Assembly (NCBI GenBank): GCA_964655935.1
Contig: CAZZNY010000001.1
Span: forward strand, 214,606 to 278,605
From: an uncultured Candidatus Peribacteria bacterium
GTDB taxonomy: Bacteria > Patescibacteriota > Gracilibacteria > BD1-5 > UBA2023
Direction of reading: 5' to 3'
Length of the DNA: 64,000 bases
How positions within the stretch are numbered: the first letter of the stretch is position 1; the number at the start of each line of letters is the position of its first letter. Positions 1 to 64,000 of the stretch are shown here, piece after piece. The notes beneath the pieces are model-generated. The model did not search any database. It was not told where the DNA came from and saw only the letters and a list, made by a program, of their open reading frames with translations. The position numbers were made by a program, and so were the translations under genes.

Positions 1-179
1 GGCGTAGTAAGCTGACGAGTCGTATCTGAGAGTCACCAAAATATAACCACTAATACGAAAACATCAAGCATGAGAATGACAACAAATGAAAGTTTTGATA
101 GTGGCTCTCTCTCGCCAACATGAGTGAGTCGAGATTTAAACTCACCGAAACGAGTTTTAAAAAATGAAAAGAAAGACAT
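1..179 (-). CDS. hypothetical membrane protein, N-terminal fragment (runs off the left edge)
   Basis: Minus-strand ATG at 177-179. It translates MSFFSFFKTRFGEFKSRLTHVGEREPLSKLSFVVILMLDVFVLVVIFWG... and stays open to position 1. One in-frame TGA (33-35). A hydrophobic stretch is present. Confidence 0.3.
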
Positions 180-208
180 GATGTGAGAATTAAGAATTAA
201 GAGTGTTG

Positions 209-1804
209 TTACATATCAAAAAATCAGCCGCAGTAATTATCCTCTGGACATTGAAGTGCTGGCGATAATGATTCTATCTCACGAATTACATGTAGTCGTG
301 AATAATTTAATTCCTGCCATTCATATTTTTTCGATTTTTGATACATACAACAAAGATTTCGTACTATTGAAGTTTTATCCTCAGTCGTTGTTTTTTTATA
401 ATTTACCAGCATCGTATCAACGGCATCGGAAGACAATCATCCGACATATCAAATATCCAAGCGAACCGATCATGAATATTGTTTATTCGTATTATTTATT
501 GCAATATATCATTCAGGATTAATAATATTACAAAATGCAACCGTAACGAGAGAAAGTGAAAATATAAAGAGCAGGAATTTGGATTCTCTGAGAAAGAAAA
601 TTGTTTTATAGAAAAAAAGCAGAAAAGCTACACCCAAGAAAATAATGAAAACATGGGAATAGAATCGTAATTCCGTGAGTCCGTAAGAATTCTCGTATAG
701 CCACAATCGCATGAATGCCGAACCGAGAATACCGAATGTCAGAATTATAAGTAATGAGGAGAGTGATTTAAATATTGTGGAAGTCGACTTCTGATTGTTA
801 TCGTAGAGATATTTATCAGAAAACCAGAGGATCGCAAGTACAATACAAGCGACAACTATAAGTTCAAAAAATCATTTTCTGGCGTACTCAGAATACGTAT
901 ATCACTGCACCGATATCATGGCAGTTCCACTGAATAGATAGGTGAGCTGCAGGGTCATGAAAATACAAAAAAGTACCACAACAGATCAAAGCATAATATT
1001 AATCTCTATACTGTGCATCTCTCATTTCGGTTTGTAATCGACCATATTTGATTCACTAGAGCGAGATTTCTTTATGATAAAAGAAATAAGTCCAAGGAAA
1101 AGCAGAATAAAAAATCAGATATTGATAATTCGTAGTGGAAAATCAGGGGAAAAATTGAAAGTAAACAAATCGGATACATACTTATTGAAAACCATATCAG
1201 CCGAAGAAAATAAAATCAAAAAGACACCAATGGCAGGAAGTGCAAGCAAGATTCATTTTACGATATGGGGAGTAAACTTCTTACCCTCAGAATTATGCTT
1301 GATATATCCAAGGTCACGAATAAATGAGCCAAAACCAAGAATTATACCTGGTACGAATAATCCTACTCTCTGAGTATAGTCTACTAGTTTTAGATTATCG
1401 AGCTTTTCTCGAAATGTGACAATCAGAAGAATAAAAAATGTATATATACAAGCAATCCAATTCATAACCACTAGCCAAATACCAGCACGAATAGCCAACA
1501 TAAGGGAAAATAAGAAAACAATTCAACCAAGGATATAGTGCACTTTGGCCGTCTTGATTCAAAATCTATTGATCAAATAAAAGTATCAAATCAAAAAAGT
1601 AAGCGTAAATATAGGAGCTGAAATACCATAGCTTAATCCATAGAATAGATAGTAATGAAGCAGTCCGAAAACAACACTAAAAATAGCGATGAGCCCGAGC
1701 TCGATTCACTGTAAAGAAGGAACGTATGGGACAGCAGGAACGGATTCTATTTTATTTGGCTCAGCAGTTGCGACTGGAATAATTGGCTCAGTGACTTGTT
1801 CCAT
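209..1804 (-). CDS. polytopic integral membrane protein, function unknown (531 aa)
   Basis: Track ORFs 224-436, 509-712 and 1253-1501 share one minus frame. Every codon 209-1804 was checked and only TGA interrupts. The first real stop is TAA at 209-211. ATG 1802-1804 follows the upstream gene's stop. Many hydrophobic segments. Confidence 0.6.
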
Positions 1805-1831
1805 GTGGTAAAAATTAATATATAGAAATAA

Positions 1832-2962
1832 TTACAGCTTCATCTTCTTTTTATATTCCAGAAAATCCCGAACTCCAATCTCGATGATAGCTGCGACCGG
1901 TACAGCCAAAAGAATACCGAGAACTCCAGCTGTAGAAATCCCTATAGCCATCATGACGAGGACAAAAAGTGGCGAAAGATCTAGAGATTTACTCATTATC
2001 AATGGAACGAGAACTTGTCCTTCGAGTTGCTGGATTCAGATATAGAGAAAAAGTACTACGATAACCGCAATCCAAGAAACACTTCCAGCAAGTGCAAGTG
2101 CCGGGAGAACGGCAAGAAATGGTCCAAAATACGGAACCGACTCAAGAAGACCAGCGAGAAGTGCGAGAGTCGCTTTATTTTCGATAACTATACCAAAAGT
2201 GTGTAGAATCCAAAGTCCGATATATACCAAAAGTGATATAGAGACACTGAGAATGAGCTGTCATTTTATCCAAGAAGAAAGTCGATTCATAATATCCACT
2301 TCCCTATGCGCAAGATAATCAGATAATTTTTTCGGAAGAATATCATAAAATAATGCATAGACATTTTTTCGCTCTATCGCCATAAAAAAAGTAAATACAA
2401 ATGTCGTGGCAATAGAAAATATAATGTTGCTCACGGAAGAGATTACTCCAGCTCATCCAGATGCGATATTTTTAAGATTACCACTTATGGTCGTGCCGAT
2501 GGATCAGATATTCGATCGAAGAAATGCAAACAAATCTTTCCAATCAAGATCTTTTATATAGTTCGTAATGAAATCAGGAAGCCCTAGAGCTGACACACCG
2601 TTCGCTTTATATGATTGTTCGATCAGATTGAACCAAGAAGCAATCGCATGAATGAGTTGACTGATCTGATTCACGAATATCGGAACGATAGAGACGAAAA
2701 TCAGTGTTATCAGACCGAGCAGAATGATATAAATGATAATGATTCCGAGCCAATTGGCGATTCGGTGACGATTACACCAATTCAAAAACGGTGAAAACAA
2801 CATCACAAGAAACGCAGAAAAAGCAAATGCAAGAATCACATGTAGAATGCTGTATGCGAACCAAAGTCCAAGTGCGAAAGCAAGAAGAATGAGGAGTTTT
2901 CAGAGAAAAACTCTATAGGAAGATGGTTCTTTGGATGTTGTTTGGAAGAGGGATTTAAGCAT
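1832..2962 (-). CDS. AI-2E family transporter (PerM/UPF0118-like permease)
   Basis: Track ORFs 2036-2230 and 2504-2839 are in one frame, and the gap 2231-2503 contains only TGA. The motif GLLESVPYFGPFLAVLPA and multiple TM segments are typical of AI-2E permeases. ATG 2960-2962, TAA 1832-1834. Confidence 0.75.
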
Positions 2963-2985
2963 ATGTATTTTATTAAGAATTATAT

Positions 2986-3465
2986 TTATTGTAAGGTGGA
3001 TTCTAAGGTGAGGGAAAAATTTCAAAATCCTTGTTTCTTATAAAAATCTATTGTCTTACTATTCATGGCAGATGCTGTTACTCTAATTCTATTCACTCAT
3101 TTTTCTCGACACCAATCTTTAAAAGCTTTACAAATTAATGTTCAAACTCAAAGTCCACGACATTCTTTGAGGACAAACATATTCTCAAGCTCAGCTATCG
3201 TCATTTGCTCGCGATATTCGCAAGACTCTCAAATACCTCAGACAAGATAACCAACTATTCAATCACCCATTGAAGCTACAAATGCGCAAGAATTGGAATC
3301 CAGAATTTTATCACGAAAATATCTCTCGCCTAACGAAGAAAATGGCCAATTACAAATCAGTGTTTTGTCGAACTCATTGTATTCTTTTTGGAACAGAAGT
3401 GAATTCAAATATTGAATATCGGAAAGATTTTCAATGGTTGCATTCTGAATTATTATTTCTGACAT
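2986..3465 (-). CDS. GNAT family N-acetyltransferase (159 aa)
   Basis: MSEIIIQNATIENL...VLKECRGLGVGTLICKAFKDWCREKGVNRIRVTASAMNSKTIDFYKKQGF. The acetyl-CoA motif R-x-x-G-x-G appears only when TGA is read as Gly. TAA at 2986-2988. Confidence 0.75.
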
Positions 3466-3515
3466 ATTACACTTATGAATGAATAATTTTTTTACAATTT
3501 CTTGATCCAAAAGTA

Positions 3516-3917
3516 CTATTTCATTCCCATATAAATTCCTTCTTTGAATCAATATTTCGCATAAAAACCATTCAGCCAAGGACTACTTGAATCCGGGATC
3601 AGCTTTATGTTTTGTACTGCAAGTTTTCTCACTTGAGTAATAGATTTTTCGATGGTTTTTCCTCCGATTCAATCTTTTCTATATTCTGGATGAACAAAAA
3701 GATTTACAAAAAGCGCTACGAAATATTTATCTGTAATAATTTGATTCGAACCGACAATTTTCTCACCATCAAGCGCAAGAATAATATAATCAGTATTTTT
3801 CAATGATTTAAGAATTTTTTCGGGTCGTTTTTTCGCAGAGTCGAGAAGATCAAGAAGTGAATCTTGATATTTTTTGAGATTTTTCGGAGTGATGATTTTA
3901 TAAATAATTTGTTTCAT
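3516..3917 (-). CDS. GNAT family N-acetyltransferase (133 aa)
   Basis: MKQIIYKIITPKNL...FVHPEYRKDGIGGKTIEKSITQVRKLAVQN...FYAKYGFKE. The Gly after RKD is TGA (3669-3671). TAG at 3516-3518. Confidence 0.7.
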
Positions 3918-4617
3918 ATTGAGATGGTCACCTAAATATATTTTTAACCAAAGAATGTTTTTTATCTGCCACGAGAGCAAGTGCTCAATTCGCTACTTTT
4001 ACACCATCTAAAGTGACACCATTCTCAATCTCATCCATAGTGACAAGGCGAAATGGAGAATATTTCAAAGATAAAAAGAACTGCAATTTATTTAAAATAT
4101 TCTGTGGAAAATCCACATCAAACACCTCAATGAGTTTACGAATATTTTTTATAGTTCCCCAGCCCTTGTCGTCAGAAACCGTGTATGCATATTGAAAAGA
4201 AATATTTGAAAAATCCTTGTGATTAAATAGATAATCCGATATATGCAAAGGCTCCGCATGAAAATATGAACAAACAAGATTATAGACGAGAGAAAGCTCT
4301 TCCGTAAATTCTTCGAAGAATTCTCTTTTTGGGGAATTTTCTCTAGCTATACCTTTTCACAAAAAAAGTTTTTCAAATTCATCATACGAATTGGATTTCA
4401 TCAGAAATCTCATCTCCCCCACCCCTTTAATCCAAGAGATTTCAAATTGTTTTTGAATACTATCTGGTTCGAAAAAATGATAAGCTCAGCCAATCGGAGC
4501 AAAAGCAAAAATTCACCTTTGCAATCAACCATAATTTATACTAAGTAGAAACTTATCGTCTATTATAATCCTGCAAAGTCAGGCACATTCTACGTGTAAA
4601 TCTAAAGATGCATCCAT
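3898..4617 (-). CDS. hypothetical protein (start uncertain: ATG at 4617, 4413 or 4401)
   Basis: The minus frame of track ORF 3985-4248 continues through TGA 3985-3987 to TAA 3898-3900, and upstream to TAG at 4636-4638. No recognisable motif. Confidence 0.4.
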
Positions 4618-4672
4618 GTATGTATTTATTAGGTTCTACAAGATTATAATCTTACAACTACAGATTGCAAAC

Positions 4673-4706
4673 AAAAACTCGTTAACCAAACTGATTAACG
4701 AGTTTT
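4673..4706 (-). terminator. perfect 12-13 bp hairpin downstream of the giant gene
   Basis: AAAACTCGTTAA - CCAAACTGA - TTAACGAGTTTT, flanked by A/T runs. It lies 75 nt past the TAG of the 4780-13185 gene. Confidence 0.6.
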
Positions 4707-4743
4707 CTAGATTGTTTTGTGCTTCGTAATGATGAGCCAATCA

Positions 4744-4774
4744 GGAGATCCTGAAACAAGTTCAGGATGACGTG
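4744..4774. repeat. GTCATCC-box palindromic element (short form)
   Basis: ATCCTGAA-ACAAG-TTCAGGAT-GACGTG. Nearly identical to the right arm of the 15806-15887 copy. Confidence 0.7.
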
Positions 4775-4779
4775 CTCTG

Positions 4780-7700
4780 CTACTTCCTCACCATCGTTCC
4801 AGCTTCAAACTTATCTATCGCTCTTACGAGTACCAGACGAACATAGGAGAAAACCTTTAATTCACGATCGCTTAGATTATTTTGTTCTAAGCGTTTTTCG
4901 AGATATACAGAAATTTTTCTATACATCTGAATCTTATTGTAGAGGTTATCTGTTTTTCGCTCGATCGCTATATTGATTCGTGTAAGATACTTTTGTTCGA
5001 TATATTTTCGGATCTCTTTGCTCAGTGGTTTTGTGGCTGAGAAGTCATATGAATCAAACAATGACTGTTGAGCTGGATCGATTTCCTTGATGAGATCTGG
5101 ATTTTTACCAGTTATTTGTCAGTTTTTCGGTGCATCACAGAGTCCATCGTAGTAGCTCGGTGAATTATCGACTCCATCACACTTATCGACTGTGAGCCAG
5201 ATTCCACTTCATCCGGAAGAAGTGGAAGTTTTATCATACAATACGAATTTCGAGAATTTTTTCGTGTAGATTCCGACTCGATTTGTATCGTAAAACCAAC
5301 AAGATTGTGAAATTTTATTCATATTTTCACATTCTGGCAGATCTTTCGTCGCATTCAAATGGTATGAGACAACTTTCGCAGGTTTTTTCCAGATGTTTTT
5401 CAGAATTATGAGATTGTAATTTTCAAATACAAAAGGCGTAATTTCATCTCAAACTTCGACTCATTCGAAAGGAGTATACCCTTCTAATTTTGGCAAATCT
5501 TTTACGATGAGTAATGGCTTATCAAGCTGGAAATCCCATGGAGAACCGGCATAGATGGTCTGTCCGCTCGCATAACGCACCTCGATGCTTCCATCGCTGC
5601 TATACTGCGCGAGATACGGAGCAAGATCGGTTCGCATTCTGACGATATATCGGATCAGAGTTTCATCGACGAGATAGTTATCGAGAAGATCTTTCACTTT
5701 TCAGAAAATTATCGCATCATTGAGTTCCGCAGCAGAAATAATTTTCAATGGAATACTGGAAGTATCTGGTGCAGAAAGATAAAATACATCAGCTCATACG
5801 GAAGCGTCAGGATCTCATTTTTTGTAGACGGAAATATGATATGAATGATCGCGATATGGATCAGCATTTACATCTTCGAAAACATTCGGACCGGAAGTAG
5901 TATTTTTACAATCAAGAACTTTAAGTCCGTCTCGTACAATATCAAAGCACGTATCTGCAAGATAATTCGTACTAAACTGAACACGCGTATGTTCGCCTGT
6001 TCTTCGAGCTGTCTGATCATAGATTCGAGCTCCGACGAGTGGTAATCGCACGAAACTTTCAGCGATGATATTTCCAGAACCGTCCAGGATAGAACCCGTG
6101 AGATTCAAAGGCAACATTACATCGATATTATCGAGCTGAAGCGCTACATTTCCATTATCTGGAGAAAGAATACTTCCGGTAAGAACTGAACCCGTTCCCT
6201 GAGTTCCAAGCCAAGAGAATGAATATCCGTACTTCCCGAGAGCATTCGTATGAAATCTGAAATTCACCGAAGCGTCCGTCACACTGTAACCACTTGAAGT
6301 CAAGAATGCAGTTTGACCAGTGAGTGATAATTGCTCATTTTTAATAGACTTAAAGTTTCCGTTTTTGGTTCGGTATAATGAAGTCGTATCAATAATATGT
6401 GACTGGAGTGGATCAAGTGACAATGGAGTCACAAGTACTTCGCTTCCAGTGTTCGTCACATGAGAAAGTACTGGTATCGTATCGATATTTGCATCCCAGT
6501 ATATTCAAACAGTATTTCCCGAAAGTGTGAGATTTACCGTGTCAGATCATTGTTTTTCGTAAGTAGATTCTGTCTTTATAAAATCAAGCGTAAATCCAGT
6601 CGAATAACTACCAGAAAGAGCTGGTAAAATCGGGTCGTAAGGTGTGAATTTATAATTTGCACTATTTACGAGTTCGATCGGAGTATCTTGATACGCTCCA
6701 GAATACGTCAGATAGATCGGGAAATAATTCGTGATTCCTGGTCACACCGCTTCTCATTCCGTACCAAGTGCACCAGATTCGCTATAGAGATTTCGTATGA
6801 TAACTTGATTTCCGCTCACTGTGGCATTTTGTGTGAGTGTCGGATTGATAATCACTCAGCTTCAGATATTTACTGTCATAGTAGGATCAAAAGCAATATC
6901 AGTTCCGATATTTTTAAGGAACAACTTCACTTCGACCGTATTCTCCCCTTCTGCAAGTTTCTGAACTTCTAATTGATCATTTTTCGTATTTCAGATAAGT
7001 GCAGATCGATACCAGATATCGAGTTTTGGGCCTTGTGCATATCATTTCAGAGGAATCGTATTTGTTTTCACTTTCGATTTTCCACCGAAATTTGTGAAAT
7101 TTACGCTATCAGAATTCACTACTGGATGTTCACCATCAGTAAGCTCTTCTTTTTTCAGATGTACAAGCACATAGGTTTTTGGAATGATAGATCCACTGGC
7201 GTTTACGTATGGGAATTCAGTGATTCCAGCATTCGCAAAATCAATATGCGCAACCGTGTCAGATCCAGAAGAACTTAAAGCTCAAGAGAATGTACGAAGT
7301 GCAAATCCTGAAGACGAAAGACTCTCGAAAGTTTCTCGAAGTCTTCGGTGTTTATTCGTTCCATCACCAGCTGCCAGTCGCATCTCAGTGACTCATTCTT
7401 CAGTAAGTTCGTATGCGGTATCGAGCGTAAATCCAGAGTCATATGCTATATCTAGACTCACTCCAGTAGAATATCCAGATCGATAAAAAGCTGCATTATT
7501 TGCGTCAGCAAGAGCAAATTTTATATCAGGAAGATTCACTTTTGATGGCCAACCAACTGGATCTTTTCCAGATTCTCACGGAATATTTTGGAAATATTGT
7601 GGATTAATCGAAGCTTTGATGTCATAGATTTTTGCTCGAAGATTCTCTGGAATCAAAGGATCGATCGAAAGATCAAGGAAATAACTTCCCTTAAATCCAT

Positions 7701-10700
7701 CACGAATTGTCGTAACATTTACAAAATCGAAATCGAAGAATGTTCCTGGAGTAAGAATATTCGCATCGGAAGGAGTAATAGTTACGAAAGGTTTGATATC
7801 ATCAGGAATTTCTAGTTTCAAGAAATTATATCTATCGGGTTTCAAAACATTTCTCGCAACTTTCGTGATAAGATCGTTCGCGTTCAATGCTTGATTTCCT
7901 TGAATCGTAAAATCAATACCACCATTTACGTAGGTCACATATTGATTATTGTTCGTATTCGCGACGGTACCGGTACCGAGCATCGCCCAGTCAAAACCGG
8001 AATTATTATAGATATCGAGACGAATGAGCGTTTTATCACCTGGATCAAGAAGTGATTTTGTCGCAGCTTTATTATACGAAGCTCCGACATAGACACTCGC
8101 ACCATAGTTTCCATCTCATCGAGAATCGATATAGATTTCATCTTTCCAAGGACGAGCCGTCTCTTTTCCATGAGTATCCACGAAAAGTTCACCAGGATCT
8201 TTTACGGTATAGAGAAGATATGCGTCTGTCTTATAATTTTTCAGAGTATACGGAATAAGCTCTTTGTCGACTGTAATATCCGAGTTCACGGATTTTACGA
8301 CTGAGACAGGATTATCGACGATCTCGAAAGCATTCGGACCAAAAGCAGGATTCCAATAGACGAATCTTCCACCTTCAATAATCTTTGTGTCACCTTCAAA
8401 AAGTGGCTTGTCAGCAAAAGGCTGAAGTCGATTCACGATATTTAATGCTTCTTTTGCTTCACCACGCAGATTCGAAGCAAAATAGAGCCAAAATGCATCC
8501 TCAGTTTCTACGATATTATTTATTTTCTGGAGATTATTCGGATCAGAATATTTGCTCGCAAAATCATTCGAATTACAAGAATATGTCGAAAGATAATTCG
8601 CGTTCTCATTCTCTTTCTGGATCCACGGAATTATCGGAATAACATTATTTATAAGACTATTCGGACGATACTGATATTTTCCCGGTTTCGAGATTAGTTC
8701 GATCGGATTAAAGAGACACGCGTAGATATTTCATCCTGCAGGTGCAAAATCAAAATCTGACTGTGTAATAAGCGGAGCTTTTACGTAATCACCACCATTA
8801 TAGGAATATGGAATTTTATTAACCTCGTTTTGTCCCGCAAGAAGCGTCACATCACGATTTTGGAGATTTTCTGGCCACCATCATTTTCGGCTTGGATATT
8901 TCCAAGAAGTATATGGTGTGATATTATTTTCGATTTTTCCAGTATTCTGAACCTCATACTGGAGATATCCAGGTTCCTCAGAAAAATATTTCGTCTTGTA
9001 TCCAACTCACCTGTTCATCGGAATCGCGAGAATGTTGTGTGGCAAGTATTTTGCTGGATTCCAGAATTCCTCAGAATGTGGATTCGGAAGCTGATTATCC
9101 ATATGGTAAGGATATCCTTTCGAGTAGACGCTATCGTCATAATCGAAGTGTGTCAGATTCCACATATTATTTTCGACATAATTTTTCGGGAAATAGTTCT
9201 CGACTTCGGGAGAATAATTACGCGCTTTGTCATCGATAAATTCGCCAGATGCAAGACTTACATTTCACTTTCCATTCTCTGCTCTATGAAGCGTCGGAAC
9301 AGAATAATTAGTAAGTCATGAAGCAGTAAGTTCTGCTTGTAATCAAGCTATAAATGCATCATATGCGGATTTTGTATCAAAAAGTCGTACATTTCTAATC
9401 CAATAATTATCGATGGAATCAAGGGTTTTATCTGAAAGTTTATAGTTTGTCTCACCATTGTAACCAGTTACGGTTGTACCGGTTCCATCCCAGCACGTTC
9501 CATACGCTGGTGAAGTCGGATTATCGTTACAAGTGGTCGGATCAAAATATCGTGGATAATTGTTGTAGAGTTTGATATTTTGACGGATTTCGAGTTCCGT
9601 TTCTCCATCCCAAGTTTCTTTTTTATTTCAGGCCTTATCATACATTTCATACGTCGTATTCATCATGAAATTACGAACTGGAGGAGGTAATGGAACCGCT
9701 TCCGGCACGACCGTACGAATCGGAGCCGCAAACTGTCGACCAAAAATATCTTTATAATCCACACGGGCATTTTCTGTCGCAAGTGGAATTATCTGTGATT
9801 TTCCTGTTGTCAGGTATTCACGGAAAGGAATCGGAGAAATACCAAGAACTCCCACATTACCAAACATCGCACTGTCAGCCATAATTCCAGGATCTTTGAT
9901 CGGATGATCTTCGGCTACTCACCAGACCGTTCGGTGGAATGCGAGCTCTTGAATATATGTTCAGAATCGAACCATTGGCTCGAGATTCTCATATTTTCTC
10001 ACGTAACTTTCAGAGAGCGTATTCGTGAAAATGGTTGTTATTGATGTTTTTTGATCTACAGAAAGCTTAGCTTGTGTCATGAGAGAATTCAGTGCGGAAA
10101 TACTACTCGACTTAAAAACAAGCGAATGACTGTAATAATCAGGAACTGTGAAAAGTGCGTTCGTCTGACCTTCCGTGAGACCAATATCGGTAATACTTAC
10201 ATCTTTAATTCGTTTTCGTCGTGGCATCGTGAATGTCATCTTTACTGCTGGAAGTTTGAAGAATGCATATTTTGCAAAATTCACATTCATATCTTGCTCA
10301 TGATCATATCGACTGGAATTCACACTCGAAAGATCGTAGGTCAGAGAATATATTTTAACAGAAATATTTGCTACGTCTTGATCGACTCATTCAAGTGCCA
10401 AACCAACAATAGATTTTAATGATTGTTCATTCGGAAGTTTTCCACGATAAAAGTAGACTCGAGAAGTCTGACCAATTGTCTCAATTTTGTTGATCGCGAT
10501 ATGATCCGCGAGGACATACACTTTCGAAGGATTTACTCCGTCTGGAAGTGTAAATTCCATATATCATCATTTCGGAGTCGAGCGAGGTGGTAAATAAAAA
10601 CTCGCGTAACTTCCTTTTACATATTTGATCGGATACGCTTCGCTTTGGACTCCGTTCTGATCTTTTTGTCCGATATAATTTCCGTCGGCATCGAATCCAT

Positions 10701-13185
10701 CAAGCATCTCTGGTCCTGAAATATTATTTTTCGGATCGATCGGGAAGAGATATTCTGTCTGACTCATTCCTGCTGGAAGATGATCAAAATCGATCTTTTC
10801 ATTAATCCAAGGCAACAGTGCCCCAGATGCATTACAAGCGATCGAATTCGGATACTTCCCGGCGACTACACCATCAGGATAACCGTAGACCCCCGATTCT
10901 TTCGCACAGCTTCCGTATTTATCCATCGAGATATACTGATTCACGCCAGTGATTCCATGTGGAAGTGGGAAAGCTGGATTATTATAGAAATAGACATCTT
11001 GACGAGCAAACAAGAGCTCTTTTTTTGTCGGATATTCGAATACCATACGTCGTGGACTTGCTTTTCTGAAGAGAATATCAGCATCAGGCATAAAAGATTG
11101 CCTCAAGATATTTTTTCCGAGATCTGGAGAAAGCACGCCGGTATGAACATTCGCAAAAGCTTCATCAGCGTCAGTATTCGCTCGATACACCGGCTCGTCA
11201 TAATTATCGACATACTGATATCGATTCGTATTTGGCATATAACTTATCGAGCCACTTGCAAGTTTTGGGATAATATAGTCCTTGCATCGATTTGGGAGTA
11301 TGAGATCGGTCACCGCACAGTTTCACTCGTTTTTAAAAGGATAAAATCCTGTTTTCGTATCTGGATTATAAAGACTGTTATGATAATCTTTCGAGAAAAC
11401 GATTCGAGAAATCAGACGAGCCTGATCACTTTCTTCGAAAAGCGGAGACAAAAGCGGGACACTTACAGTATAATCTACATCATTTGCTTCGGTTGCTGCT
11501 TTATTTTCCGCATTCATAACCTGATCGATATACACTCATTCTCCAGGAAGTGGATAATATCCAGCTGGATCAATATTCAGACTGGTTCGCATGTTTGCGG
11601 ATTCGACCGCATCGATCGTCTGAGCTCACATATTCTGGTGAATTTGCGCGCCGTTTGAGTCAGTATAATCCAGAGTCGTACGAGTAACGACAATATCAAG
11701 ACCAGCTTGAGTGAATGTCGGTTCATCAACTTTTAAACCAAATTTTAGATTCCATTTCTCACTCGAATCGAGTCGAGATCGAGTACAAATAAGCTGACCA
11801 GTAGAAGATCCATACTGACAATCTGCTGGGATCGCCGTGTCAATAAGAAGACCTCCTGTCGCGATATTTATAGTTGCAACCGCATTAGAAACAACACCAT
11901 TAAAAACATTTGTCGCATCCATCGAATATTCGAAGACGAGATTTCGTTCGAGTGCTGGCACAAGATCTTCCCGCACATCAGGATTTGATTTTTGCGCTAC
12001 TTTCGCACTCGTGTAGACTTCCCGTAAGAATGAAAGCGCGATACTATTAAGAGTGTGATTAATGAAAAGTTTATGAGAATTGCTCTGTGGAGAAAAAAGA
12101 CTGTTTCCACCATTATAGACGATGAGTCCATGTCCGTATGGCTTATAAAATGCGCTGATCGCGCTGTCGAGATCCAGCGGCGCATCTTCACTCGTCGTAA
12201 CATCTTGAAAATAATAATTCGCATCATGACTTACATCGAAATATCGGACCGGAACGATCGCTGCATCAGCCAAAGGACGAATATAATAAGATCAAAGCAA
12301 ATATTCATAATATCCGCTTCCAGTTTTCGCGAAATAATTCTTTCCTTCATAAAATCACTGATTCAAAACCTGAGTGTTGAAATCATTACTACTCTGTAAA
12401 AGAAGTTTTCCTTGATTTTCATGATGTTTTACGAGCGTATTGTCATCGACGACTCGATTCGTTAGTTCCATCTTATCAGCAAGTATGAGGCTTTTCGAAG
12501 AAAAATATACCGTTCCTCCATTTTCTACGAAAGACTTAATCTTCGCGATTCCTCCGGATCCAAAATCATCAAGAATCTCACTGTGACGACCAAGAATAAT
12601 ATCTGGGAAAATAATGGTTCCGTATTTTGAGAGATCAGCATCTGGGATCTCAGAAGTTTTTATAACATTCACGTAGGTTCGTTCTGGATTTTTATCGTAT
12701 TCCGTCTTAAAAGTCACATAATTCGGAAGACAAATATTGTTTCAGATTTTTACGAATTTCGCGAGTGAAGCGATAAGAAGATCACAATAATATGGAGCCT
12801 CGTATGTATACCTTCCACTATTCGTTGTCGGAAGATCGACTATAGCGATATTTCCATCATATAGAGCTTTTCCATATCAAAATTGATAATTCGTAACTCC
12901 AGTCGAAGTTACACCGCTATTTTTAAGTTTTGTCGCATCGAGCTCTCGATACCCAGATCAAGATCCCGCTTCGATAAGTGTCGAGGTCGCGATCGGACTT
13001 CGATTCTGAAGAAGATATTTCTGCGTATCATATATCTTTTTCTCAGTAAGCGGAATTTGCGACATTCCATCACTGATGATATTAGTCTTTTCAAAAATAA
13101 TCCCCGCATTTGCAGCCGCAAAGAGAGATCATTCTGAAGAAACGAGAAAGCACAACAAAAGCGCTCAAGCGAGAAGTCTTCGCAT
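4780..13185 (-). CDS. giant secreted/cell-surface protein, 2,801 aa, function unknown
   Basis: Eleven minus-strand track ORFs (4780-5061 through 12355-12717) share one frame. I split all 140 sequence lines into codons and found 41 in-frame TGA and zero TAA/TAG between ATG 13183-13185 and TAG 4780-4782. The N-terminus MRRLLAGALLLCFLVSSEGSLFAAANAG looks like a signal peptide. Alternative ATGs at 13203 and 13212. Confidence 0.85.
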
Positions 13186-13540
13186 AGTATAGAAGGGTTT
13201 CATAATAGACATATTACCAAATAAGGGGGCGTTGTCTTCGGATGCGTTTTTGGCATACCTGAGACCTCATGTCAGTGGTGATAAGCCAGCTGACCCTTAT
13301 ATTGATTTTTATTTTTGCGATCTTTTAGTGTGTTTGTCAATCATTTCTATCTTGTACTTGACATTATAACCGAAATCCAGTGAATGCAAAACTACAGGTA
13401 TGGACGAATTGAAATATATCATCGTTTTTAGAAAGAATACTTCTCCAATGCGAACAAATCGTGCTGAATATGAAATATAATTTTGACTTGAGAGCATTGC
13501 CTTATATACTTAGGCCAATTTACTTTTTTATTCTCTTTTT

Positions 13541-14515
13541 ATGAAGAAAATTTTTTCTCTTCTCGTCGGGATGATTTTTACATTTACTATGATCTGACAG
13601 GTTTTTGCTGAATATACACCAACTATTGAAGATGGTATACTTTTTCAAAAAATGATTTTACTCATAGAACGTTCCATCTCTCTAAAATGAGAACAAACGA
13701 GACAAAAATATATAGATAAACTTGATAAGGTGCAAAAAAACGAAAAAACGAGCGAGCGAGTTCAATTACTTTCCAGTTATCTTATCCAAACACTCACGAT
13801 AAATGGTCAAATTCTTGCTGGAACTTATATACCTGAAACAATAACTCCAGATACTACACCTGCGGAGGCTGAGCCTTTTGTTCAAGTTGTACCTGTTACT
13901 CAATCAGATAAACCAGTCGTAGAATTATTCGTCATGTCATACTGCCCATACTGACTCCAGGCAGAAAAATCATTTGTTCCACTTATTGATAAGTTCAAAA
14001 CTTACGCTGATATCAAAATTAAATTCGTTCACTACACAATGCACGGCTTCAAAGAAGCTCAAGAAAACACAAATCAATATTGTATTCAATCAGAACAAAA
14101 CGAAAAATTCACAACCTATCTTCAGTGTTTTACAAAAAACGGAGATTCAAAAAAATGCCTTACAGAAGCAGCTATAGATACAACCAAACTCTGAACTTGT
14201 TATACAGAAACAATGAAAAAGCTCGGTGGCGAAAAAATGTTCGATGTTGCTTCTGGAAATTTTCCAGAGTACAATATCGATGAAGTGGCTGCAAAAAAAG
14301 CCGATGTTCAGTGATCGCCAACATTCGTAGTCAATGGAGTCCAGGTAAATTCAGAAAGATCAGAGGCTGCATATGCAAAAATGATCTGTAGTGCCTTCAC
14401 GGAAGAAAAACGACCAAAAATATGTGATGAAAAATTCAGTGAGACCATCTATCAACCAGGATTCTGAGTAGAAACTCAAGCAAATGAAGCGGCGACAGCA
14501 AATTGTGGGAATTAA
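13541..14515 (+). CDS. secreted thioredoxin-fold protein, DsbA-like (CPYG active site)
   Basis: Signal-like start MKKIFSLLVGMIFTFTMIGQVFA. Motifs ...VELFVMSYCPYG (the G is TGA at 13952-13954) and ...VQGSPTFVVNG. The frame was checked to TAA 14513-14515. Confidence 0.7.
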
Positions 14516-14534
14516 AAAATCAATACGTAACACA

Positions 14535-14570
14535 AGACCCCCGGAACTTTTCCGGGGGTCTATGTTTTTT
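14535..14570. terminator. Rho-independent terminator (11-bp GC-rich stem plus T-run)
   Basis: AGACCCCCGGA - ACTTT - TCCGGGGGTCT followed by ATGTTTTTT. It lies between convergent genes. Confidence 0.75.
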
Positions 14571-14600
14571 CTGGAGTCATCAAAGAATTCTTGACGATCC

Positions 14601-15131
14601 CTATGGTTCTTTGGGGCTGATTGCATTGATCCTCATGAGGACGACAGAACCAGCTTTTTCTGTTGAGAAGATAACACTGAACCAAACATTATTTCCGTCT
14701 GGCTGCCTTTGGTATAAATCCGCCCGAATATCACTTCTTGGTTGAGAGTCACTCATAGTACCAATTACGGCATTCCGAATGACACACTGCGGACAATGTA
14801 ATGTGTTGCCACAACCACCTGGAAGATGTGAATACTCACAATTGAAAATTACTCCTCCAAGCTTGTCACGTACTTCCGATAGATCTTTGCCAAGTGCGAG
14901 TAAATTCATGGTATTTGCATGAATCGCACGAGCATTTTCATCCACCACCAAAATATTCGTTGGTAGCGAATCAATATAATCCAAAAAGTCTTGTCCTCTC
15001 CCATTTGAGATAAATGAGGCGGAACAATTCTGACAAATACCATGAGTTTCCTCAGGAATATCTATCAAAGAATCCTCCTTTAAATGAAAGGATCCAAGAG
15101 CAACTTTACACCAAGCACAAATACGTTTCAT
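14601..15131 (-). CDS. Cys-rich (CxxC...CxxC) PAS-like protein; compositionally foreign
   Basis: MKRICAWCKVALG...ETHGICQNCSASF...GGCGNTLHCPQCVIRN. 176 codons with no TGA. GC is visibly higher than the flanks. GGAGA lies 5 nt upstream of the ATG. TAG stop. Confidence 0.65.
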   Translation of the reverse strand: MKRICAWCKVALGSFHLKEDSLIDIPEETHGICQNCSASFISNGRGQDFLDYIDSLPTNILVVDENARAIHANTMNLLALGKDLSEVRDKLGGVIFNCEYSHLPGGCGNTLHCPQCVIRNAVIGTMSDSQPRSDIRADLYQRQPDGNNVWFSVIFSTEKAGSVVLMRINAISPKEP

Positions 15132-15242
15132 ACTATCTCCATACAAAGGGATCCTTATGATCCGGGTTTTGTTTGTAATTGCAAAATGCAACTCTTGTCT
15201 TATATCTAAAAAATGTTTTATTGCAAAAGAATAATCAAAAAA

Positions 15243-16561
<1,319 letters not shown>

Positions 16562-16571
<10 letters not shown>

Positions 16572-17062
16572 TCTTCCATATAATTACGAGCCCATTCAAG
16601 AGATTTTAAATAGTGTCATTCCAAAACATTAATATCAATCGGTTTTGCGGCCATGTAAGTTTCTCATCAGATAGATTGAATTTTTTCTATATCATCGTTT
16701 CATAGAAAACCCGAAATAATAACCAACACTCCTTGATATCCTGAATTTCTAAGCTCTCTGGCAAAATCAATACCCTTTCAATCCGGTAAGTTTATATCAC
16801 AAAATACAAGAGAAAATCCTTCTAGATCTTGTCATACGATCTGTCGAGCAGTAGAGATCGTCATAGCCCTACTGATTCTTTGGGCTCAAAAATCAATCAA
16901 ACATCGCTCCAGACTCTCGCTTACAACCGGATGATCTTCAAGAATGAAAATTCTTTCTGGTTTTGTTTGTATAATATTGATAGATCCGGATTTGATATCG
17001 ATTATATTTTCCCCGGTCGGAACGATCGGATGTATGTGAGATTCTCAGATTCCGTTTTTCAT
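16562..17062 (-). CDS. response regulator, receiver domain only (166 aa)
   Basis: RIFILEDHPVVSESLERCL...FSLVFCDINLPDGKGIDFARELR...VLVIISGF...YMAAKPIDINVL. Its end overlaps the start of the next gene by 10 nt. Frame checked. Confidence 0.7.
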
Positions 17063-17083
17063 AAATTAAGAATTTTAAATGTA

Positions 17084-17713
17084 TTAATCACTCTTTTTAT
17101 CCTTCTCTTTTTTCATTTCCTCGAAAAGCGTATTGAGTTGTTTTTGTATAAGATCAAGCGAATCGACTACTCGATGGATACGAGCATCTCGTTCATGTTC
17201 TCGTTTTTCATCTTCCGTTTCCTCGATGATATCATCTTCCACATTTTCATTGATCTCTTCGACATCCTCCTGAAGTTCGTCCACATCTTTCTCGATCGAA
17301 TCGACATCTTTTTCAATTTCTTCCACATCTTCCTGGATCTCTTCGATATCCTCCTGGATCTCATCGACATCCTCCTGAATCTCATCAATATCTTTCTCCA
17401 CTTCCTTCAAGCTTTTCGTATTCTTATTAACTGCCATCTGGATGAAAATCGCGAGATAGATCGCTTCGAGTGAGACGATATTCGTAAGAATCGCCAACAT
17501 CTTATCCATCTCTACTCAGAAAAGTACGAGCAAAAAAGCTCCAGAAAATAAAATAGTATGAACAATAAGTGAGCTTATCGAACCCATCCATTCAGTAACT
17601 GCAGAAGCAATTATCTCAAGATTACTTTGTTTATTTTTTGATGATTTTTTAATATTTTGAGCCTTTTTCTGAGGCAATGAATGTACGGTTTTTTTTGGCA
17701 TACAAATTATCAT
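17084..17713 (-). CDS. small membrane protein (DUF1003 / iron-permease-like core) with an acidic heptad-repeat tail
   Basis: Track ORFs 17516-17713 and 17084-17509 are joined by TGA 17516-17518. Core sequence LTNIVSLEAIYLAIFIQMAVNKN, then eight DxxEIQE-type heptads. TAA at 17084-17086. Confidence 0.55.
17225..17392 (-). repeat. eight tandem 21-nt (7-aa) repeats inside the CDS
   Basis: DIDEIQE DVDEIQE DIEEIQE DVEEIEK DVDSIEK DVDELQE DVEEINE NVEDDII. Confidence 0.8.
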
Positions 17714-17818
17714 TATGAGCTCGCGACAGTATAATCAAAAAGAGGAAAAAGAAAAAATATTTACAAAATTTAAAAGTGGGATAAACTCAGTAATATTAAT
17801 ACTCTTCATATATTACAT

Positions 17819-19417
17819 ATGAACACTAAAAAATCTGCATTCACCCTCGTCGAACTTATCGTAGTTATCGGGGTTCTTTCGGTTTTGAGCACGATAGCTT
17901 TTGTTTCATTTTCTGGATATAATTCTAATTCTCGAGATAGCGTACGTGTCACGGACTTTAATAATCTTACTGTAGCACTCGAACAATCAGTAGCAAAAAC
18001 ATATACTCTTCCAAAACCTGGAACTAGCATAGAAATCAAAGTCGGGTCTACAGTTACTTGATATCAATGATACGCTGATAAAAACGTTCTTGACACAATT
18101 GCCTTATCAAATGCAAAAGATCCTCTTGATGGAGTCTACTATACTTATGCCACAAATGTCGATCTTACGAAATATCAGCTTCTCTGATTTTTAGAGAATT
18201 CCGATAGTCTTACTTATTTTTCCTATAATAAAAAGCTAACGCTTCCGGAATTTTCCATTATTCCTTCTGCTCATGCAGAACCTGCTACGTATGCGAACAG
18301 ATTTATCGTATCGAAATGAAATCAACTCGGAGTTTTCCTTAATCCAGTGACTTTTCTGCCAATACAGACAAATTATAATGCCAGCACTTTCACGAGCCTC
18401 GATATCGCAAATACTACGAGTTCGTATGTCAGTATTCTCAATAATACTTCAACTGGAAAAATCACGGGAACTGGAAGTGCTCTTGCTAGTATCAATCCAG
18501 CATCAAGCTGTAAACGAATTTTCGAGAGTGGCATCGGAAAAGTCGCTGGAGAATATACACTAGTAACAAATACTATTACCTATCAAGCTTACTGTGTTCC
18601 TAATTATACTGATAAAATCGCGACGTCAGAGCTATTAAATACTGATGCGGAATATGGAAGTAATCAGTACTGGGGTGGAAATACCACCGTTCAAGCAAGT
18701 GATGCTCACTCTGGAAATTATACTTTCAAATCCACTTGACCATCCACAATCTTTTCAAGTTATTATATTCCAATAGATACAACAAAAACCTATAAAATCG
18801 AAGGTTGGTTTAAGTCTGTTTGAGTGGCTCAAAGTAAATTATATTTCGGTTATGCTCCTTATGATGGAGATTTTCGATCAATAACTGGTCAATCAGTTAT
18901 TCCTTACAGTTGAACTGAAACAGAATTATATGAACCCGTCATTGCTTCCGATACTATAGTAAAATTGGTAAACAAATGAAATACTTGTACTAACATAGGC
19001 GGAGTTACTTATTTTTCAAACTATGCATCCATAGCTTTTGATATCGATACTTCTTGAAATTATTGAGACTTGCCAAATTTTAATACAAGTCCTTCAACAT
19101 GATTCGCCTCTATAGTAGATAATGGAGCATTTTGTACTCTTACTACAAAATCAGCCGTATGAAAAATCTATCCAGTCGGCACAAAAACGAGAATTCATTC
19201 TTCTGGTGGTTATGCATATGTTGCTGCTGCTAATACTCCAATTCCTACAACATGGACAAAATATGAAGCAACCATTTCTTGAGAAACACTCTACTGAGCT
19301 TCAAACACAAAATTTTGGAAAGGCACAAAATATGTTAAATTTTTAATACTTTCGAATTATCAACAAAGCATGAACGAAGTGTTATTGTTTGACGATCTGA
19401 AGATTACTCGATTATAA
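17819..19417 (+). CDS. type IV pilin-like protein with a large C-terminal beta-sandwich/lectin-like extension (532 aa)
   Basis: The N-terminus MNTKKSAFTLVELIVVIGVLSVLSTIAFVSF is a prepilin leader plus hydrophobic helix. Track ORFs 17819-18061 and 18347-18739 share the frame. All codons to TAA 19415-19417 were checked. Confidence 0.8.
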
Positions 19418-19426
19418 TATAAAATT

Positions 19427-20737
19427 ATGTTTCTAAAAAATAACAGATCCTGATTCACTCTCGTCGAGCTTATCGTTGTCATCACAATACTTTCGATTCT
19501 TTGAACGATTGCTTTTTTATCCCTTAATGGATATTCTTCTTCTGCACGAGATAGTGTACGCATAACCGACGTAAGCCTCATCCAAAAATGACTTGAAATC
19601 TATGATACAAAAGCAGGATTTTACCCAATGGCCGATGGTAATTATGTTACCGTAACTTCTTCTGGATCAGATATATCATATCAAGGGTTTGTATGATCAA
19701 AACTCTCCACTCTCTTAGGATTAAATAACTGAATAATCGATCCGCTTGATGGTGGTCAATATACATATAGTGTCGATACAAAATATAGAAAATATCATAT
19801 CGTATGACTCACTGAAAATAAAGATTCTCTTGCTTTTGTATCTAAGACTTATGCTCTGGATTTTTCTAATCGAAATATTTTATCAAAATGAAATTTTTCT
19901 CTTTCTATTATCTCAAACACGGGAAATACCATAAATACACCCTTGAATTATCTACAAAATTGATGAACGAAAGATATAGATTCTCTAGATCCAAATATAT
20001 ATTGAATGTATCACAATTGTAAAGAAATTAAAAACACTCTCCATACGAATACATCTTGACTGTATCAGATAAATCCAACTTGAACAAAAGTAATCAATGT
20101 TCAGTGTGATATGGAAACAAATGGTTGAGGTTGGACAATTTTTCAAAAAAGAATGGATGGTTCTATGGATTTCTATCGTGATTGGGCGGATTACAAAAAT
20201 TGATTTTGAAATCCACTCACGGAATACTGGATCTGAAATGACAATCTGAATATTCTTACAAATTCTTTCGAAACAACCTGATTACGAATAGATATGCAGA
20301 CTAAAAAAACTGATGGTGGTATAAAAAGATATGCTGAATATTCAAGTTTTAGTACGGACACTGAGGCAAATAAATATAGACTTTCCGTATCTTGATTTTC
20401 CTGAGACACTTATAATTCATTTTGAGGACATAGCTGATTTTCATTTACTACTCGTAATCAAGACAATGATACCAATATCGGTAACTGTGCAGTATCATAT
20501 AAGTGAGCCTGGTGGTACTGAACCTGTCACTCAGCAAATCTGAACTGATTATACTTAAACTGAATTCACAATTCCTACGCAAATGGTATTAATTGGTCTG
20601 GATTTGTTTGATTACCTGGCAATACTCCTTGTGAATGATATAATCCTTGACCAAATAATTCTGTTAACTGTTCGACTCATCCAAGCTCATGATGGGGTTT
20701 TTATTCTCTCCCCTTTGTAGAGATGAAATTACGTTAA
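19427..20737 (+). CDS. type IV pilin-like protein fused to a fibrinogen-related (FReD/FBG) lectin domain (436 aa)
   Basis: MFLKNNRS[G=TGA 19451-19453]FTLVELIVVITILSILGTIAFLSL. The C-terminal half reads [105 protein letters not shown]. TAA at 20735-20737. Confidence 0.85.
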
Positions 20738-20765
20738 TTCTTTTTCTATTCATTAATTCTCTTTT

Positions 20766-21641
20766 ATGCTAAAATCTATGACTGGTTATGGTCGTGTAAG
20801 CTGTGAGCTTGCTAATACTCGGTACAATGTCGAGATTCGATCAGTGAATAATAAAATTCTCAATCTCTCCATCCGCACTCCGCTGGCACTCCAAGAAAAA
20901 GAATGAGAGCTCCGAAACGAGCTCTCTCGATTGCTCGAGCGATGAAGTGTCATAGTGAATATCGACATCGATAAGTGATGAGAACGAGTCGCAAATCGAA
21001 TCAACGAAACAGTGGTAATCGATTATTATCATCAGATTGTAAGCCTTACGGAAAAAGTAGCGTTTGAACCTACGGAATCTGCTCTCGCTCAAGCTCTTCG
21101 GATGCCTGGAATTTTCTGAAGCGAAGAACTGCAGGTAAATGACGATTATTGGAATACGATTCTCACCGCGACTATGGAAGCAATGAAATTATTCGATGTT
21201 TCTCGAGAACGAGAATGAGCTCTACTGGAAGTCGATATTCATGAACGAGTCAGGAAGATCGAAGATCATCTTCTCGTGATAGAAACCTTTGAAAAAGCTC
21301 GAATCGAGCGAATCAAATCCCGAATCCAAGCGAATCTCGCAGAATTCATCGAAGCGGAAAAAATCGATACGAATCGTTTTGAACAGGAGGTCATCTACTA
21401 TCTGGAACAGATTGATTTTACCGAAGAAAAAGTAAGACTTTCCAAACACTGTAATTATTTTATGGAAACTCTAAAACTCGCTGGACCACACGGAAAAAAA
21501 CTCGAATTCATCGTCCAAGAAATCGGTAGAGAAATCAATACACTTGGCTCAAAAGCTCGTGATGCTGATATCCAAAAACTCGTCGTTCAGATGAAAGACG
21601 AGCTCGAAAAAGTAAAGGAACAACTTGCAAATGTCTTATAA
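20766..21641 (+). CDS. yicC: YicC/YloC family stress-induced protein (endoribonuclease)
   Basis: MLKSMTGYGRVS...NVEIRSVNNK... and the C-terminus ...EFIVQEIGREINTLGSKA.DADIQKLVVQMKDELEKVKEQLANVL. Frame checked through 6 TGAs. Confidence 0.8.
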
Positions 21642-21645
21642 GATA

Positions 21646-21668
21646 AAACCAGCCTATTTGGCTGGTTT
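21646..21668. terminator. hairpin AAACCAGCC-TATTT-GGCTGGTTT
   Basis: 9-bp stem immediately after the yicC stop. The extended TspO-like ORF overlaps it. Confidence 0.5.
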
Positions 21669-22448
21669 ATTTATAGTTCAAATAATGTAAGAAAGAAAAC
21701 TAAAAGCTAACATAAGACTCAGTGCATAAAAAGAAATATCTCAAGGTGTTATTCCTATAACACGTATAAATATTCAAAATATCGCCCAAAGTCATACGAG
21801 TCAAAAAATGGAATCACGAAAAAATTTGGTTACGTATATTTGAAAAAATGAGGAAAAAATCAAAAGTACAAGAAAAACATACATCTGTGCGATGCTTGTC
21901 TGAAAGAATCAAAGAAATGAGAGGTATGATGAAATATTCAAAAAGATAGCGACACTGATCCATGAAAAATATATACGAAATGGCAAAAGGAAAAAAAGAG
22001 TGAATCTTCGCGGATGGAGATGAGATTCATAAGAACCAAGCTTGCCATAGATAAAAGAAAGCGAAAGAAAAAGTGTCGTCATACTTAATAGCGAAAGTCC
22101 TATATATTCATGATGCCAAGAGAAAATCCAAGCAATATTTGCGGCACACGAAAGAATAAACCAGCCAGATTTTTTATCGATAAATTCAGCGATTGATTTT
22201 TCGTGTCTCTTAAAGAAAAGATCATACAACTGAAAGAAGATAAATCCTGCGAGTAAGAAATATATAAGTCACCAAATCACAAAAGTATAACCAGCAGGTA
22301 CAAAAAAACCGGCGTAGATATCCGATATCTGGCCGGTAGTTTTTCATCACAAAGGAAGTGAATTAGCTGCATAATTTGCAGTAATCATTGCACCAAAGGC
22401 AAGCGTATTAAAAATACGAAGAATAATAGTTTTTGGTCCGGTTTTCAT
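21654..22448 (-). CDS. TspO/MBR-like tryptophan-rich membrane protein (264 aa)
   Basis: MKTGPKTIILRIFNTLAFGAMITANYAANSLPLGGKTTGQISDIYAGFFVPAGYTFVIWGLIY... Frame checked from 22448 to TAG 21654-21656. Confidence 0.6.
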
Positions 22449-22535
22449 ATTCTTATGAGAAAAAAGAATAAGATCACCTTCACTATATTTTTTTTTGAAA
22501 TAATGCAAGAAAAAAGATGGGAACAGACATAGTTT

Positions 22536-22612
22536 GTCATTCTCCAGTGAAACGAAGAATCCCTTGTAGACGACTTATCTACAAGGGATTCTCACGCTAC
22601 GCTCAGAATGAC
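22536..22612. repeat. GTCATTCT...AGAATGAC nested palindrome (77 nt)
   Basis: The outer 8-bp inverted repeat is GTCATTCT/AGAATGAC. The inner 13-bp stem is GAATCCCTTGTAG/CTACAAGGGATTC. An extra half-site TTCAGAATGAC lies at 22623-22633. Confidence 0.75.
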
Positions 22613-22645
22613 AGATTAAGGATTCAGAATGACAACCAATGTTTT

Positions 22646-24577
22646 TTAGCTTTCTCGTTTCTTAAAAGGTTTTCGTGGTGGGAATTTTTTATCACCAAAT
22701 GGTTTTTTGTCTCCGAAATCCTCACGAGGTTTTCGTGGAGCCCATTCACGGCGTTCACCACCTTCTTTTTTCTCTCCAAAAGGTTTATCAAAATCTCGTT
22801 TTGGTCGATCACCGAAAGGCTTTCGATCTCCGAATGTTTTTCTCTCTGGTCGATCTCCACCAAAAGATGATTTTCGATCTCCAAAATCTTCACGTGGTTT
22901 TCGTGGAGTCCATTCTCGTTTTTCACTAGAAAATTCACCTGCAGGTTTTCTGTTTCAGAATGATGGCTTACGCGGAGATTGTTCACCACCGAAAGATGGT
23001 CTTGCATCAGAATCTACATTTGAGAAGAAAGGTTTGCTTTCACGAGGAGCTCGTGGAGCGTCAAAATCTCGTTTTGGTCGATCACCAAAAGGTTTTCGAT
23101 CACCAGATGGTTTTCGATCAGAGAAAGGTCGTGGGGCACGTCATGCTGAACTTGTTTCAGCATCCCCCGAATTTCGAGATGTACCAAAAGAAGGTTTTCG
23201 TGGAGTCCATTCTCGTTTTTCACCAGTTGCTTCTCTTGAAGGTTTTCGATCAGAAAATGCTGGTTTTTTATCTCCATATACATTTCGATCTTCAGTACCA
23301 TCACGAGTTCATCGATATCCAGTACTTCGTCCACCTCGAGCAGAAGAACCTCCAGATCGAGCACTAGAAGAACTACTTCGACCACCACTTCTTCCTCCGC
23401 GTCCACTTTGAGTATTTTCAGTATTATTACGTCGCTCTGCAGCTTCGTCTCGACGAACTTCTACTCCTTCGCTATCGACTTTCTTGATTCGGATTTTATT
23501 GCTTTTTTCGACTTTATAGAGCGCTTCACCTTCGTTTTTCGATACGAACATGATTGCTTTTCCTTCTTTTCCGGCTCGACCAGTTCGACCGATTCGGTGA
23601 ATATATGACTCTGGATCGTTTGGAACATCATAATTGATGACGAGATGGATATGGCCGAGATTTAGACCTCGAGCCGCGACATCAGTCGTCACAAGAATCT
23701 GTAATAGACCTTTTTTATATCGATCCATCATTCGGAAACGTTGACTTTGTTTCATATCACCATTAATATATCCAGCTTCAAAACCATCATCTTCGAGTTT
23801 CCCTACGAGCTGTTCAGTGTTTCGTTTTGTCTCAGTAAAGACGAGAACTTTTTCCTCAGCTTTTCTGTGAGTTTCAAGATATTCCTTAAGCATTTCGTAT
23901 TTTTCAAAATGTGGAACTTCCATAAAAGAGTGATCGATTTTTTCTACCGTAATAGTGTCACCAGATTTTACGAAAGTGTAATCGACTCAGAGATGTTTTT
24001 CGATAATAACTCGAATATCTGGAGTGATCGTCGCAGAAAATGCAAAAACTTGTTTAAGATTTTTACAATTCTCCCAAATATATTCGATATCTTGGACGAA
24101 TCCCATATCGAGCATTCGATCGACTTCATCGAGAATAAGAAATTCGATAGTCGAAAGATCGAGAATTCCTCGCTCTATAAAGTCCATAGTTCGACCTGGA
24201 GTACCAGTGACAATGTGTGGTTTTCGATCAAGATCTTTCTTTTGTCCGTAGAGCGCAGCTCCACCGTAGACGGCAGTCGACCGGATCATCATGCTTCGAG
24301 AAAGATTGAAAGCGTCTTCTCGAATCTGACTCACGAGTTCACGTGTTGGTCCGAGAATAAGAGCTTGTGTAGTACGTTTTTCAGCATCAATACCATTTAA
24401 GAGTGGAATCATAAAGGCTCCTGTTTTACCAGTACCCGTCTGAGACTGTCCGACGATATTTTTTCCAGTAAGCGCTGTAGGAATTACTTCCATCTGGATA
24501 GCGGTAGGTTCATTAAAACCAGCCAAAGTAAGAGAATTGATCAAGCTTGGTTGCAGATCAAAATCAGAAAATTTCAT
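22646..24577 (-). CDS. DEAD-box (DEVD variant) ATP-dependent RNA helicase with a ~220-aa Arg/Lys/Gly/Pro-rich repeat tail (643 aa)
   Basis: Q-motif FNEPTAIQ, motif I GQSQTGTGKT, PTRELV, LILDEVDRML, SAT, HRIGRTGRAG. The tail carries repeats such as FGDRKPFGDRPKRDF and REWTPRKP. Frame checked to TAA 22646-22648. Confidence 0.85.
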
Positions 24578-24648
24578 AAAAAAAAGTGAAGAAATAGTGC
24601 CAAAATGCACATTACATTCGCAGCTATAACAAACAATGACATAAAAAT

Positions 24649-24674
24649 CGTCATTGCGAGGCACGAAGCAATCT
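24649..24674. repeat. GTCATTGC-box element
   Basis: CGTCATTGCGAGGCACGAAGCAATCT. Confidence 0.5.
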
Positions 24675-24720
24675 AGAAATTGCACTATTATACCTCTATT
24701 ACAGTGTCAAAAAAGCGGAA

Positions 24721-24745
24721 GATTCCAGTCTACACCGGAATGACG
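24721..24745. repeat. half element ending in GGAATGACG
   Basis: GATTCCAG-TCTACAC-CGGAATGACG. Confidence 0.5.
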
Positions 24746-25036
24746 TTTTTCAAAAAGACAAAAATGGATGTGCCCATTATACGATTCTTCCCAAGCGTGG
24801 CTTCGCAAGTGGATAAGAAAGGATCGGGCAAAAAACAAAGGAAAGAAAACGGCTCAAAGCATAAAATATGCTTTCCCGAAACAAAATTCTCGAAAAACGA
24901 GTAATTTTTTATAGTTTTTTACCAGAACGCACAGAAGTATATGGATTAATTCCAAAAAGCAAAAAAGAAAAAGGAAACAAAAAATAAGAGCTCTCACCTA
25001 AGCGAAAACTCTTACTTAATTAGTAATCCCGCTTTT

Positions 25037-25066
25037 GTCATTCCCGCGGAGGCGGGAATCCAGGAT
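25037..25066. repeat. GTCATTCCCGC hairpin element
   Basis: GTCATTCCCGCGGAGGCGGGAATCCAGGAT. Differs by about 1-2 nt from the copy at 47010-47039. Confidence 0.75.
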
Positions 25067-25086
25067 AAAATATTAATCCTTTTTAA

Positions 25087-25509
25087 TTACATGTTATTCT
25101 TAGCAAGCAATATTTTTCCTTCGCCTCAAATTTTTGTCGCTACGAAATCAATAACGATTCCATATATCGCACCAGCCACTATCGTCAACCAGAATATTAT
25201 ATTTTGTTGTGGTATCGGCGTAAAATAAACACCGATCGCCATCTGTATTGAAACAATCGCACCGAATAAAGCTCAGCGAAATATTGGAAATATTCGAAAA
25301 CCAAAAACTGGATGATGAGAATAAATACCGATAAGTCAGATCGTAAAACCAATCATAAAGCGATTCATAAGGATGCTCCACATAAGAACTGTTCACCAAA
25401 TAGCTGGATTCGTACCAGACGCGAGCCAGACACAGATAAAACCGAAAAGAATTCAAAGTACGAGAGAAGTGATCCACCTCTTCATAAAAACAGAAGATCC
25501 GTTTTTCAT
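25087..25509 (-). CDS. small 4-TM membrane protein (140 aa), function unknown
   Basis: MKNGSSVFMKRWITSLVLGILFGFICVWLASGTNPAIWGTVLMW...IVAGAIYGIVIDFVATKIGGEG. This frame differs from track ORF 25148-25477. Confidence 0.6.
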
Positions 25510-25552
25510 AGTATGAAAATTAGGGAGTAAAGATATTAACTCGAGTGCCAAG

Positions 25553-25604
25553 CACGTCATCCTCGGGCTCCAAGTACGTCATCCTCGGGCTTGACCCGGG
25601 GATC
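25553..25604 (+). repeat. tandem CGTCATCCTCGGGCT element (forward orientation)
   Basis: CACGTCATCCTCGGGCTC-CAAG-TACGTCATCCTCGGGCTTGACCCGGGGATC. Confidence 0.8.
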
Positions 25605-25629
25605 TCATGCGGTTCAGATAGTTGATGAT

Positions 25630-25655
25630 GAGATTCCCGTTTTCACGGGAATGAC
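25630..25655. repeat. hairpin element ATTCCCG-TTTTCA-CGGGAAT-GACG
   Basis: 7-bp stem followed by the GACG box. Confidence 0.6.
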
Positions 25656-25795
25656 GTTCTTTAATATTATAGACGAAACCGTCGAAATACAAGGATTATT
25701 TTTCTTACATTGTCATCTCTAGAGAGGGGCTAGTACTTTTTTTTGGTATAAATCAAAATTTGAATATTATACATTTAACCTAATCCACTCACCCT

Positions 25796-26641
25796 ATGAA
25801 ACTCATCTCCTTTCTCGAAAATATCTGACTTCTAAAGCGTCACGAAACCAGAAAACTACTTCCCGGCGAACTCTTCTGACTCGCACTCGGAGGCTGAGCC
25901 GCTCGAGGTCTCACTCATATCTGAGTCCTCGAATATCTCGAAGAACACGACTGCTTCCCTTCTGAGATCTCTGGAACCAGTATGTGATCTATCATCGCAG
26001 CACTCTATGCGACCGGGAAAAAACCAGCAGACATCAAAGAACTTATTAAAAATCTCAAATTCTCAAGTCTTATCGATCCAGATCTGAAAACCGGACTCAT
26101 AAAATGAGAAAAAATCAGAAATTATCTCGAAATAATTCTCTGAAACAGCACATTCGAAGATTGTAGTATACCAGTAAAAATCGTCGCGACAGATATCGAC
26201 ACAGGAAAAAAACGAGTATTCGAATCAGGTTCTCTTATAGATGCGGTACGAGCTTCGATCTGAGTTCCAGGAATTTTTAAACCATTCGAAAAATCTGGAT
26301 GACATTATGTAGACGGTGGATTGACAGAAAATGTGCCAATATCAGTCCTTACGAGCAAAAAAGTGATCGGAGTATCAGCGCTTCGTGATATTACCAGACC
26401 ACACAATATCAAAAAATCATTTCTTGGATTTGAATATAATGCACATTTTGCAACCAGTTATATTATCATGCAGAAAAGTATAGATATTCTTCTCTCACAA
26501 AACGAACACCAATCATTTCATACTCCAAATAAAGAAATCATAAAGATTCATCCAAAATTTGGTGAAATCGATTACTATGAATTCGATAAATATGAAGAAA
26601 TAATTCTCGCGGGATATAAGGCAGCGGCTCAAATGTTATAA
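25796..26641 (+). CDS. patatin-like phospholipase (281 aa)
   Basis: LALGGGAARGLTHIGVLEYLEE...ISGTSMGSIIAALYATG...YVDGGLTENVP. The oxyanion GGG, the GxSxG serine and the DGG aspartate are all present. Several of these Gly are TGA (e.g. 25895-25897, 25985-25987). Confidence 0.85.
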
Positions 26642-26654
26642 GATTTTCATCGTG

Positions 26655-26732
26655 CACGTCATCCCGGAATTTTCTGGACATCTTCGAGTTTCGAAGCATC
26701 AGAAAATCTTCCAGAAAATATCCGGGATCCAG
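26655..26732. repeat. long GTCATCCCGG nested palindrome
   Basis: CACGTCATCCCGGAATTTTCTGGA ... CTTCGA-GTT-TCGAAG ... TTCCAGAAAATATCCGGGATCCAG. Confidence 0.7.
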
Positions 26733-26796
26733 CTTAAAAATCTATAGAAAAGGAGGGTGTTTTATTTAGATTCCATTTATCGAGAGAACCTCGTAG

Positions 26797-26850
26797 TGGA
26801 TCCCCGGGTCAAGCCCGAGGATGACGTGCTTGGAGCTCGAGGATGACGTG
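26797..26850 (-). repeat. tandem CGTCATCCTCGGGCT element (reverse orientation)
   Basis: TGGATCCCCGGGTCAAGCCCGAGGATGACGTG-CTTG-GAGCTCGAGGATGACGTG. This is the reverse complement of the 25553-25604 copy. Confidence 0.8.
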
Positions 26851-26901
26851 TCTGAAGAATGATTCACTATCAAAAAAAATTATCATTTCACTTTTTTATC
26901 T

Positions 26902-28161
26902 ATGAACTGGACGCAAGAACTCACAAATACCTCTGTAGAAAATTTTGGAACTTTTTCTTTAGACGAACAGCAAAAAATTATCAATTATCTGAATGAAAAT
27001 ATTTCTCCAGAAGAAGTCAAAAAACAACTCGCTCAAAAACATAATGCTCTGGAAAATATCAAGAAATGAAGAGGAATTCTTGAAGAGAATACTCAACTCT
27101 ATCCGGAATGTATGGACTCCGCAAGTTTTTCGTCCGTTACTCCGTCTTTCGATAGTTATGCGATCGTCCTCACGGCTGGCTGAGAAGGTGAACGACTTAT
27201 ACAGAGTCTAAAAAAAGAATGATATTCAGACGACGAACTTAAAGATTTTACGAAGGCCACTTTTCCGCTTCCTGATTTTCCTGGGAATGTCGGTGCGCTC
27301 CAGATTAATTGCATCGTCATTCGCGAGCTTAGTAAAAAATTTAAAAAAGATATTCCTGTTATTATTACTACTGGACCAAAAAATTCTTCGACCGCGAGAA
27401 TCATCCCTGAAATTCTCAAAAAAAATGATAATTTTTGACTCAGAAATCTCCATATCATAGCGCAAAATGAACGAATTCATTTTAGCACCAACGATATGCT
27501 TGCATTTTCTTTTGATGCAAATAATAATCCCGAACTCGCGACGAATCCGGATGAGACCGGCGGTCCGATTATGAAACTGAAAGAATATGACGAATTTCTT
27601 CAAAAATCGCCTCTTGAATGGTTATGAGAAAGAGGTGTACGAAAACTCATGATTCTCCAAGGAACCGCTGTATACGATCCGAAAATCATTCTCAGTATGG
27701 CAAGCGCCTGACAAGAATTCGATGGAGTCGGTATCGGAGTTGCGAGATCAAGCTTTCCTCATGAAGATCCATATGGAACCTATGTACTAATACAAAACCA
27801 GGATCAAGAGAAAAAACTCATTATCGTAGAAAAAGATATTCGAACCAAACAAACGTATCTCGTACAAAATAAAGAGACAAGATCATATCTTCCTTTCAAT
27901 ACTGGTTTTTATATCTTCGATTGTACCCTTCTTTCTGAAAACAACCTCCCTGATTATGCGACGCCAGCGAAAGAGGTACTTCTATGATTACCACCAGCTC
28001 CGAAAATCTGATATGCCGCAACAGACATTATCGCACTCGCAAAAAAACCAGCGGTTCTTACGATCAATCCGTCTACTTTCTGAGTCATAAAAAACAGTTC
28101 GGATCTCCCCATTCTCTCAAAGCTGGCAAAAGATTTTTGACTTGATGCGTTTGTTTCATAA
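26902..28161 (+). CDS. UDPGP-family nucleotide-sugar pyrophosphorylase-like protein (419 aa)
   Basis: AIVLTAGGEGERL, NPDETGGP, LPFNTGFYIF. All 21 lines were translated in one frame with 9 TGA. TAA at 28159-28161. Confidence 0.55.
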
Positions 28162-28172
28162 TAGTAATTATA

Positions 28173-28212
28173 CACGTCATCCCGGACGTAGCGCTAGCGT
28201 AGATCAGGGATC
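28173..28212. repeat. GTCATCCCGGA element, one arm degenerate
   Basis: CACGTCATCCCGGA-CGTAGCGCTAGCGTAGA-TCAGGGATCC. The core matches the 35040-35082 copy in inverted orientation with 1 mismatch. Confidence 0.7.
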
Positions 28213-28258
28213 CATATAAAATAGTTCTCCTTATATTTGAATAAAGCGAATTGGTCGA

Positions 28259-28312
28259 GGTGGATCCCGGGTCCAGCCCGAGGATGACGTACTGAGAGCC
28301 CGAGGATGACGT
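28259..28312 (-). repeat. tandem CGTCATCCTCGGGCT element (reverse orientation)
   Basis: GGTGGATCCCGGGTCCAGCCCGAGGATGACGTACTGAGAGCCCGAGGATGACGTT. Confidence 0.8.
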
Positions 28313-28451
28313 TCTAGTATTCAGGATAGTACAAATAATTCACAAATGTTTTTGACAAACAAGTTCTTTTGTTTATTATTAATGAGCAAAACAAATCAAA
28401 AACACATACAAAATTCTTTTGAAATCAATACTATTTCATCTTTTTTTGTAT

Positions 28452-28943
28452 ATGAAAAAACTACTCACTCTCCTCATTTTCCTCTGAGGAATTTTCACGA
28501 TCGTAAATGTGAACGCTTACTGTACGCAAGACTGAAACTATTGTGGTGGATCTTCTTGGGCATGCGAACGATACTGTTCTGGAAATCATTACGAAGAACC
28601 TTACTGTCCAACTCACTGTCCAGGTTATAAAGTAGATTATTATAATAATAACTATTACTACACAAACAATCCAAATATCTATTACTACACCACTACTCCA
28701 AATTCGTATTATAATAACTACAACAACAATTATCCGCAATATTCTAATTATAGCAATAATTGATACCACTGCGTAGCATACGATGAAACCGATCAGAATT
28801 ATTATAGTAATCCCGATTACTATAATTATCAAACTTACTGTGATTGTACTGGAAGACCAAACTGTTCGTGCGGGTATTATCAAAATCCAAATCAAAATAA
28901 TTGGACTCCAGCCCGAAGATGCATACAATGGAAACAGTGGTAA
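28452..28943 (+). CDS. small secreted Cys-rich, Asn/Tyr-rich low-complexity protein (163 aa)
   Basis: MKKLLTLLIFLGGIFTIVNVNAYCTQDGNYCGGSSWACERYCSGNHYEEPYCPTHCPGYKVDYYNNNYYYTNNPNIYYYTTTPNSYYNNYNNNYPQYSNYSNNGY... Confidence 0.6.
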
Positions 28944-28972
28944 ATTGGTACTAGCTATTTAAATCAATAAAC

Positions 28973-30097
28973 ATGGACCTAAATCAAGGTGGTGGTGTTG
29001 AAAAAGATAACATACCTGCAACCTGAAACGTATTATCTATTTGAGCATTAAGCAATGGCGTTGCTCAAAAAATTCAACAAACTTCATCACTCGATACTAG
29101 TTGACATAAAAACAACATAGAGTGACTTTTCGCGAATCCATTTCTTTTTTGAGATACTTTAAAAGATATGGACTTTAATGGAATGTTAGAACTATTTATT
29201 GATATTTTAGATTTATTTGAAAATTCAGATTTTCTTTCAAAGATGGAGACGACTACTTTAAGCCCAGTGGTTGCTTTGATTTTCTTTAGAGATAATTGAA
29301 TTAACGCGCTTATAGAAAAGGCGGATTCCTACGATAAAATTCAGGAAGTATACAAACTCATTATGAATCTAGAAAGGTTTTGATTCGAAGCTATTTTTAG
29401 AACCAGTCATTCTTACGATGTTTTTCTTAAAAATGTAACAGATTTATTACTTGATGCGGCTGAACAAGAAAAAAGAGAGATCGACGCTATGAATCTCCTT
29501 ATAGAAAATGCTGAACCAAAAAAGGCACTCTATCTTCTTTCTTTCTATCTTTTAAATAGAACAGAGAAAGATAAAGACTCTACTAGCTGAAATGAAAAAA
29601 AATATAAAATTCCTTCTGATGATTTAGTAACTCTTTCTTGACTGACAGAAAAAGCTTTTCTTATGATTGATGAAAAAAATCTCAATTCTCTTGAAAAAAT
29701 TTGAATCTTTCTTAAACCTATTAAGTTGCTCTACGAACATATTGTTTGATTGCTACCAAGATGATTCGAGGGTAGTGAGATATTATTATCTCATATATGC
29801 AGAAGAGAAGAATTATTGATTGTTTTAGAGCATCAGATATCTCTCTATCTTATGCTTATAAAGTATGAGACTTTTCTCAGGTCTCAACGAGATCTGGAGT
29901 TCATTGTCAATATACCCCTCGATAATTCAACAAAAGTAAGAGATTTTATTATTAATCTTTTACAACAGTATAAAGATAAACTACAAAATTCTGATGTAAT
30001 TAATATGTTGCCTGTCTCATTTAATACAAGAAACTTAGGCAATAATTTCAGTAAAAGAGAGGTTCCCGTTCCACTCTATCACGAATTAAATAAATAA
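28973..30097 (+). CDS. hypothetical protein (374 aa)
   Basis: ATG at 28973. The frame was checked line by line and joins track ORF 29816-30097. 14 in-frame TGA. No recognisable motif. Confidence 0.6.
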
Positions 30098-30111
30098 TGT
30101 CTCGGACAAAT

Positions 30112-30139
30112 AAAAAGAGGTCATGCTTGACCTCTTTTT
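30112..30139. terminator. bidirectional terminator AAAAAGAGGTCA-TGCT-TGACCTCTTTTT
   Basis: 12-bp stem with an A-run and a T-run, between convergent genes. Confidence 0.75.
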
Positions 30140-30144
30140 ATTAA

Positions 30145-30762
30145 TTATTTAGTTATAGTTGATCCAGTAGAAGTAGATCCAGTTCCATTAAATCCTTCTC
30201 CTCTTCCACCCATCATTCCACGTCATTCAAAATTACCACCATCTTGTCATTCAAAACCTCCACGCCCCATCATTCTTCCCTTTCATTTCTCTTTTCCACT
30301 CATTATTCCTTTTGCTCCATCATGTTTTTTATCAAAACCTAATTTTGTTTTTTCTTCAGCAGTAAGATTTTTCATTACTGCTTGTATTTGTGTCATGAGA
30401 GCTTTATGAGCTGTAAGTTCTGCCTCCGAAGGAAGTGGAATTCCTTTTGCTCTCATTGCATCTCGTTTTGCTTTTTCTATCGCTTCACGATCTGTCTCTG
30501 AGAGATTTTTCATAGCTTCTTGTGATTTTTTCATAGTATCCTGAAAAGCTGTTTCTTGTTCTGTCGTAGGAAGTTTGATTCCTTTTGATTCGAGTAATGT
30601 TCGAACTTCAGTATTCTGAAGCATCTGCATTCCTTTTTCTCAACCTCATGAAAATCATTTCATCATATTAGGGAGATTTCCAGTCGCTGCGAGTGAGACG
30701 ATAGGAATAGTGATAGCAAATAAGATTGCTGCCCCGGTGATAAGTCTGTTTTTTGTTTGCAT
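30145..30762 (-). CDS. secreted helical protein with LTxxQ-like repeats (CpxP/Spy flavour) and a Gly/Met-rich tail (205 aa)
   Basis: MQTKNRLITGAAILFAITIPIVSLAATG..., then LPTTEQETAFQD and LTAHKALMTQIQ. The tail reads GRMMGRGGFEGQDGGNFEGRGMMGGRGEGF. Confidence 0.5.
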
Positions 30763-30930
30763 ATATAAAATATTAGTTATAAGTTACAAAGACTAAATGT
30801 CTTTTGCACAGACACTATATGCTTAATAGTTTAACTGAATATTAAATCAGAAAAGAATTTTTCTGTAATTGTTTTTACATCTATAAAAACTCCATATAAT
30901 CTCTGCAATCTCTATTACCAATTCTTTCAT

Positions 30931-31650
30931 TTGACCAATCAGAAACAATCACAAATCATCATCGAAGATCTCACTATCGAAGTCACACAAAAGTCGGTAA
31001 AAAACATGAGACTTCTTGTAAATATTCACGAGAAAAGTATTCGAATTATCGCACCTATTCGGTTAAAACTGGATGGTATTTATGCGTTTGCAGAGCGGAA
31101 AATTCTCTGGATCAAAAAACAGCTTTCGAAAATAGCTCATATCAAACCGAAAATTACATATCAGTACGTTACTGGAGAAATCCATTCTTTTCTCTGAGAA
31201 AAATATATCCTTGAACTCATTGAAACAACGAAAAAACCTCAAGTGATCCTTTGAGAAAAAGCGATCCACATTTACATAGCAGCAAATTCTACACAAGCAC
31301 AAAGAAAAATTCTTCTCGAGTCTTGGCAAAGAAAACAACTCAAAAATCTTATCCCAGAATATATCAAAAAATGGGAATCTATTATGAAAGTCCAAGTAAA
31401 GGATTTTGGTGTCAAAAAAATGAAAACACGATGGTGAACCTGTAATCCACGAGCCCATAGAATCTGGCTCACTCTCGAGCTTATTCATCAGCCGATAGAA
31501 TGCATCGAATATGTGATAGTCCACGAGATGACACACTTACTCGAACGCTGACACGGAAAAAAATTCATCGCATTGATGGATGAATTTTTATCTGATTGGA
31601 GAGAATATAAGAAAGTTTTGAATCAGACGAGATTATGACAAGTTGATTAA
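30931..31650 (+). CDS. YgjP/M48-like metal-dependent hydrolase (DUF45), TTG start
   Basis: ...KTRWGTCNPRAHRIWLTLELIHQPIECIEYVIVHEMTHLLERGHGKKFIALMDEFLSDWREYKKVL. The HExxH motif is present. Confidence 0.75.
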
Positions 31651-32774
31651 GCTACGGCAAGTTCCATTGCTTCCTCAGCTACATTACATAAAATATCATC
31701 CGGAGTTTTTCATTGTAAAAGCAATTTCTCAAATTTTTCTCCTCATCTCTCAACTATTGGTCGAAGTTTTCGATGAAATTCTCTTGGTATTGGACAATAT
31801 CTTGGAGACGCATAACTTAATGCTAAAGTAAGTGATTCATCATAAGAATATCATTTTTGAATCATAAAATACATAAAAAGAAATGATTCAAATTGTAGAT
31901 GATCATAAACAAAACCAATATATTCATCCTGAAAATGTAGAGCATACCTAAGAAGATACTGCACTTGAGATTTCCAATAAACTACAAATCGTTGTTTTAA
32001 TCCACATTTAAAACAAGCTCAAATAAGAGCTAAAATTGGAGAAAGTCATTTTGCTATATATATTTCGCAATAACTAACATATTCTCAAATATTCATCTGT
32101 GATCACTTAAAAGAATTTACAGCATAGGTTAGATATGGCTGTGGCACTCAAAAAGATGTAAGCCTAGATTGTAAATAATTAAGATCATGGATATTTCTAT
32201 CACAAATAACATGATGTTCTTTTGAATCAGGATCGATAATAAATTGAGAGTAGTTACGTAATAATTCTCTATATTCTTCCGTATTAAAGCCTTTTTGTTT
32301 TTTATATTTTATAAGATCCCAAGCATCATCGATCATATCCATTCGCACTGTTTTCGATTCATGTTTTGCGAGTTCTGCCAAAAAATCTTCATCGAACAAA
32401 TATTCATTTCTTCCACGAAATTTCTCGAAAGTGTGTTCAAAATCTACAATAGAAAGTTCATTGAAATATTTCATGAAAGATGGATGTCACTTGAAAATTT
32501 TTAACAAATCTTCCTGAGATCCTGCGGTTCGCCATTTTTTCGCGGCATATGTCACATAGAGAAGATCTCAGAGCTCATCGCGCCTCCCAACATCATCTCA
32601 TTTCACGACTTCGGCCATTACCTCAGCGATCTCATCTTTTACCCATTTTTGGACTAGAGAAAGTGGTCGAAGATCATGTTCGACCTCATATTTTCTATCG
32701 ACAATATCAAAAATAGCTCACAATTTCTGGAGCTTAATGCTATCTTCATTTGATATATTATCTGCTGAGTTCAT
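31647..32774 (-). CDS. hypothetical protein with an N-terminal MazG-like NTP-pyrophosphohydrolase motif (375 aa)
   Basis: ...VQKWVKDEIAEVMAEVVKGDDVGRRDELGDLLYV... Track ORF 32148-32474 extends both ways in frame. TAA at 31647-31649. Confidence 0.5.
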
Positions 32775-32902
32775 GTAAAAAATTATTCAAAAACTGAATA
32801 ATTTATATGGAAATTATTTTAAAAGTCAATAAAATAATAATCTCTTCAATCGCTCGAAGAGATTTTGCATATCTCAGTTTCTTTTTTCTAAATTCTTGTC
32901 CT

Positions 32903-34987
32903 CTAAATTCCTCTCATACTCAACTGCAACTTCCCTTTTTCGCGATCAATTCCTGTCACTTTTACTTTAACTTTTTCTCAGATTTTCACGAAATCCATCG
33001 GATCAGCAACATATGTGTCTGCGATTTGTGAAACATGCACAAGTCAGTCGTTTTTCAGACCAACATCGACAAAAGCTCAGAAAGCGACTACATTTCGTAC
33101 GACTCAGTTTAGAATATCTCATTCTTTTACATCATCAAGCGTAAGTTTTTTTCCAACTTCCATATGACTGCTCGCAGTGCGTGGATCAGCCCCAATGGCA
33201 TTATAAGACTCAGAGATGAATTCGAGCGTAGAAATTTTTACTTCTGGATAGTATTTTTTGAGTTCTGATTCATATCGAGAAAAATCTCGTGAAACTATCT
33301 TATTTTCGATAATGTATTTTGCAAGTTCGTACTGTTCTGGATGAATATTCGTATTATCGAGCGATTCTTTACTCTCGGGGATTCGGAGAAATCCCGCCGC
33401 TTGTTCATAGGCTTTCGCTGAAAGTACTTTTTCGAGTTGTTTTCGCGATTTATATGGTCGATTATTATAGACTTTTTTTGCAGTTCTTTTATCGAAGCCG
33501 GAGATGTGACCAAGTACGTGAATCGAAGCAATATTTACATTTACTCCGACGGTATTTACGACGTCTTCGATCGTAAAACCAAGTTTCTCTTCGAGCTTAC
33601 TTTCCGCGATATCATGCTGATACATTCCGACACCGATACTTCCGACAGGGATTTTTACGAGCTCGGAAAGCGGATCAATATAACGTCTGGCGATCGAGAT
33701 AGTTCCACGATCTGTAACATCGAGATCCGGAAATTCTTCCTGTGCAACTTTCGAAGCACTATAAACAGAAGCGCCCGACTCGTTGACGATATAGATTTTT
33801 GTAGAAAGAACGCTCGTAACGAGTTCTACTGTCTCAGAAGAGGCAGTTCCATTTCCGATTACTACGACTCAGATTTTATGTTTTTCCGCAAGTTCTGCGA
33901 TGATTTTCTTTGCAGCTTCAAGTTCGTGAAGATAGATTTTATTGAATTCCAGAGGATTTCCAAATTCATCCAAGACAACAATTTTACATCCTGTACGATA
34001 TCCAGGATCAATTCACAATACTTTCATACCATATTCAGGTTTTGTCATAAGGAGATTCCAGAGATTTGCCTGAAAAGTTCGAATAGATTCGTCTTCACCT
34101 TTTTCTGTAAGTATTCCGCGGATCTCAGTTTCGACAGACTTAAATAATGCTGTATATCCTTTATCGATCGCTTCTTCGAGTTCTGGTATAAGAGTTGAGC
34201 GAGCACTTCATGAAAGTTCAAGAAATGTATTTTTCAAAATATCATACGCGATATCATCTTTGTCGATTTTCACCGCAAGAATTCCAAGATTTTCTCCACG
34301 ATTTAGGGCAAGTGTCTGATACGGCTTTATTCGAGCAATGGCAATAGAAAAATCTGCATATATATCGAATTTCTTTACTTCGCCTCGAACTTTTTCATTG
34401 AGTTTTTCGAGCATTTTCTCACTTTTGAGTTTTGATACCATCTGACCACTACCGAAGTAATACGCTCTTTGTCCATCTCGAAGAATCGCATGAGCTGTAA
34501 TCTCAGCCGCGATAATCTCGATCGCTCATTCGATAATTTCTTCACGCGGATATTCTGTGAGAAGATTTTCTGGAATCGTATATTCACGATTTTTCTTAAT
34601 TAAATCAGCCACCACTTGAAATCATTTTTCGATTGCGAGCATCGCTTTTGTTTTTTTCTTGAGTCGATATGGTGCATAAATATCTTCAACTTCTTTAAGG
34701 GTTTTTGCTAGCTCAATATTTCTGGCAAGTTCTGGAGTGAGACTTCCCTGCTCTTCGATCCCAGTCAAAGCAGTTACTTTGGCTTTATAGAGAGTCTCCT
34801 CTTTCTTTCGAAGATCGATAATATCGCGAATCTGGTTCTCATCGAGTTCTCCAGTTCGTTCCTTTCGATATCGCGCAATAAAAGGAACAGTAGCACCTTC
34901 CTCGGTAAGTGAAAGAACCGTCTCTATCTGCCAAACTTTAAGAGAAAGTTCTGATTCGATAATTTTGATATAATTTGGTTCGAGCAT
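32903..34987 (-). CDS. tex: Tex-like transcription accessory protein (S1 RNA-binding domain at the C-terminus), 694 aa
   Basis: N-terminal motif TVPFIARYRKERTGELDENQIRDI. C-terminal S1 domain [35 protein letters not shown]. Track ORFs 34622-34987, 34208-34441 and 33119-33625 share the frame. All gaps were checked. Confidence 0.9.
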
Positions 34988-34996
34988 GGTGAAAAA

Positions 34997-35028
34997 GTTA
35001 CAAGGTTACTAAGTTACATAGTTACAAA
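34997..35028. repeat. four tandem 8-mers GTTACWWR, 10 nt upstream of the tex start codon
   Basis: GTTACAAG GTTACTAA GTTACATA GTTACAAA. Confidence 0.7.
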
Positions 35029-35039
35029 GCATAAAAGAA

Positions 35040-35082
35040 ACGTCATCCCGGATCTACGCTAGCACTACGTCCGGGATGACGT
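35040..35082. repeat. perfect 13-bp inverted repeat, GTCATCCCGGA element
   Basis: ACGTCATCCCGGA-N17-TCCGGGATGACGT. Confidence 0.85.
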
Positions 35083-35123
35083 AATTATTTTTTCTCAGTC
35101 TCTATTTTCTATTTTCTAAATCT

Positions 35124-35729
35124 CTACTTCTTCACAACCTTTAATCCATCAAAAATCGCTTCAAGTGCACCATCTTGAAATTTCTTACTTACACAAGAAT
35201 AGAAAATATATTTTGTACCAAAAAAATCAGATTCAATTTTCTTTCTTGTTTCCTCAAGTTCCTTTTGATTCGGTTTATCTGCTTTATTTACGACAAGGAG
35301 AAGATCTACTTTTTTCTCCATAAGATAAGAATGGATTTCTCTATCGATATCAGTCGGTCAAACATATGCATCAATAAGCTGAATGATTCGAGTTCTGTGA
35401 TTAATAGCTGATTCAAGATAATCGACAATCATATCTCGAAGCTCGATCATTTTTTCTTTTCCACCTCGTGCATATCCATATCCAGGAAAATCGAGACATT
35501 CATACATTTCATTTATTTCAAAAAAGTTGATGGTTCTAGTTTTTCCTGCTTGTGCACTTGACCTGGCAAGTTCTTTTTTTCCGAAAAGTGAATTAATAAG
35601 CGAAGATTTCCCTACATTTGAACGTCCAAGAAAAAATAACTGCGGTATCAGATTATTATCTTTCATTGGAAAGATCTCACCTTTAAGCTCTACTACACTT
35701 TTTATAAATCGTGCTGAGTGAATTTTCAT
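35124..35729 (-). CDS. engB: ribosome-biogenesis GTPase EngB/YihA
   Basis: FLGRSNVGKSSLINSL (G1), DFPGYGYA (G3), VVNKADK (G4). The two track ORFs are joined by TGA 35358-35360. Confidence 0.85.
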
Positions 35730-35802
35730 AAAACTACGGTTAAATTAATACGGCGGAAGTATAACTGAGCTTCGAGGATTGCCAAATGAAAATTGAAAAG
35801 TT

Positions 35803-36054
35803 CTATTTTGATAATGAAATAAGCTCAAGTTTTTGTTTTCTTGTCAGCTTTTTTAGTTCGTTTTCTCGTTTTCTTGCTTCGCTCAGAGTCTCGAATGATT
35901 CATTATACAAAAGTTCTACCGGTCGACGAATCTTTGTATAATGAGCGCCTGACTTGAGGTTATTATGCTCATGAAGTCGCTTCGTAAGATCGGGAGTCGA
36001 GCCGATATAGAGCGTATCATCCGAGCACTGGAGAATGTACGTAAAATAAGACAT
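35803..36054 (-). CDS. GIY-YIG nuclease family protein (UPF0213-like, 83 aa)
   Basis: MSYFTYILQCSDDTLYIGSTPDLTKRLHEHNN...RENELKKLTRKQK. Confidence 0.75.
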   Translation of the reverse strand: MSYFTYILQCSDDTLYIGSTPDLTKRLHEHNNLKSGAHYTKIRRPVELLYNESFETLSEARKRENELKKLTRKQKLELISLSK

Positions 36055-36079
36055 GATGATTATTGTAAGAAAAAATAGA

Positions 36080-37879
36080 CTAATCTTCCGCCATAAATCC
36101 TTTTACTTGTTTTTGATAGAGATACGCATAGGTTCAGTTTTTCTTAATAAGTTCCTCGTGCGATCCGTCTTCGACTATTTTTCCTTGTTCCAATACGATG
36201 ATTCTATCCATATTTTTCAGTGTTGAGAGTCGGTGAGCAATGGCAATAACCGTTTTCCCTTCCATAACTTTTTTCAAGGCTTCCTGAATCAATTCTTCGC
36301 TTTCACTGTCGAGCGCGCTCGTCGCTTCGTCAAGCAATAAAATCGGAGCAGCTTTTAAGATGGCTCGCGCGATAGCTACGCGTTGTCGTTGTCATCCGGA
36401 GAGCTTCACTCATCGTTCTCATACTTTTGCTTCGTATCATTCCGGAACTAATGTAATAAAATCATCTGCGTGAGCCAATTTCGATGCTTCGATAACTTCC
36501 TCATGAGTCGCATCTGGAAGTCCATAGGCAATATTCTCGAAGAGCGAGCGATGAAATAACACTGGATCTTGTGGAACTACTGCGATTGCTCTTCGAAGCA
36601 TATCTTGAGATATCTCAGAGATATCATGACCTCAGACGATTATATTTCCGCTCTGAATATCATAAAATCTCTGTAATAAGAGAACGAGCGTGGTTTTTCA
36701 GGATCCGGAGACACCAACGAATCAGACTTTCTGTCCATGCGGAATAGTGAGAGAAAGATTCTCGAATACATTTCCGCGATTATCATACGCAAAAGTAATA
36801 TCTTGAAGCTCGACAGAACCAGAAGTAATCGGCTGCTCCTGCTCTTGTGGTTCATTGACATCGATCTCATATGGAACCAGGATAGTATTAATAGCATCCT
36901 GAATCTCACCTTTTCGTTCATTAAAATCAAGAAGTCGTTGAGCGAAATTACGAACCGTCTGAAGAATTCCAAGCGAGATCATAAAAACAAGCGTCACATT
37001 TCCCATAGAAATCTGACCATGCGTCCAAAAATAAATGGAAAGAGTGCCGATAGCAGCGATAAATAATCCCATTACGATTGCTTGACCGATTCGAATACGT
37101 TCCATATACCCCCAGCTCACGACTACTTTATCTACTTCTTCGTTCAGAACTCAGACGAGATAAGTTTCTTCGTATTTGCTTCTTGCGTGACTTTGGAGAT
37201 TCCAGATGTTCGAGATGACATCCGCGATTTTTCCGGTAGATACTGATCTAGAATCCGAAGAAGCTCCGGAAAGCTTCCTTGCTTTCTTCATGAAAGGAAA
37301 GAAAATGATTCCGTATAAAATAATGATGGACAGTGTGACGGTTCCTATAATAGTATTCGCGAGAAAAAGAAGCGCAAGTGAGATAATAATATCCACCAAC
37401 GAAGGAAGAATATCATACGCGAGCGAAAGAAAAACATCTTCCGTAGCCTTTCCGATCGTAACAATCTTATTCGTCAGGGCTCCTCAAAAATGATTCGAAA
37501 AATATCGGTGTGCGTGGGAATGAAGGTATGTAAAAAAATCCACGCGAACATCTCGCCTAATACATGGGAAATAAGACTTCGCGAAATAACCGCTCACTCG
37601 AAAAAACAGATTACCAGCCAAACTCATAGAAGCCACTATGCAGACAAGTAAATAGAGCGTATTAGTCGAGGCCTGATTTTTTCCGACAAGATTAATGAGA
37701 TCGATGATATTTTTTACAAAATAAGGAATCATCGTCAAAAGAGCGTCACCGATCATTACCGCCAAAAAAATAACGATAATCTGTGTTTTATATTTTTTTA
37801 GATAGATACCCACGACTTGCATCGGACTGATTCCTGCATGTAATCTCGAATTTTTATAAGGAGTTTTCTTATGATTCAT
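36080..37879 (-). CDS. ABC exporter, fused permease/ATPase (MsbA-like), 599 aa
   Basis: Four track ORFs share one frame. The signature [14 protein letters not shown] has its second G as TGA (complement at 36392-36394). Walker B is [15 protein letters not shown] at 36080-36082. Confidence 0.85.
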
Positions 37880-38001
37880 CTGAAAAAACTAAAATTATGG
37901 ACAAATTAAAATAATACTTTTGCAGTATAGTAAAAAGACAGAGAAAGTAAAAGTGAATGAAGAAAAAACAAAGAATATCCAGAATGAAAATATTTTATTA
38001 A

Positions 38002-38033
38002 AAAATGCTCTTCAAATCTCTGAAGAGCATTTT
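38002..38033. terminator. hairpin AAAATGCTCTTCA-N7-TGAAGAGCATTTT
   Basis: 13-bp perfect stem just downstream of the 38048-38437 gene. Confidence 0.65.
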
Positions 38034-38047
38034 TAAAAACAGATGAA

Positions 38048-38437
38048 TTATATCTGCATAAAAAATCAAATATATAAAAACATAATACCGAAGATTCCCA
38101 TAAAAACGGGCATTGCGGTCATAAGTCATTTCATTTTTGCTATTTTTTTTGCGAGCTGTCTCGATAACTCAGGAAACAAGAGTAAGAGAAATCCTTTTAT
38201 GAATGTCGCCCATCCGAGAATCGTAACTATCGTCGGTATTGTTCCTGTCCACACATTATGGAACGAGATAAGTAAGAATCCACCAAATAATGCTACAAGT
38301 GCACCCAGATATAGAAGTCCCATATTCTCGACATAATTCTCGAGTATTTTTTTAAGAATACCTTTATTAAAGAGAGAGCTCAACCCTACCAAAAGAAATA
38401 TTAACCCAACCACCTGAAGAATCTGTAGATCGCTCAT
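38048..38437 (-). CDS. small membrane protein (129 aa)
   Basis: MSDLQILQVVGLIFLLVGLSSLF... It extends through TGA 38126-38128 to TAA 38048-38050. Confidence 0.55.
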
Positions 38438-38699
38438 AGTATGAAAGATTATAAAAATAAAGTAGGTACACCGACATTATAGACGAATTTTTGGAAATAC
38501 AATAAAGCTATCATCTCTCAGACAAACCCCTCAAACGGACCAAGCTATCCTTGCTTAGTCTGTTTGAGATAATCCTGGATTCTGTTTCTCGTTTTTTAAA
38601 GCTTATCACCTTTCATCTCTTTATGAGAAGGGGTGCGATTCCCTTCTCGGAAAAAAAGATCTGCAAATAATGTGATATCGAATTTTTGTGAGAATATGT

Positions 38700-40256
38700 C
38701 TATAGACTACTCAACGTAGAAAATGAGACTACTTGAACTACATCCTGAAGATTACCACTCGCATCTTCTGCGGTAAAGAATATGATGAATGCAGAAGAAG
38801 GAGAAAGACTTGTGAGCGAAAAGCTATTTGTACCCGTAGTGGTCGCGAGTGAACCTTTTATACTTGCAACCACTGAAGTCGCGTCTTGTCAGAGCTTAAT
38901 CTGTGCGGCAGTCGGTGTACTAGAACCGTTTGAAAGAACTACATAGTATCCGGTTCCGGATTCACTCACATCCACAGAGACAGTGGCTCCGGAAGAAGTT
39001 ATCCCTGTCGCGGAGAGCGCCGTGATCACTGGAGGAGTGATATCGACGATGAGCGTGGTAAGAGGGGTACTCATTACCGATATCGAGAGATTACCACTCA
39101 GGTCTTCCGCCACAAGATAGAGAACATAAGAAGTATTCGACGTGAGACCAGTAATGGTAAATGTGTTCAATCCACTCGCTACCGTACCAGAACTCGCCAG
39201 AATGACACTTCCGGAAGCTGCGTCTTGTCAGAGCTTCACTTGAGCTGCGGTCGGTGCGGTAGATCCACTCGCAAGAAGTACATAGTATCATTTTCCAGCT
39301 TCAGTACTAGTAAACGAGAGATTTGTACCAGTCGAAGTCACACCGCTTAGGGTCAAAGATGAAAGAACGGGAGGGGTGACATCGGGAATATTCGTCGTCA
39401 TAAAGGTAAGTGAGAACGCTGCAGTCTGAAGATTTCATTTTAGGTCAGCCACTGCAAAATATATTACATAAGTTTGCACTGCCGTTAAGCTAGTTACTGA
39501 GAAAGTATTCGTACCACTGGTTAGGAGTACTGAACCCCGAAGAGGTACGAGTGAACCAGAAGAGTCTTGTCCAAGCTTCACTTGAGCTGCCGTCGGTGCA
39601 GTAGATCCACTCGCAAGAAGTACATAGTATCAGATACTTGATTCATTCACAGTCGTCGTGAAAGTCGCAGAATTCATACTTATTCCACTCGCCGTAAATG
39701 CGCTCACGACTGGCGGAGTAACATCTACCACGGCTCCACTACCAGTAAGTCCATCGATTCTTTCCTGGACAAGGATTCTGATCGCTTCCAGCATATCCAG
39801 ATATTTCTCTTTTCTTTCCGGAAGCATATTTGAATTACTGATATTGTTTTCCAGTTTCGCTATCTTACCGATGACTCGAAGCAGGAAGTCAAGACGTTCT
39901 CACTGAGGAACGCGATTAATTTTTCCATCTATGATATCACGATCTCCAGTTCGAAGTGCTGGTTTTCAGAATCTCAGCATATTATTTCTTTTTTCTTTTT
40001 CTTCTCGTTCTTTTTTATCTTTGTTTTTATCTTCATTTGATTTTTTATTTTGTAATGCGGTTTTATTTTTTTCTTTTTCTTTTTTATTATCTTTATCCGA
40101 TTTTGCCACTATTTGTTTTGATTCATGTCGAGAAACAGAATTTCCCGGTGAATCTTCACCATATCCATACTGTCAGAAAGACGTATCTCCAAAAACCATC
40201 GCACCTATAAGGAGAATGCTTCCCAGCAATAGAGATGACTTGTTCTTCAATATCAT
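38700..40256 (-). CDS. secreted surface protein with three tandem ~113-aa Ig/FN3-like repeats (518 aa)
   Basis: MILKNKSSLLLGSILLIGAMVFG..., a Lys/Glu-rich spacer, then three copies of (DVTPPV.S...G.TS.GA......E.G..YYVLLASGSTAPTAAQVKLGQD...). Frame checked. TAG at 38700-38702. Confidence 0.8.
38883..39640 (-). repeat. three tandem DNA repeats, 339-342 nt period
   Basis: The anchor GTCTTGTC(A/C)(G/A)AGCTT...AGTACATAGTATC recurs at 38883, 39222 and 39564. Confidence 0.8.
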
Positions 40257-40458
40257 ACAAAATATGGTTAAGGAATAAGTCCTGTCATTATAGTCTCAAC
40301 GAGTCAGAAATCAATAGTTCAATGTAAAGATTATGTGAATTCTATGAATAAAAAATATCATAAGATATGATCGCTTCCCAGAGAGAAAAGATGGTAATAT
40401 ATAATCGATTGTGCTGATAGATAAAGGAAAAATATATGCTGTCATTTTAAGACGAAAA

Positions 40459-40491
40459 AAGCCATCTTTTTAGATTTGAAAAAGATGGCTT
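40459..40491 (-). terminator. Rho-independent terminator of the radical SAM gene
   Basis: AAGCCATCTTTTT-AGATTTG-AAAAAGATGGCTT. 13-bp stem, with a T-run on the minus strand. Confidence 0.75.
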
Positions 40492-40532
40492 ATCTGTGGT
40501 TAAATTTTCGAGTTTGTCCTAAGTTGTCTTTT

Positions 40533-41606
40533 TTAATCTTTCATATTCTTTAATTCCTGTAAAACAGACAAAGGATGTTTTGTCACTTCTGATGGCACGA
40601 TATAGCAATTCATATAACAACGACCAGTACATTTTGGGATATGTCAGTATTTTTTTACAGCCATTTTTATTGCCTCATCATACGAACCGATTTCGAGTAG
40701 ATTTATTTTATGATTGCGTAAAATTTTACAAGGATAGAGCATAGTACCATCAGATTCGATTCTCGGGGTCAGCGTCGGATGACAATCAAAGTGATCAAAA
40801 TTCAATATTTTATTCAAATACATAGGATTATCGATAAGCAACTTGTTTGTTTTTCGTTGCGTCAGAATCTTTCGAATAAGTTCTTTGTATTCCTCATCGT
40901 TTTTTATCTCGTCAGGAACTTTTCCTTCTGGTCAAACCTCAGGACCGATCGTAAATTTGATATCATGCTCAGTACAAAATTCGATAACACTTATGGCGTG
41001 TGGAACTGTTTTTTTGTTTGCGACAAAATTCACCGCCATGCTAAATCACTTTTCCTTTCGCAATCTCGCACAGAGGATAATATTTTCTTTTACTTGTTTT
41101 ACTACCTGTGATGGCATACCGATCACTTCCGAATAAGCTTGTTCATCGAGCATATCGAGACTGACCGTAAGATGCGAAATATATTCAAGAACTTCCATTT
41201 TTTGATGCATCATACTCATATTCGAGACCATGGAGACGGTGTTAAATTTCAGACGTTGACATTCTTTCAATATTTCGACTATATCCGCTCGAAGTAAAGG
41301 TTCTCCACCAGTAAAGTAGATATTCGGACAAGCTTCTCTCAAGATTTTCAGAAGTCGAAACACTTCTTCTGTACTCAAATGTTCATCGAATCGCCTCGTA
41401 TCTCCCGATCGAGCATAATCACAATACGCACAGTTAAAATTACAACCTTTCGTTATGTAATACGAGATGAAATACGGTTTCAAAATAGGATTCTTTAAAA
41501 ATCTCAATTTGCAAACGTTTCAAATGTAATTCCCTATTACTTTCAGAGAAAATGGGGTCATTTTCTTGATTTTATTCTCCATTTTCTTCTGATCGGACTG
41601 ATCCAT
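40533..41606 (-). CDS. radical SAM protein with a Cys-rich (twitch/SPASM-like) C-terminus
   Basis: CNFNCAYC (CxxxCxxC), GGEPLL, and C-terminal CTGRCYMNCY. Track ORFs 41046-41507 and 40644-40841 are in frame. An upstream in-frame ATG lies at 41604-41606; the track's TTG start is at 41507. Confidence 0.7.
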
Positions 41607-41698
41607 GATATTTTATGATATTATGATCTAAAAACGCAGAGATTATAATTCATTTATATTGTTTTCAAGCAAAAAAAATAAATCAGAGAATGTGGTAC

Positions 41699-41728
41699 AA
41701 AAAATCCTCTCATTTTCATGAGAGGATT
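41699..41728 (-). terminator. terminator hairpin AATCCTCTCAT-TTTC-ATGAGAGGATT plus T-run on the minus strand
   Basis: 11-bp stem directly after TAA 41744-41746. Confidence 0.7.
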
Positions 41729-41743
41729 CGTATGAAGCCAAGA

Positions 41744-42433
41744 TTATTTAGCTTTCTTCTTTGTTTCTTTCTTTTCAGCTTTTTCTTTTACTGGAGTTTC
41801 TTTTTCTACTTTTTTCTTAGCAGCTTTTACTGGAGCTTCTTCGATTACTTCTACTATTTCTTCTTTTACTTCTTTTTTGATAGGTTTGATGACGACGTTT
41901 TCTTTTTTAAGACCAGCAGCTTCGAGAAGTTTCATGATCTTATCAAGTTTTTCATTAAGTCGTTCAAATTCTAATTTGCTTTCATCAACTTTTCTTGGTC
42001 GATCTCGATTCTTGTCATCTGTAACAAAACAATTGCTGCAGTAAACAGGACGTTCACCATTTGGTTTGAAAGGAACCTCACATTCAGTACCACAATCAGC
42101 ACAAACAGCTTTATACATTCGTTTTTCGATAGAATCTGATCGATCAAATCGATCTCGTCGACCATCATCTCGATCTCTTCGTGGTTCTTTTCGCTCGAAA
42201 TCTCGTCCACCGTCGCTTTCTATGTTTCTAAAACAGTTACTGCAGTAAACTGGACGTTCACCGGTAGGTTTGAAAGGAACCTGACAATCATCACCACACT
42301 CAGCACAAGTTGTCTTAAACATCTCAGGTCGTCCTCCATCTCGTCCACCTCCGAAACCGCCACGGCTTCCACCACGACCGCCTCCGAATCATCCACTAGA
42401 TCTTCCACCTCTATCTCTATCAAAATTACCCAT
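41744..42433 (-). CDS. CxxC-x17-CxxC zinc-ribbon repeat protein with RGG head and Lys/Glu tail (229 aa)
   Basis: Two copies of C(A/V)(E/D)CG..C.VPFKP.GERPVYCSNCF. The N-terminus is MGNFDRDRGGRSSGGFGGGRGGSRGGFGGGRDGG. Confidence 0.75.
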
Positions 42434-42939
42434 ATGTAACGTTATTTATTATATTATATAAGTTTTGGTCAAAAAAACCTCGCATATTATATCCAAAACT
42501 TCCGGAAGTCCAATATATAATTTTCTTATGTTTGAAATTCTTGTTTTTCTTGAATTAAAAAAACACAGATATTTCAAGTATTACAGAAATATATTGAGCA
42601 AGTTCCCTGTTATTTTTCGTTATTAAATTTTCATAAAAAAATACTCAAGTTTTATCTATTTTATGCGAAAGTTTTCTTTTTGACTTATGCTCATAAAGGA
42701 CTAGACTGAATGTGTTCAACATCATCTAGTAAACCTACCGAATCTATCGGTAACCTAGAAGGAAGCTTATTTTGTCGCGGTTACGCTACAAGAATGAGGC
42801 TTATTTTCAAGCATACTTGGAAAATTTTAATGGCCGAGTAATTTTTACCTTTCTATTTCATAACAAAAACGAGGCCAGATTAATAATGTTAAATGATATT
42901 TGATCTTTCGACGATTTATTAGTTCTTAATTTGATTAAT

Positions 42940-45900
42940 ATGAAAACACTCCATAGAAATATAGTGATACTATCTACTATTATCACTGCCATATTCGTTC
43001 TTATTGGTACGAATATCACTCAAGCCTCTACTCCTATTGCACCCGTTAATCTCTTATCGGCTGGTAACTTTGCCGTACTCTCAAAAGCTGCAATAACAAA
43101 TATACCCTCTTCAATTATTACTGGTGATATTGGTGCAAGTCCCATCTCTGGAACCGCTATTGATATTACTTGTGCAGAAGTAACCGGAAATATCTATGCT
43201 GTCGATGCAGCTGGACCACTCCCTTGTGGTATCACTGATTCAGTTTTATTGACCGCTGCGATAAGCGATATGGAAACTGCTTATACGAATGCAGCAGGAA
43301 GAACTATTCCAACCGCTACCGAACTCGGAGCTGGAGATATTAGTGGTCTCACGATCACTCCTGGTCTCTATAAATGGGGTACCGATGTTATTATCTCGAC
43401 AGATGTAACTCTCTCAGGTGGAGCAAGTGATGTCTGGATATTCCAGATTGACGGAGATCTTAGCATAGCTTCTGCTAAAAAAGTCCTCCTCTCCGGTGGT
43501 GCTCAAGCGGCAAATATTTTCTGGCAAGTTGGTGGTCCTACGGGAGCAACCCTCAATACCACATCAGTATTTAATGGAACTATTTTAAGTTCAAAACAGA
43601 TTATTATGCGTACTGGAGCAACCCTCAATGGTCGAGCTCTCGCGCAAACTCAAGTAGTACTTGATCAAAACACTGTTACGGCTCCTGCAACTCAAATCTA
43701 TCTCCTTACTTCTGTAAATATTGCATCAAACAATGCTTCTGGAAGTTTTGCAACCCCAGGAGATGTTGTTACTCTCAGTTTTACTGGAAGTAAATCACTT
43801 ACTGGAGTTATAGCTACTATCTGAGGACAACCAACAACCGTAACGGGATCCACGAATTTTTGGCAAGCGTCCAGAACTATGAGTGGAACTGATTCTATCG
43901 GAAATGCTCCATTTACGATCGATTACGAAGATCTAAATCATAATGTCTGAGCTACGATAACTGGAACAACCGATTCTAGTTATGTATACTTTTTAAAACC
44001 TTTACCTGAGGTCGCTATCGACTATTCTCCAGCCACGCTCACGGGAGGATCTGTAGTGGCAACAATCTCAGGAACCGGAAGTAATCCAGCTGTTACTTTC
44101 AGTGGTTCTACGACACATACTTTTACGAATAATGGAAGCTATACTTTCGATTATTCAGATGGATCAGGAAATACTGATTCTACCTGAGCTACAGTGACCT
44201 GGATAGATAAAGTAGCCCCTGTATCTTCCGCAAAAAATGTAACACTTATTACCCAAACTGGTGCGACTATCTCATTCAATTTCACGGAAGCAAACTTTGC
44301 GAGTGGAACTGGACAAGTTCTCGTCTACACTGGCGGAACTCTTACAAATTTTGTAGAAACCGGTTCTCTCAGTCTTTCCTTCTCTGGAGGAAACTGAAGT
44401 GGAATAGCCACTTTTGAAAACCTTACTGGACCGATTCTCTATAATTACATAATCAATGTAACTGATAGTGTAGGAAATATTTCTTCTGATACTGGGGTTT
44501 TCACTTCAGCTTCAGCACCTCTTACTCTCACTGGTGGAACTGAGACACAGACTGGAGCGGTTACCTTTACGGGAACAACTATTCCAGCTGGATCTACTCT
44601 CGATCTCAGTGGCACTACCGTAAACATAATTTCAGATGTCAGTGATAGTTCATATATCACTGGATCGCTTTCCATAGATACAAACATCACGGTTACTGGT
44701 GCAACTGCATGGAACGGAGTCATAGCACCACCAAAACTTATCGATAGTACTTCTTCGGAAGCTGCGACCGGAAGTGAAATCTGATCAGGAATCACAGTCA
44801 CTGAGACAATAAAGGTCTGAGTCGACGGAGCTTCTCTTATTCCTGCGACTTCGACTTGATATTTTACTGTATCATTCATCGTTCCAGGATATTCTTCTGG
44901 TACGCTTCTAGGCTTATACCGATCTGATGATGGTACGACTTGGACACGAGTCACTCCAGACGGAAGCTGTACGCTTGATGCGAATCTGATGTGTACATTT
45001 CGTACAGATCATCTCGGATTTTTCGCACCAGTTATAGATAACGTACCAACTGCATTTAGTTTTGCTGCCGTCACTGGAGCAGAGCTGGGTACTGAGTATA
45101 CTTCTGTAATGACTGTAGCCTGAATTAATACAGGCTCTACAGTAACTATCTCCGGTGGACAATACAAAATCTGAAATGGCTCTTATGTCACTTCTGCTGG
45201 AACCGCAAATAATGGCGATATAATTACCGTAAAATTAAGTTCTTCAAATCTCTATTCTACCGCAACATCTCTGACTCTCACGGTCGGATGAATCGGTAAT
45301 GCCTTCTCGGTTACGACAAAATCACAACCAAGTTCTGGTGGTGGTGGAGGTGGAGCAAGCGCAGCTGTAGATAATTGTCCAAGTGGAGATACTTCTGCGA
45401 GTTACTATGATGGAGTATGTTCCCCTTCTGCAAACGTAACTATTAACACAAATCAGAATCAAACAGTTATTACTACTACAGTAAATGGGGCTACTACTAC
45501 AACAACTTTCATAAAACCAGCTCTAGTAATTTCATCACTGAGTGAAATCAAATTTCTCGATATCTCAGATAACTGGGCGAAAGAATATATCCAGCATCTC
45601 GTAGCACGATGAGTCATAAATAATACTACAAGATTCAATCCAGACAGCAATCTTACTCGTGCAGAGTTCTTAAAAATTGTTATCAGAGCTGCAGGATTGA
45701 CTATAGATCCTGCTGGTGCTACACCATTTCGAGATGTCGATGCGAATTCATGGTATGCACCATACATCTCATACGCACTTTCGAAAAATATCGTAACAGA
45801 CAAAAATATAAATTTTCGTCCGAACGACTCGATTAGTCGAGCGGAAGCTGCTAAAATAATCGTCGGAATCTTTGGAGTGAGCGTAGCAAATACGAACATC

Positions 45901-46071
45901 ACTTTCTCAGATGTCGATGCGAATTCTGATCTCACAAGATACATAGAAACTGCGAAAACTCTCGGTTTCTTCTCTGGACAAGTCGCGAATGGAAAACTCT
46001 ATTTCCGTCCATATGACGCTATCACTCGAGCAGAAATCGCAAAAGTTGTCGTTCTTGCATTTAAGCTCTAG
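42940..46071 (+). CDS. large cell-surface protein: DUF3494 (ice-binding-like) domain, Ig-like region, three C-terminal SLH domains (1,043 aa)
   Basis: LLSAGNFAVLSKAAITNIPSSIITGDIGASPISGTAI...IFWQVGG. The C-terminus has three copies of F.D(I/V)..NSW...YI......I......F.P...I(S/T)RAE.AK. All lines 43801-45720 were checked and only TGA interrupts. Confidence 0.8.
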
Positions 46072-46094
46072 TTCTTAGAAAATAGGAATTAACA

Positions 46095-46136
46095 AAAAAA
46101 AAACATCTCAAGATTTCTCTCGAGATGTTTTTTTCT
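46095..46136. terminator. bidirectional terminator (A-run, AAACATCTC...GAGATGTTT, T-run)
   Basis: 9-bp stem between convergent genes. Confidence 0.6.
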
Positions 46137-46137
46137 T

Positions 46138-47103
46138 TTAAAATTCAAACGGATCCAGTATCGTAATACATCCAGCCATCACATCACTCAGACCTACATA
46201 AAGCGTAGCGGAATGGTTCTCATGATGAATTAGGCCACCTGGATAGAGAATATCTTCCAGTCCTGGTATTTTCATATTATCACTCGCCGGAAAATTTTTT
46301 CTCGTGGCGATAATCTGTAGAAGCGATGCACTGTGTGTCGTCGGATCATACACGAACGACATGGCATAGTAGTGCTTTTTTTCGTCTTCTCCAAAACAAG
46401 CGATATGTCCGAGCGCTCCGATCTTCCCGTCTGGTAAAAGATAGAGTTCATTTACACCACCCCATTCTTCTGGAATAAATTGATTCTCGATGATTTTTGC
46501 CTGAAGAATAACTTCTGCGTTCAAATCCTCTAAATTTTGGATTTCTATATATCAGATCTTTCCTCTTCCACCGAGTTCACCGTGAGGACGCGTAAAAACA
46601 CCGATTCTACCGTTCGTAAGACGTATAATCCGAACGCCCTTCATTATATCCGGACCGACGGCAAATTTTTTAAGCGACTGCAGGTCTTTTCAACGATAGA
46701 AAACCGTTCGATAACCGACATGACGCGAATCGGTTCGCGGATATATCTCGATGCCACCAAAAATCATTTCCTCATCAATCGTCGTAATAAATCCATCTTC
46801 AAGCTGAAATATCGGAGCATCCGAAACGGGAACCCATACTTCATTCTTCTCTTCAAAAAAGACAATATATGACTCTGCACATGCCTCTCTTGCTTCCACG
46901 CGACCAGCAATAATCATAGTATCATTAATTCTAAACGGTGCAGTGATATTATAAACATCCCGACCATCCACGCCGGAAAAATGTAATATTTTTCCAATTC
47001 AAAGCGTTTGTCATTCCCGCGCAGGCGGGAATCCAGGATAATTAGTATCTCCTTCCATTTTTTCTTCAAAATTTTTCAGAAGTTCGGAACAGTTTATTGG
47101 CAT
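46138..47103 (-). CDS. DUF1861-like beta-propeller (GH130-like) protein; a repeat element lies inside the N-terminal coding region
   Basis: DVYNITAPF..IIAGRVEAREA...FTRPHGELGGRGKIGYIEI...LGHIACFGEDEKKHYYAMSF. Track ORFs 46690-46971 and 46138-46524 are in frame. The frame stays open to ATG 47101-47103. Confidence 0.55.
47010..47039. repeat. GTCATTCCCGC hairpin element inside the DUF1861-like ORF
   Basis: GTCATTCCCGCGCAGGCGGGAATCCAGGAT. On the minus strand it reads YPGFPPAREGQ in frame. Confidence 0.75.
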
Positions 47104-47143
47104 GTTAATAGTAATTTTGAGATAAAAATAAGATTAAAAATCC

Positions 47144-48118
47144 CTATCTCAAAACATAATTGAAAAAATATCCCGTCAAAATAATCCCGATTCCAACCAC
47201 TCCAGCAAAAATCAGAATAAGCTTCACTTTCATAATTTTTTTAAGAATCATAAACTCTGGCAGACTGAGTCCAGTAACCGCCATCATAAAAGCGAGGGTC
47301 GTTCCGATGGCTACTCATTTTTCTGTAAGCGTACTTACGAGCGGAATGATACCTGCGGCGTTCGAGTAGAGCGGTATACCGATGAGTACAGCGACCGGAA
47401 CCGCGAACAAATTATCAGATCCAGCGTATCTCACGAGAAAATCAGCAGGAACGAACCCATGAATCCACGCTCAAAGCGAAATACCGATAATAAGATATGG
47501 CCATACTTTCAAAAGAATATCTTTCGTATAATGAGTAGCATATTTCATTTTTTCTTTCCAAGAAAGATAAGAAATTTCTTGTGAATTTTCTCAGGAAGTT
47601 TTATTTTTATAGACAAAATCTTCTACTAGATTCTCTACTTTCAGTTTTCCGATAATCATACCGGAGACGATGGCGACGACGAGTCCGCTCGCGATATAGA
47701 GCAATGCGATCTTCATACCAAACATTCCGGCGAGCATCACGAGCGCGACTTCATTTATCATCGGTGAAGCGACGAGAAAAGTGAACGTGATCCCCAGAGG
47801 AACTCCTGCTTCCACGAATCCGAGAAAAAGCGGAATAGCACTGCACGTACAAAACGGTGTCACAATACCGAGAAGTCCAGCGAGTAAATGTCCGATAAGC
47901 GGATGTTTCCCAGCGATCATGCGTCTGATTTTCTCTTGCGGCAAAAAAGTACGAATAATCGAAACCACGAAAATAATCACCGAAAGTAAAATCACGATCT
48001 TAATCGTATCGTAAACGAAAAAATTAACAGCTTCTCAAAAATGATCTGTTTTTGAAAGTCAGAGAAAGCTATAGGAAATGAGGTCAGCAAAGAGTTCGAT
48101 TGGGTAGAAGAGATTCAT
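47144..48118 (-). CDS. permease of the ArsP_1/PF03773 type (CxC motif), 324 aa
   Basis: LLGIVTPFCTCSAIPLFLGFVEAGVPLG. Frame checked. TAG at 47144-47146. Confidence 0.65.
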
Positions 48119-48258
48119 GGTTTGGAATATATAAAGTTTAGTGAGGATATTATAGAGAGATTTAAAGGAATACAATTAAAATTCTTTATATATCATCATC
48201 CAAATATGAACAACGCCCGAAACCGAAGTTTCGAGCGTTGGACACAGTGCGGAAGAGA

Positions 48259-48684
48259 CTAGGCGGGATTCAGAACGACCTGGGTGAAGGATGGACCATT
48301 CTGACCATCCTTGACATCGGGATGAATTACCCCGATGGTCCAGATATTCGTCCCAGAACTGAGCGCCTGGGGTGCGAATTTTATCATATCACTACTATTC
48401 CATCTCAAATCCTTGAGAGCCATGGCATGACTCATAAAGATCTTTTTTCCTGAAAAACGACCCAGGAAAGGCTTGAGATGAGGATGTTTCTTCACGTGCA
48501 GAAGCAGATGAATGAATGTATCTTGCACGATATATTCTGTGAGCCCCCCTTCCTCATAATCGATATAAAGATGGGACTCCAAGGCGAAGAATTGCTCAGT
48601 AGCGAGCATTCGGCGCCGGGTGAGAGCGAGACCACCCACCAGAAGGATGATGGCGACGACCAAAAGAATGGAAACGATATTCAT
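48259..48684 (-). CDS. small membrane-anchored protein, compositionally foreign (141 aa)
   Basis: MNIVSILLVVAIILLVGGLALTRRR... About 50-55 % GC locally, no TGA, GGAGAGG 5 nt upstream of the ATG, TAG stop. Confidence 0.5.
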   Translation of the reverse strand: MNIVSILLVVAIILLVGGLALTRRRMLATEQFFALESHLYIDYEEGGLTEYIVQDTFIHLLLHVKKHPHLKPFLGRFSGKKIFMSHAMALKDLRWNSSDMIKFAPQALSSGTNIWTIGVIHPDVKDGQNGPSFTQVVLNPA

Positions 48685-49205
48685 AAAAACCTCTCCGCGC
48701 TTTCCAGCGCACTGTGTGGCTTGTGGACATTGTCCGCAAACCAAGTTATGATTGGTTACGGAGAATTCACTCCAAGTAAGTTTATTATAAAATAATTATT
48801 CATTTGTCAATTAAATTCTTGTTTGTTTAAAAAAATCAAAATATAATAAAAAAGGGCTCTATAATGATAAAAAAGTCTATAAACTATAGAAAAATAAATT
48901 ATATGTTTAAAGTACTTTTTTTGCCTGATCTAAAGCAATTTAGTATTAAAATATTAGCTAAAAATGATTGTCAAGATTGAATAAATTGAAATAAATTATA
49001 ATAAGAATAATATGAGTTGTCCACTTGGATAAAAAAATAAAGACAAAATTTCCTTAAAGACACTGTTCTTTAAAATCCCCCTATTAAGAGAGAATCTATT
49101 AAGGAGGCTTTTTCTAAAAATTATCTATCAAAAACACAATCGCCTAAATCTGCAATTTCCCCTCACTCAACCTGCCCAACAAAGGGCCAAAATAGGAGAA
49201 TTACA

Positions 49206-51275
49206 ATGAGTAAATCAATGATCTATCTCAACGAACTCATCCTTACGAAAGTAAGGGCTCTAAAAACAATATCTTCTTGGAGTCGACCACCGACCCTCTA
49301 TCAAAGTCATCAGTACCACTGGGGATGGATCATGTGTATTCTCCTCTTATTTACTCAGCCCTGTTTTTCTACTGAGCCTTTGCAGATTCCCGCAGGCTTA
49401 GACGGAAAAAATCTAGGACATCATGTAGAAATTTTACATGATCCTGAAGGTCGTCTGAGTATCGATGATGTTAGTGTTGGATCTGCTTCTACGCGATTCA
49501 CACCATCATTTTCAGATACTCCAAATCTAGGATACACAAAAGATACTATCTGGGTTCGTCTACCTATGGTCAATTTGCAGGATACGACACATTCCTTTTT
49601 ATTGGAAATGTCGTATCCACTTATGGACCGTATTGAAGTTTTTGTAAAAAATAATGGACAGTGGACTCAACGGATAACTGGAGATCATCAGCCATTTAAT
49701 CAACGGGAAATTCAGTATCCAACCTATCTTTTCCAGGTTGATCTTACCCCTCAAGAAAAAACTGTCTATTATTTCCGTTTCCAGTCGACAACATCTATGA
49801 GCATTCAGCTGTCCGCCTGGGAAAAACAAGGTTTTCTCGAGCACTTCAGTCACGAACTCACTTTGATGGGGATTTTCTGTGGCATCGTATTAGCCATGGC
49901 AATTTTCAACTTTTTTGTGTTTTTGGCAACTCGAGACAAAAGTTATCTCTACCTAGTAATTGTTATTATTCATTGTTTGCTATTTACGACCATTATGAAT
50001 GGTGTGGCTTTCCAATATTTTTGGCCAAACCAGATTTGGTTAGCAAATTATTCACTCCCACTTACTATCGCTTTCTCAAATTTATCATTTTTGCAGTTTA
50101 CTCGGACATTTCTTGAACTACGAGCGAATCAGCCACGGCTTGACTTGCTCGTGCGTATCTTACAAATAGGATGTGTAGGGATCGCTCTTGCTGTTCCTAT
50201 TATTCCATATGAAATAAGCATACGGCTACTAGTGATCATGTCCACCATAACTGTAATAATGATCCTTTTTATAGGAATAATAAGTCTAAACCAAGGATAC
50301 AGAGCGGCAAGAATTTTTTTACTTGCCTGGACTGGTCTTATTTTCGGCAATACCATCTTGTCTTTAAAGGTTTTCGGAATCCTGCCGGACGTCTTTTTGA
50401 CTCGATGGAGTCCTCAATTAGGAATTCTTGCGCTTGTGCTCCTTATTTCCCTTGCGCTTGTAGACAAGCTACATATTCTCAAGAAAGGATTAGAAACATT
50501 AACCACGAATCTCGATAAGACAGTTCATGAACGCACCCACGAACTCGCCATTGCGAATCATGAACTACGGGAAATGAATATGCAAAAAAATCAATTTTTC
50601 GGGATCGTGGCCCATGATCTCAGAAACCCCCTAAATGGTATTATGCTTGCAGCGCAGCTTTTGGACGATGAAGATTATCCAAAAGATGTTCAACACACTG
50701 CACGGCAAATTAATCATGAAGGTGTGGAAATGACGGCTCTCATCGGGCGTTTCCTTGATATCTCTCGAATAGAATCTGGACAGATGTGTGCAGAACCAGA
50801 GGTTTTTCACCTCCAGGAAGTTATACACCATATCGCGAATCGCCATACGAATGGAGGGATAAAAAAAGATATTTCTCTCGTGTTCGTCATGTCGAATACT
50901 CCGATCTTGGTATATGCAGACATCAAGTTCATGAAAGAGGTCTTGGACAACCTCATTTCCAATGCTATTAAATTTTCCCCGCGAGAAAAAATTATCACTA
51001 TTCGAGCGGAGATTACAGGGGGTAAAGCTCAAATTTCAATCGAAGATCAAGGACCTGGCCTCACAAAAGAAGACCACGCAAAGCTCTTCGGACGATTTGC
51101 ACGTCTCAGTGCTCAGCCGACAGATGGAGAAAAATCCACTGGCCTAGGATTATCCATAGTTAAACACATGGTGGATAGTACTGGCGGCCGAATCTGGGTA
51201 GAGAGCGAACCTGGCTATGGAGCTGCATTCCGCGTGGAACTCCCATTACCACCAGATACAAAAGATATAAACTAA
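49206..51275 (+). CDS. 7TMR-DISM-type sensor histidine kinase (689 aa), compositionally foreign
   Basis: Periplasmic domain plus 7 TM segments. H-box FFGIVAHDLRNPLNGI, N-box LDNLISNAIKFSP, G-boxes IEDQGPGL and GTGLGLSIVK. 689 codons without a single TGA. AGGAGA lies 7 nt upstream of the ATG. Confidence 0.85.
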   Translation: MSKSMIYLNELILTKVRALKTISSWSRPPTLYQSHQYHWGWIMCILLLFTQPCFSTEPLQIPAGLDGKNLGHHVEILHDPEGRLSIDDVSVGSASTRFTPSFSDTPNLGYTKDTIWVRLPMVNLQDTTHSFLLEMSYPLMDRIEVFVKNNGQWTQRITGDHQPFNQREIQYPTYLFQVDLTPQEKTVYYFRFQSTTSMSIQLSAWEKQGFLEHFSHELTLMGIFCGIVLAMAIFNFFVFLATRDKSYLYLVIVIIHCLLFTTIMNGVAFQYFWPNQIWLANYSLPLTIAFSNLSFLQFTRTFLELRANQPRLDLLVRILQIGCVGIALAVPIIPYEISIRLLVIMSTITVIMILFIGIISLNQGYRAARIFLLAWTGLIFGNTILSLKVFGILPDVFLTRWSPQLGILALVLLISLALVDKLHILKKGLETLTTNLDKTVHERTHELAIANHELREMNMQKNQFFGIVAHDLRNPLNGIMLAAQLLDDEDYPKDVQHTARQINHEGVEMTALIGRFLDISRIESGQMCAEPEVFHLQEVIHHIANRHTNGGIKKDISLVFVMSNTPILVYADIKFMKEVLDNLISNAIKFSPREKIITIRAEITGGKAQISIEDQGPGLTKEDHAKLFGRFARLSAQPTDGEKSTGLGLSIVKHMVDSTGGRIWVESEPGYGAAFRVELPLPPDTKDIN

Positions 51276-51364
51276 AATCAAAATATCGTCCCACCCGAGA
51301 CTATTGCATTCGCAAGAATCTAACAAATTTTTGTCGAGTACGAAACTCGGGAACAAGAAGGACG

Positions 51365-51395
51365 AAAAAGCTCACCGAATTTTGGTGAGCTTTTT
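51365..51395 (+). terminator. terminator AAAAAGCTCACC-GAATTTT-GGTGAGCTTTTT
   Basis: 12-bp stem plus T-run, 90 nt after the kinase stop. Confidence 0.7.
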
Positions 51396-51618
51396 CTGTA
51401 AAAGAAGTGTAATTTATTCATAGCGAAAACAAAAAAATCATCTACCGTAAAAACATTTATTTATGTATCTCAATCATAGATATACTCTTGATGACATAGT
51501 TACAATCAGACTAAAGTTATGGGACTTTGAACCCATTACATGGAAATAAATTCAAAAAAGTATTGAGTTTGGTTGAATTCACTTATAATGCGACACTAGT
51601 AGAATTAATAGAAAAAGT

Positions 51619-52404
51619 ATGAGCAAGATCAATGATCTAGATCTCACTAACTGGAAAGAACTAGAAGATATCTGGACGGATAGTCTCTGGGTAATTAACG
51701 AACGCGATAAAAAAGGTAAACATTCAAATTTCTATCACGGAAATTTCGTACCACAGATACCAAATCAAATGATAAAAAGATATACAAAAAAATGAGGCTG
51801 GGTGCTTGATATGTTCCTTTGAAGCGCCACAACAGCTATAGAATGTGAAAATCTTGAGAGAAATATCATCTGAATAGATATACAAGAAAATCTTATAGAG
51901 AGAGCTAAAAATCTAATAGTTTCAGATAAAATAGCAAAACATTTTTGAGTCTGAGACAGTGGTAGTAAGAAAATAGCAACAGATATACAGAAAGTTCTTA
52001 AATATCATAAAATCGATTGAGTTGATCTCGTAATGCTTCATCCTCCATACTTTGATATTATCAAATTCAGTGATAAAAAAGAGGATCTCTCAAATACTGA
52101 CTCAATCAATAGTTTTCTAAAACTATTTGGCAAAGTCTTAAAAAATAGTTTTGATTTATTAAAAAAGGGATGATACGCCTGTGTCGTGATAGGAGATAAA
52201 TATCAAAATAGTGAGTGGATTCCTTTATGATTTCAATGTATGTCTGAAGCTCAGAAAGTAGGTTTCAAACTCAAAAGTATCGTTGTAAAAAATATGGAAT
52301 GAAATCGTGGAAAACTCGGAAGTTGATGAATCTGGCGATATAGAGCTCTTAGTAGTGACTATTATATTTTTAAGCATGAGTATATTTTAGTTTTTAAGAA
52401 ATAA
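51619..52404 (+). CDS. SAM-dependent DNA methyltransferase (N6-A/N4-C type, HPPY catalytic motif), 261 aa
   Basis: FVPQIPNQMIKRYTKKGGWVLDMFLGSATTAIEC (motifs X and I), then VMLHPPYFD (motif IV). Frame checked, 13 TGA. Confidence 0.75.
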
Positions 52405-52409
52405 ATAAT

Positions 52410-54119
52410 ATGGATTCTTCTCTCCTACAAACAGAATCAGCAGGTTTTTCTGAAATTCTATGAAACTGAAAAAAATGTTTTGTACCAATTTATCAAAGAG
52501 AATATTCTTGGGAAGAGGAAAATTGGAGTGATCTATGGGATGATATAATATCTTCAGAAAGATATAGTAAAGAACATTATCTGTGAGCAATAGTACTAAT
52601 GAATCGGAGTGATTGACACTATGACTTAATTGACTGACAACAACGTCTTAGTACACTTACTATTTTTACTGCTGCAATAATAAAAAAGCTTGAAGAATTA
52701 GTTTCTTCAAATACAGATTGAGCTGAAAACAAAGAAAGAATAGATGAAATAAAAAGAGATTATATAGGATCAAAGAATAAAATCGATTTGACATATTCAA
52801 GCCATTTAACACTGAGTGAAAATAATAATACTTTCTTTAATACTCATATTATCAATTGAGATATTGTTCGAAATCCTTCACAACTAAAAGATTGAAATAA
52901 ACTTATTTACGATTGTTTACAATTCTTTAAAAGCAAAATTTCTGAATTTTTTCATAATTCAGGCATTGGAACAGATTGATCAAAAATAACAGAATTCCTT
53001 GAAAAAATATTACGCAAATACATGAAGTTTATATTAATCTCAGTCAAAGATGAGTCTAGTGCATACACTGTTTTTGAAACTTTAAATTCTAAATGAGTTT
53101 CACTATCAACAACTGACTTGTTAAAAAATTATATTTTTTCATTATCATCATGATCGATTAATGATCTAAATCATATAAAAATAAAATGGTGAGAATTAAT
53201 AGATAAAATTGGTATGCGTGATTTTCCAGATTTTTTGAGGTACTATATTTGATCATACCAAGATATTCCGGAGAAAAAAAATCTTTATAGAGAAATAAAA
53301 TCAGTTGCAACCGACAAACAACAAGCAATAACATTAATGAATAATCTCTTAAGATATTCGGATATATATTGTGCCTTATTTGATAGTGATGACGAATACT
53401 GGAATGATTTTCCTGAAAATGCAAAAATTAAAGAATATATTAAAACTTTAAAAAGTTTTTGAGTAAAGCAATATATATCAGTATTTTTTTCTTGAATTCT
53501 TAATCTTGATAAAGATGATATCTATAAGCTATTTAATATAATAAAAGTAATTACCTTTAGATATACCACAATTTGATGACAAAACCCTAAAGTTATAGAA
53601 AAAGAATACAACAAAGTAGCAAAACGTATTTTTAGTAAAGAACTAAACACAATTACTTGAATATTTAATTCATTAAAAGATTGAGGAGTGTACCCATGAG
53701 ATGAAATATTTAAATCATATTTTGAAACAAAAATTCTTAAAAGTTGATCTAATAAATCAGTAATACGATACATATTATGAAAAATAGAATGTCACCTATC
53801 TTGAACAAACATAGATTATGATACTTTAACCATAGAACATATTATTCCTGAAAATCCAACAGCACTTTGGAAAACAAGCTATTGAACTACTATATCTGAT
53901 GATATATATAGATTATGAAATTATATTTTACTTGAAAAAGGACTCAACAGCGCTGCGCAAGATAAAATTTTTATGGATAAAAAAAGTATCTACAAAAAAA
54001 GTGTTTATCATCTAAAGGATAAAATTTTAGAGAAAACCAATTGGACACCACAAACATTAAAGGAATATCAAAAATTTCTTTCTTTACAAGCATCGAGTCT
54101 TTGGTCATTACAATATTAA
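52410..54119 (+). CDS. GmrSD-like type IV restriction enzyme (DUF262 + DUF1524), 569 aa
   Basis: FVPIYQREYSWEEENW, IDGQQRLSTL, and C-terminal LTIEHIIPEN...GNYILLEKGLNS. About 25 in-frame TGA. All lines were translated. Confidence 0.8.
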
Positions 54120-54194
54120 AATTGGTACTTATAGTCTGTAGATTTATAGTCGTCATTTCATATAATGGCGACTATATTTTGTTTTATTTACACT

Positions 54195-54395
54195 ATGGAT
54201 ATCAAAACTAAATTCTGAGATCGTGTACGAGACCTTCGTAAGAAACTCTGACTTTCACAAGAAGAGCTTGCCACCAAATGTAAACTTCATCGTACCTACA
54301 TAGGAATTATTGAGCGTTGAGAAAAAAATGTTTGTCTCGAGAATATTGAAATTCTTGCAAAAAATCTTGAAGTTGATATTAAAGATTTATTTTAA
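54195..54395 (+). CDS. XRE-family HTH regulator (C-protein-like), 66 aa
   Basis: MDIKTKFGDRVRDLRKKLGLSQEELATKCKLHRTYIGIIERGEKNVCLENIEILAKNL. Confidence 0.8.
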
Positions 54396-54411
54396 TAAAG
54401 TCATCTCCATT

Positions 54412-55578
54412 ATGGCAAATCACATTTTTACAGTTAATGAGACAACTTTCAAGACTCACTTAAACTACATGTTTGCATGAACAGGAAGCTGAACTTGAGA
54501 TGAATGACAAGAGCACCAATTTTGAGCTCTTACAGATATATTATCTTTACGAGAATGAGATAATATATTGTTTTATGTTGAGAGATATTGATTTTATTGA
54601 GTTTTTAAAGTTAAGAAATTTGATAACGATAATTGCGTATTTTATGAACCCTTAGAAGATCATAAGTATGCTGATAGGTTAAATCGAAAAATATTAACCT
54701 ATCGAGTTTTTATGGATGTAAACGATAAAATCGGTGTTTTTAGGAAATGAATCTCAGAGTGGAACATGATAGAAAATCCAACTAATATCAAAGATTTATC
54801 TATATATAATATACAATGGTCTTGGGTGTTCAAAAAACTAAAATGAAATAGATGATGTTTATCAATACCAGATGATGAGTTCTCAAGTATGGTATCTATA
54901 CTATCTCAAAATAACCACAAACTCCAATCGGGACTTAATTTTGATTTTGACAATGGTATAATAAAACCATTAAATAACCCACAAATAAAATACTGAGATA
55001 TTAAAATCGAAATCACTTATGAGAAAATATATAATTCTCTACAGATCATTCATCAAGAAATTGACTTAAGAAAATTTTTTACCAGTAAAATAGGAAATAC
55101 TGACAGTAATATTTTTAATATCATTATCAATGAAGATGTAAATTTAATATTAAATGAGATTAAATGTTCATTTTGAGATAAAAGTATGGATTTGCTTATA
55201 AGTACAAAAAGTAACGAATGTTACCTAATTGAACTTAAAAATAATTTCGAATATAATGAATCGATTTATGGTCAGCTTTATTGATATTCTAGATGGATAT
55301 CAAGCTACAAAAATTATACAAAAATTTTTCCTATACTTATATTGAGAGCACCAAGAGATGTGACCAATAGAAGATGATCTCAATATTTTAAATACCTTTC
55401 TAATGCCAACAAAGAGAACAATATTACTTCTGATTGGTATAATGAAATCATTACATCGATTAATTCCTGAAGAAATAATTTATTTAAATCATGAGTTGAT
55501 AATTTACAAGAATTAAAAGTGTATTTATTTGACGTAGACGAAAACAATAAAATTACTCAATTTAGTATTTTAAACTAA
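54412..55578 (+). CDS. putative restriction endonuclease: PUA/EVE-like N-domain plus PD-(D/E)xK-like core (388 aa)
   Basis: N-terminal region ILSLREGDNILFYVERYGFYGVFKVKK. C-terminal region DLLISTKSNECYLIELKNN (D...E-x-K). All lines were translated. TAA at 55576-55578. Confidence 0.5.
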
Positions 55579-55581
55579 AAA

Positions 55582-56235
55582 ATGACAAATAATCCATTTA
55601 ATAACTGAACTCAAATCTATAAAATATTTGAAATTTTGTCAGATTTAAACTGGCACTGTTCAGAACATGAGCTTCCAGGAAGTCAGCCAGCAAAAGCTCT
55701 CCAAATGATTCGCCAAGCAGGTTTTGTAATGGAGCAGGTTTGATCAAATTATGAAAAAAGAATATTTTGTGAGATTTGTGGAAGGAAAACCCCACACAGA
55801 AAATTAGTTTCTCTCAAAAAAGAAGAGGTCTCTGTGGAACGAACCAAAACGCTGGATTCAAAACTTAAAGAGAGGATTATTAAATTATTTGAAAATAAAG
55901 ATGCCTTCCTAGCTTATGAACCAACTTGAAGAAAAATAGAAGTTGACCATAGAATTCCCCAGGTAAGATGGACGGATAAAGAAGAAGGCTATATAAATAT
56001 GACAGATGAAGAATTAAAGGAAAAATTCATGTTATTAGTTCGTGAACATAATCTATTGAAAAGTCGAAATTGTGAAAAATGTAAAAGAACTTGAGTTCGT
56101 CAAGAATTTTTATGAATAAACTTTTTTTATGAATGAAATGAGAATTATTTAGAAAAACAATGATGTAAATGATGTGGCTGGTACAACCCGGAAATTTGGC
56201 GCAAATATTTAAATAAAAAAATAACTTGAAAATAA
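55582..56235 (+). CDS. HNH/His-Me finger endonuclease with Zn-binding CxxC pairs (217 aa)
   Basis: CEICGRK...IEVDHRIPQVRW...REHNLLKSRNCEKCKRTG...GCKGCGW. It starts 4 nt after the preceding stop. Confidence 0.65.
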
Positions 56236-56287
56236 TTCAATTTGAATACTATAAGTATCAAAGTATTAAATCACAACCTATAAACCA

Positions 56288-57355
56288 ATGAACTATATTG
56301 GCTCTAAATTGTCACTTTTAGAATTTATCGAACAATGAATCAATTCCATCGTCTGAGCAAGAAATTATACTTTTTCTGATCTCTTCGCTGGTACTGGTAT
56401 TGTTGGTCGTTTTTTCAAGCAAAAATGACACAAAGTAATAGCAAATGATCTACAGTATTACAGTTACGTGTTGAATCGTAATTATATAGGAAACCATACC
56501 GATCTTTATTTTACGAATCTTCTTGATGAAATTCCTGAACTTCTCATATGAAATGTTAATAATTACAAACAGATTATATGCGATTATCTAAATAAACTTC
56601 CAAACAAGTCAGGTTTTATCTATGAAAATTACACACTTTGAGGAACTCAATGAAAAACCTTTGAAAGACAATATTTTAGTGATGAAAATGCGCTCAAGTG
56701 CGATACTATTCGCCAAAAAATCGAGAATTGGAAGTGAAACTGAAAAATAAATGAGGATGAATATTATTTTCTTCTTGCAAGCCTCCTTGAAGCTATCGAT
56801 AAAGTTGCTAACACAGCCTCTGTTTATGGCGCTTTTCTCAAGAAACTTAAAAAATCAGCATCAAAAACACTTAAAGTAGTTCCGGCTGAATATCACTACA
56901 ATGAACAATGACACGATGTATTTAATGAGGATATCAATACTCTTATCGGAAATACGAGTCATGATGTTGTATATCTTGATCCTCCTTATAATCAACGACA
57001 ATATTCTGGAAATTATCATATTCTTGAGACTATCGCAAAATATGATAATCCTGAAATCAGATGAAAAACTTGAATGCGAGACTGTAAGATGCAAAAATCC
57101 TCATATTGTAGCAGAAATGATGTAAAAAAAGCATACCAAGAACTTATTAATAAAATCGATGCAAAATATATTTTCCTGAGTTATAATGATGAATGATTAA
57201 TGACACTGACTGATATAGAAGAAGTAATGTCGTCTCGATGAGACTATGGAGTTTTTAAAAAAGAATATAGAAGATTTAAAGCTGACAAAACAGAAAGTAG
57301 GAATCACAAAAAAGAAAGTGTTATAGAATATCTTCACTATGTAATTATCAAATAA
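56288..57355 (+). CDS. D12-class (Dam-like) N6-adenine DNA methyltransferase (355 aa)
   Basis: MNYIGSKLSLLEFI..., FSDLFAGTGIVG (motif I), VVYLDPPYNQRQYS (motif IV), FLSYNDEG. Frame checked. Confidence 0.8.
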
Positions 57356-57365
57356 AATCCACCTT

Positions 57366-57399
57366 AAAAAATTCTCCAGTTTTCACTGGAGAATTTTTT
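57366..57399. terminator. bidirectional terminator AAAAAATTCTCCAGT-TTTC-ACTGGAGAATTTTTT
   Basis: 15-bp perfect stem between the methyltransferase stop and the tmRNA 3' end. Confidence 0.8.
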
Positions 57400-57409
57400 A
57401 AAATCTTTT

Positions 57410-57872
57410 TGGTGGAGATGGCGAGATTCGAACTCGCGTCTTGAGAGGCCACCCGGCAATGTACTACTATCATAGACCATTCATTGTACTCATAATTATA
57501 GGAAATGGACAAGAGAAATTATGAGAAATATCTTATATACTATGTCTGTTCAAGATACTTACGAACGATAGACAAAGATGAAAAGCGGATACAAGAACGG
57601 TAATTTTTCATGACTCCGGTCAGGTTTGCGATCAGGCCATCTGGCACATCCCACCGAAGCAGGAAATCGCGTTTTACTTAAGCTAAACCACTTAATTAAT
57701 TAAGCAGCGAGAGCAAAAGAAGGAGTAGCAGTTCGGAGTTTTCCGAAAGCACGACCGAGAACAGAATTGTTTGCATGTATATGCGACCGTATTTGATTGC
57801 GGAAGCTACGGACAGCTCCCGGATAGCATTGACGAATGACTGGATCTCTCAATAGAATCCAAGATCATCCCC
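57410..57872 (-). ncRNA. ssrA: tmRNA (ssrA), about 463 nt
   Basis: The 5' GGGGATG pairs with the 3' CATCTCC-ACCA, giving a G3:U wobble. The T-arm is GCGAGTTCGAATCTCGC. The tag frame GCA AAC AAT ... GCT CTC GCT GCT TAA (57774-57700) encodes ANNSVLGRAFGKLRTATPSFALAA. Confidence 0.9.
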
Positions 57873-57965
57873 GAAAATAGTTTTTAGTTTGTTAGGCTTT
57901 CGTCTTTAGAGAAAGCCTTTGAAACCTTGGGAATTATATAGAAAAAACAAAAAATGCAAAATCGA

Positions 57966-57993
57966 TTGATTTTCTATAAAATTACGCTACACT
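57966..57993 (+). promoter_or_regulatory. candidate sigma70-like promoter (TTGATT-16-TACACT)
   Basis: About 50 nt upstream of ATG 58045. Sequence match only. Confidence 0.3.
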
Positions 57994-58044
57994 GACGTGT
58001 CATCTGGGATAAAATGATGACTCTCGAAAACTAACCAAAAAACT

Positions 58045-59067
58045 ATGTCTCAAAAAAACTTCGTAACCCGTTCTCTTTTTGCGATTGTGACGACAGTTCT
58101 CACTATACAGAGTGTTTTCGCTGCAATCACGATCGAGACTTCCCCAGCCCCAGGAATCTATCACGCACCCGTCAAAGTAACTCTCACTCCGAGCGATCCT
58201 GCCGCTAAAATTTATTACAGTTTCAATCCTGATGGTGGACCAAACGACGCACTCGCTTACACCGGACCGATTCTCATCAAGTCTTCGACTCCACTCGTAT
58301 ATTTCGGTTTTGTGACAATGGATAACGAATCAAAAGTGCTTATAGACGACTATATCATCGACTATCCAAGTACAATCGCATTCTGAAGTGATATCACACG
58401 AGAAAATGGAAAACTCAAGAACGTCACTCTGAAAAACACGGGAACGGGCGAAATAGACCTCTCGTATTGGGAAATTCGCACTCAAGATACTACGATTACA
58501 ATTCCGGAAAATACGGTGGTCGCAGCGAATAGCTCCTATACCGTCGGCGATATCAATGTGGCTAATGGACAAAGCATCCTCCTCGCGAGTCCAGATGGCG
58601 ACACGAAAGATATTCTCGTACTCGACGAAGTCGCAAATACCATCATCAAAAAAGAAGTTCCAAAACCTATCATAAAGAAAGTATTCAAAGCAACAGTAGT
58701 TCGTGAGCTTCCAGCTGAGATATGGATTAAGCCGAGATTAGCAGAAAATGAGAAACCACAAACAGTAAGTAACGAGGTCGTTACAAGTGAAAAACCTCAA
58801 GAACTTCCAAGTACTGCTAGTGCGGCTATCATAGAAACAAATACGCCAACAACTCCTGAGATTATTCCAGCCCCACAGACCGACGTAGTTTCACCAATTC
58901 CAGAAGCAATCTCACCACAACCCGAAACTTCACTCGCTGATAATCTCAAAATCTCAGCCAGCGAAAAAACAAGTTCATCACCCTATGCTCCATGGATTAT
59001 TCTCTGAACCGCAGTCTTAGCTGGTGGTATTATGGGAACGAGATTGATGCTAAGAAAGAAGAAATAA
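58045..59067 (+). CDS. secreted, C-terminally anchored protein (CHB_HEX_C-like and lamin-tail-like domains, Pro/Thr linker), 340 aa
   Basis: Signal-like N-terminus, then GIYHAPVKVTLTPSD..KIYYSF and LSYWEIRTQD. The C-terminal TM segment is TAVLAGGIMGTRLMLRKKK. Two track ORFs are joined by TGA 58384-58386. Confidence 0.6.
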
Positions 59068-59077
59068 AAATAATTAT

Positions 59078-59110
59078 ATCATCCCAGAACCCCGCGGCGG
59101 GGTATCCAGA
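59078..59110. repeat. ATCATCCC...GGTATCCAG hairpin element
   Basis: TATCATCCCAGAACCCCGCGGCGGGGTATCCAGAATC. Confidence 0.55.
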
Positions 59111-59201
59111 ATCTTCCGCTTAAATATCAAAAATTCCAAAGAGACATTTTTAAAAGAATGTCTCTTTTTGTTCGCTAAAAAATTATCTCACTCATAACTT
59201 T

Positions 59202-59238
59202 GTGGATGAATCCCTGGGTCAAGCCCGAGGATGATGTG
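59202..59238 (-). repeat. single CATCATCCTCGGGCT element (reverse orientation)
   Basis: GTGGATGAATCCCTGGGTCAAGCCCGAGGATGATGTG. Confidence 0.7.
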
Positions 59239-59244
59239 ATATTA

Positions 59245-59272
59245 TTCTTAATTCTTAATTCTTAATTCTTAA
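59245..59272. repeat. four tandem TTCTTAA units upstream of rpoB
   Basis: Four perfect 7-mers, followed by degenerate TTTCCTAA/TTCTCTCAA units. Confidence 0.8.
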
Positions 59273-59340
59273 TTTCCTAATTCTCTCAATTTCTCAGTCT
59301 CTAAAATCTAAATTCTAAAAATCTATTTTTAATTTTTCCT

Positions 59341-59367
59341 TTGACTTTTCTATATTAGTCCTATAAT
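59341..59367 (+). promoter_or_regulatory. candidate promoter upstream of rpoB (TTGACT-15-TATAAT)
   Basis: Sequence match only, and the spacer is short. Confidence 0.3.
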
Positions 59368-59449
59368 ACCCGCGTTGTACTTATCACGATTGCGTGAAGA
59401 ATGTCGGTAAGTGCGGGTTTTTTAGTATCTAAAAACCTTTTTTGCGTTT

Positions 59450-62400
59450 ATGCCAAAGAAAAAGGAATCCCAGATCTCCCAAGAAGCACCATCTAACAGC
59501 GACATTGGTTCGCTCTATGATATTCAGGGGAGACATTTTTTTACTCACGATAAATCTCCGATTGATATGCCGAGTCTCATCGAGATTCAGTTAGATTCAT
59601 ACCGTGGTTTTCTTGAGACACGACTACAGAAAGCCTTTGAGGAGGTATTCCCTATCTCAGATTTTTCTGGAGAAAAAATTACCATTCATTACAAATGAAT
59701 GAACATTGATGAACCAAAATATACCATCAATGATTGTAAACGAAAAAATCTCAATTTTGAAGCTCCTCTTAAGGTTCGCCTCGAGATGCTCAACAAAGAG
59801 ACTGGTGAAATCAAGGAACAAGACGTCTACATGGGAGGAATCCCACTTATGACGACTCAGGGTACTTTTGTTATCAATGGTATCGAACGAGTTATCGTAA
59901 ATCAGATCATCCGATCTACGGGTATGTACTTCTCTCCAGATAGCAAAAATGCCGGAATGTTCATGATGAAAGTCGTTCCACATAAAGGTAGCTGGTTCGA
60001 GATCGAACTCGAAAAGAAAGGAGTTATAAATGTAAAAATCGATAAAAAACGAAAAGTGCCTATTACGGTTCTTCTTCGAGCTTATGGATATGAAAATGAT
60101 GCGGATATCATCAAGGCTTTCGGAAAAAATAAAGACATCATCGCAAAATATATCGCTCCAACTCTCGAGAAAGACAAGACGAAAACTCGAATCGAAGCAC
60201 TCCACGCCATCTACAAGCTTCTGAGACCAGGAGATCTTGCGACTGATGAGCGAGTAGCTGATCTTTTCACGACTACTTTCTTTGATATCAAGAAATTCGA
60301 TCTCGGAGAAATCGCTCGAATCAAAATTAACAGAAAACTCGGAAGTACTATTCCTTATGAAGAAGAAGGACGATTCCTTCGTGGTGAAGATCTCGTAAAT
60401 GGTCTTCAGTACTTATTAAATCTCAATGAAAAAGAAGATGGATTCGAGGGTGACGATATCGACCACCTCGCAAACAGGCGTGTTCGATCTGTCGGTGAAC
60501 TCGTCTATGAGAAGATCAAGGTTGGTCTTGCTCGAATGGAAAAAATCGCTAAAGACCGAATGACGATCGTAGAACTCGAAGATGCTACTCCAGGTACATT
60601 CATCAATTCTCGACCAATCATCGCTGTACTGAAAGAGTTTTTCTCTTCATCTCAGCTTTCTCAGTTTATGGATCAGACGAACCCGCTCTCTGAACTTGCT
60701 CATAAGCGTATCATCTCAGCTCTCGGGCCCGGAGGTCTTACACGAGAACGAGCCAGCTTCGAAGTTCGTGACGTACATCCTACTCAGTACGGTCGTATCT
60801 GTCCGATCGCGACTCCAGAAGGACCGAATATCGGTCTCGTACTTCAGCTTTCTTCCTATGCTAAGGTAGATAAATACGGATTTCTCTGTACTCCATACCG
60901 AAAAGTATTTACAACTATCGTAAATGATGGAACTTCTCCTGTCGGACGAATAGCAATCCAAGACATTACCGATGCCAAAGGAAAAGTTATCGTAGCAGAA
61001 AAAGAATACATCACAGAAAAACAAGCAACTGAATTAAAAAAGAGTTATGCGGAAAAACATATCGCAGTCCGAGCTTTCGTGCTCGAAGGTGCACAAAGTG
61101 TAGAATACGTAGATGCTGGTGAAGAACGAAAATATACTATTGCTGAAGCAAATACTGCTATGGACGAGCATGGGAACTTTCTCGAGACTCGTATCTCTTC
61201 TCGACGTCACTCAGAACCAGGAATCCAGTACGTACAAGAAATCACTCATATCGATATCTCTCCAAAACAGATCATGTCGATTCTTACCTCCCTTGTTCCA
61301 TTCGTAGAACACGATCCTGCAACACGTGCAGAAATGGCGTCAAATATGATGAAACAAGCAGTTCCTCTCGTACGATCAGAAGCTCCGATCGTCGGTACTG
61401 GTACTGAACGAGTTATCGGTGAAGATTCAGGTTATGTTGTCAAAGCAACTGAAGATGGAAATGTTATCGGAGTCGATGCAAAACACGTTTCTGTACTCTA
61501 CAAGTCAGGTAAAAAAGCGACGTACGAACTCTCTACATTCGAAAGATCTAATCATGATTTCTGGATTCACCAACGACCGCTTGTCTCTACTGGACAAAAA
61601 TTCGATGCTGGAACTATTCTTATCGATGGACAAGGAATCGAAAATGGTGAGCTCGCTCTCGGAAAAAATCTCCTCGTAGCATATATGCCATGGGAAGGTT
61701 TCAACTTCGAGGACTCAATCGTTATCAATTCTCGACTGATCGAAGATGATGTCTATACATCAGTTCATATTAGTGAATATACACTCGACGTTCGTGAGAC
61801 CAAACTCGGTCCCGAGCAAACTACAAACGACATCCCAAATGTCAGCGCTAGTAAACTCAAAGACCTTGATGAAGATGGTATCATCCGAATCGGTGCTCAA
61901 GTTCGTGCTACTGATATCCTCGTCGGTAAAGTTACTCCAAAAGGAGAAGTAGAACTTCTTCCTGAAGAACGACTCCTCCGAGCAATCTTTGGTGAAAAAT
62001 CTAAAGATGTAAAAGATTCATCTCTCACACTTCCAGCTGGTTCTGGAGGAAAAGTAATCGGAATTCATATTCTGAAAGCTGAAAACGGAGATAATCTCCC
62101 AACTGGAGTATTCAAACAAATCAAAGTATATGTTGCTCAGACTCGAAAGATCGAAGTCGGAGACAAGATGGCTGGACGACACGGAAACAAAGGTATCGTC
62201 TCACGAATCGTTCCTGCTCAAGATATGCCATTCACTGCAGACGGACGAAGTGTAGATATCGTCTTGAATCCACTCTGAGTTGTTTCTCGTATGAACATCG
62301 GACAGATTCTCGAGGCTCACCTTGGTGCAGCAGCGAAAAAACTTAACATCCAAGTAGCAACTCCGATCCTCAATGGTCTCACTATTGAACAGATTAACGA

Positions 62401-62989
62401 TCTTATGATCAAAGCAGGTCTTCCAATCGATGGAAAAATGCAATTGTTCGATGGACGAACCGGAGAATCATTCAAGGAAACTACTATGGTCGGTATTACC
62501 TATATGCTCAAACTTCACCATCTCGTAGAGGACAAGATCCATGCGCGATCTGTCGGACCTTACTCAATCATTACTCAACAGCCGCTCGGAGGTAAAGCTC
62601 AAAACTGAGGTCAGCGTCTCGGAGAAATGGAAGTATGGGCTCTCGAATGATACGGTGCTGCAAATATCCTCCAAGAAATGATTACGATCAAATCTGATGA
62701 TATCAATGGACGAACACAAAGTTATGAAGCAATCGTCAAAGGAAAGCGAATCCGACGACCTGGTATTCCAGAATCATTCAATGTACTTCTCCGTGAACTA
62801 CAAGCTCTCAATCTCAATATCAACCTGCTCGATGCAGATGATGTAAAACGAATCCAAGATATTATGCTCGTGAGATATGCAGAACTTGAAAAACTCGAAG
62901 GACAATATGATATAGAAACGGAAGAGCTTCCAGAATGAGGAGTAGATTATTCTTCTCCAGTCGTAACTGATGAGCTTATCGAAGAATAA
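59450..62989 (+). CDS. rpoB: DNA-directed RNA polymerase beta subunit (1,179 aa)
   Basis: Four track ORFs are in frame. TGA 62276-62278 falls in [19 protein letters not shown] 62606-62608 falls in [20 protein letters not shown]. Both positions are conserved Gly in bacterial RpoB. TAA at 62987-62989. Confidence 0.95.
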
Positions 62990-63010
62990 AGTTGTAATAA
63001 AGCTGAATCT

Positions 63011-63042
63011 GTCATCCTGAAAATATAAACACTCAAGATGAC
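63011..63042. repeat. GTCATCCTGA...TCAAGATGAC inverted repeat in the rpoB-rpoC spacer
   Basis: 10-bp arms with 1 mismatch and a 12-nt loop. Confidence 0.7.
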
Positions 63043-63057
63043 ATTCTCAGTATTTGA

Positions 63058-63085
63058 CTTTAAACTTTAAACTTTAAACTTTAAA
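63058..63085. repeat. four tandem CTTTAAA units, 13 nt upstream of the rpoC ATG
   Basis: Four perfect 7-mers. Confidence 0.8.
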
Positions 63086-63097
63086 CTTATTCTTCGC

Positions 63098-64000
63098 ATG
63101 TTTGACAAGAACTTTGAAAAATTTCTCAACGATAAAATCGTTGATTACGGTCAAATTGGAAAATTTGCCGGAAAAAGAGATATCACTGTCGGAAAAACTC
63201 TCGACAATATGGCCGGTATTTCTGTAGGACTCGCTTCGAAAGAACAAGTCCGATCACTCTCATATGGTGAAGTACTCATCTCTGAGACTATTAACTACCG
63301 AACTCAGCGACCAGAACGAGGAGGACTCTTCTGTGAACAAATTTTCGGTCCACGAAAAAATTATGAATGTGCTTGTGGAAAATACAAGCGAATTAAATAT
63401 AAAGGAATTATCTGTGAACGATGTGGTGTAGAAGTTACGACTTCTCAGGTACGACGAGCGCGAGCTGGTCATATCGAGCTTGCTGCTCCGGTCGCACACA
63501 TCTGGTACCTAAAGTCTATTCCTTCTCGAATCGGTCTTCTTCTCGATATTTCTATCAAGAAACTTGAACAGGTTATCTACTTCGCTTCATATCTCATCAC
63601 TGATGTCTATGAAGATAAACGACAAGATGGTCTTCGAGATCTTGAAAATATCTATAAAACAAGCAAAATCGATCTTCAGAAACGAATCCAGAATCAAGTA
63701 AATGATGCTCAATTGAAACTTGAAGCAAAAGAAATTTCAAAAGAGGAATTCAAGACACTCGAAACAACCGTTACTAAACAACTCGATACTCTTGATGTTG
63801 ATTTTAACCGAATCAAGAATCTCTTAAAAACACTCAAAGAAGGAATCGTTATCGGAGAGCTCGATTACCGAATTCTCTATGACAAATTCCCACACATCTT
63901 CCGTGGAGGATCTGGAGCTGAATATGTAAAGATTCTTCTCGAACGAATCGATCTCAAAAAATTCATCGCTGAAAACCAAAAAGAGCTCAAAGTAGCTCCA
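63098..64000 (+). CDS. rpoC: DNA-directed RNA polymerase beta' subunit, 5' part (runs off the right edge)
   Basis: Zn finger [25 protein letters not shown], then [32 protein letters not shown]. The frame is open to position 64000. Confidence 0.95.

Follow-up and report, generated by a model that had tools for sequence, protein, structure and literature searches.

The stretch of DNA analysed here, 64,000 nt in length (the window), comes almost certainly from the chromosome of a CPR bacterium of the Gracilibacteria (BD1-5) type with translation table 25, in which UGA serves as a regular glycine codon and translation stops at UAA and UAG alone. Nearly all genes of the window contain UGA codons that are read through, and comparison with homologous proteins shows that the residue encoded by UGA is Gly and not Trp. 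The reading of UGA as Gly, put forward in a first-pass annotation made from the sequence alone, is supported by every test run, while the reading as Trp (table 4) fits none of them.

With TAA and TAG as the only stops, the window contains 44 credible CDSs covering 89% of its length, 40 of which carry in-frame TGA (373 codons in total, or 27% of all Gly codons in the window if TGA is counted as Gly). ORFs of at least 150 aa occupy 31% of the window when all three stops apply and 93% when TAA and TAG alone do; the corresponding shift in coverage in standard-code control loci is 0.01-0.09, and 0.01-0.04 in six of the seven. As claimed earlier for the re-joined genes, every complete CDS among the 44 is closed by TAA or TAG. 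Table 11 splits the 44 genes into about 417 fragments, which under the standard code would make them pseudogenes or the products of an assembly ridden with errors. This reading has virtually no probability left, and is refuted by interruptions that consist of TGA only, never TAA or TAG, and by the preference of TGA for Gly columns. The essential genes rpoB and engB are also hit, the same genes recur in independent assemblies of other sequencing runs, and related genomes share the TGA pattern. The most extreme case is a giant protein (4780..13212, minus strand; 2,810 aa when counted from its first ATG) containing 41 TGA, no TAA or TAG and no Pfam match, for which the TGA count and absence of other stops had been reported correctly and the length, given as 2,801 codons, was slightly off. 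Measured stop to stop (4780-13296, minus strand), its frame spans 2,839 codons with 42 TGA, and a TAA/TAG-free frame of this length has P of about 1e-63 from base composition. The fragmentation resembling pseudogenes is a standard-code artefact, as first proposed.

Re-calling genes with table 25, the check suggested at the outset, yields proteins whose lengths, with TGA taken as sense, agree with those of homologues, and end-to-end Pfam profile matches run across the TGAs of DUF4153, AI-2E, HI0933, YicC, YgjP, ArsP, DUF1861, Tex and GmrSD proteins. These include a DUF4153 membrane protein (209..1804, minus strand; 15 TGA), in which profile positions 4-370 of 373 span the TGAs, an AI-2E family transporter matching its profile over the full length (1832..2962, minus strand; 5 TGA), a YicC-like endoribonuclease with full-length matches for both domains (20766..21641, plus strand; 6 TGA), and a YgjP-like metallopeptidase matched over profile positions 3-206 of 207 (31006..31650, plus strand; 5 TGA). 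Four TGAs are also present in a DEAD-box helicase with an Arg/Gly-rich tail (22646..24577, minus strand).

Coding density alone does not distinguish table 25 from table 4, in which UGA is tryptophan, as in Mycoplasmatales and some endosymbionts, and the identity of the residue was established by column tests. Gly lies opposite 46 of 86 alignable TGA codons, in a homologue or homologue column, and Trp opposite none; some of the homologues may themselves derive from code-25 genomes, a problem that does not touch the comparisons with PDB proteins, Bacteroidota homologues and outgroups. Log-odds summed over 40 columns give +23.9 bits for Gly, -97.5 for Ser, the next best residue, and -147 for Trp, and the control codons TGG and GGN come out as W and G, respectively. 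In conserved columns TGA stands opposite G in 16 of 22 cases and TGG opposite W in 14 of 15, and conserved Trp columns are written as TGG throughout. Across the proteins of the 44 CDSs, TGA as Gly gives a composition of 7.4% Gly and 0.8% Trp, compared with 5.4% Gly and an implausible 2.8% Trp if TGA is Trp, and W would displace invariant Gly in Walker A, LSGGQ, GxSxG and the NPLGV motif of RpoB. The column test refutes table 4, which we regard as exceedingly improbable even though an HI0933-like protein of the same genome (P0001) appears in a public protein collection with each of its 12 TGA sites given as W; the misfit of code 4 had already been pointed out in the first-pass annotation. About half of the alignable TGAs fall on variable or non-Gly columns, and the earlier statement that put TGA exactly on invariant glycines applies to the other half only.

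The seven TGA coordinates originally cited are all in frame and in the motif context described for them. Two belong to rpoB (59450..62989, plus strand; 1,179 aa, 5 TGA), where the codons at 62276-62278 and 62606-62608 occupy Gly columns invariant across bacteria. The other three RpoB TGAs stand opposite G/A (aa 1067), opposite G in relatives (aa 83) and in a variable column (aa 1163); the score of two invariant Gly among five aligned TGAs leaves uncounted two more in Gly-majority columns of related genomes. In 66 rpoB loci, nearly all of which carry a Gracilibacteria or other CPR label, Gly lies opposite 77% of 1,145 TGA codons, against a Gly background of 6.6%. The TGA at 19451-19453 encodes position -1 of the prepilin motif (NNRS-X-FTLVELIVV) in a modular type IV pilin with a fibrinogen C-terminal domain (19427..20737, plus strand; 29 TGA), which follows a second pilin-like protein with an N_methyl motif (17819..19417, plus strand; 14 TGA). 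The fibrinogen-like domain had been credited with about 20 Gly at TGA, a figure that proved too high: 15 TGAs align to human ficolins (ficolin-1), and 9 of these are on Gly. In a patatin-like phospholipase (25796..26641, plus strand; 9 TGA), the TGAs at 25895-25897 (LALGG-X-AARG) and 25985-25987 (GTSM-X-S) are both Gly, as are five of the eight that align to PlpD. An ABC exporter comprising permease and ATPase (36080..37879, minus strand; 10 TGA) uses TGA for the Walker A Gly and for the signature LSG-G-Q (36392-36394, complement; KLSG-X-QRQR), and has Gly opposite six of nine TGAs aligned to plant ABCB19. A GNAT acetyltransferase (2986..3465, minus strand; 7 TGA) has two TGAs in its R-G-L-G-V-G motif, which was located as R-G-L-X-V-X on the minus strand near 3159, and a second one (3516..3917, minus strand; 2 TGA) has one in R-x-x-G-x-G.

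The seventh coordinate, 13952-13954 (SYCPY-X-LQ), lies in the CP[YF]G motif of a thioredoxin-fold protein (13541..14515, plus strand), where UGA could be proposed to encode selenocysteine, as it might at some or all other sites. CxxU motifs are known in thioredoxin-fold selenoproteins, and two Pfam profiles, Thioredoxin_4 and GILT, give this protein a higher score with Cys than with Gly at 13952. True homologues nonetheless carry CP[YF]G here, with Gly in 139 of 149, and folding of the downstream RNA does not surpass that of shuffled sequence (z = -0.18), which together refute selenocysteine at this site. For the window as a whole, 373 UGA codons are far too numerous for selenocysteine and the TGA columns are Gly, not Cys, leaving this reading a negligible probability.

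The remaining families show how TGA is distributed between conserved and variable positions. Of RpoB, Tex and EngB, the proteins first named for a tabulation of residues, RpoB gives 2/5 as described above. Tex (32903..34987, minus strand; 10 TGA) has seven of its ten TGAs opposite Gly in P. aeruginosa Tex and the others opposite D, N and E. The sole TGA of the EngB/YsxC GTPase (35124..35729, minus strand) falls outside Gly columns (0/1), EngB proteins of solved structure having D/A/P at this site. A DUF1861 protein resembling mannoside phosphorylase (46138..47103, minus strand; 4 TGA) has Gly opposite both of its aligned TGAs. In the HI0933-like flavoprotein (15243..16571, minus strand; 13 TGA), seven TGAs fall on columns of at least 94% Gly, four on variable columns and two in insertions, which gives Gly opposite 7 of 11 alignable codons. 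At least one protein of the same genome is already present in table 4 (Trp) form in the public protein collection. Stray W in otherwise invariant Gly columns was seen in three unrelated families, which suggests that this error is common.

Among genomes, the window is closest to Candidatus Gracilibacteria MAGs, whose coding density jumps in the same way once TGA is treated as sense; Peribacteria-labelled rows among the matches gain in coding density too. This placement is drawn from best matches and not from a tree. The N-terminal part of RpoC (63098..64000, plus strand, running off the window; 0 TGA) is 76-77% identical to these MAGs, and since even the closest species-representative genome reaches only this level, the organism probably represents a lineage of the clade that has yet to be described. 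The initial label of a Gracilibacteria/Absconditabacteria-type organism is borne out in its first half by the RpoC identity and contradicted in its second half by the Arg codons. CGA is the commonest Arg codon (309 codons, 160 per 10,000), and conserved columns under CGA are Arg in 21 of 25 cases, which rejects a CGA to Trp reassignment of the Absconditabacteria type. CGG is represented by 23 codons in the CDSs of the window (12 per 10,000); one of these is on a conserved column, opposite Arg (DUF1861 aa 158), and another is opposite Tyr/His.

Use of TGA is uneven, its share of Gly codons rising from 0-5% in rpoBC (5% in rpoB, 0% in rpoC) to 52-78% in an AT-rich defence island of 25-30% GC (51619..57355, plus strand), and gene GC correlates negatively with this share (Spearman -0.74). 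The island encodes an N6/N4 methylase, a GmrSD-type restriction enzyme, an unknown gene, an IceA-like nuclease and a Dam-like methylase, and adjoins a tmRNA (57410..57872, minus strand) whose tag frame, ANNSVLGRAFGKLRTATPSFALAA, is closed by TAA, followed by TAA in the remaining two frames. The GmrSD enzyme (52410..54119, plus strand), whose nearest relatives are in Bacteroidota, contains 25 TGA versus 7 GGN codons. Seven of its 24 alignable TGAs are on columns of at least 90% Gly, a count that omits two Gly-plurality columns, and others are on conserved non-Gly columns (e.g. Ser in 120/120 or Lys in 111/120 homologues). Its GGN codons behave like its TGAs (mean Gly frequency 0.28 against 0.32), and its conserved Trp columns are all TGG. 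A 7TMR-DISM histidine kinase (49206..51275, plus strand; 689 aa) is the only long gene without TGA (41 GGN codons; P about 3e-6); it carries 7 of the 23 CGG codons of the window, about a third, and has the look of a gene recently acquired from a bacterium with the standard code. Differences in TGA share between genes, such as those of the kinase and the island, may record gene traffic over the code boundary, although we rate this slightly below an even chance; if so, code 25 would stop the export of genes but not their import, and how long a gene has resided in a recoded genome could be read, as from a clock, from its proportion of TGA among Gly codons.

Another possibility is that UGA is mostly Gly but decoded ambiguously: Trp or some other residue might be inserted at a low level, or translation might end now and then close to the end of a gene. 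BD1-5 proteomics did detect a small number of peptides with Trp, Ala, Asp or Lys at UGA (PMC4032931), U34 wobble between UGA and UGG has been named as a risk (PMC8629427), and TGA is avoided in rpoB and rpoC. However, higher GC explains the avoidance in conserved genes equally well, and no sequence feature demands ambiguous decoding, which we consider very unlikely. In favour of Gly, the same proteomic data, from another BD1-5 bacterium, comprise 97 peptides unique to UGA-Gly translation versus 3 for Trp (PMC4032931).

For the decoding of UGA as Gly, the literature on the clade points to a dedicated tRNA-Gly with anticodon UCA as the likely decoder (PMC8629427, PMC4032931, bioRxiv 10.64898/2026.05.24.727570), which would carry the usual elements G1:C72, C2:G71, G3:C70 and U73. 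Anticodon UCA together with these identity elements are the criteria by which tRNA-Gly(UCA) is recognized (PMC8629427). The 64-kb window contains no tRNA gene. In a relative (locus L038; 62% RpoC identity, 33 TGA in rpoB), a tRNA with anticodon UCA at 18702-18777 has the acceptor stem GCGAGGG/CCCUCGC, U73 and CCA, and the Gly identity elements are present. Release factor 2 has presumably been lost, as described for the clade, so that nothing would compete for UGA. The 44 CDSs of the 64-kb window include no prfB-like gene. AT mutation pressure may then have converted GGN codons to TGA.

The recoding is that of a known code in a known clade, expected in a Gracilibacteria-like genome and not novel: PMC8629427 credits the first reports of UGA-to-Gly reassignment to Campbell et al. 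2013 and Rinke et al. 2013, and proteomic confirmation followed in 2014 (PMC4032931). Its value is practical and not conceptual, in that annotation of the window must use table 25; table 4 would also be wrong, placing Trp in invariant Gly positions. Like the table 4 systems of Mycoplasmatales and insect endosymbionts, the window represents the capture of UGA in a low-GC, reduced genome, with a gain in coding density when TGA is sense, but the residue is Gly and not Trp. The Absconditabacteria (SR1) variant of code 25, in which CGA and CGG are predicted to be reassigned to Trp (PMC8629427), shares UGA as Gly and the rarity of CGG, but differs in that CGA in the window is abundant and lies on Arg columns. 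With table 25 itself, the Candidate Division SR1 and Gracilibacteria code, the window shares in-frame UGA throughout, on Gly columns, stops restricted to UAA and UAG, low GC (37%), Candidatus Gracilibacteria MAGs as closest genomes and, in a relative of its organism, a tRNA(UCA) with Gly identity elements, and there is no difference in kind between the two codes.

The window is almost certainly read with genetic code 25, in which UGA encodes Gly, in a Gracilibacteria-type CPR bacterium. The 64-kb window has a GC content of 37%. With the three standard stops, two ORFs of 859 and 733 aa stand out, the others being ~300 aa or shorter, whereas TAA and TAG as sole stops give longest frames of about 2,838-2,839, 1,187 and 1,105 codons. 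The chance of a 2,839-codon TAA/TAG-free frame, computed from base composition, is ~1e-63. Greedily chosen ORFs bounded by TAA/TAG together take up 92% of the window, and the share lying in ORFs of at least 150 aa is 31% with three stops versus 93% with two; in seven standard-code control loci, three-stop and two-stop coverage differs by 0.01-0.09 (≤0.04 in six of the seven). Curation yielded 44 credible CDS covering 89% of the window, 40 of which carry in-frame TGA (373 codons in total), and which table 11 would split into 417 pieces. Two ORFs were judged spurious, one on the plus strand overlapping two minus-strand GNAT genes (3138-3935), and one lying inside the tmRNA (57459-57686).

Several features reported by the first-pass annotation were recovered. 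The seven TGA codons that it had assigned to named motifs are all in frame, each within its motif, the GNAT motif was located on the minus strand near 3159, and every complete CDS in the curated set does end in TAA or TAG. Its frame of 2,801 codons with 41 TGA corresponds to the giant protein at 4780-13212 (-), for which the TGA count is correct and the length only close, the measured value being 2,810 aa from the first ATG. This protein has a hydrophobic segment at its N-terminus and zero Pfam matches. The proposed comparison of table-25 protein lengths with homologues gave agreement once TGAs were read through, for the HI0933-like flavoprotein encoded at 15243-16571 (-) (442 aa versus ~415-430), the restriction enzyme GmrSD at 52410-54119 (+) (569 versus 564-572) and RpoB (1,179 versus 1,181-1,192). 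End-to-end Pfam profile matches span TGAs in nine genes or families: DUF4153 (profile positions 4-370 of 373; the gene contains 15 TGA), YgjP (3-206 of 207), ArsP (1-294 of 294), YicC and GmrSD (both domains of each), the AI-2E transporter, the flavoprotein, DUF1861 and Tex.

Because the searches should stay unbiased as to the encoded residue, TGA was entered as X, and the residues of homologues were then scored at each X. Across ten genes or domains, 86 TGAs could be aligned, 46 falling on Gly and none on Trp. Seven of the 11 aligned TGAs in the flavoprotein (119 homologues) fall on columns at least 94% Gly and four on variable ones, two more lying in insertions. Gly is faced by six of nine in the ABC exporter (Arabidopsis ABCB19; Walker A and LSGGQ included, the rest A, D and K), five of eight in patatin (PlpD; both previously cited motifs included, the rest V, S and R), both of those in DUF1861 (Leishmania MPT proteins), and the one in the thioredoxin-fold motif CPY-X (149 homologues), where X is the TGA-encoded residue. 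In the fibrinogen-like domain, aligned with human ficolin-1 and -2, nine of 15 TGAs lie on ficolin glycines, not the approximately 20 first claimed, and the rest on D, E, A, T, N and A; all five Trp of this domain are encoded by TGG, each facing Trp in the ficolins. GmrSD, compared with 120 homologues, mostly from Bacteroidota, has 24 aligned TGAs, seven on columns at least 90% Gly and two more on columns with a Gly plurality; in this diverged gene some TGAs occupy positions where Ser, Lys, Phe or Pro is conserved, and its ordinary Gly codons (GGN) show similar behavior. The tabulation suggested for RpoB, Tex and EngB gave these results: in RpoB (solved polymerases and 66 rpoB loci) two of five TGAs fall on invariant Gly, one on G/A, one on a position that is G in 35 related loci and S/D in outgroups, and one on a variable position; in Tex (P. 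aeruginosa Tex) seven of ten fall on Gly and the rest on D, N and E; the single TGA in EngB faces D/A/P in solved EngB proteins. The earlier statement that TGA falls exactly on invariant glycines thus holds for about half of the alignable sites. A Codetta-style log-odds calculation over 40 columns scores Gly at +23.9 bits, against -97.5 for Ser and -147 for Trp; as a control, it assigns TGG to W, GGN to G, and the Arg and Lys codons to R and K. In columns at least 80% conserved, TGA is on G in 16/22 and TGG on W in 14/15. These results bear out the view that code 4 (UGA as Trp) does not fit the TGA columns. Protein composition points the same way: by arithmetic, Gly makes up 7.4% and Trp 0.8% of residues if TGA is Gly, versus 5.4% and 2.8% if it is Trp.

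A different residue was considered for the TGA at 13952-13954, in the thioredoxin-fold gene at 13541-14515 (+). Its CPY-X motif resembles the CxxC of thioredoxin-fold proteins, and Pfam thioredoxin profiles score Cys above Gly at this position, raising the possibility of selenocysteine (or Cys). However, real homologues have Gly there in 139/149 cases, and the RNA 3' of 13952 folds no better than shuffled sequence, a SECIS-like fold being absent. A PDB search with the thioredoxin-like protein gave no usable alignment across the motif. Selenocysteine is therefore rejected, and the original assignment of Gly at this site is retained.

The RpoC N-terminus, which lacks TGA, is most similar (76-77% identity) to sequences from MAGs that carry the label Candidatus Gracilibacteria, and the coding density of their loci rises likewise once TGA is treated as sense. 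In an alignment of 66 related rpoB genes, 77% of 1,145 TGA codons are on Gly, versus a background of 6.6% Gly, direct evidence that TGA and GGN interchange as synonyms inside the clade. No tRNA genes were found in the window, and a scan for tRNA(UCA) near rpoBC in 60 related loci gave a single match, in L038, a distantly related Gracilibacteria MAG whose own rpoB contains 33 TGA; there was none in the closest relatives, nor any tRNA at the equivalent position. The L038 tRNA (18702-18777 (+), ~8.7 kb downstream from where rpoC starts) was named tRNA-SeC by ARAGORN. Its UCA anticodon, GCGAGGG/CCCUCGC acceptor stem, discriminator U73 and encoded CCA are exactly the features used to recognize tRNA-Gly(UCA) (PMC8629427). 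RF2 loss is reported to characterize lineages with recoding (bioRxiv 10.64898/2026.05.24.727570), and in a proteomic study of a different BD1-5 bacterium, 97 peptides were specific to the Gly translation versus 3 for Trp (PMC4032931). The mechanism of UGA decoding and release in the window's organism is presumably that of its clade, from which we infer it.

TGA use is uneven among genes. Its share of Gly codons drops with rising gene GC (Spearman -0.74, 40 genes), from >50% in AT-rich genes to 4-9% in zinc-finger and DEAD-box genes and 0-5% in rpoB/rpoC. In the gene for the 7TMR-DISM histidine kinase at 49206-51275 (+), none of the 41 Gly codons is TGA (P ~3e-6), and 7 of the 23 CGG codons in the window lie here. 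The kinase has relatives in non-CPR bacteria (Holophaga, Thermomonas, Marinobacter), none of them labelled Gracilibacteria, and its junction with the next gene is identical in an independent assembly. The gene was probably acquired recently from a donor that uses the standard code. A defence island of 25-30% GC at 51619-57355 (+) comprises genes for an N6/N4 methylase, GmrSD (closest relatives in Bacteroidota, ~40% identity), an unknown protein, an IceA-like nuclease and a Dam-like methylase, with TGA accounting for 52-78% of Gly codons. The tmRNA gene adjoins the island with its 3' end, and a search for an att-type repeat of this end bounding the island found none. The tmRNA gene itself (57410-57872 (-)) was found by Rfam (86 bits) and missed by ARAGORN; its tag, ANNSVLGRAFGKLRTATPSFALAA, closes at TAA, followed by TAA in both other frames.

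The gene at 19427-20737 (+) joins a type IV pilin N-terminal motif to a ficolin-like fibrinogen C-terminal domain (E = 1e-51 with Pfam and 2e-54 against human ficolin-1). Its product appears to be a 'modular pilin' (a concept from PMC8179133) whose lectin-type module may mediate attachment to host cells. The adjoining pilin-like gene (17819-19417 (+)) has Ala, not Gly, at position -1. A surface protein of 1,043 aa, encoded at 42940-46071 (+), combines an ice-binding-like domain (Pfam E = 5e-62) with S-layer homology repeats at its C-terminus. The public-database version of the flavoprotein, P0001, has Trp at 12/12 TGA sites and a truncated start, and the homologue sets of three families contain stray W in otherwise invariant Gly columns, suggesting that table-4 translation of code-25 genomes is widespread in public protein sets.

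The recoding of UGA to Gly is already known, and its value here lies in the correct annotation of the window. In Absconditabacteria, CGA and CGG are predicted to have also moved to Trp (PMC8629427). By contrast, CGA is the commonest Arg codon in the window (309 copies), falling on Arg in 21/25 conserved columns, while CGG is rare and its single copy at a conserved position lies opposite Arg. Of the first-pass label 'Gracilibacteria/Absconditabacteria-type', the second half, with its shift of CGA to Trp, is therefore set aside, and the organism is Gracilibacteria-like, with plain table 25.

What the first reader, a model, noticed from the sequence alone, without database searches (positions are those of the whole stretch)
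19427..20737. Type IV pilin-like protein fused to a complete fibrinogen-related (FReD) lectin domain
One uninterrupted code-25 frame joins a canonical prepilin N-terminus to a C-terminal ~220-aa domain. The N-terminus is RS-G-FTLVELIVVITILSILGTIAFLSL. The domain reproduces the fibrinogen-gamma/ficolin signature almost motif for motif: NCKEI, SGLY.I.P, V.CDM...GGGWT.FQKR.DGS.DF.R.W..YK.GFGN, E.W.GN..L..LT, YRL, F.T.D.DND...NCA...GAWWY..CH.ANLNG.Y, GI.W and YSL...EMK.R. FReDs are carbohydrate/acetyl-group lectins that are overwhelmingly eukaryotic. Displaying one on a pilin scaffold would give a pilus with built-in glycan recognition. That is an obvious candidate for host or prey attachment in an episymbiotic CPR bacterium. 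I am not aware of a described pilin-FReD architecture.
Basis: partly seen in the sequence, partly recalled or inferred. Interest (0 to 1): 0.85.

Follow-up and report, generated by a model that had tools for sequence, protein, structure and literature searches.

The report
Pilus subunit carrying ficolin-like lectin
A tiny bacterium that reads the stop codon TGA as glycine encodes a pilus subunit fused to a complete copy of the sugar-recognition domain animals use in immune lectins (ficolins), probably to grip other cells; this is a striking new example of a known way of building adhesive pili, and its function has not been tested.

Summary
Window 19427-20737 (+) is one open frame under code 25, with 29 in-frame TGA codons and one TAA stop. 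It encodes a 436-aa protein with a canonical prepilin N-terminus (PF07963, E=5.6e-9) and a complete fibrinogen-related domain, FReD (PF00147, E=2.7e-61). The FReD is 50.5% identical to human ficolin-1, and its model matches L- and M-ficolin at TM 0.93. It is native and not an assembly chimera. TGA codons sit on invariant Gly columns, GC is even across both halves, and three independent assemblies are identical. The Ca2+ site, both canonical disulfides and four of five acetyl-pocket residues are conserved. A unique 28-residue insert with two Cys sits at the fifth pocket position.

It belongs to the known class of "modular type IV pilins" (S. sanguinis PilB and PilC). The pilin-fibrinogen domain combination is already counted in a published supplementary table, but partial modules can also produce such counts. 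I found no other pilin with a complete FReD in 1.84 billion representative proteins, 185,579 genomes or the metagenome contigs. Related code-25 bacteria carry arrays of pilins with swapped lectin-like modules. The donor of the domain is unresolved. No pilus machinery lies in the window. Glycan binding and pilus display are inferred, not shown.

The parts
19427..20737 (+). Whole gene: a modular type IV pilin with a C-terminal FReD (436 aa under code 25, 29 TGA=Gly codons, TAA stop)
19427..19453 (+). Class III (prepilin) leader MFLKNNRSG; the Gly(-1) codon at 19451-19453 is TGA
   Evidence: Sequence read directly; PF07963 and TIGR02532 above their cut-offs
19454..19615 (+). Mature N-terminus FTLVELIVV... 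(Phe+1, Glu+5) and the long alpha1 helix (residues 10-63)
   Evidence: Model mc8c97be4c6e7 has a helix at 12-63 with pLDDT about 90; the family profile matches geopilin (1e-13), GspG, PilE1, PpdD, MshA and PilA through alpha1
19616..19816 (+). Pilin globular module: a four-stranded antiparallel beta-sheet (residues 64-130)
   Evidence: pLDDT 88-97; 38% identical to the upstream paralogue and 45-56% identical to short Gracilibacteria pilins. The fold search gave no significant PDB match
19817..20008 (+). Linker between the modules (residues 131-194), low model confidence
20009..20734 (+). Complete fibrinogen-related domain (residues 195-436), ficolin/tachylectin-5A type
   Evidence: PF00147 at 207.6 bits; PDB sequence hits; model pLDDT 85-98; Foldseek TM 0.93 to L- and M-ficolin
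20462..20482 (+). Ca2+ site: Asp346 and Asp348, with backbone carbonyls expected from Asn350 and Gly352
   Evidence: Mapped onto FIBCD1 Asp393, Asp395, Ser397 and Asn399
20486..20581 (+). Cys354-Cys367 disulfide and S1 acetyl-pocket residues Tyr358, His368, Tyr384 and Ala385
   Evidence: Mapped without gaps onto FIBCD1 Cys401-Cys414, Tyr405, His415, Tyr431 and Ala432
20612..20695 (+). Lineage-specific 28-residue insert LPGNTPCEGYNPGPNNSVNCSTHPSSGW with Cys402 and Cys415, at the position of the fifth pocket aromatic (FIBCD1 Trp443 / TL5A Tyr248)
   Evidence: Absent from all 15 aligned homologues and all 62 in A3; pLDDT 46-59
17819..19417 (+). Upstream paralogous modular pilin (532 aa): a prepilin head plus a 360-aa C-terminal module with no Pfam match; its stop lies 9 nt before the FReD-pilin start
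19389..19418 (+). Best sigma70-like site of the region (TTGACG-18-TATAAT, 11 of 12), ending 8 nt before the ATG; a possible own promoter giving a near-leaderless mRNA
   Evidence: This is a consensus match only, and the total site count is not above the shuffle expectation

Best explanation
The gene encodes a modular type IV pilin. The N-terminal 130 residues are a standard pilin module: a class III signal peptide, a hydrophobic alpha1 helix with Glu5, and a small beta-sheet. A linker of about 60 residues joins it to a complete, ficolin-grade fibrinogen-related lectin domain. The proposed mechanism runs as follows. A prepilin peptidase cleaves after Gly9 (inferred). The pilin module is inserted into a type IV filament, most likely as a low-abundance subunit at the tip, because the 27-kDa module is bulky (inferred by analogy with S. 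sanguinis PilB and PilC). The FReD, stabilised by Ca2+ and three disulfides, binds an N-acetylated or similarly small-group-bearing glycan on another cell through its conserved S1 pocket. The Cys-stapled 28-residue insert next to that pocket tunes specificity (inferred). The filament thereby acts as an adhesin for host or prey contact by a code-25 CPR bacterium. In evolutionary terms it is one product of a lineage-wide habit of grafting interchangeable lectin-like modules onto a conserved pilin scaffold. The domain architecture, native status and conservation of the binding-site residues are shown. Processing, filament incorporation, ligand and biological role are inferred.
For: The architecture and both domains are significant. 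The pilin head is homologous to solved pilins through alpha1, and the model shows alpha1 plus a four-stranded sheet. The FReD fold matches ficolins at TM 0.93. The Ca2+ ligands, both canonical disulfides and four of five S1 residues are conserved, using the residue definitions from PMC3908420. The gene is native and reproducibly assembled. It has a tandem paralogous modular pilin upstream. Locus L004, from another code-25 genome, has six tandem pilins carrying Laminin_G_3, Fib_succ_major and fibrinogen-like modules. Their pilin modules are up to 79-96% identical while the C-terminal modules are unrelated. There is precedent for lectin-bearing, tip-located modular pilins (PMC8179133, PMC9934059). 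Gracilibacteria express type IV pili and are inferred to be host-dependent (PMC11452946). Absconditabacteria use pili for host attachment (PMC8080830).
Against: No PilB, PilC, PilD or PilM genes, and no obvious major pilin, lie within the 64 kb window. The rest of the genome was not visible. The fold search of the pilin-half model found no significant PDB match. Both models were built from the code-4 translation, with Trp at 29 Gly sites, so the side-chain geometry of the pocket and insert is unreliable. The fifth pocket residue cannot be assigned: it is either L396 or F425. Animal FReDs gain avidity from oligomers, and nothing shows that this module oligomerises. No ligand, expression or localisation data exist.
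Confidence: 0.6

Rival explanations
1. The protein is a membrane-anchored surface lectin rather than a pilus subunit. The prepilin-like N-terminus serves only as an N-in/C-out anchor, cleaved or not, that holds the FReD on the cell surface. Vertebrate FIBCD1 is a comparable case: a type II membrane protein with a FReD ectodomain.
For: No assembly genes lie nearby. A second code-25 FReD protein (L018/P0295) has a plain hydrophobic N-terminus without Glu5, so FReDs in these lineages are also displayed without a canonical pilin head. Pilins reside in the membrane before assembly (established type IV pilus biology).
Against: The head is not merely hydrophobic. It has the complete G|FTLVE motif, and a full pilin globular module is conserved with short Gracilibacteria pilins at 45-56% identity. 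A simple anchor would not need that module.
Confidence: 0.2
2. The FReD module binds a protein or peptide ligand rather than a carbohydrate or acetyl group, as fibrinogen gamma-C, angiopoietins and tenascins do. Alternatively, the insert has created a different specificity altogether.
For: The same P-subdomain surface binds peptides or receptors in several FReD families listed among the PDB hits (fibrinogen gamma, angiopoietin, tenascin). The 28-residue insert replaces or displaces the fifth pocket residue.
Against: The closest sequence and structure matches are the acetyl-binding lectins: ficolin-1 and -2, tachylectin 5A and FIBCD1. The residues that define acetyl recognition (Tyr358, His368, Tyr384, Ala385 and the Cys354-Cys367 bridge) are all present.
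Confidence: 0.15
3. The finding is an artefact: eukaryotic contamination, a chimeric assembly join, or a pseudogene read through with the wrong genetic code.
For: Some GTDB 'MAGs' do carry animal FReD genes, with a collagen region plus a FReD or with intron-split matches. This shows such contamination occurs.
Against: TGA codons sit on invariant Gly columns inside the FReD. GC and codon usage are uniform across both halves and match the neighbouring genes. Independent assemblies are identical. The gene has no introns and lies between ordinary bacterial genes.
Confidence: 0.02

Closest known systems
Streptococcus sanguinis PilC and PilB, and the 'modular pilin' class of Raynaud et al. 2021 and Shahin et al. 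2023
   Same: An N-terminal type IV pilin module is joined by a linker to a recognisable functional module that is not specific to pilus biology. In PilC that module is a lectin that binds host glycans from a tip-located minor-pilin complex. The class is reported to be common in CPR phyla.
   Different: The module here is a fibrinogen-related domain, not a ConA-like or vWA domain. The organism is a code-25 CPR bacterium rather than a firmicute. No partner minor pilins or machinery were seen, and no binding data exist.
Animal ficolins, tachylectin 5A and FIBCD1 (acetyl-group-binding FReD lectins)
   Same: The full FReD fold (TM 0.93), about 50% identity to human ficolin-1, the Ca2+ site, both disulfides, and four of five S1 pocket residues.
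   Different: There is no collagen-like stalk, coiled coil or FIBCD1-type transmembrane region, so it is not a ficolin. It carries a unique 28-residue insert with two Cys at the fifth pocket position, and a pilin module is attached in place of an oligomerising stalk.
Other prokaryotic FReD proteins: Ca. Magnetomorum HK-1 'ficolin-2' P0030, P0111, L027, the Myxococcota/Deltaproteobacteria multidomain proteins L005-L017, and NCBIfam NF040941 GGGWT_bact
   Same: Complete FReDs in bacteria. The window protein shares the C-terminal ending YSLPFVEMK[IL][RK]-stop with P0030 and P0111, and L027 ends in the near-identical YSLPFTEMKIK. It groups with P0030 and P0111 in the point-estimate tree.
   Different: None of these has a prepilin head. 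They are signal-peptide proteins or very large secreted multidomain proteins. Bootstrap support for the grouping is weak (about 15-35%).
Gracilibacteria pilins with short fibrinogen-like modules (L004 7256-8521 and 10001-10867; P0366)
   Same: The same pilin scaffold family, in code-25 genomes, with a C-terminal module that passes the PF00147 threshold.
   Different: Those modules match only profile positions 5-60 of 221 (24-32 bits) and then diverge, or continue into a LamG-like domain. The window protein matches positions 2-207 of 221 at 207.6 bits.

Membership tests
Type IV pilin (class III signal peptide proteins; PF07963 / TIGR02532) | A short charged leader ending in Gly(-1), then a hydrophobic mature N-terminus with Phe(+1) and Glu(+5) | tested here: met
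   MFLKNNRSG|FTLVELIVV... read directly. PF07963 scores 35.7 bits against a cut-off of 21.2, and TIGR02532 scores 28.3 against 16.3.
Type IV pilin (class III signal peptide proteins; PF07963 / TIGR02532) | A long alpha1 helix packed on an antiparallel beta-sheet (the pilin fold) | tested here: inconclusive
   The AF2 model shows a helix at 12-63 plus four strands at 70-129 with pLDDT 88-97, and the profile matches solved pilins through alpha1. Foldseek found no significant PDB match for this model.
Type IV pilin (class III signal peptide proteins; PF07963 / TIGR02532) | Cleavage and N-methylation by a prepilin peptidase, and polymerisation by a PilB/PilC-type machinery | not testable with these tools
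   No such genes lie in the 64 kb window. The rest of the genome was not available. The literature reports that Gracilibacteria encode and express type IV pili (PMC11452946).
Modular pilin (Raynaud et al. 2021) | [quoted passage not shown] | tested here: met
   PF07963 plus PF00147 in one open frame, joined by a linker of about 60 residues. The definition is taken from PMC8179133.
Fibrinogen-related domain (PF00147 / IPR002181) | A full-length match to the family profile above the curated threshold | tested here: met
   207.6 bits against a cut-off of 22, profile positions 2-207 of 221.
Fibrinogen-related domain (PF00147 / IPR002181) | The FReD three-subdomain fold | tested here: met
   pLDDT 85-98. 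TM 0.93 and rmsd about 2 A to L- and M-ficolin; TL5A and FIBCD1 also match. Caveat: the model target had Trp at the 29 Gly(TGA) sites.
Fibrinogen-related domain (PF00147 / IPR002181) | The two conserved disulfides and the Asp-x-Asp Ca2+ site | tested here: met
   Cys198 and Cys227, Cys354 and Cys367, Asp346 and Asp348.
Acetyl-binding FReD lectins (ficolin S1 / TL5A / FIBCD1 type) | The S1 pocket: Tyr405, His415, Tyr431, Ala432 and Trp443/Tyr (FIBCD1 numbering) | tested here: inconclusive
   Tyr358, His368, Tyr384 and Ala385 are conserved. The fifth position coincides with the 28-residue insert and could be L396 or F425.
Acetyl-binding FReD lectins (ficolin S1 / TL5A / FIBCD1 type) | Ca2+-dependent binding of N-acetylated ligands | not testable with these tools
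   This needs recombinant protein and glycan binding assays.
Ficolin | A collagen-like Gly-X-Y stalk N-terminal to the FReD | tested here: not met
   There are no Gly-X-Y runs of four or more repeats, and no PF01391 hit. The protein is ficolin-like in its FReD only.
NCBIfam NF040941 GGGWT_bact (bacterial fibrinogen-like YCDxxxxGGGW domain) | A domain-model match above the cut-off | tested here: met
   49.6 bits against a cut-off of 30, residues 197-238. This model covers only the N-terminal subdomain.

The most novel reading that the evidence does not exclude
An animal-type pattern-recognition domain (ficolin/tachylectin class, about 50% identical to human M-ficolin) was captured by bacteria. 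In a code-25 CPR lineage it has been mounted on a type IV pilus as the host- or prey-recognition head. The same fold that animals use to seize bacterial surfaces would then be used by an ultrasmall bacterium to seize its bacterial or eukaryotic partner. The interchangeable C-terminal modules on a conserved pilin scaffold would act as a cassette system that sets host range.
Probability: 0.3. Interest if true: 0.75.

Novelty: new variant of a known kind. Interest (0 to 1): 0.52.

Why it matters
How CPR/Patescibacteria recognise and attach to their partners is largely unknown, and type IV pili are the main suspects. A pilin that carries a complete lectin domain with a well-understood binding pocket is a concrete, testable candidate for a recognition head. 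The module can be expressed after recoding TGA and put on glycan arrays, which could point to the partner's surface chemistry. The gene is also one of very few complete FReDs outside animals and has been fully recoded to TGA=Gly. It therefore documents long-term residence of an 'animal' immune-lectin fold in bacteria. Together with the L004 array, it illustrates module swapping on pilin scaffolds as a route to adhesin diversity.

Tried and rejected
This weakens the models at side-chain level.

2. A mixed alignment of pilin and FReD sequences (A2) put the FReD N-terminal half out of register. I discarded it and used two separate alignments, A3 and A4.

3. Foldseek on the pilin-half model gave no significant hits. 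A profile-versus-PDB sequence search gave the pilin evidence instead.

4. The donor of the FReD could not be resolved. An NJ tree of 39 domains with 200 bootstraps is star-like. The window protein groups with Magnetomorum P0030 and P0111 in only about 15% of replicates, and with some bacterial sister in about 35%. No maximum-likelihood tool was available.

5. A metagenome scan with the single protein found no close relative. The alignment-based scan returned mostly coral or other animal contigs and no pilin-headed FReD.

6. The genome-collection scan did not recover the window's own genome. It also showed that several 'prokaryotic' hits are probable animal contamination.

7. Literature searches for the SRA runs and for a survey of bacterial FReDs found nothing usable.

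8. There is no tRNA in the window, so no tRNA-Gly(UCA) could be shown.

9. I considered and rejected three readings. It is not a ficolin, because it has no collagen stalk. It is not contamination or a chimera. TGA is not read as Trp (code 4).

Full report
OBSERVATION

Read with the standard bacterial code, the frame 19427-20737 (+) is broken by 29 stops. All 29 are TGA, and the only TAA is the terminal codon. Under code 25 it is a 436-aa protein. Long ORFs appear across the whole 64 kb window only when TGA is read as sense, and window GC is 37%. Pfam finds Fibrinogen_C (PF00147; E=2.7e-61, 207.6 bits, residues 195-396, profile positions 2-207 of 221) and N_methyl (PF07963; E=5.6e-9, residues 5-30). 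NCBIfam finds the IV_pilin_GFxxxE and GGGWT_bact domain models above their cut-offs. The best matches among solved structures are human ficolin-1 (E=9e-60) and ficolin-2, followed by tachylectin 5A and FIBCD1. Identity to ficolin-1 is 50.5% over 194 aligned residues.

IS IT REAL AND NATIVE?

Three results exclude contamination, a chimeric assembly and a wrong genetic code.

First, in an alignment with 62 standard-code FReDs, 16 TGA codons fall in well-occupied FReD columns. Ten of these are Gly-majority columns, and seven are at least 94% Gly. They include the middle G of GGGW, both G of NGFG, and the G of KGAWWY. Only 20 of 208 columns overall are Gly-majority. Every TGG codon in a conserved column lies on an invariant Trp. 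The Gly(-1) of the prepilin cleavage site is also TGA. TGA therefore means Gly (code 25), not Trp (code 4).

Second, the pilin half and the FReD half have the same GC (32.6% and 33.6%). Both use TGA for Gly (9 of 18 and 20 of 31 Gly codons), in line with neighbouring genes.

Third, the public protein collection holds this protein as a code-4 translation (P0001). It occurs on contigs assembled independently from three sequencing runs. These contigs have the same neighbours and 100% nucleotide identity to the window over about 5 kb.

ANATOMY

Residues 1-9 (MFLKNNRSG) form a class III leader. The mature end FTLVELIVV... has Phe+1 and Glu+5. With an alignment of 49 family members, AlphaFold2 models residues 12-63 as one long helix and residues 70-129 as a four-stranded antiparallel sheet, at pLDDT 88-97. 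A fold search with that model returned nothing significant. However, a profile of the family matches solved pilins and pseudopilins through alpha1: geopilin at 1e-13, GspG at 3e-7, and also S. sanguinis PilE1, PpdD, MshA and PilA.

Residues 131-194 are a low-confidence linker. Residues 195-436 are the FReD. With 63 homologues in the alignment it is modelled at pLDDT 85-98, and it superposes on L- and M-ficolin at TM 0.93 and rmsd about 2 A. I therefore rely on them for the fold only.

For the functional residues I used the definitions in the FIBCD1 structure paper (PMC3908420) and mapped them without gaps. The Ca2+ ligands Asp393 and Asp395 correspond to Asp346 and Asp348. The bridge Cys401-Cys414 corresponds to Cys354-Cys367. 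The pocket residues Tyr405, His415, Tyr431 and Ala432 correspond to Tyr358, His368, Tyr384 and Ala385. The fifth pocket residue (Trp443 in FIBCD1, Tyr in TL5A and the ficolins) falls exactly where this protein has a 28-residue insert, LPGNTPCEGYNPGPNNSVNCSTHPSSGW. None of the aligned homologues has this insert. It carries two extra Cys (402 and 415) and is modelled with low confidence. Depending on the alignment, the pocket position is taken by L396 or by F425. There is no collagen-like region, so the protein is not a ficolin.

SURROUNDINGS

The gene immediately upstream (17819-19417, 532 aa) ends 9 nt before the start codon. It is a second prepilin-headed protein. It is 38% identical over the first 170 residues or so, and its 360-residue C-terminal module has no Pfam match. 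These are the only two prepilin motifs in the window. The best sigma70-like site of the region (11 of 12) ends 8 nt before the ATG. No terminator-like site occurs until after the downstream YicC-like gene. These are consensus matches only. No PilB, PilC, PilD or PilM-type gene lies in the window. The neighbours are a response regulator, an oxidoreductase, a DUF948 protein and YicC. Further away lie several large surface proteins and a restriction/defence block.

RELATIVES

A search with the pilin half finds 683 relatives, many named Candidatus Gracilibacteria. One of them lies on a TGA-recoded contig of 28% GC (L004). That contig has six tandem prepilin genes carrying Laminin_G_3 (two genes), Fib_succ_major (two genes) and short fibrinogen-like modules (two genes). 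Their pilin modules are up to 79-96% identical, while the C-terminal modules are at background similarity. This is direct evidence of module swapping on a conserved scaffold.

The short fibrinogen-like modules pass the PF00147 threshold (32.4 and 24.0 bits) but cover only profile positions 5-60 of 221.

An exhaustive HMMER search of 1.84 billion representative proteins found no other pilin with a complete FReD. It did find P0366, a pilin with a short fibrinogen-like stretch followed by a LamG-like region. It also found P0295/L018, a complete FReD in another code-25 contig whose N-terminus is hydrophobic but not a prepilin motif.

A scan of 185,579 species genomes found 13 FReD loci. The genuine ones are large secreted multidomain proteins of Myxococcota, Deltaproteobacteria and 'Proteobacteria' MAGs, plus one protein from a 'Chloroflexota' MAG. 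Two MAGs carry collagen-plus-FReD or intron-split genes and look contaminated with animal DNA. Metagenome scans added L027 and two high-GC contigs with tandem FReD genes, but no prepilin-headed FReD.

There is one caveat. Code-25 genes called with table 11 are shattered into small pieces in most databases, so relatives in this lineage are under-sampled.

ORIGIN OF THE DOMAIN

The domain is 46-53% identical both to animal FReDs and to the bacterial ones. An NJ tree of 39 domains is star-like. In the point estimate the window protein sits with Ca. Magnetomorum P0030 and P0111 inside a loose bacterial cluster, but with about 15% bootstrap support. It is not sister to the other code-25 FReD, which pairs with L009 at 63%. 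The ending YSLPFVEMK[IL][RK]-stop is shared with P0030 and P0111, and L027 ends in the near-identical YSLPFTEMKIK. Animal FReDs end in ...SLK.xEMKIRP.. instead. This is a hint of common bacterial ancestry. Direction and donor remain unresolved. The universal presence of FReDs in animals and their patchy presence in bacteria favour transfer from animals to bacteria, followed by spread among bacteria, but that is an inference.

WHAT IT MOST LIKELY DOES

The best-supported reading is a modular type IV pilin that presents an acetyl-group or glycan-binding FReD on a filament, probably at the tip, for attachment to a partner cell.

- Shown: the architecture, the native status of the gene, the fold, and conservation of the Ca2+ site and most of the pocket.
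- Inferred: peptidase processing, filament incorporation, the ligand, and the biological role.

The main rivals are a membrane-anchored surface lectin that never enters a filament, and a FReD whose insert has redirected it to a non-acetyl or protein ligand.

COMPARISON WITH WHAT IS KNOWN, AND NOVELTY

Modular pilins are an established class. S. sanguinis PilB carries a vWA module. PilC carries a ConA-like lectin that binds sialylated glycans and glycosaminoglycans from a tip complex. A survey of InterPro found more than 1,200 modular pilins in 264 architectures, many of them from CPR phyla (PMC8179133, PMC9934059).

Dataset S1 of that survey already counts IPR012902-IPR002181 (8 proteins) and IPR012902-IPR013545-IPR002181 (2 proteins). 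IPR002181 is the fibrinogen C-terminal globular domain. The domain combination is therefore not new to databases. It has never been described, however, and my result on L004 shows that partial modules can generate such counts.

The new elements are a complete, ficolin-grade FReD on a pilin, its Cys-stapled insert at the pocket, and its setting in a code-25 CPR genome beside a paralogous modular pilin. I rate this a new variant of a known kind, of moderate interest. It is a neat, testable candidate for a CPR host-recognition head and a rare, fully recoded bacterial copy of an animal immune-lectin fold. It is not a new kind of system, and its function is untested.

Noticed in passing
window 17819-19417 (+): The upstream paralogous prepilin-headed gene (532 aa) has a 360-residue C-terminal module with no Pfam match even at E<=0.05. 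This is a second, unidentified module on the same scaffold.
   Followed up: partly
window 51619-57355 (+): A block of low GC (26-31%) with the highest TGA=Gly usage in the window (52-78% of Gly codons). It encodes an N6/N4 DNA methylase, a GmrSD-type restriction enzyme (N and C domains), an orphan 422-aa protein, an IceA-like protein and a D12 N6-adenine methyltransferase. It looks like a restriction/defence island.
   Followed up: partly
window 49206-51275 (+) and 14601-15191 (-): Two ORFs use no TGA at all for Gly (0 of 41 and 0 of 14 Gly codons). The first is a 7TMR-DISM sensor histidine kinase. They may be recent arrivals from standard-code bacteria, or simply low-TGA genes like rpoB (5 of 95).
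   Followed up: no
window 4780-13212 (-), 42772-46071 (+), 38700-40445 (-), 57919-59067 (+): The window is dense in surface proteins: a 2,810-aa giant protein, a 1,099-aa Ice_binding-like protein with three SLH domains (which implies an S-layer or secondary-cell-wall-polymer type of envelope), an fn3-like repeat protein, and a CHB_HEX_C/LTD protein.
   Followed up: partly
L004 3074-10867 (ENA ERZ21784934 ptg001342l): Six tandem prepilin genes in another code-25 genome carry Laminin_G_3, Fib_succ_major or short fibrinogen-like modules. Their pilin modules are up to 96% identical while the C-terminal modules are unrelated, so this is a cassette-like array of modular pilins. The sixth gene appears truncated at 288 aa.
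   Followed up: partly
L018 507-1874 (Logan SRR32020626): A second code-25 contig encodes a complete FReD (PF00147, 210 bits) behind a non-pilin hydrophobic N-terminus (KKG|YIYYF, no Glu5). Its FReD pairs with that of a 29%-GC 'Chloroflexota' MAG (L009), not with the window's.
   Followed up: partly
L006, L010, L014, L015 (GTDB 'Dehalococcoidia' CAXXBX01); L012, L013, L016 ('bacterium' CBDDTI01): These MAG contigs carry genes with a collagen-like region plus a FReD, or FReD genes split as if by introns, and these resemble sponge or cnidarian sequences. This is probably animal contamination of public MAGs.
   Followed up: partly
L039 (1.46 Mb contig, 2 genes) and L044 (508 kb contig, 4 genes): High-GC bacterial metagenome contigs carry tandem arrays of FReD-ending proteins (ending ...EMKVR or ...EMKIR). 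Complete FReDs have therefore expanded locally in some bacteria.
   Followed up: no
window 19389-19418 (+): A near-consensus sigma70-like promoter (TTGACG-18-TATAAT) lies inside the 3' end of the upstream pilin gene and ends 8 nt before the FReD-pilin ATG. It would give an almost leaderless transcript.
   Followed up: no

What the first reader, a model, noticed from the sequence alone, without database searches (positions are those of the whole stretch)
25037..28312. Dense family of palindromic intergenic elements bounded by GTCAT(C/T)C / G(A/G)ATGAC boxes; inverted copies bracket the patatin gene
At least 17 copies occur in the window: 4744, 15806, 22536, 24649, 24721, 25037, 25553, 25630, 26655, 26797, 28173, 28259, 35040, 47010, 59078, 59202 and 63011. 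There are several sub-families. These include CGTCATCCTCGGGCT(T)GACCCGGGGATC, often duplicated; GTCATTCCCGCG.AGGCGGGAATCCAGGAT; ACGTCATCCCGGA-N17-TCCGGGATGACGT; GTCATCCTGAA hairpins; and GTCATTCT...AGAATGAC. All share the same terminal box around an internal hairpin. The 25553-25604 and 26797-26850 copies are reverse complements of each other and flank the patatin-like phospholipase gene. A third copy (28259-28312) closes the next gene. The elements could be REP/MITE-like mobile elements, terminators or insulators, or recognition sites for an unknown nuclease or transposase.
Basis: seen in the sequence. Interest (0 to 1): 0.65.

Follow-up and report, generated by a model that had tools for sequence, protein, structure and literature searches.

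The report
Known CGTC-tagged hairpin repeats (Ssn type)
The palindromic elements are real, but they belong to a known, very widespread family of small DNA hairpin repeats (Neisseria dRS3/NTS, Rickettsia RPE-4/6, "CGTC-tagged REPs"), cut elsewhere by small Ssn nucleases; here they occur in a tiny bacterium that reads TGA as glycine, so only the host lineage is new.

Summary
The window carries about 21 units of one hairpin-repeat family. ACGTCATYC occurs 15 times against 0.9 expected. Seventeen of the 21 units lie in the 10% of the window that is intergenic.

Each unit has a one-sided head, (C)GTC, then an 8-9 bp stem starting A-T, T-A, a 4-5 nt loop and a C after the stem.

This is the CGTC-tagged REP family (Di Nocera 2013), also called NTS or Ssn-related motifs (Chenal 2025).
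- One subfamily matches the Neisseria NTS consensus at 27 of 28 positions.
- Another is the same hairpin that flanks canonical ssn nuclease genes in metagenome contigs.
- One dimer sits in frame in a flavoprotein gene and adds 24 residues that ten orthologues lack. The elements have therefore moved.

The partner enzyme is unresolved. The window's only GIY-YIG gene (35806-36054) is YazA/UPF0213-like, falls outside the Ssn clade and has no flanking repeats. No RAYT or other transposase is in the window.

Verdict: a new member of a known kind, of modest interest.

The parts
4704..4735 (-). Decayed unit (head CTCATCAT, weak stem), in tandem with the next unit
   Evidence: (I12)
4741..4776 (-). D-type unit GCACGTC-ATCCTGAA-cttgt-TTCAGGAT-C. 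It begins 4 nt after the stop of the 2,810-aa gene and is in sense orientation.
15806..15887 (.). Head-out (HH) homodimer of two D-type units (15806-15839 +, 15854-15887 -). It is translated in frame inside the HI0933-family flavoprotein gene and adds 24 residues.
22536..22633 (.). Decayed HH dimer (GTCATTCT... / ...AGAATGAC) with a perfect hairpin in the spacer and an extra AGAATGAC remnant
23136..23170 (+). D-type unit (stem ATGCTGAA) translated inside the repetitive, low-complexity C-terminal tail of the DEAD-box helicase, antisense to the gene
   Evidence: (I6, I13)
24648..24746 (.). HH heterodimer: a weak 5-bp unit at 24648-24680 (+) and a unit at 24716-24746 (-) with a G.T wobble. It lies upstream of the true DEAD-box start at about 24577.
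25031..25068 (+). B-type unit tGTCATTCCCGCGGAGGCGGGAATCCAGG, close to the Neisseria NTS / dRS3 (CGTC-1 type)
   Evidence: (D15)
25551..25606 (+). A-type composite: a partial copy (head plus 5' arm, 22-nt period) followed by the full unit CGTC-ATCCTCGGG-cttga-CCCGGGGAT-C. This is the left arm of the pair around the patatin gene.
   Evidence: (I1)
25629..25659 (-). E-type unit ACGTC-ATTCCCGT-gaaa-ACGGGAAT-C, the HH partner of the unit at 25551
26654..26733 (+). C-type unit with a long extended hairpin (-19.7 kcal/mol as DNA), 14 nt after the patatin stop codon
26797..26850 (-). A-type composite, the right arm of the pair around the patatin gene and the HH partner of the unit at 26654
   Evidence: (I1, D5, D14)
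28172..28216 (+). C-type unit with a decayed stem, a copy of the 35045-35082 element (95% over 38 nt). It begins 12 nt after the stop of the gene 26902-28161.
   Evidence: (I3)
28259..28315 (-). A-type composite with one bulged T, the HH partner of the unit at 28172
   Evidence: (I2, D14)
35038..35084 (.). Two-headed C-type palindrome ACGTCATCCCGGA-N17-TCCGGGATGACGT, between the EngB-like and Tex-like genes
47004..47041 (+). B-type unit that matches the NTS consensus at 27 of 28 positions. It lies in the first 35 codons of the DUF1861 ORF, where it reads ...PGFPPAREGQT....
   Evidence: (D15)
59076..59240 (.). Decayed HH dimer. Both heads are mutated to ATCAT, and the spacer holds a terminator-like hairpin.
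   Evidence: (D5, I15)
63010..63045 (.). Imperfect two-headed unit GTCATCCTGAA...TCAAGATGAC, between rpoB and rpoC
35806..36054 (-). The only GIY-YIG nuclease gene in the window (83 aa). It is YazA/UPF0213-like, lies outside the canonical Ssn clade and is not flanked by units, so it is at most a candidate partner.

Best explanation
The elements belong to the CGTC-tagged REP family, also called NTS / Ssn-related motifs (SRM). Each unit is a short DNA hairpin read on one strand: a (C)GTC head, an 8-9 bp stem that always starts A-T, T-A, a 4-5 nt loop and a C just after the stem.

In other bacteria, small single-domain GIY-YIG nucleases (Ssn) bind exactly these features on single-stranded DNA and cut a few bases 5' of the head. 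By inference the same happens here whenever the DNA is single-stranded, for example during replication, repair or DNA uptake.

Several stem subfamilies have multiplied within this genome, mostly as head-out dimers of 80-170 nt. They land mainly in intergenic spacers close to gene ends, and occasionally in frame inside genes.

- Shown here: the anatomy, the enrichment, the family identity, intragenomic copying and one lineage-specific insertion.
- Inferred: cleavage by an Ssn-type enzyme in this organism, and the way the units are copied.
For: Anatomy
- GTC is present in 12 of 12 clean units.
- Stem positions 1, 2 and 4 are invariant (A-T, T-A, C-G). Positions 3 and 5-8 vary through compensatory pairs.
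- C follows the stem in 10 of 12 units.
- G.T wobbles make the head strand fold better than its complement (-7.7 against -6.0 kcal/mol; -4.4 against -2.1).

Fit to published work
- In SsnA assays the C after the palindrome is most critical for binding, and the three bases before it matter most for cutting.
- The B type equals the NTS consensus CGTCATTCCCGCGMAVGCGGGAATCYRG at 27 of 28 positions. It has near-identical matches in Neisseria, Photobacterium, Aeromonas, Azospirillum, Legionella, Cupriavidus and sphingomonads.
- The anatomy, the head-out dimers, the intragenic copies and the lack of an adjacent transposase all match the published CGTC-REP description.

Link to ssn genes elsewhere
- The D-type hairpin flanks canonical ssn genes on both sides, heads outward, in metagenome loci L186 and L198.
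- Canonical ssn genes in Azospirillum, Sphingobium and N. gonorrhoeae are flanked by such units.

Copying within this genome
- Non-functional flanks and loops are shared between copies at 89-96% identity.
- A 24-residue insert in the flavoprotein is absent from the 10 closest orthologues.
- Logan contigs break at the units, and word depth jumps from about 10x to as much as 1,350x over them.
Against: - No canonical Ssn gene is in the window. Its only GIY-YIG protein groups with CPR and Firmicutes YazA/UPF0213 proteins, apart from the clade of SRM-flanked Ssn proteins.
- The nearest unit is 720 nt from that gene. Its orthologues in 80 genomes mostly have no units within 10 kb.
- Only 4 of the 21 units fit the strict published SRM pattern.
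- No presence/absence polymorphism was seen in four metagenome runs.
- No close relative exists for comparison: the next patatin homologue is 57% identical.
- No biochemical data exist for this lineage.
Confidence: 0.8

Rival explanations
1. The units are REPINs copied by a RAYT (an IS200/IS605-like Y1 transposase), as proposed for the same ATTCCCGCGCAGGCGGGAATC sequence in Neisseria. Ssn would be irrelevant to their spread.
For: A preprint treats the Neisseria dRS3-type doublets as REPINs of a Group 2 RAYT, whose loss correlates with REPIN decay. The head-out doublet architecture seen here is what defines a REPIN.
Against: - The tag is CGTC, not the GTAG of RAYT-linked REPs, and the CGTC families were reported to lack transposase association.
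- No Y1_Tnp or any other transposase family was found in 42 window ORFs.
- The same hairpins flank ssn genes, not RAYT genes, in L088, L090, L091, L186 and L198.
Confidence: 0.08
2. The hairpins serve mainly as RNA elements, namely transcription terminators, 3'-end stabilisers or insulators, and are kept for that role.
For: Several units start 4-14 nt after a stop codon in sense orientation (4741, 26654 and 28172). G.T wobbles favour folding of the head strand, which would also hold for RNA. CGTC REPs elsewhere cluster at 3' ends of genes.
Against: - No T-run follows the units, and terminator-like sites in the region are no more frequent than in shuffles (7 against 5.3).
- The genes have separate terminator-like hairpins of their own (25017-24982 and the spacer of the dimer at 59076-59240).
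- Some units lie between divergent genes (25551-25659), antisense to genes (25031, 23136) or inside ORFs.
- The invariant GTC head and trailing C are not needed for a terminator.
- SsnA does not act on RNA.
Confidence: 0.08
3. The units are MITEs left by a conventional DDE insertion sequence, with GTCAT...ATGAC as its terminal inverted repeats.
For: Head-out dimers look like terminal inverted repeats around a short core.
Against: - Single units have a head at one end only.
- The partners of a dimer are often of different subfamilies (A with E, C with A).
- No target-site duplication flanks the one insertion that can be dated, at 15806-15887.
- No transposase is present in the window.
Confidence: 0.03

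Closest known systems
NTS / Ssn-related motifs (SRM) with SsnA-family GIY-YIG ssDNA nucleases (Chenal et al. 2025, Nat Commun 16:2388, PMC11893778)
   Same: The same oriented motif: a CGTCAT head, a palindrome starting ATTCC or ATCC, and a C after it. The B type fits the NTS consensus at 27 of 28 positions, and the A type resembles NTSvar (CGTCATACTCGGGN5CCCGAGTATC). Units flank genes in an 'NTS-gene-NTS' arrangement. The same D-type hairpin flanks canonical ssn genes in L186 and L198.
   Different: The host is a code-25 Gracilibacteria-like CPR bacterium. Several stem subfamilies coexist, some with longer loops than the SRM pattern allows. No Ssn-clade gene was found in the 64 kb examined, and the GIY-YIG gene present is YazA/UPF0213-like and has no flanking units.
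CGTC-tagged REPs, families CGTC-1 to CGTC-4, which include Neisseria dRS3 and Rickettsia RPE-4/RPE-6 (Di Nocera, De Gregorio & Rocco 2013, BMC Genomics 14:522, PMC3733652)
   Same: A CGTC or TGTC tag, 8-9 bp stems beginning AT, 4-5 nt loops and a short tail. Head-head dimers predominate, with 20-100 bp spacers that are sometimes structured. Heterodimers occur. In-frame intragenic dimers encode 20-30 residues. No adjacent transposase is present.
   Different: That survey covered Proteobacteria and a few other phyla, not CPR. The stems here include AT-richer variants (ATCCTGAA), and some units have very long loops or extended stems (26654-26733 and 35038-35084).
REP/REPIN-RAYT systems (GTAG-tagged REPs of Enterobacteria and Pseudomonas)
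   Same: A short hairpin plus a conserved tag on one side, inverted doublets as the likely mobile unit, an intergenic bias, and presumed action on single-stranded DNA.
   Different: The tag is CGTC rather than GTAG. No Y1 transposase was found here. The enzyme linked to this motif elsewhere is a GIY-YIG nuclease, not an HUH enzyme.
UPF0213 / YazA-YhbQ small GIY-YIG proteins (PDB 1ywl EF2693, 1zg2 BH0048)
   Same: The window's 83-aa protein aligns end to end with these (E 6e-16 to 1ywl; 53% identity to B. subtilis YazA). It keeps the GIY and YIG tyrosines and the glutamate at position 64.
   Different: This family has no known link to hairpin repeats. B. subtilis and the other hosts sampled showed no units near the gene.

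Membership tests
CGTC-tagged REPs (Di Nocera 2013) | CGTC (or TGTC) tetranucleotide at one end only | tested here: met
   GTC is present in 12 of 12 clean units. The base before it is C in 10 and T in 2.
CGTC-tagged REPs (Di Nocera 2013) | Stem of 8-9 bp whose first two pairs are A-T and T-A; loop of 4-5 nt | tested here: met
   Stems are 8-9 bp with A-T and T-A invariant, and 10 of the 12 clean units have 4-5 nt loops. The two readings of the two-headed unit at 35042/35045 have 15-17 nt loops. The unit at 26658, not among the 12, has an extended stem.
CGTC-tagged REPs (Di Nocera 2013) | Mostly head-head dimers with 20-100 bp spacers, with intragenic in-frame copies | tested here: met
   Seven head-out dimers were found: 15806, 22536, 24648, 25551/25629, 26654/26797, 28172/28259 and 59076/59207. 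The in-frame dimer adds 24 aa that 10 orthologues lack.
NTS / SRM-Ssn system (Chenal 2025) | Match to the SRM search pattern HGTCWYN(0-2)YYVSBRHN(0-5)WNVSBRGN(0-2)RNCYNB or to the NTS consensus | tested here: met
   Four exact matches against 0.065 expected. The unit at 47009-47036 fits the NTS consensus at 27 of 28 positions. The other units miss the strict pattern through their loop or stem details.
NTS / SRM-Ssn system (Chenal 2025) | Conserved bases needed by SsnA: three nucleotides 5' of the palindrome and a C immediately 3' of it | tested here: met
   GTC in 12 of 12 units and a following C in 10 of 12. The requirement itself comes from the paper.
NTS / SRM-Ssn system (Chenal 2025) | A gene of the Ssn clade (cd10448-type, with ...GFT..Y...REKQ.K.W.R.WK..LIE..NP.W.DL) in the same genome | tested here: inconclusive
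   None was found in the window by tblastn with four canonical Ssn proteins. The only GIY-YIG protein falls outside the Ssn clade. The rest of the contig, which is at least 920 kb, could not be searched.
NTS / SRM-Ssn system (Chenal 2025) | Repeats flank the nuclease gene (SRM-ssn-SRM) | tested here: not met
   No unit lies within 500 bp of 35806-36054, the nearest being 720 nt away. The feature is met for the same hairpin type elsewhere, in L186 and L198.
NTS / SRM-Ssn system (Chenal 2025) | Strand-specific cleavage of the motif as ssDNA only | not testable with these tools
   This needs purified enzyme and oligonucleotides.
REP/REPIN-RAYT | GTAG tag and an associated Y1 (RAYT) transposase gene | tested here: not met
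   The tag is CGTC. No PF01797 or other transposase hit was found in 42 window ORFs. The genome-wide search was not possible.
Intrinsic terminators | A GC-rich hairpin followed directly by a T-run, downstream of genes in sense orientation | tested here: not met
   No T-runs follow the units. The scan found 7 sites against 5.3 expected, and only one loosely overlaps a unit.
MITEs of DDE transposons | Terminal inverted repeats with a target-site duplication | tested here: not met
   Single units are one-headed, and no duplication flanks the insertion at 15806-15887.

The most novel reading that the evidence does not exclude
The head-out dimers may be non-autonomous mobile elements copied in trans by a minimal GIY-YIG hairpin nuclease acting on single-stranded DNA. 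That would be a transposition chemistry not yet described.

In this lineage the enzyme could be the YazA/UPF0213-type protein at 35806-36054 rather than a canonical Ssn. If so, the large and uncharacterised UPF0213 family would gain a function.

The tandem partial copies (head plus 5' arm) that precede full A-type units may be footprints of the copying reaction. They occur here and also in Sinorhizobium and Shinella.
Probability: 0.15. Interest if true: 0.7.

Novelty: new member of a known kind. Interest (0 to 1): 0.3.

Why it matters
It extends the CGTC-REP / NTS-SRM hairpin family to a UGA=Gly Gracilibacteria-like genome of at least 920 kb. The density there is about 0.3 units per kb in this window. 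This fits the published trend that symbiont-type bacteria accumulate these repeats.

Two practical points follow.
- The units break short-read assemblies: Logan contigs end exactly at them.
- They inflate ORF calls and add peptide loops to real proteins (the flavoprotein, the DEAD-box helicase tail and possibly DUF1861), so annotators of CPR genomes should mask them.

The open biological question is what copies these units. This window neither settles it nor adds much, except for one observation: a repeat-rich stretch contains only a YazA-type GIY-YIG gene.

Tried and rejected
- Rfam at gathering threshold: only the tmRNA matched, and no family matched the elements.
- The window's GIY-YIG gene as cognate Ssn.
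  - It is UPF0213-like and lies outside the Ssn clade.
  - No hairpin repeats or convincing inverted repeats flank it. An 11-nt pair at 35749/36085 is about what chance gives.
  - Homologues in Cupriavidus, Legionella and Methylobacterium have no units nearby.
- Units near orthologues of that gene in 80 genomes: found only in four low-GC CPR loci (L020, L027, L028 and L029), and never flanking the gene.
- Strain polymorphism.
  - The only contig encoding the identical GIY-YIG protein is identical to the window over the stretch aligned.
  - Four metagenome runs show the organism's contigs with no differences. The 'joints' are other copies of the repeats, not empty sites.
  - The next relatives are only 57% identical at the protein level.
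- Patatin gene as cargo of a composite transposon: rejected. The gene uses TGA=Gly nine times, and each neighbouring spacer simply carries one dimer.
- 30220 and 30246 (ACGTCATTC inside a gene): no hairpin, so a chance or coding motif.
Full report
**Context.** The window has about 37% G+C, and its genes are open only when TGA is read as glycine (code 25). The best protein matches are to Candidatus Gracilibacteria and other CPR metagenome-assembled genomes. Near-identical DNA occurs in four rock-metagenome runs. The contig that holds the window is at least 920 kb long.

**Observation.** The elements are real.
- GTCATYC occurs 35 times against 18.9 expected.
- The longer head ACGTCATYC occurs 15 times against 0.94 expected.
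- A structural scan and direct reading give about 21 units.
- Seventeen of the 21 units lie in the 9.9% of the window that is intergenic (binomial 4e-14). The units have 45-63% G+C against 32% for intergenic DNA.
- The inverted 52-nt copies around the patatin gene are confirmed: 25553-25604 against 26799-26850, 96% complementary. The third copy at 28266-28315 is 92% complementary.

**Anatomy.** Over 12 clean units:
- The trinucleotide GTC is invariant and is preceded by C in 10 units and T in 2.
- The hairpin starts directly after it. Stem pairs 1, 2 and 4 are always A-T, T-A and C-G.
- Pairs 3 and 5-8 vary between subfamilies but stay complementary.
- The base after the stem is C in 10 units.

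Folding as single-stranded DNA gives exactly this hairpin, with an 8-9 bp stem and a 4-5 nt loop. Where a G.T wobble occurs, the head strand folds better than its complement: -7.7 against -6.0 kcal/mol, and -4.4 against -2.1.

The conserved box is therefore one-sided. It also arises in the two-headed palindromes at 35038-35084 and 63010-63045.

**What they are.** A blastn search with the B-type unit found near-identical sequences in Neisseria (40 or more per record), Photobacterium, Aeromonas, Azospirillum, Legionella, Cupriavidus and sphingomonads. Two papers describe this family.
- Di Nocera et al. 2013 (PMC3733652) define CGTC-tagged REPs. These have a CGTC or TGTC tag at one end, 8-9 bp stems starting AT, 4-5 nt loops and a short tail. 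Head-head dimers with 20-100 bp spacers predominate, in-frame intragenic copies occur, and no transposase is associated. Neisseria dRS3 and Rickettsia RPE-4/6 are members.
- Chenal et al. 2025 (PMC11893778) show that the oriented 28-nt form, NTS (CGTCATTCCCGCGMAVGCGGGAATCYRG), and its relatives, the Ssn-related motifs (SRM), are bound and cut as single-stranded DNA by small GIY-YIG nucleases called Ssn. They are not cut as dsDNA or RNA. The C after the palindrome is most critical for binding, and the three bases before the palindrome matter most for cutting. In N. meningitidis the system lowers transformation by NTS-bearing DNA.

The invariant positions in the window are exactly these. The published SRM pattern hits four units against 0.065 expected. 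The unit at 47009-47036 fits the NTS consensus at 27 of 28 positions. The A type resembles NTSvar.

**Independent link to ssn genes.** I fetched canonical ssn genes and looked at their flanks.
- In Azospirillum lipoferum the gene sits between sufB and sufC with a head-out dimer on each side.
- In Sphingobium it has one unit on each side.
- In N. gonorrhoeae it has ten NTS within 1.6 kb.

A metagenome scan for the window's D-type hairpin (GTCATCCTGAA-N6-TTCAGGATC) returned at least 120 loci with median G+C of 0.52. In L186 and L198 this same hairpin flanks a canonical ssn gene on both sides, heads outward. In L106 it lies next to one, and in L200 a closely similar unit does. The same D-type hairpin also occurs in another Gracilibacteria genome with 25% G+C (L028), and related units occur in L020, L027 and L029.

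**Evidence that the units multiply and move.**
- Copies of one subfamily share sequence that the hairpin does not need. The three A-type composites share the 6-nt linker and a duplicated head plus 5' arm (92-96% identity). The two B units share 38 nt including flanks (95%). The two C units share a 17-19 nt loop (95%).
- The dimer at 15806-15887 is translated inside the HI0933-family flavoprotein gene. The protein has 24 residues that are absent from PDB homologues and from its ten closest orthologues, which are 50-60% identical.
- A D unit is translated in the repetitive C-terminal tail of the DEAD-box helicase. A B unit lies within the first 35 codons of the DUF1861 ORF.
- In four metagenome runs, the Logan contigs of this organism (depth 6-12x) end exactly at the units. 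Summed word depth rises to about 1,000-1,350x over the B and A units. The units are therefore highly repeated in the sample, although how much of that depth comes from this genome is not known.
- No empty site was seen, and no close relative is available: the next patatin homologue is 57% identical.

**The partner enzyme is unresolved.** The window holds one GIY-YIG gene, at 35806-36054 on the minus strand (83 aa; Pfam PF01541, 64 bits). It keeps Tyr6, Tyr16 and Glu64.
- Its best matches are UPF0213 proteins: PDB 1ywl and 1zg2, and B. subtilis YazA at 53% identity.
- It is 37% identical to the SRM-flanked Azospirillum Ssn.
- In a tree it sits in a CPR clade next to Firmicutes YazA-like proteins. 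The Neisseria, Azospirillum, Sphingobium, Sinorhizobium, Planktothrix and Spirosoma Ssn proteins form a separate clade.
- No unit lies within 500 bp of the gene, and its flanks show no convincing inverted repeat.
- Its orthologues in 80 genomes have varied neighbours and almost never have units within 10 kb.
- tblastn with canonical Ssn proteins finds nothing else in the window.

A canonical ssn gene may lie elsewhere in the genome, may have been lost, or may be replaced in function by the YazA-type protein. I cannot tell which.

**Rivals.**
- A RAYT as the copying enzyme has been proposed for the same Neisseria sequence. Here the tag is CGTC, and Pfam scans of 42 ORFs found no transposase of any kind.
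- A terminator role is not supported as the main function. No T-runs follow the units, the terminator scan is at chance level, and some units lie between divergent genes, antisense to genes, or inside ORFs. A secondary effect on mRNA 3' ends remains possible for the units that start 4-14 nt after stop codons.
- The MITE reading fails on the one-headed units, the mixed-type dimers and the absence of a target duplication.

**The finding's own region.** The three spacers at 25.5, 26.7 and 28.2 kb each carry one head-out heterodimer that contains an A-type composite: A+/E-, long C+/A- and C+/A-. The spacer at 24.6-25.1 kb carries another dimer and a B unit. The 'bracketing' of the patatin gene is the NTS-gene-NTS arrangement described for Neisseria. 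It is not a composite transposon, and the gene itself uses TGA=Gly nine times.

**Verdict.** The elements belong to a published family, and the new information is the host lineage. The question of what copies them stays open, and this window cannot answer it.

Noticed in passing
window 25551-25606, 26797-26850, 28259-28315; L215 100-210; L216 130-260: Full A-type units are preceded by one or more tandem partial copies (the head plus the 5' arm, sometimes plus the loop) with a 20-30 nt period. The same architecture, including a similar 'caagt' linker before the head, occurs in Sinorhizobium medicae and Shinella replicons. It may be a footprint of how the units are copied or repaired.
   Followed up: partly
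window 35806-36054 and loci L005-L035: The 83-aa YazA-like GIY-YIG protein is 65-78% identical across very different CPR classes (records labelled Gracilibacteria, Nomurabacteria, Saccharibacteria and Parcubacteria) and about 60% identical to Lachnospiraceae proteins. Its gene neighbours differ in nearly every genome. Only L010, L012 and L038 share the EngB-like neighbour.
   Followed up: partly
window 22646-23570: The DEAD-box helicase has a C-terminal tail of about 300 aa built of repeated KPFGDR, REWTPRKP and similar motifs (direct DNA repeats D8, D11 and D12; translation). The long ORF call (start 24862 or 24997) overshoots the real start, MKFSDF... at about 24577.
   Followed up: partly
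window 17235-17423: Six to eight tandem 21-nt (7-codon) repeats lie inside the gene 17084-17809, a coiled-coil-like protein with a DUF948 match.
   Followed up: no
window 24982-25017 and about 59135-59170: Separate terminator-like hairpins with T-runs sit next to hairpin-repeat units. One lies downstream of the small membrane-protein gene, and one lies in the spacer of the dimer at 59076-59240. The genes therefore seem to have their own terminators.
   Followed up: no
window 22400-28500 in runs X1-X4: Logan contigs of the organism end exactly at the repeat units, and the 'joints' reported there are other repeat copies. Short-read assemblies of such genomes will fragment or mis-join at these sites.
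   Followed up: partly
window 42026-42322: A 93-nt direct repeat (82% identity, 204 nt apart) lies inside the gene 41744-42433. It corresponds to two treble-clef zinc-finger (zf_Tbcl_2) modules.
   Followed up: no
window 26902-28161: This 419-aa protein, between two repeat-bearing spacers, has no Pfam match at E<=0.001, despite a G-G-E-G-ERL motif that looks nucleotidyltransferase-like.
   Followed up: no

What the first reader, a model, noticed from the sequence alone, without database searches (positions are those of the whole stretch)
51619..57355. Six-gene restriction/defence island inserted directly at the 3' end of the tmRNA gene, with unusual M-TypeIV-C-R-R'-M organisation
All six genes are on the plus strand, 2-75 nt apart. 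In order they are: an HPPY methyltransferase; a GmrSD-like DUF262/DUF1524 enzyme, which in known systems attacks modified DNA; an XRE C-protein-like regulator; a 388-aa protein with a PUA/EVE-like head and a D...ExK core; an HNH/Zn-ribbon endonuclease starting 4 nt later; and a Dam-like D12 methyltransferase. The island ends in a 15-bp terminator only 11 nt from the CCA end of ssrA. That position is the classic integration hot-spot for genomic islands. Two different nucleases sit behind one regulator, bracketed by two methylases, with a modification-dependent enzyme alongside. This is not a standard type II operon and may act as a composite system.
Basis: partly seen in the sequence, partly recalled or inferred. 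Interest (0 to 1): 0.7.

Follow-up and report, generated by a model that had tools for sequence, protein, structure and literature searches.

The report
Modular restriction island beside tmRNA gene
A horizontally acquired six-gene anti-phage island in a recoded (UGA=Gly) bacterium is a widespread, previously undescribed restriction-modification module (two methylases, a regulator, two nucleases), with a separate modified-DNA-cutting enzyme plugged into a swappable slot.

Summary
Six + strand genes (51619-57355, read with UGA=Gly) lie between a histidine kinase gene and the 3' end of an intact tmRNA gene. They form a low-GC, UGA-rich patch.

Annotations confirmed:
- g1: HPPY N6_N4 methylase (M1)
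- g2: GmrSD/HEC-06 type IV enzyme
- g3: C-protein with a double C-box
- g4: EVE-like + PD-(D/E)xK nuclease (P)
- g5: ICEA/NlaIII-family HNH nuclease (H)
- g6: D12 methylase (M2)

The new result concerns how these genes relate. P belongs to an uncharacterised family found at 290 loci in GTDB species representatives. In 47 of 48 well-flanked loci it sits beside M1 and/or M2, usually with H, in at least five gene orders. Short M1 occurs with M2 (35/39). Long M1 occurs without it (24/25). M1-(C)-P-H-M2 is therefore a co-adapted R-M module, not a chance neighbourhood.

GmrSD is an add-on. No GmrSD homolog lies near the module in any of the 80 loci scanned. Related Gracilibacteria carry other cargo in exactly the same slot.

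The ssrA-insertion claim is supported only by position. There is no integrase, no att repeat and no usable empty site. Three Gracilibacteria relatives carry the module elsewhere.

A CATG target is plausible but unproven.

The parts
51397..51618 (+). Left border and upstream region of g1: AT-rich, after the terminator of the histidine kinase gene (hairpin 51364-51396)
   Evidence: Terminator scan. GC drops from here. Not conserved in relatives: DNA homology starts only inside g1 at 51631-51680. No repeat shared with the ssrA side.
51619..52404 (+). g1 = M1, short-form amino-methyltransferase (N6_N4_Mtase family). Motif I comes before motif IV, and motif IV is HPPY.
   Evidence: Pfam 1.9e-31. 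PADLOC MTase_II 2.4e-100. HPPY is invariant in 67/67 homologs. An M1 homolog is adjacent to the g4 homolog in 45/48 well-flanked loci.
52410..54119 (+). g2 = GmrSD-like (DUF262 + DUF1524) type IV restriction enzyme of the HEC-06 type. It is the cargo of cassette slot 1.
   Evidence: Pfam GmrSD_N and GmrSD_C. PADLOC HEC-06 4.4e-176. DGQQR and EHIIP motifs are present and correspond to the motifs essential in HEC-06. The DNA homology break with L001 and L171 coincides with this ORF. No GmrSD homolog near the module in the 80 loci scanned.
54126..54151 (+). Double C-box operator: TACTTATAGTC-TGTA-GATTTATAGTC. A TATAAT -10 element lies at 54161-54166, and box 2 pairs with GACTATA in a hairpin (54145-54176).
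   Evidence: It is the only double GACTnnnAGTC-type site in the 64 kb. It is conserved in L001 and L171, and variants lie upstream of C genes in Clostridia-type modules. Hairpin, with one compensatory change between the window and L001.
54195..54395 (+). g3 = C (controller) protein, an XRE-type HTH
   Evidence: Pfam HTH_3 1.8e-12. PADLOC Control_protein 5.7e-23. 86% identical in L001 and 68% in L171. C homologs precede the nuclease genes in Clostridia-type modules.
54412..55578 (+). g4 = P, an EVE/PUA-like N-domain plus a PD-(D/E)xK nuclease C-domain. Inferred to be a methylation-sensitive restriction endonuclease. It is the cargo of cassette slot 2.
   Evidence: 77 homologs, with invariant E216, N248-E249, D260 and E274-L-K276. 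AF2 model of homolog P0034: pLDDT 91.4. Foldseek: THYN1/EVE/VcaM4I/YTH for the N-domain; SfsA/EcoO109I/NucS/BbvCI for the C-domain. Methylase adjacent in 47/48 loci. Exactly absent in L171.
55582..56235 (+). g5 = H, an HNH (beta-beta-alpha-Me, Zn-binding) restriction endonuclease of the ICEA/NlaIII family
   Evidence: Pfam ICEA 1e-9, 38.7 bits against a cut-off of 24. PADLOC REase_II 1.6e-30. E120, D122, H123, N157, C164, C167, C195 and C198 are conserved in the family. 78-80% identical in L171 and L001.
56288..57355 (+). g6 = M2, a D12-class (Dam-like fold) adenine methyltransferase with FAGTG and DPPY motifs
   Evidence: Pfam 5e-48. PADLOC MTase_II 7e-115. Motifs conserved. Nearest homologs are 71-76% identical, in Ca. 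Gracilibacteria. Homology with all relatives ends exactly at its stop codon.
57366..57399 (.). Bidirectional hairpin terminator (15-nt arms, 4-nt loop, A/T runs on both sides), shared by g6 and ssrA
   Evidence: It lies 10 nt after the g6 stop and 10 nt before the ssrA 3' end.
57410..57872 (-). ssrA (tmRNA), intact. Its 3' CCA end faces the island. Tag: ANNSVLGRAFGKLRTATPSFALAA.
   Evidence: Rfam RF00023, 86 bits, full length. Sequence read. Missed by ARAGORN.

Best explanation
The segment is a horizontally acquired defence island from a low-GC, code-25 (Gracilibacteria-type) donor. It has two layers.

Layer 1 is a co-adapted type II restriction-modification module. Two methylases, M1 (g1, HPPY N6_N4-type) and M2 (g6, D12-type), mark host DNA. 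A C-protein (g3) binds a double C-box upstream of its own gene. It delays and autoregulates the g3-g4-g5 transcription unit (the unit may extend into g6). That unit encodes two different nucleases: P (g4, an EVE-like reader domain plus a PD-(D/E)xK core) and H (g5, an NlaIII/IceA-family HNH enzyme). Both nucleases cut invading DNA that lacks the marks. The two methylases most likely protect the same or overlapping sites. That site is probably CATG, because H belongs to the NlaIII family.

Layer 2 is a GmrSD/HEC-06-type type IV enzyme (g2). It is embedded in a swappable slot between M1 and the C-box. It attacks modified (hypermodified-base) phage DNA that would escape layer 1.

Shown: gene identities, fold, intact catalytic motifs, the conserved operator, recurrent linkage, cassette boundaries and foreign composition.

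Inferred: methylation sensitivity of P, a shared target site, CATG as that site, and complementarity of the two layers.
For: Identities.

Linkage: among 48 g4-family loci with at least 2.5 kb on both sides, M1 is adjacent in 45, M2 in 36, H in 31, and at least one methylase in 47. At least five gene orders occur across Bacteroidota, Campylobacterota, Clostridia, Planctomycetota, Spirochaetota, CPR and archaea.

Co-adaptation: short M1 occurs with M2 in 35/39 loci (3 of the 4 exceptions are cut by a contig end). Long M1 occurs with M2 in 1/25. Fisher p = 1e-14.

Cross-protection is implied by natural subsets: M1L-P-H without M2 (Planctomycetota), P-M2 without M1 (Helicobacter), and M1-C-H-M2 without P (L171).

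C control: the unique double C-box is conserved in L001, L171 and Clostridia-type loci. C sits directly upstream of the nucleases, which is the arrangement expected when the downstream nuclease is toxic to unmethylated host DNA (established knowledge of C-protein systems such as PvuII, AhdI and Esp1396I).

CATG: H is a member of the ICEA family. CATG O/E is 0.51 in the flanks of carrier loci and 0.94 in controls, the strongest of 16 palindromes at p = 2e-18. It is 0.73 in the window outside the island.

GmrSD: HEC-06 match with both essential motifs. The slot cargo differs in relatives and has exact ORF-level breakpoints. GmrSD-like genes embedded in other defence systems are documented.

Horizontal transfer: GC and UGA usage. 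Nearest homologs are in low-GC Gracilibacteria. L169 shows the same low-GC patch in a higher-GC genome.
Against: - No biochemical or methylome data exist. The target site and the base modified by M1 (HPPY is atypical) are unknown.
- EVE-nuclease fusions characterised so far are modification-dependent, not methylation-sensitive.
- M1L-P pairs, and H-M2 pairs (NlaIII and HpyI from established knowledge; L171 here), exist on their own. The four genes could therefore be two autonomous systems that merely travel together.
- CATG depletion in carriers is accompanied by depletion of GATC, CTAG and GGCC, and the control loci come from different taxa.
- The operon structure is inferred from spacing only. 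Promoter-like hits in the region are not clearly above shuffled expectation (51 against 39.9 +/- 6.2).
Confidence: 0.65

Rival explanations
1. The island is three independent systems packed together with no functional coupling: an M1/C/P type II system, an NlaIII-like H/M2 type II system, and a GmrSD type IV enzyme. Each has its own target.
For: M1L-P alone is the most common architecture (17 of 80). L171 has M1-C-H-M2 without P. NlaIII and HpyI are two-gene systems (established knowledge). Defence genes cluster in islands in general (abstracts).
Against: The same four families are interleaved in at least five different orders across distant phyla. M2 and the N-terminal extension of M1 are mutually exclusive, p = 1e-14. 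Subsets lacking one methylase keep both nucleases, and subsets lacking a nuclease keep both methylases.
Confidence: 0.2
2. g4 (P) is a modification-dependent (type IV or IIM) nuclease, like other EVE/PUA-nuclease fusions. It targets foreign modified DNA, possibly in addition to unmodified DNA. The island would then carry two modified-DNA sensors (g2 and g4) plus one NlaIII-like R-M pair.
For: The N-domain has an EVE-like fold matching THYN1 with 5mC DNA, VcaM4I, YTH and McrB-N. Published surveys classify EVE-PD-(D/E)xK fusions as putative type IV. Bell et al. also propose dual-mode systems in which an EVE-associated R-M system restricts both unmodified and modified DNA.
Against: Fewer than 6% of PUA-nuclease fusions have a DNA methylase within 3 kb, and that absence is the published argument for modification dependence. 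Here 47/48 loci have one, often with overlapping stop and start codons. A C-protein directly precedes g4. Many loci are M1L-P only, so M1 has no other partner.
Confidence: 0.12
3. P and H form one hetero-oligomeric restriction enzyme. Each could cut one strand, or P could supply the reader/recognition function and H the cutting. M1 and M2 would each modify one strand or base of its site. This would resemble type IIT enzymes such as BbvCI and Bpu10I.
For: P and H are always adjacent when both are present (3-nt gap here; overlaps or gaps under 40 nt elsewhere) and occur in either order. There are two methylases and two nuclease genes. BbvCI appears among the weak structural matches to the nuclease domain.
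Against: P occurs without H in about a third of well-flanked loci, and H occurs without P in L171 and in NlaIII/HpyI-type systems. All catalytic residues of both proteins are conserved, but that does not discriminate.
Confidence: 0.12
4. The island arrived by site-specific integration into the 3' end of ssrA, as classic tmRNA-targeting genomic islands do.
For: The conserved unit ends 55 nt from the ssrA 3' end, with a shared terminator. Composition is foreign. A second, unrelated host (Malaciobacter mytili) has the module about 1.3 kb from the 3' end of its tmRNA gene in the same orientation. Several other loci lie next to tRNA genes.
Against: No integrase or recombinase gene is in or beside the island. 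No direct repeat of the ssrA 3' end occurs at the left border or anywhere else in the window, and none occurs in L002. ssrA is complete. Three Gracilibacteria relatives carry the module at three other chromosomal positions with no tmRNA within 10 kb. Homology among relatives ends exactly at gene boundaries, not at att-like sequences.
Confidence: 0.3

Closest known systems
NlaIII / HpyI (iceA1-hpyIM) type II R-M systems (CATG)
   Same: g5 passes the Pfam ICEA gathering score and keeps the HNH and CxxC motifs. It is followed by a D12-class adenine methylase of about 335-355 aa in the same orientation, as in iceA1-hpyIM (gene order in H. pylori from established knowledge and the papers listed).
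   Different: Here the pair is embedded in a larger module with a second methylase (M1), a second nuclease (P) and a C-protein. The CATG specificity of g5/g6 was not tested, and sequence similarity to the ICEA profile is moderate (1e-9).
C-protein-controlled type II R-M operons (PvuII, AhdI, Esp1396I type)
   Same: A small XRE HTH protein lies immediately upstream of the nuclease gene. Two GACTnnnAGTC-like boxes 4 bp apart lie upstream of the C gene and are conserved in relatives.
   Different: One C-protein precedes two different nuclease genes. The cognate methylase genes lie at the two outer ends, and an unrelated defence gene is inserted between M1 and the operator.
DpnII-type systems with two methylases (DpnM D12-class + DpnA N6_N4-class) for one site
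   Same: One D12-class and one N6_N4-class methylase sit in a single module. g1's best-but-one PDB sequence match (second in the list) is a DpnA. The strict co-occurrence of short M1 with M2 resembles a main methylase plus an auxiliary methylase.
   Different: M1 has a permuted motif order and an HPPY motif. There are two nucleases instead of one. Identical specificity and any ssDNA activity are untested.
EVE/PUA-nuclease modification-dependent restriction enzymes (VcaM4I/TspA15I EVE-HNH; putative EVE-PD-(D/E)xK type IV enzymes)
   Same: The domain logic is the same: an N-terminal EVE-like pseudobarrel plus a C-terminal nuclease.
   Different: The g4 family is almost always next to dedicated DNA methylases (47/48), against fewer than 6% for known PUA-nuclease fusions. 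It is also under C-protein control, which points to methylation-sensitive rather than methylation-dependent cleavage. Pfam's EVE model does not detect the domain.
HEC-06 / GmrSD-like defence genes embedded in other immune systems (Payne et al. 2024; BrxU in BREX)
   Same: g2 matches the HEC-06 profile end to end (4e-176) and has the DGQQR and EHxxP motifs shown to be essential. It is nested in the same orientation inside a multi-gene system.
   Different: The host system is a type II R-M module, not Hma, BREX or type I R-M. The slot is defined to the base pair and holds alternative cargo in relatives: DUF262 plus an HEPN-like protein, or a 134-aa ORF.

Membership tests
Pfam ICEA (IceA1/NlaIII restriction endonuclease family), for g5 | Score above Pfam's gathering threshold | tested here: met
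   38.7 bits against a cut-off of 24, E = 1e-9. Also PADLOC REase_II 1.6e-30.
Pfam ICEA (IceA1/NlaIII restriction endonuclease family), for g5 | HNH beta-beta-alpha-Me catalytic residues and Zn-binding cysteines | tested here: met
   E120, D122, H123, N157, C164, C167, C195 and C198 are at least 90% conserved in 43 homologs and present in g5.
Pfam ICEA (IceA1/NlaIII restriction endonuclease family), for g5 | Cleavage at CATG, blocked by m6A | not testable with these tools
   Indirect only: CATG under-representation near carrier loci.
GmrSD / HEC-06 type IV restriction enzymes, for g2 | DUF262 (GmrSD_N) and DUF1524 (GmrSD_C) domains in one chain | tested here: met
   1.3e-39 and 8.1e-24. HEC-06 profile covered at positions 5-567 of 569.
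GmrSD / HEC-06 type IV restriction enzymes, for g2 | DGQQR NTPase motif and (D/E)H-x-x-P nuclease motif | tested here: met
   DGQQR at residues 75-79 and IEHIIPE in the C-domain. These are the motifs mutated in HEC-06.
GmrSD / HEC-06 type IV restriction enzymes, for g2 | Restriction of modified-base DNA / antiphage activity | not testable with these tools
   No assay was possible.
C-protein-regulated type II R-M | Small HTH C-protein upstream of, and co-oriented with, the nuclease gene | tested here: met
   g3 lies 16 nt upstream of g4. Control_protein profile 5.7e-23.
C-protein-regulated type II R-M | Palindromic C-boxes upstream of the C gene | tested here: met
   54126-54151 is the only such double site in the window, and it is conserved in L001, L171 and Clostridia-type loci.
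C-protein-regulated type II R-M | Cognate methylase protecting against the nuclease | tested here: inconclusive
   Methylases are adjacent in 47/48 family loci, but protection was not tested.
Modification-dependent EVE/PUA-nuclease fusions (type IV/IIM), for g4 | PUA-superfamily (EVE) sensor domain fused to a nuclease domain | tested here: met
   Foldseek probability 0.99-1.0 to THYN1, EVE proteins and VcaM4I, and to PD-(D/E)xK nucleases. Invariant D...ExK.
Modification-dependent EVE/PUA-nuclease fusions (type IV/IIM), for g4 | No cognate DNA methylase nearby (the published hallmark, under 6%) | tested here: not met
   47/48 loci have M1 and/or M2 adjacent. Criterion.
Modification-dependent EVE/PUA-nuclease fusions (type IV/IIM), for g4 | Cleavage requires modified bases | not testable with these tools
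   No assay was possible.
ssrA-integrated genomic island | Location directly at the 3' end of the tmRNA gene | tested here: met
   The g6 stop is 55 nt from the ssrA 3' end.
ssrA-integrated genomic island | Integrase/recombinase gene in the island | tested here: not met
   None among the six genes or their neighbours.
ssrA-integrated genomic island | Direct repeat of the ssrA 3' end (attL/attR) at the far border | tested here: not met
   No shared k-mer of 10 nt or more between the borders. No 16-mer of the ssrA 3' 60 nt, allowing up to 2 mismatches, occurs elsewhere in the window.
ssrA-integrated genomic island | Empty site in related genomes | tested here: inconclusive
   Only 100%-identical contigs were found. 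The nearest rpoB relatives (52-56% identity) lack ssrA-rpoB synteny.
Embedded defence genes (Payne et al. 2024) | Gene nested in the same orientation inside a multi-gene defence system, with variable cargo at the same position in homologous systems | tested here: met
   The slot between M1 and the C-box holds GmrSD (window), DUF262 plus an HEPN-like protein (L001) or a 134-aa ORF (L171), with conserved junctions.
DpnII-like two-methylase R-M | D12-class and N6_N4-class methylases in one system | tested here: met
DpnII-like two-methylase R-M | Both methylases modify the same site, one acting on ssDNA | not testable with these tools
   Only inferred, from subsets lacking one methylase.

The most novel reading that the evidence does not exclude
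The g4 family would be the first class of restriction endonucleases in which an EVE/PUA 'modified-base reader' domain works inside a classical methylase-protected (methylation-sensitive, or dual-mode) R-M system. The M1...M2 pair would act as a conserved platform into which different nucleases and type IV enzymes are swapped at two base-pair-defined slots. M1's invariant HPPY motif may mark an atypical methylation chemistry or target.
Probability: 0.3. Interest if true: 0.75.

Novelty: new variant of a known kind. Interest (0 to 1): 0.6.

Why it matters
1. The work defines a large, uncharacterised restriction-nuclease family (EVE-like + PD-(D/E)xK). Its genomic behaviour contradicts the working rule that PUA/EVE-nuclease fusions are modification-dependent. 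That rule is used to annotate type IV enzymes.

2. It reveals a recurrent two-methylase, two-nuclease module with an exclusivity rule (M2 against the M1 N-terminal extension). This is a directly testable hypothesis about methylase cooperation.

3. It extends 'embedded' defence genes to type II R-M systems, with cassette slots defined to the base pair.

4. The island's dense UGA=Gly usage means it can be exchanged in working form only among code-25 lineages. This is a concrete case for studying how an altered genetic code channels horizontal transfer of defence genes.

5. New enzymes with possibly new cleavage behaviour at a 4-bp site would be of practical interest.

Tried and rejected
- ARAGORN on the window found no tmRNA or tRNA. 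Rfam was needed.
- Table-11 ORF tools are unusable in this region, so Python with table 25 was used throughout.
- g4 had no hit in Pfam, NCBIfam, PADLOC (one insignificant hit) or PDB sequences.
I modelled the code-11 homolog P0034 instead.
- An exact look-up of the kinase protein to find strain variants returned nothing. The contigs carrying g4 were 100% identical to the window.
- The empty-site search through the rpoB N-terminus in metagenomes found only distant relatives without conserved synteny.
- The search for att-like repeats was negative in both the window and L002.
- Public names for partner proteins were generic. The large search with g6 gave no specificity-bearing names such as M.NlaIII.
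- hhalign of the long-M1 N-terminal extension against M2, H and P found no homology, and Pfam found nothing in it.
- Viral fold library matches were weak.
- The Ureaplasma UpaP162 (CA^TG) paper was checked as a possible g4 relative, but its sequences are held only as an image.
- CATG avoidance in the window alone was too weak to use. The pooled analysis is suggestive but confounded by taxon.

Full report

Yes. The ORF tools use table 11 and shatter the region.

UGA encodes Gly, not Trp. It falls on the G of the DGQQR motif of g2. It also falls on three invariant or nearly invariant Gly positions of the g4 family, whose members in standard-code organisms have GGN there. The host is therefore a code-25 organism (Gracilibacteria/Absconditabacteria). 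The nearest homologs of g6 are in Ca. Gracilibacteria.

ARAGORN finds no tmRNA. Rfam finds a complete one at 57410..57872 on the minus strand. It has a proper 3' ...CTCCACCA end and the tag ANNSVLGRAFGKLRTATPSFALAA.

A 15-bp-stem hairpin (57366-57399) separates the g6 stop from the tmRNA 3' end, with 10 nt on either side.

The island has 25-30% GC, against 37-43% around it. UGA supplies 66% of its Gly codons, against 22% elsewhere in the window (p = 1e-21).

**2. What are the genes?**

- g1 is an N6_N4-family methylase with motif I before motif IV and an HPPY motif. HPPY is invariant in 67/67 homologs.
- g2 is a full GmrSD. It matches PADLOC's HEC-06 profile end to end (4e-176) and carries the DGQQR and EHxxP motifs that Payne et al. 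showed to be essential for HEC-06 antiphage activity.
- g3 is a C-protein. Upstream of it lies TACTTATAGTC-TGTA-GATTTATAGTC, the only double GACTnnnAGTC-type site in the 64 kb. This site is conserved in two Gracilibacteria relatives, and variants lie upstream of C genes in Clostridia-type versions of the module.
- g4 has no sequence-family match. It has 77 full-length homologs with an invariant E...NE...D-x13-ExK signature. A confident AF2 model of a homolog (pLDDT 91.4, pTM 0.90) shows two domains. The N-terminal domain is EVE/PUA-like (THYN1 with 5mC DNA, EVE proteins, VcaM4I, YTH). The C-terminal domain is a PD-(D/E)xK nuclease (SfsA, EcoO109I, NucS, BbvCI).
- g5 is a member of Pfam ICEA (the IceA1/NlaIII family) with conserved HNH and CxxC motifs.
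- g6 is a D12-class adenine methylase.

**3. The main finding: a recurrent module**

A scan of one genome per GTDB species with the g4 family profile found 290 loci, of which 80 were fetched. I searched their ORFs with the six window proteins.

Among the 48 loci with at least 2.5 kb on both sides:

| Neighbour of the g4 homolog (P) | Loci (of 48) |
|---|---|
| g1-type methylase (M1) | 45 |
| g6-type methylase (M2) | 36 |
| g5-type nuclease (H) | 31 |
| C-protein | 8 |
| At least one methylase | 47 |
| GmrSD | 0 |

The orders include M1-P-H-M2, M1-H-P-M2, C-H-P with M1 and M2 convergent, M2-P-H-M1, M1L-P and M1L-P-H. They occur in Bacteroidota, Campylobacterota, Clostridia, Planctomycetota, Treponema, several candidate phyla and archaea.

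M1 comes in a short form (about 262 aa) and a long form (about 380 aa, with an N-terminal extension that has no detectable homology). Short M1 occurs with M2 in 35/39 loci, and 3 of the 4 exceptions are cut by a contig end. Long M1 occurs with M2 in 1/25 loci (p = 1e-14).

Natural subsets keep both nucleases with a single methylase (M1L-P-H, and P-M2 in Helicobacter). One keeps both methylases with a single nuclease (L171: M1-x-C-H-M2).

I infer that M1 and M2 protect the same or overlapping sites, and that the four genes form one co-adapted system.

**4. Why g4 is probably methylation-sensitive despite its EVE domain**

Lutz et al. found a DNA methylase within 3 kb of fewer than 6% of PUA-nuclease fusions, and used that absence to argue for modification dependence. 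Bell et al. list EVE-PD-(D/E)xK fusions only as putative type IV enzymes.

The g4 family is the opposite case. A methylase is adjacent in 47/48 loci, often with overlapping stop and start codons. In this window g4 is the first gene after a C-protein, the device that delays expression of nucleases toxic to unmethylated host DNA.

A dual-mode enzyme, blocked by the cognate mark but also recruited to foreign marks, is not excluded.

**5. GmrSD is embedded cargo**

DNA comparison with three Gracilibacteria relatives gives exact breakpoints.

- Homology runs through the M1 stop codon and the following ATG, where the junction TTTTAGTTTTTAAGAARTAAAnTnATGG is conserved. It breaks over g2 and resumes at the C-boxes.
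- This slot holds GmrSD here. In L001 it holds a DUF262-only protein plus a weak HEPN-like protein. In L171 it holds a 134-aa ORF.
- A second slot, between C and H, holds g4 here and in L001 and is empty in L171.
- In L169 the M1...M2 frame holds two unrelated nucleases (HNH_2 and NmeDI_C).

Embedding of GmrSD-like genes in Hma, BREX and type I R-M systems is published. This case extends it to a type II module. The functional logic, that a type IV enzyme catches modified DNA which escapes the R-M layer, is an inference by analogy with BrxU in BREX.

**6. Target site**

CATG is the best guess, because H belongs to the NlaIII/IceA family. CATG is the most significantly depleted palindromic 4-mer around carrier loci (O/E 0.51 against 0.94 in controls, p = 2e-18).

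However, GATC, CTAG and GGCC are also depleted there, and the controls come from different taxa. In the window itself CATG O/E is only 0.73. I rate CATG at about 0.45.

**7. The ssrA claim**

The position is as described, but nothing else marks a site-specific integration.

- There is no integrase.
- There is no repeat of the ssrA 3' end.
- Homology with relatives ends exactly at the g6 stop codon, not at an att-like sequence.
- The only other contigs are identical to the window.
- The nearest rpoB relatives are too distant to compare.
- Three Gracilibacteria carry the module at three other places with no tmRNA within 10 kb.

In favour, Malaciobacter mytili independently has the module facing the 3' end of its tmRNA gene. 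Some other loci abut tRNA genes.

Horizontal acquisition from a low-GC code-25 donor is well supported. The same low-GC patch appears in the higher-GC genome of L169. Integration by an ssrA-specific mechanism is not supported.

**8. Verdict**

The gene-level observation is correct. The 'composite system' idea is right for M1, C, P, H and M2, and wrong for GmrSD as a fixed member. The 'unusual' arrangement is in fact a widespread, undescribed module.

Novelty: a new variant of known kinds (type II R-M, embedded defence gene), containing an uncharacterised nuclease family with an unexpected reader domain.

Noticed in passing
window 49206-51275 (+): The 7TMR-DISM histidine kinase gene just upstream of the island has 0 UGA among 41 Gly codons, where the window average is 22% (binomial p about 4e-5). 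It reads identically in codes 11 and 25, so it may be a recent import from a standard-code bacterium. Highly expressed rpoB and rpoC also avoid UGA (5/95 and 0/21).
   Followed up: partly
window 57410-57872 (-): ARAGORN fails to detect this tmRNA although Rfam scores it at 86 bits full-length. The tag is unusually long (24 aa, ANNSVLGRAFGKLRTATPSFALAA) and is followed by TAA.
   Followed up: partly
window 19427-20737 (+) and 17819-19417 (+): Two adjacent type IV pilin-like proteins (N-terminal methylation motif). The first carries a Fibrinogen_C domain (Pfam 2.7e-61), which as far as I know is uncommon in bacterial proteins.
   Followed up: no
window about 29000-33000: A second low-GC (30-34%), UGA-rich patch (59-63% of Gly codons are UGA). 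It contains orphan ORFs, a YgjP-like metallopeptidase (30931-31650) and a protein with a weak PRA-PH/MazG-like match (31647-32774). It may be another acquired segment.
   Followed up: partly
window 4780-13212 (-): A giant ORF of 2810 aa in code 25, with 41 UGA codons. It was not analysed.
   Followed up: no
window 54145-54176: The second C-box pairs with a downstream GACTATA to form a 13-bp hairpin followed by a T-run. The TATAAT -10 element lies in the loop. Between the window and L001 one stem pair changes G-C to A-T, a compensatory change. The hairpin could terminate the g1-g2 transcript or modulate the C promoter.
   Followed up: partly
L169 8461-9922 and L170 9204-9920: In other Gracilibacteria the g6-type methylase is preceded by nucleases of the HNH_2 and NmeDI_C families. 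These share a roughly 70-aa N-terminal domain with each other (IEQVM-NNG-APL-LIYKE...). I did not test whether it is a winged helix or methylation reader, so that remains speculation. It is odd to find such nucleases next to an adenine methylase.
   Followed up: no
L171 3020-11289: A Gracilibacteria defence cluster combines a DpnII-type system (D12 methylase, DpnII nuclease, DpnA-like methylase) and KwaA with the M1-x-C-H-M2 module. It lies between ribosomal protein genes and recG.
   Followed up: no
L001 6912-11103: Downstream of the six-gene homolog in L001 lie a HEPN_Toprim_N protein, several orphan ORFs and a large serine recombinase. There the module sits in a bigger and possibly mobile defence island.
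   Followed up: no
L002 7219-8478 and 5740-5997: In Malaciobacter mytili the H position is taken by an unrelated 419-aa orphan protein, and an 85-aa orphan sits between M1 and P. Neither has a Pfam match. This is further evidence of cassette turnover.
   Followed up: partly
g4 residues 19-25 versus g6 residues 31-37: The invariant YMFAGTG of the g4 family's EVE-like domain resembles the FAGTG SAM-binding motif I of the neighbouring D12 methylase. This is probably coincidence, because the predicted fold is not a Rossmann fold, but I did not examine it.
   Followed up: no
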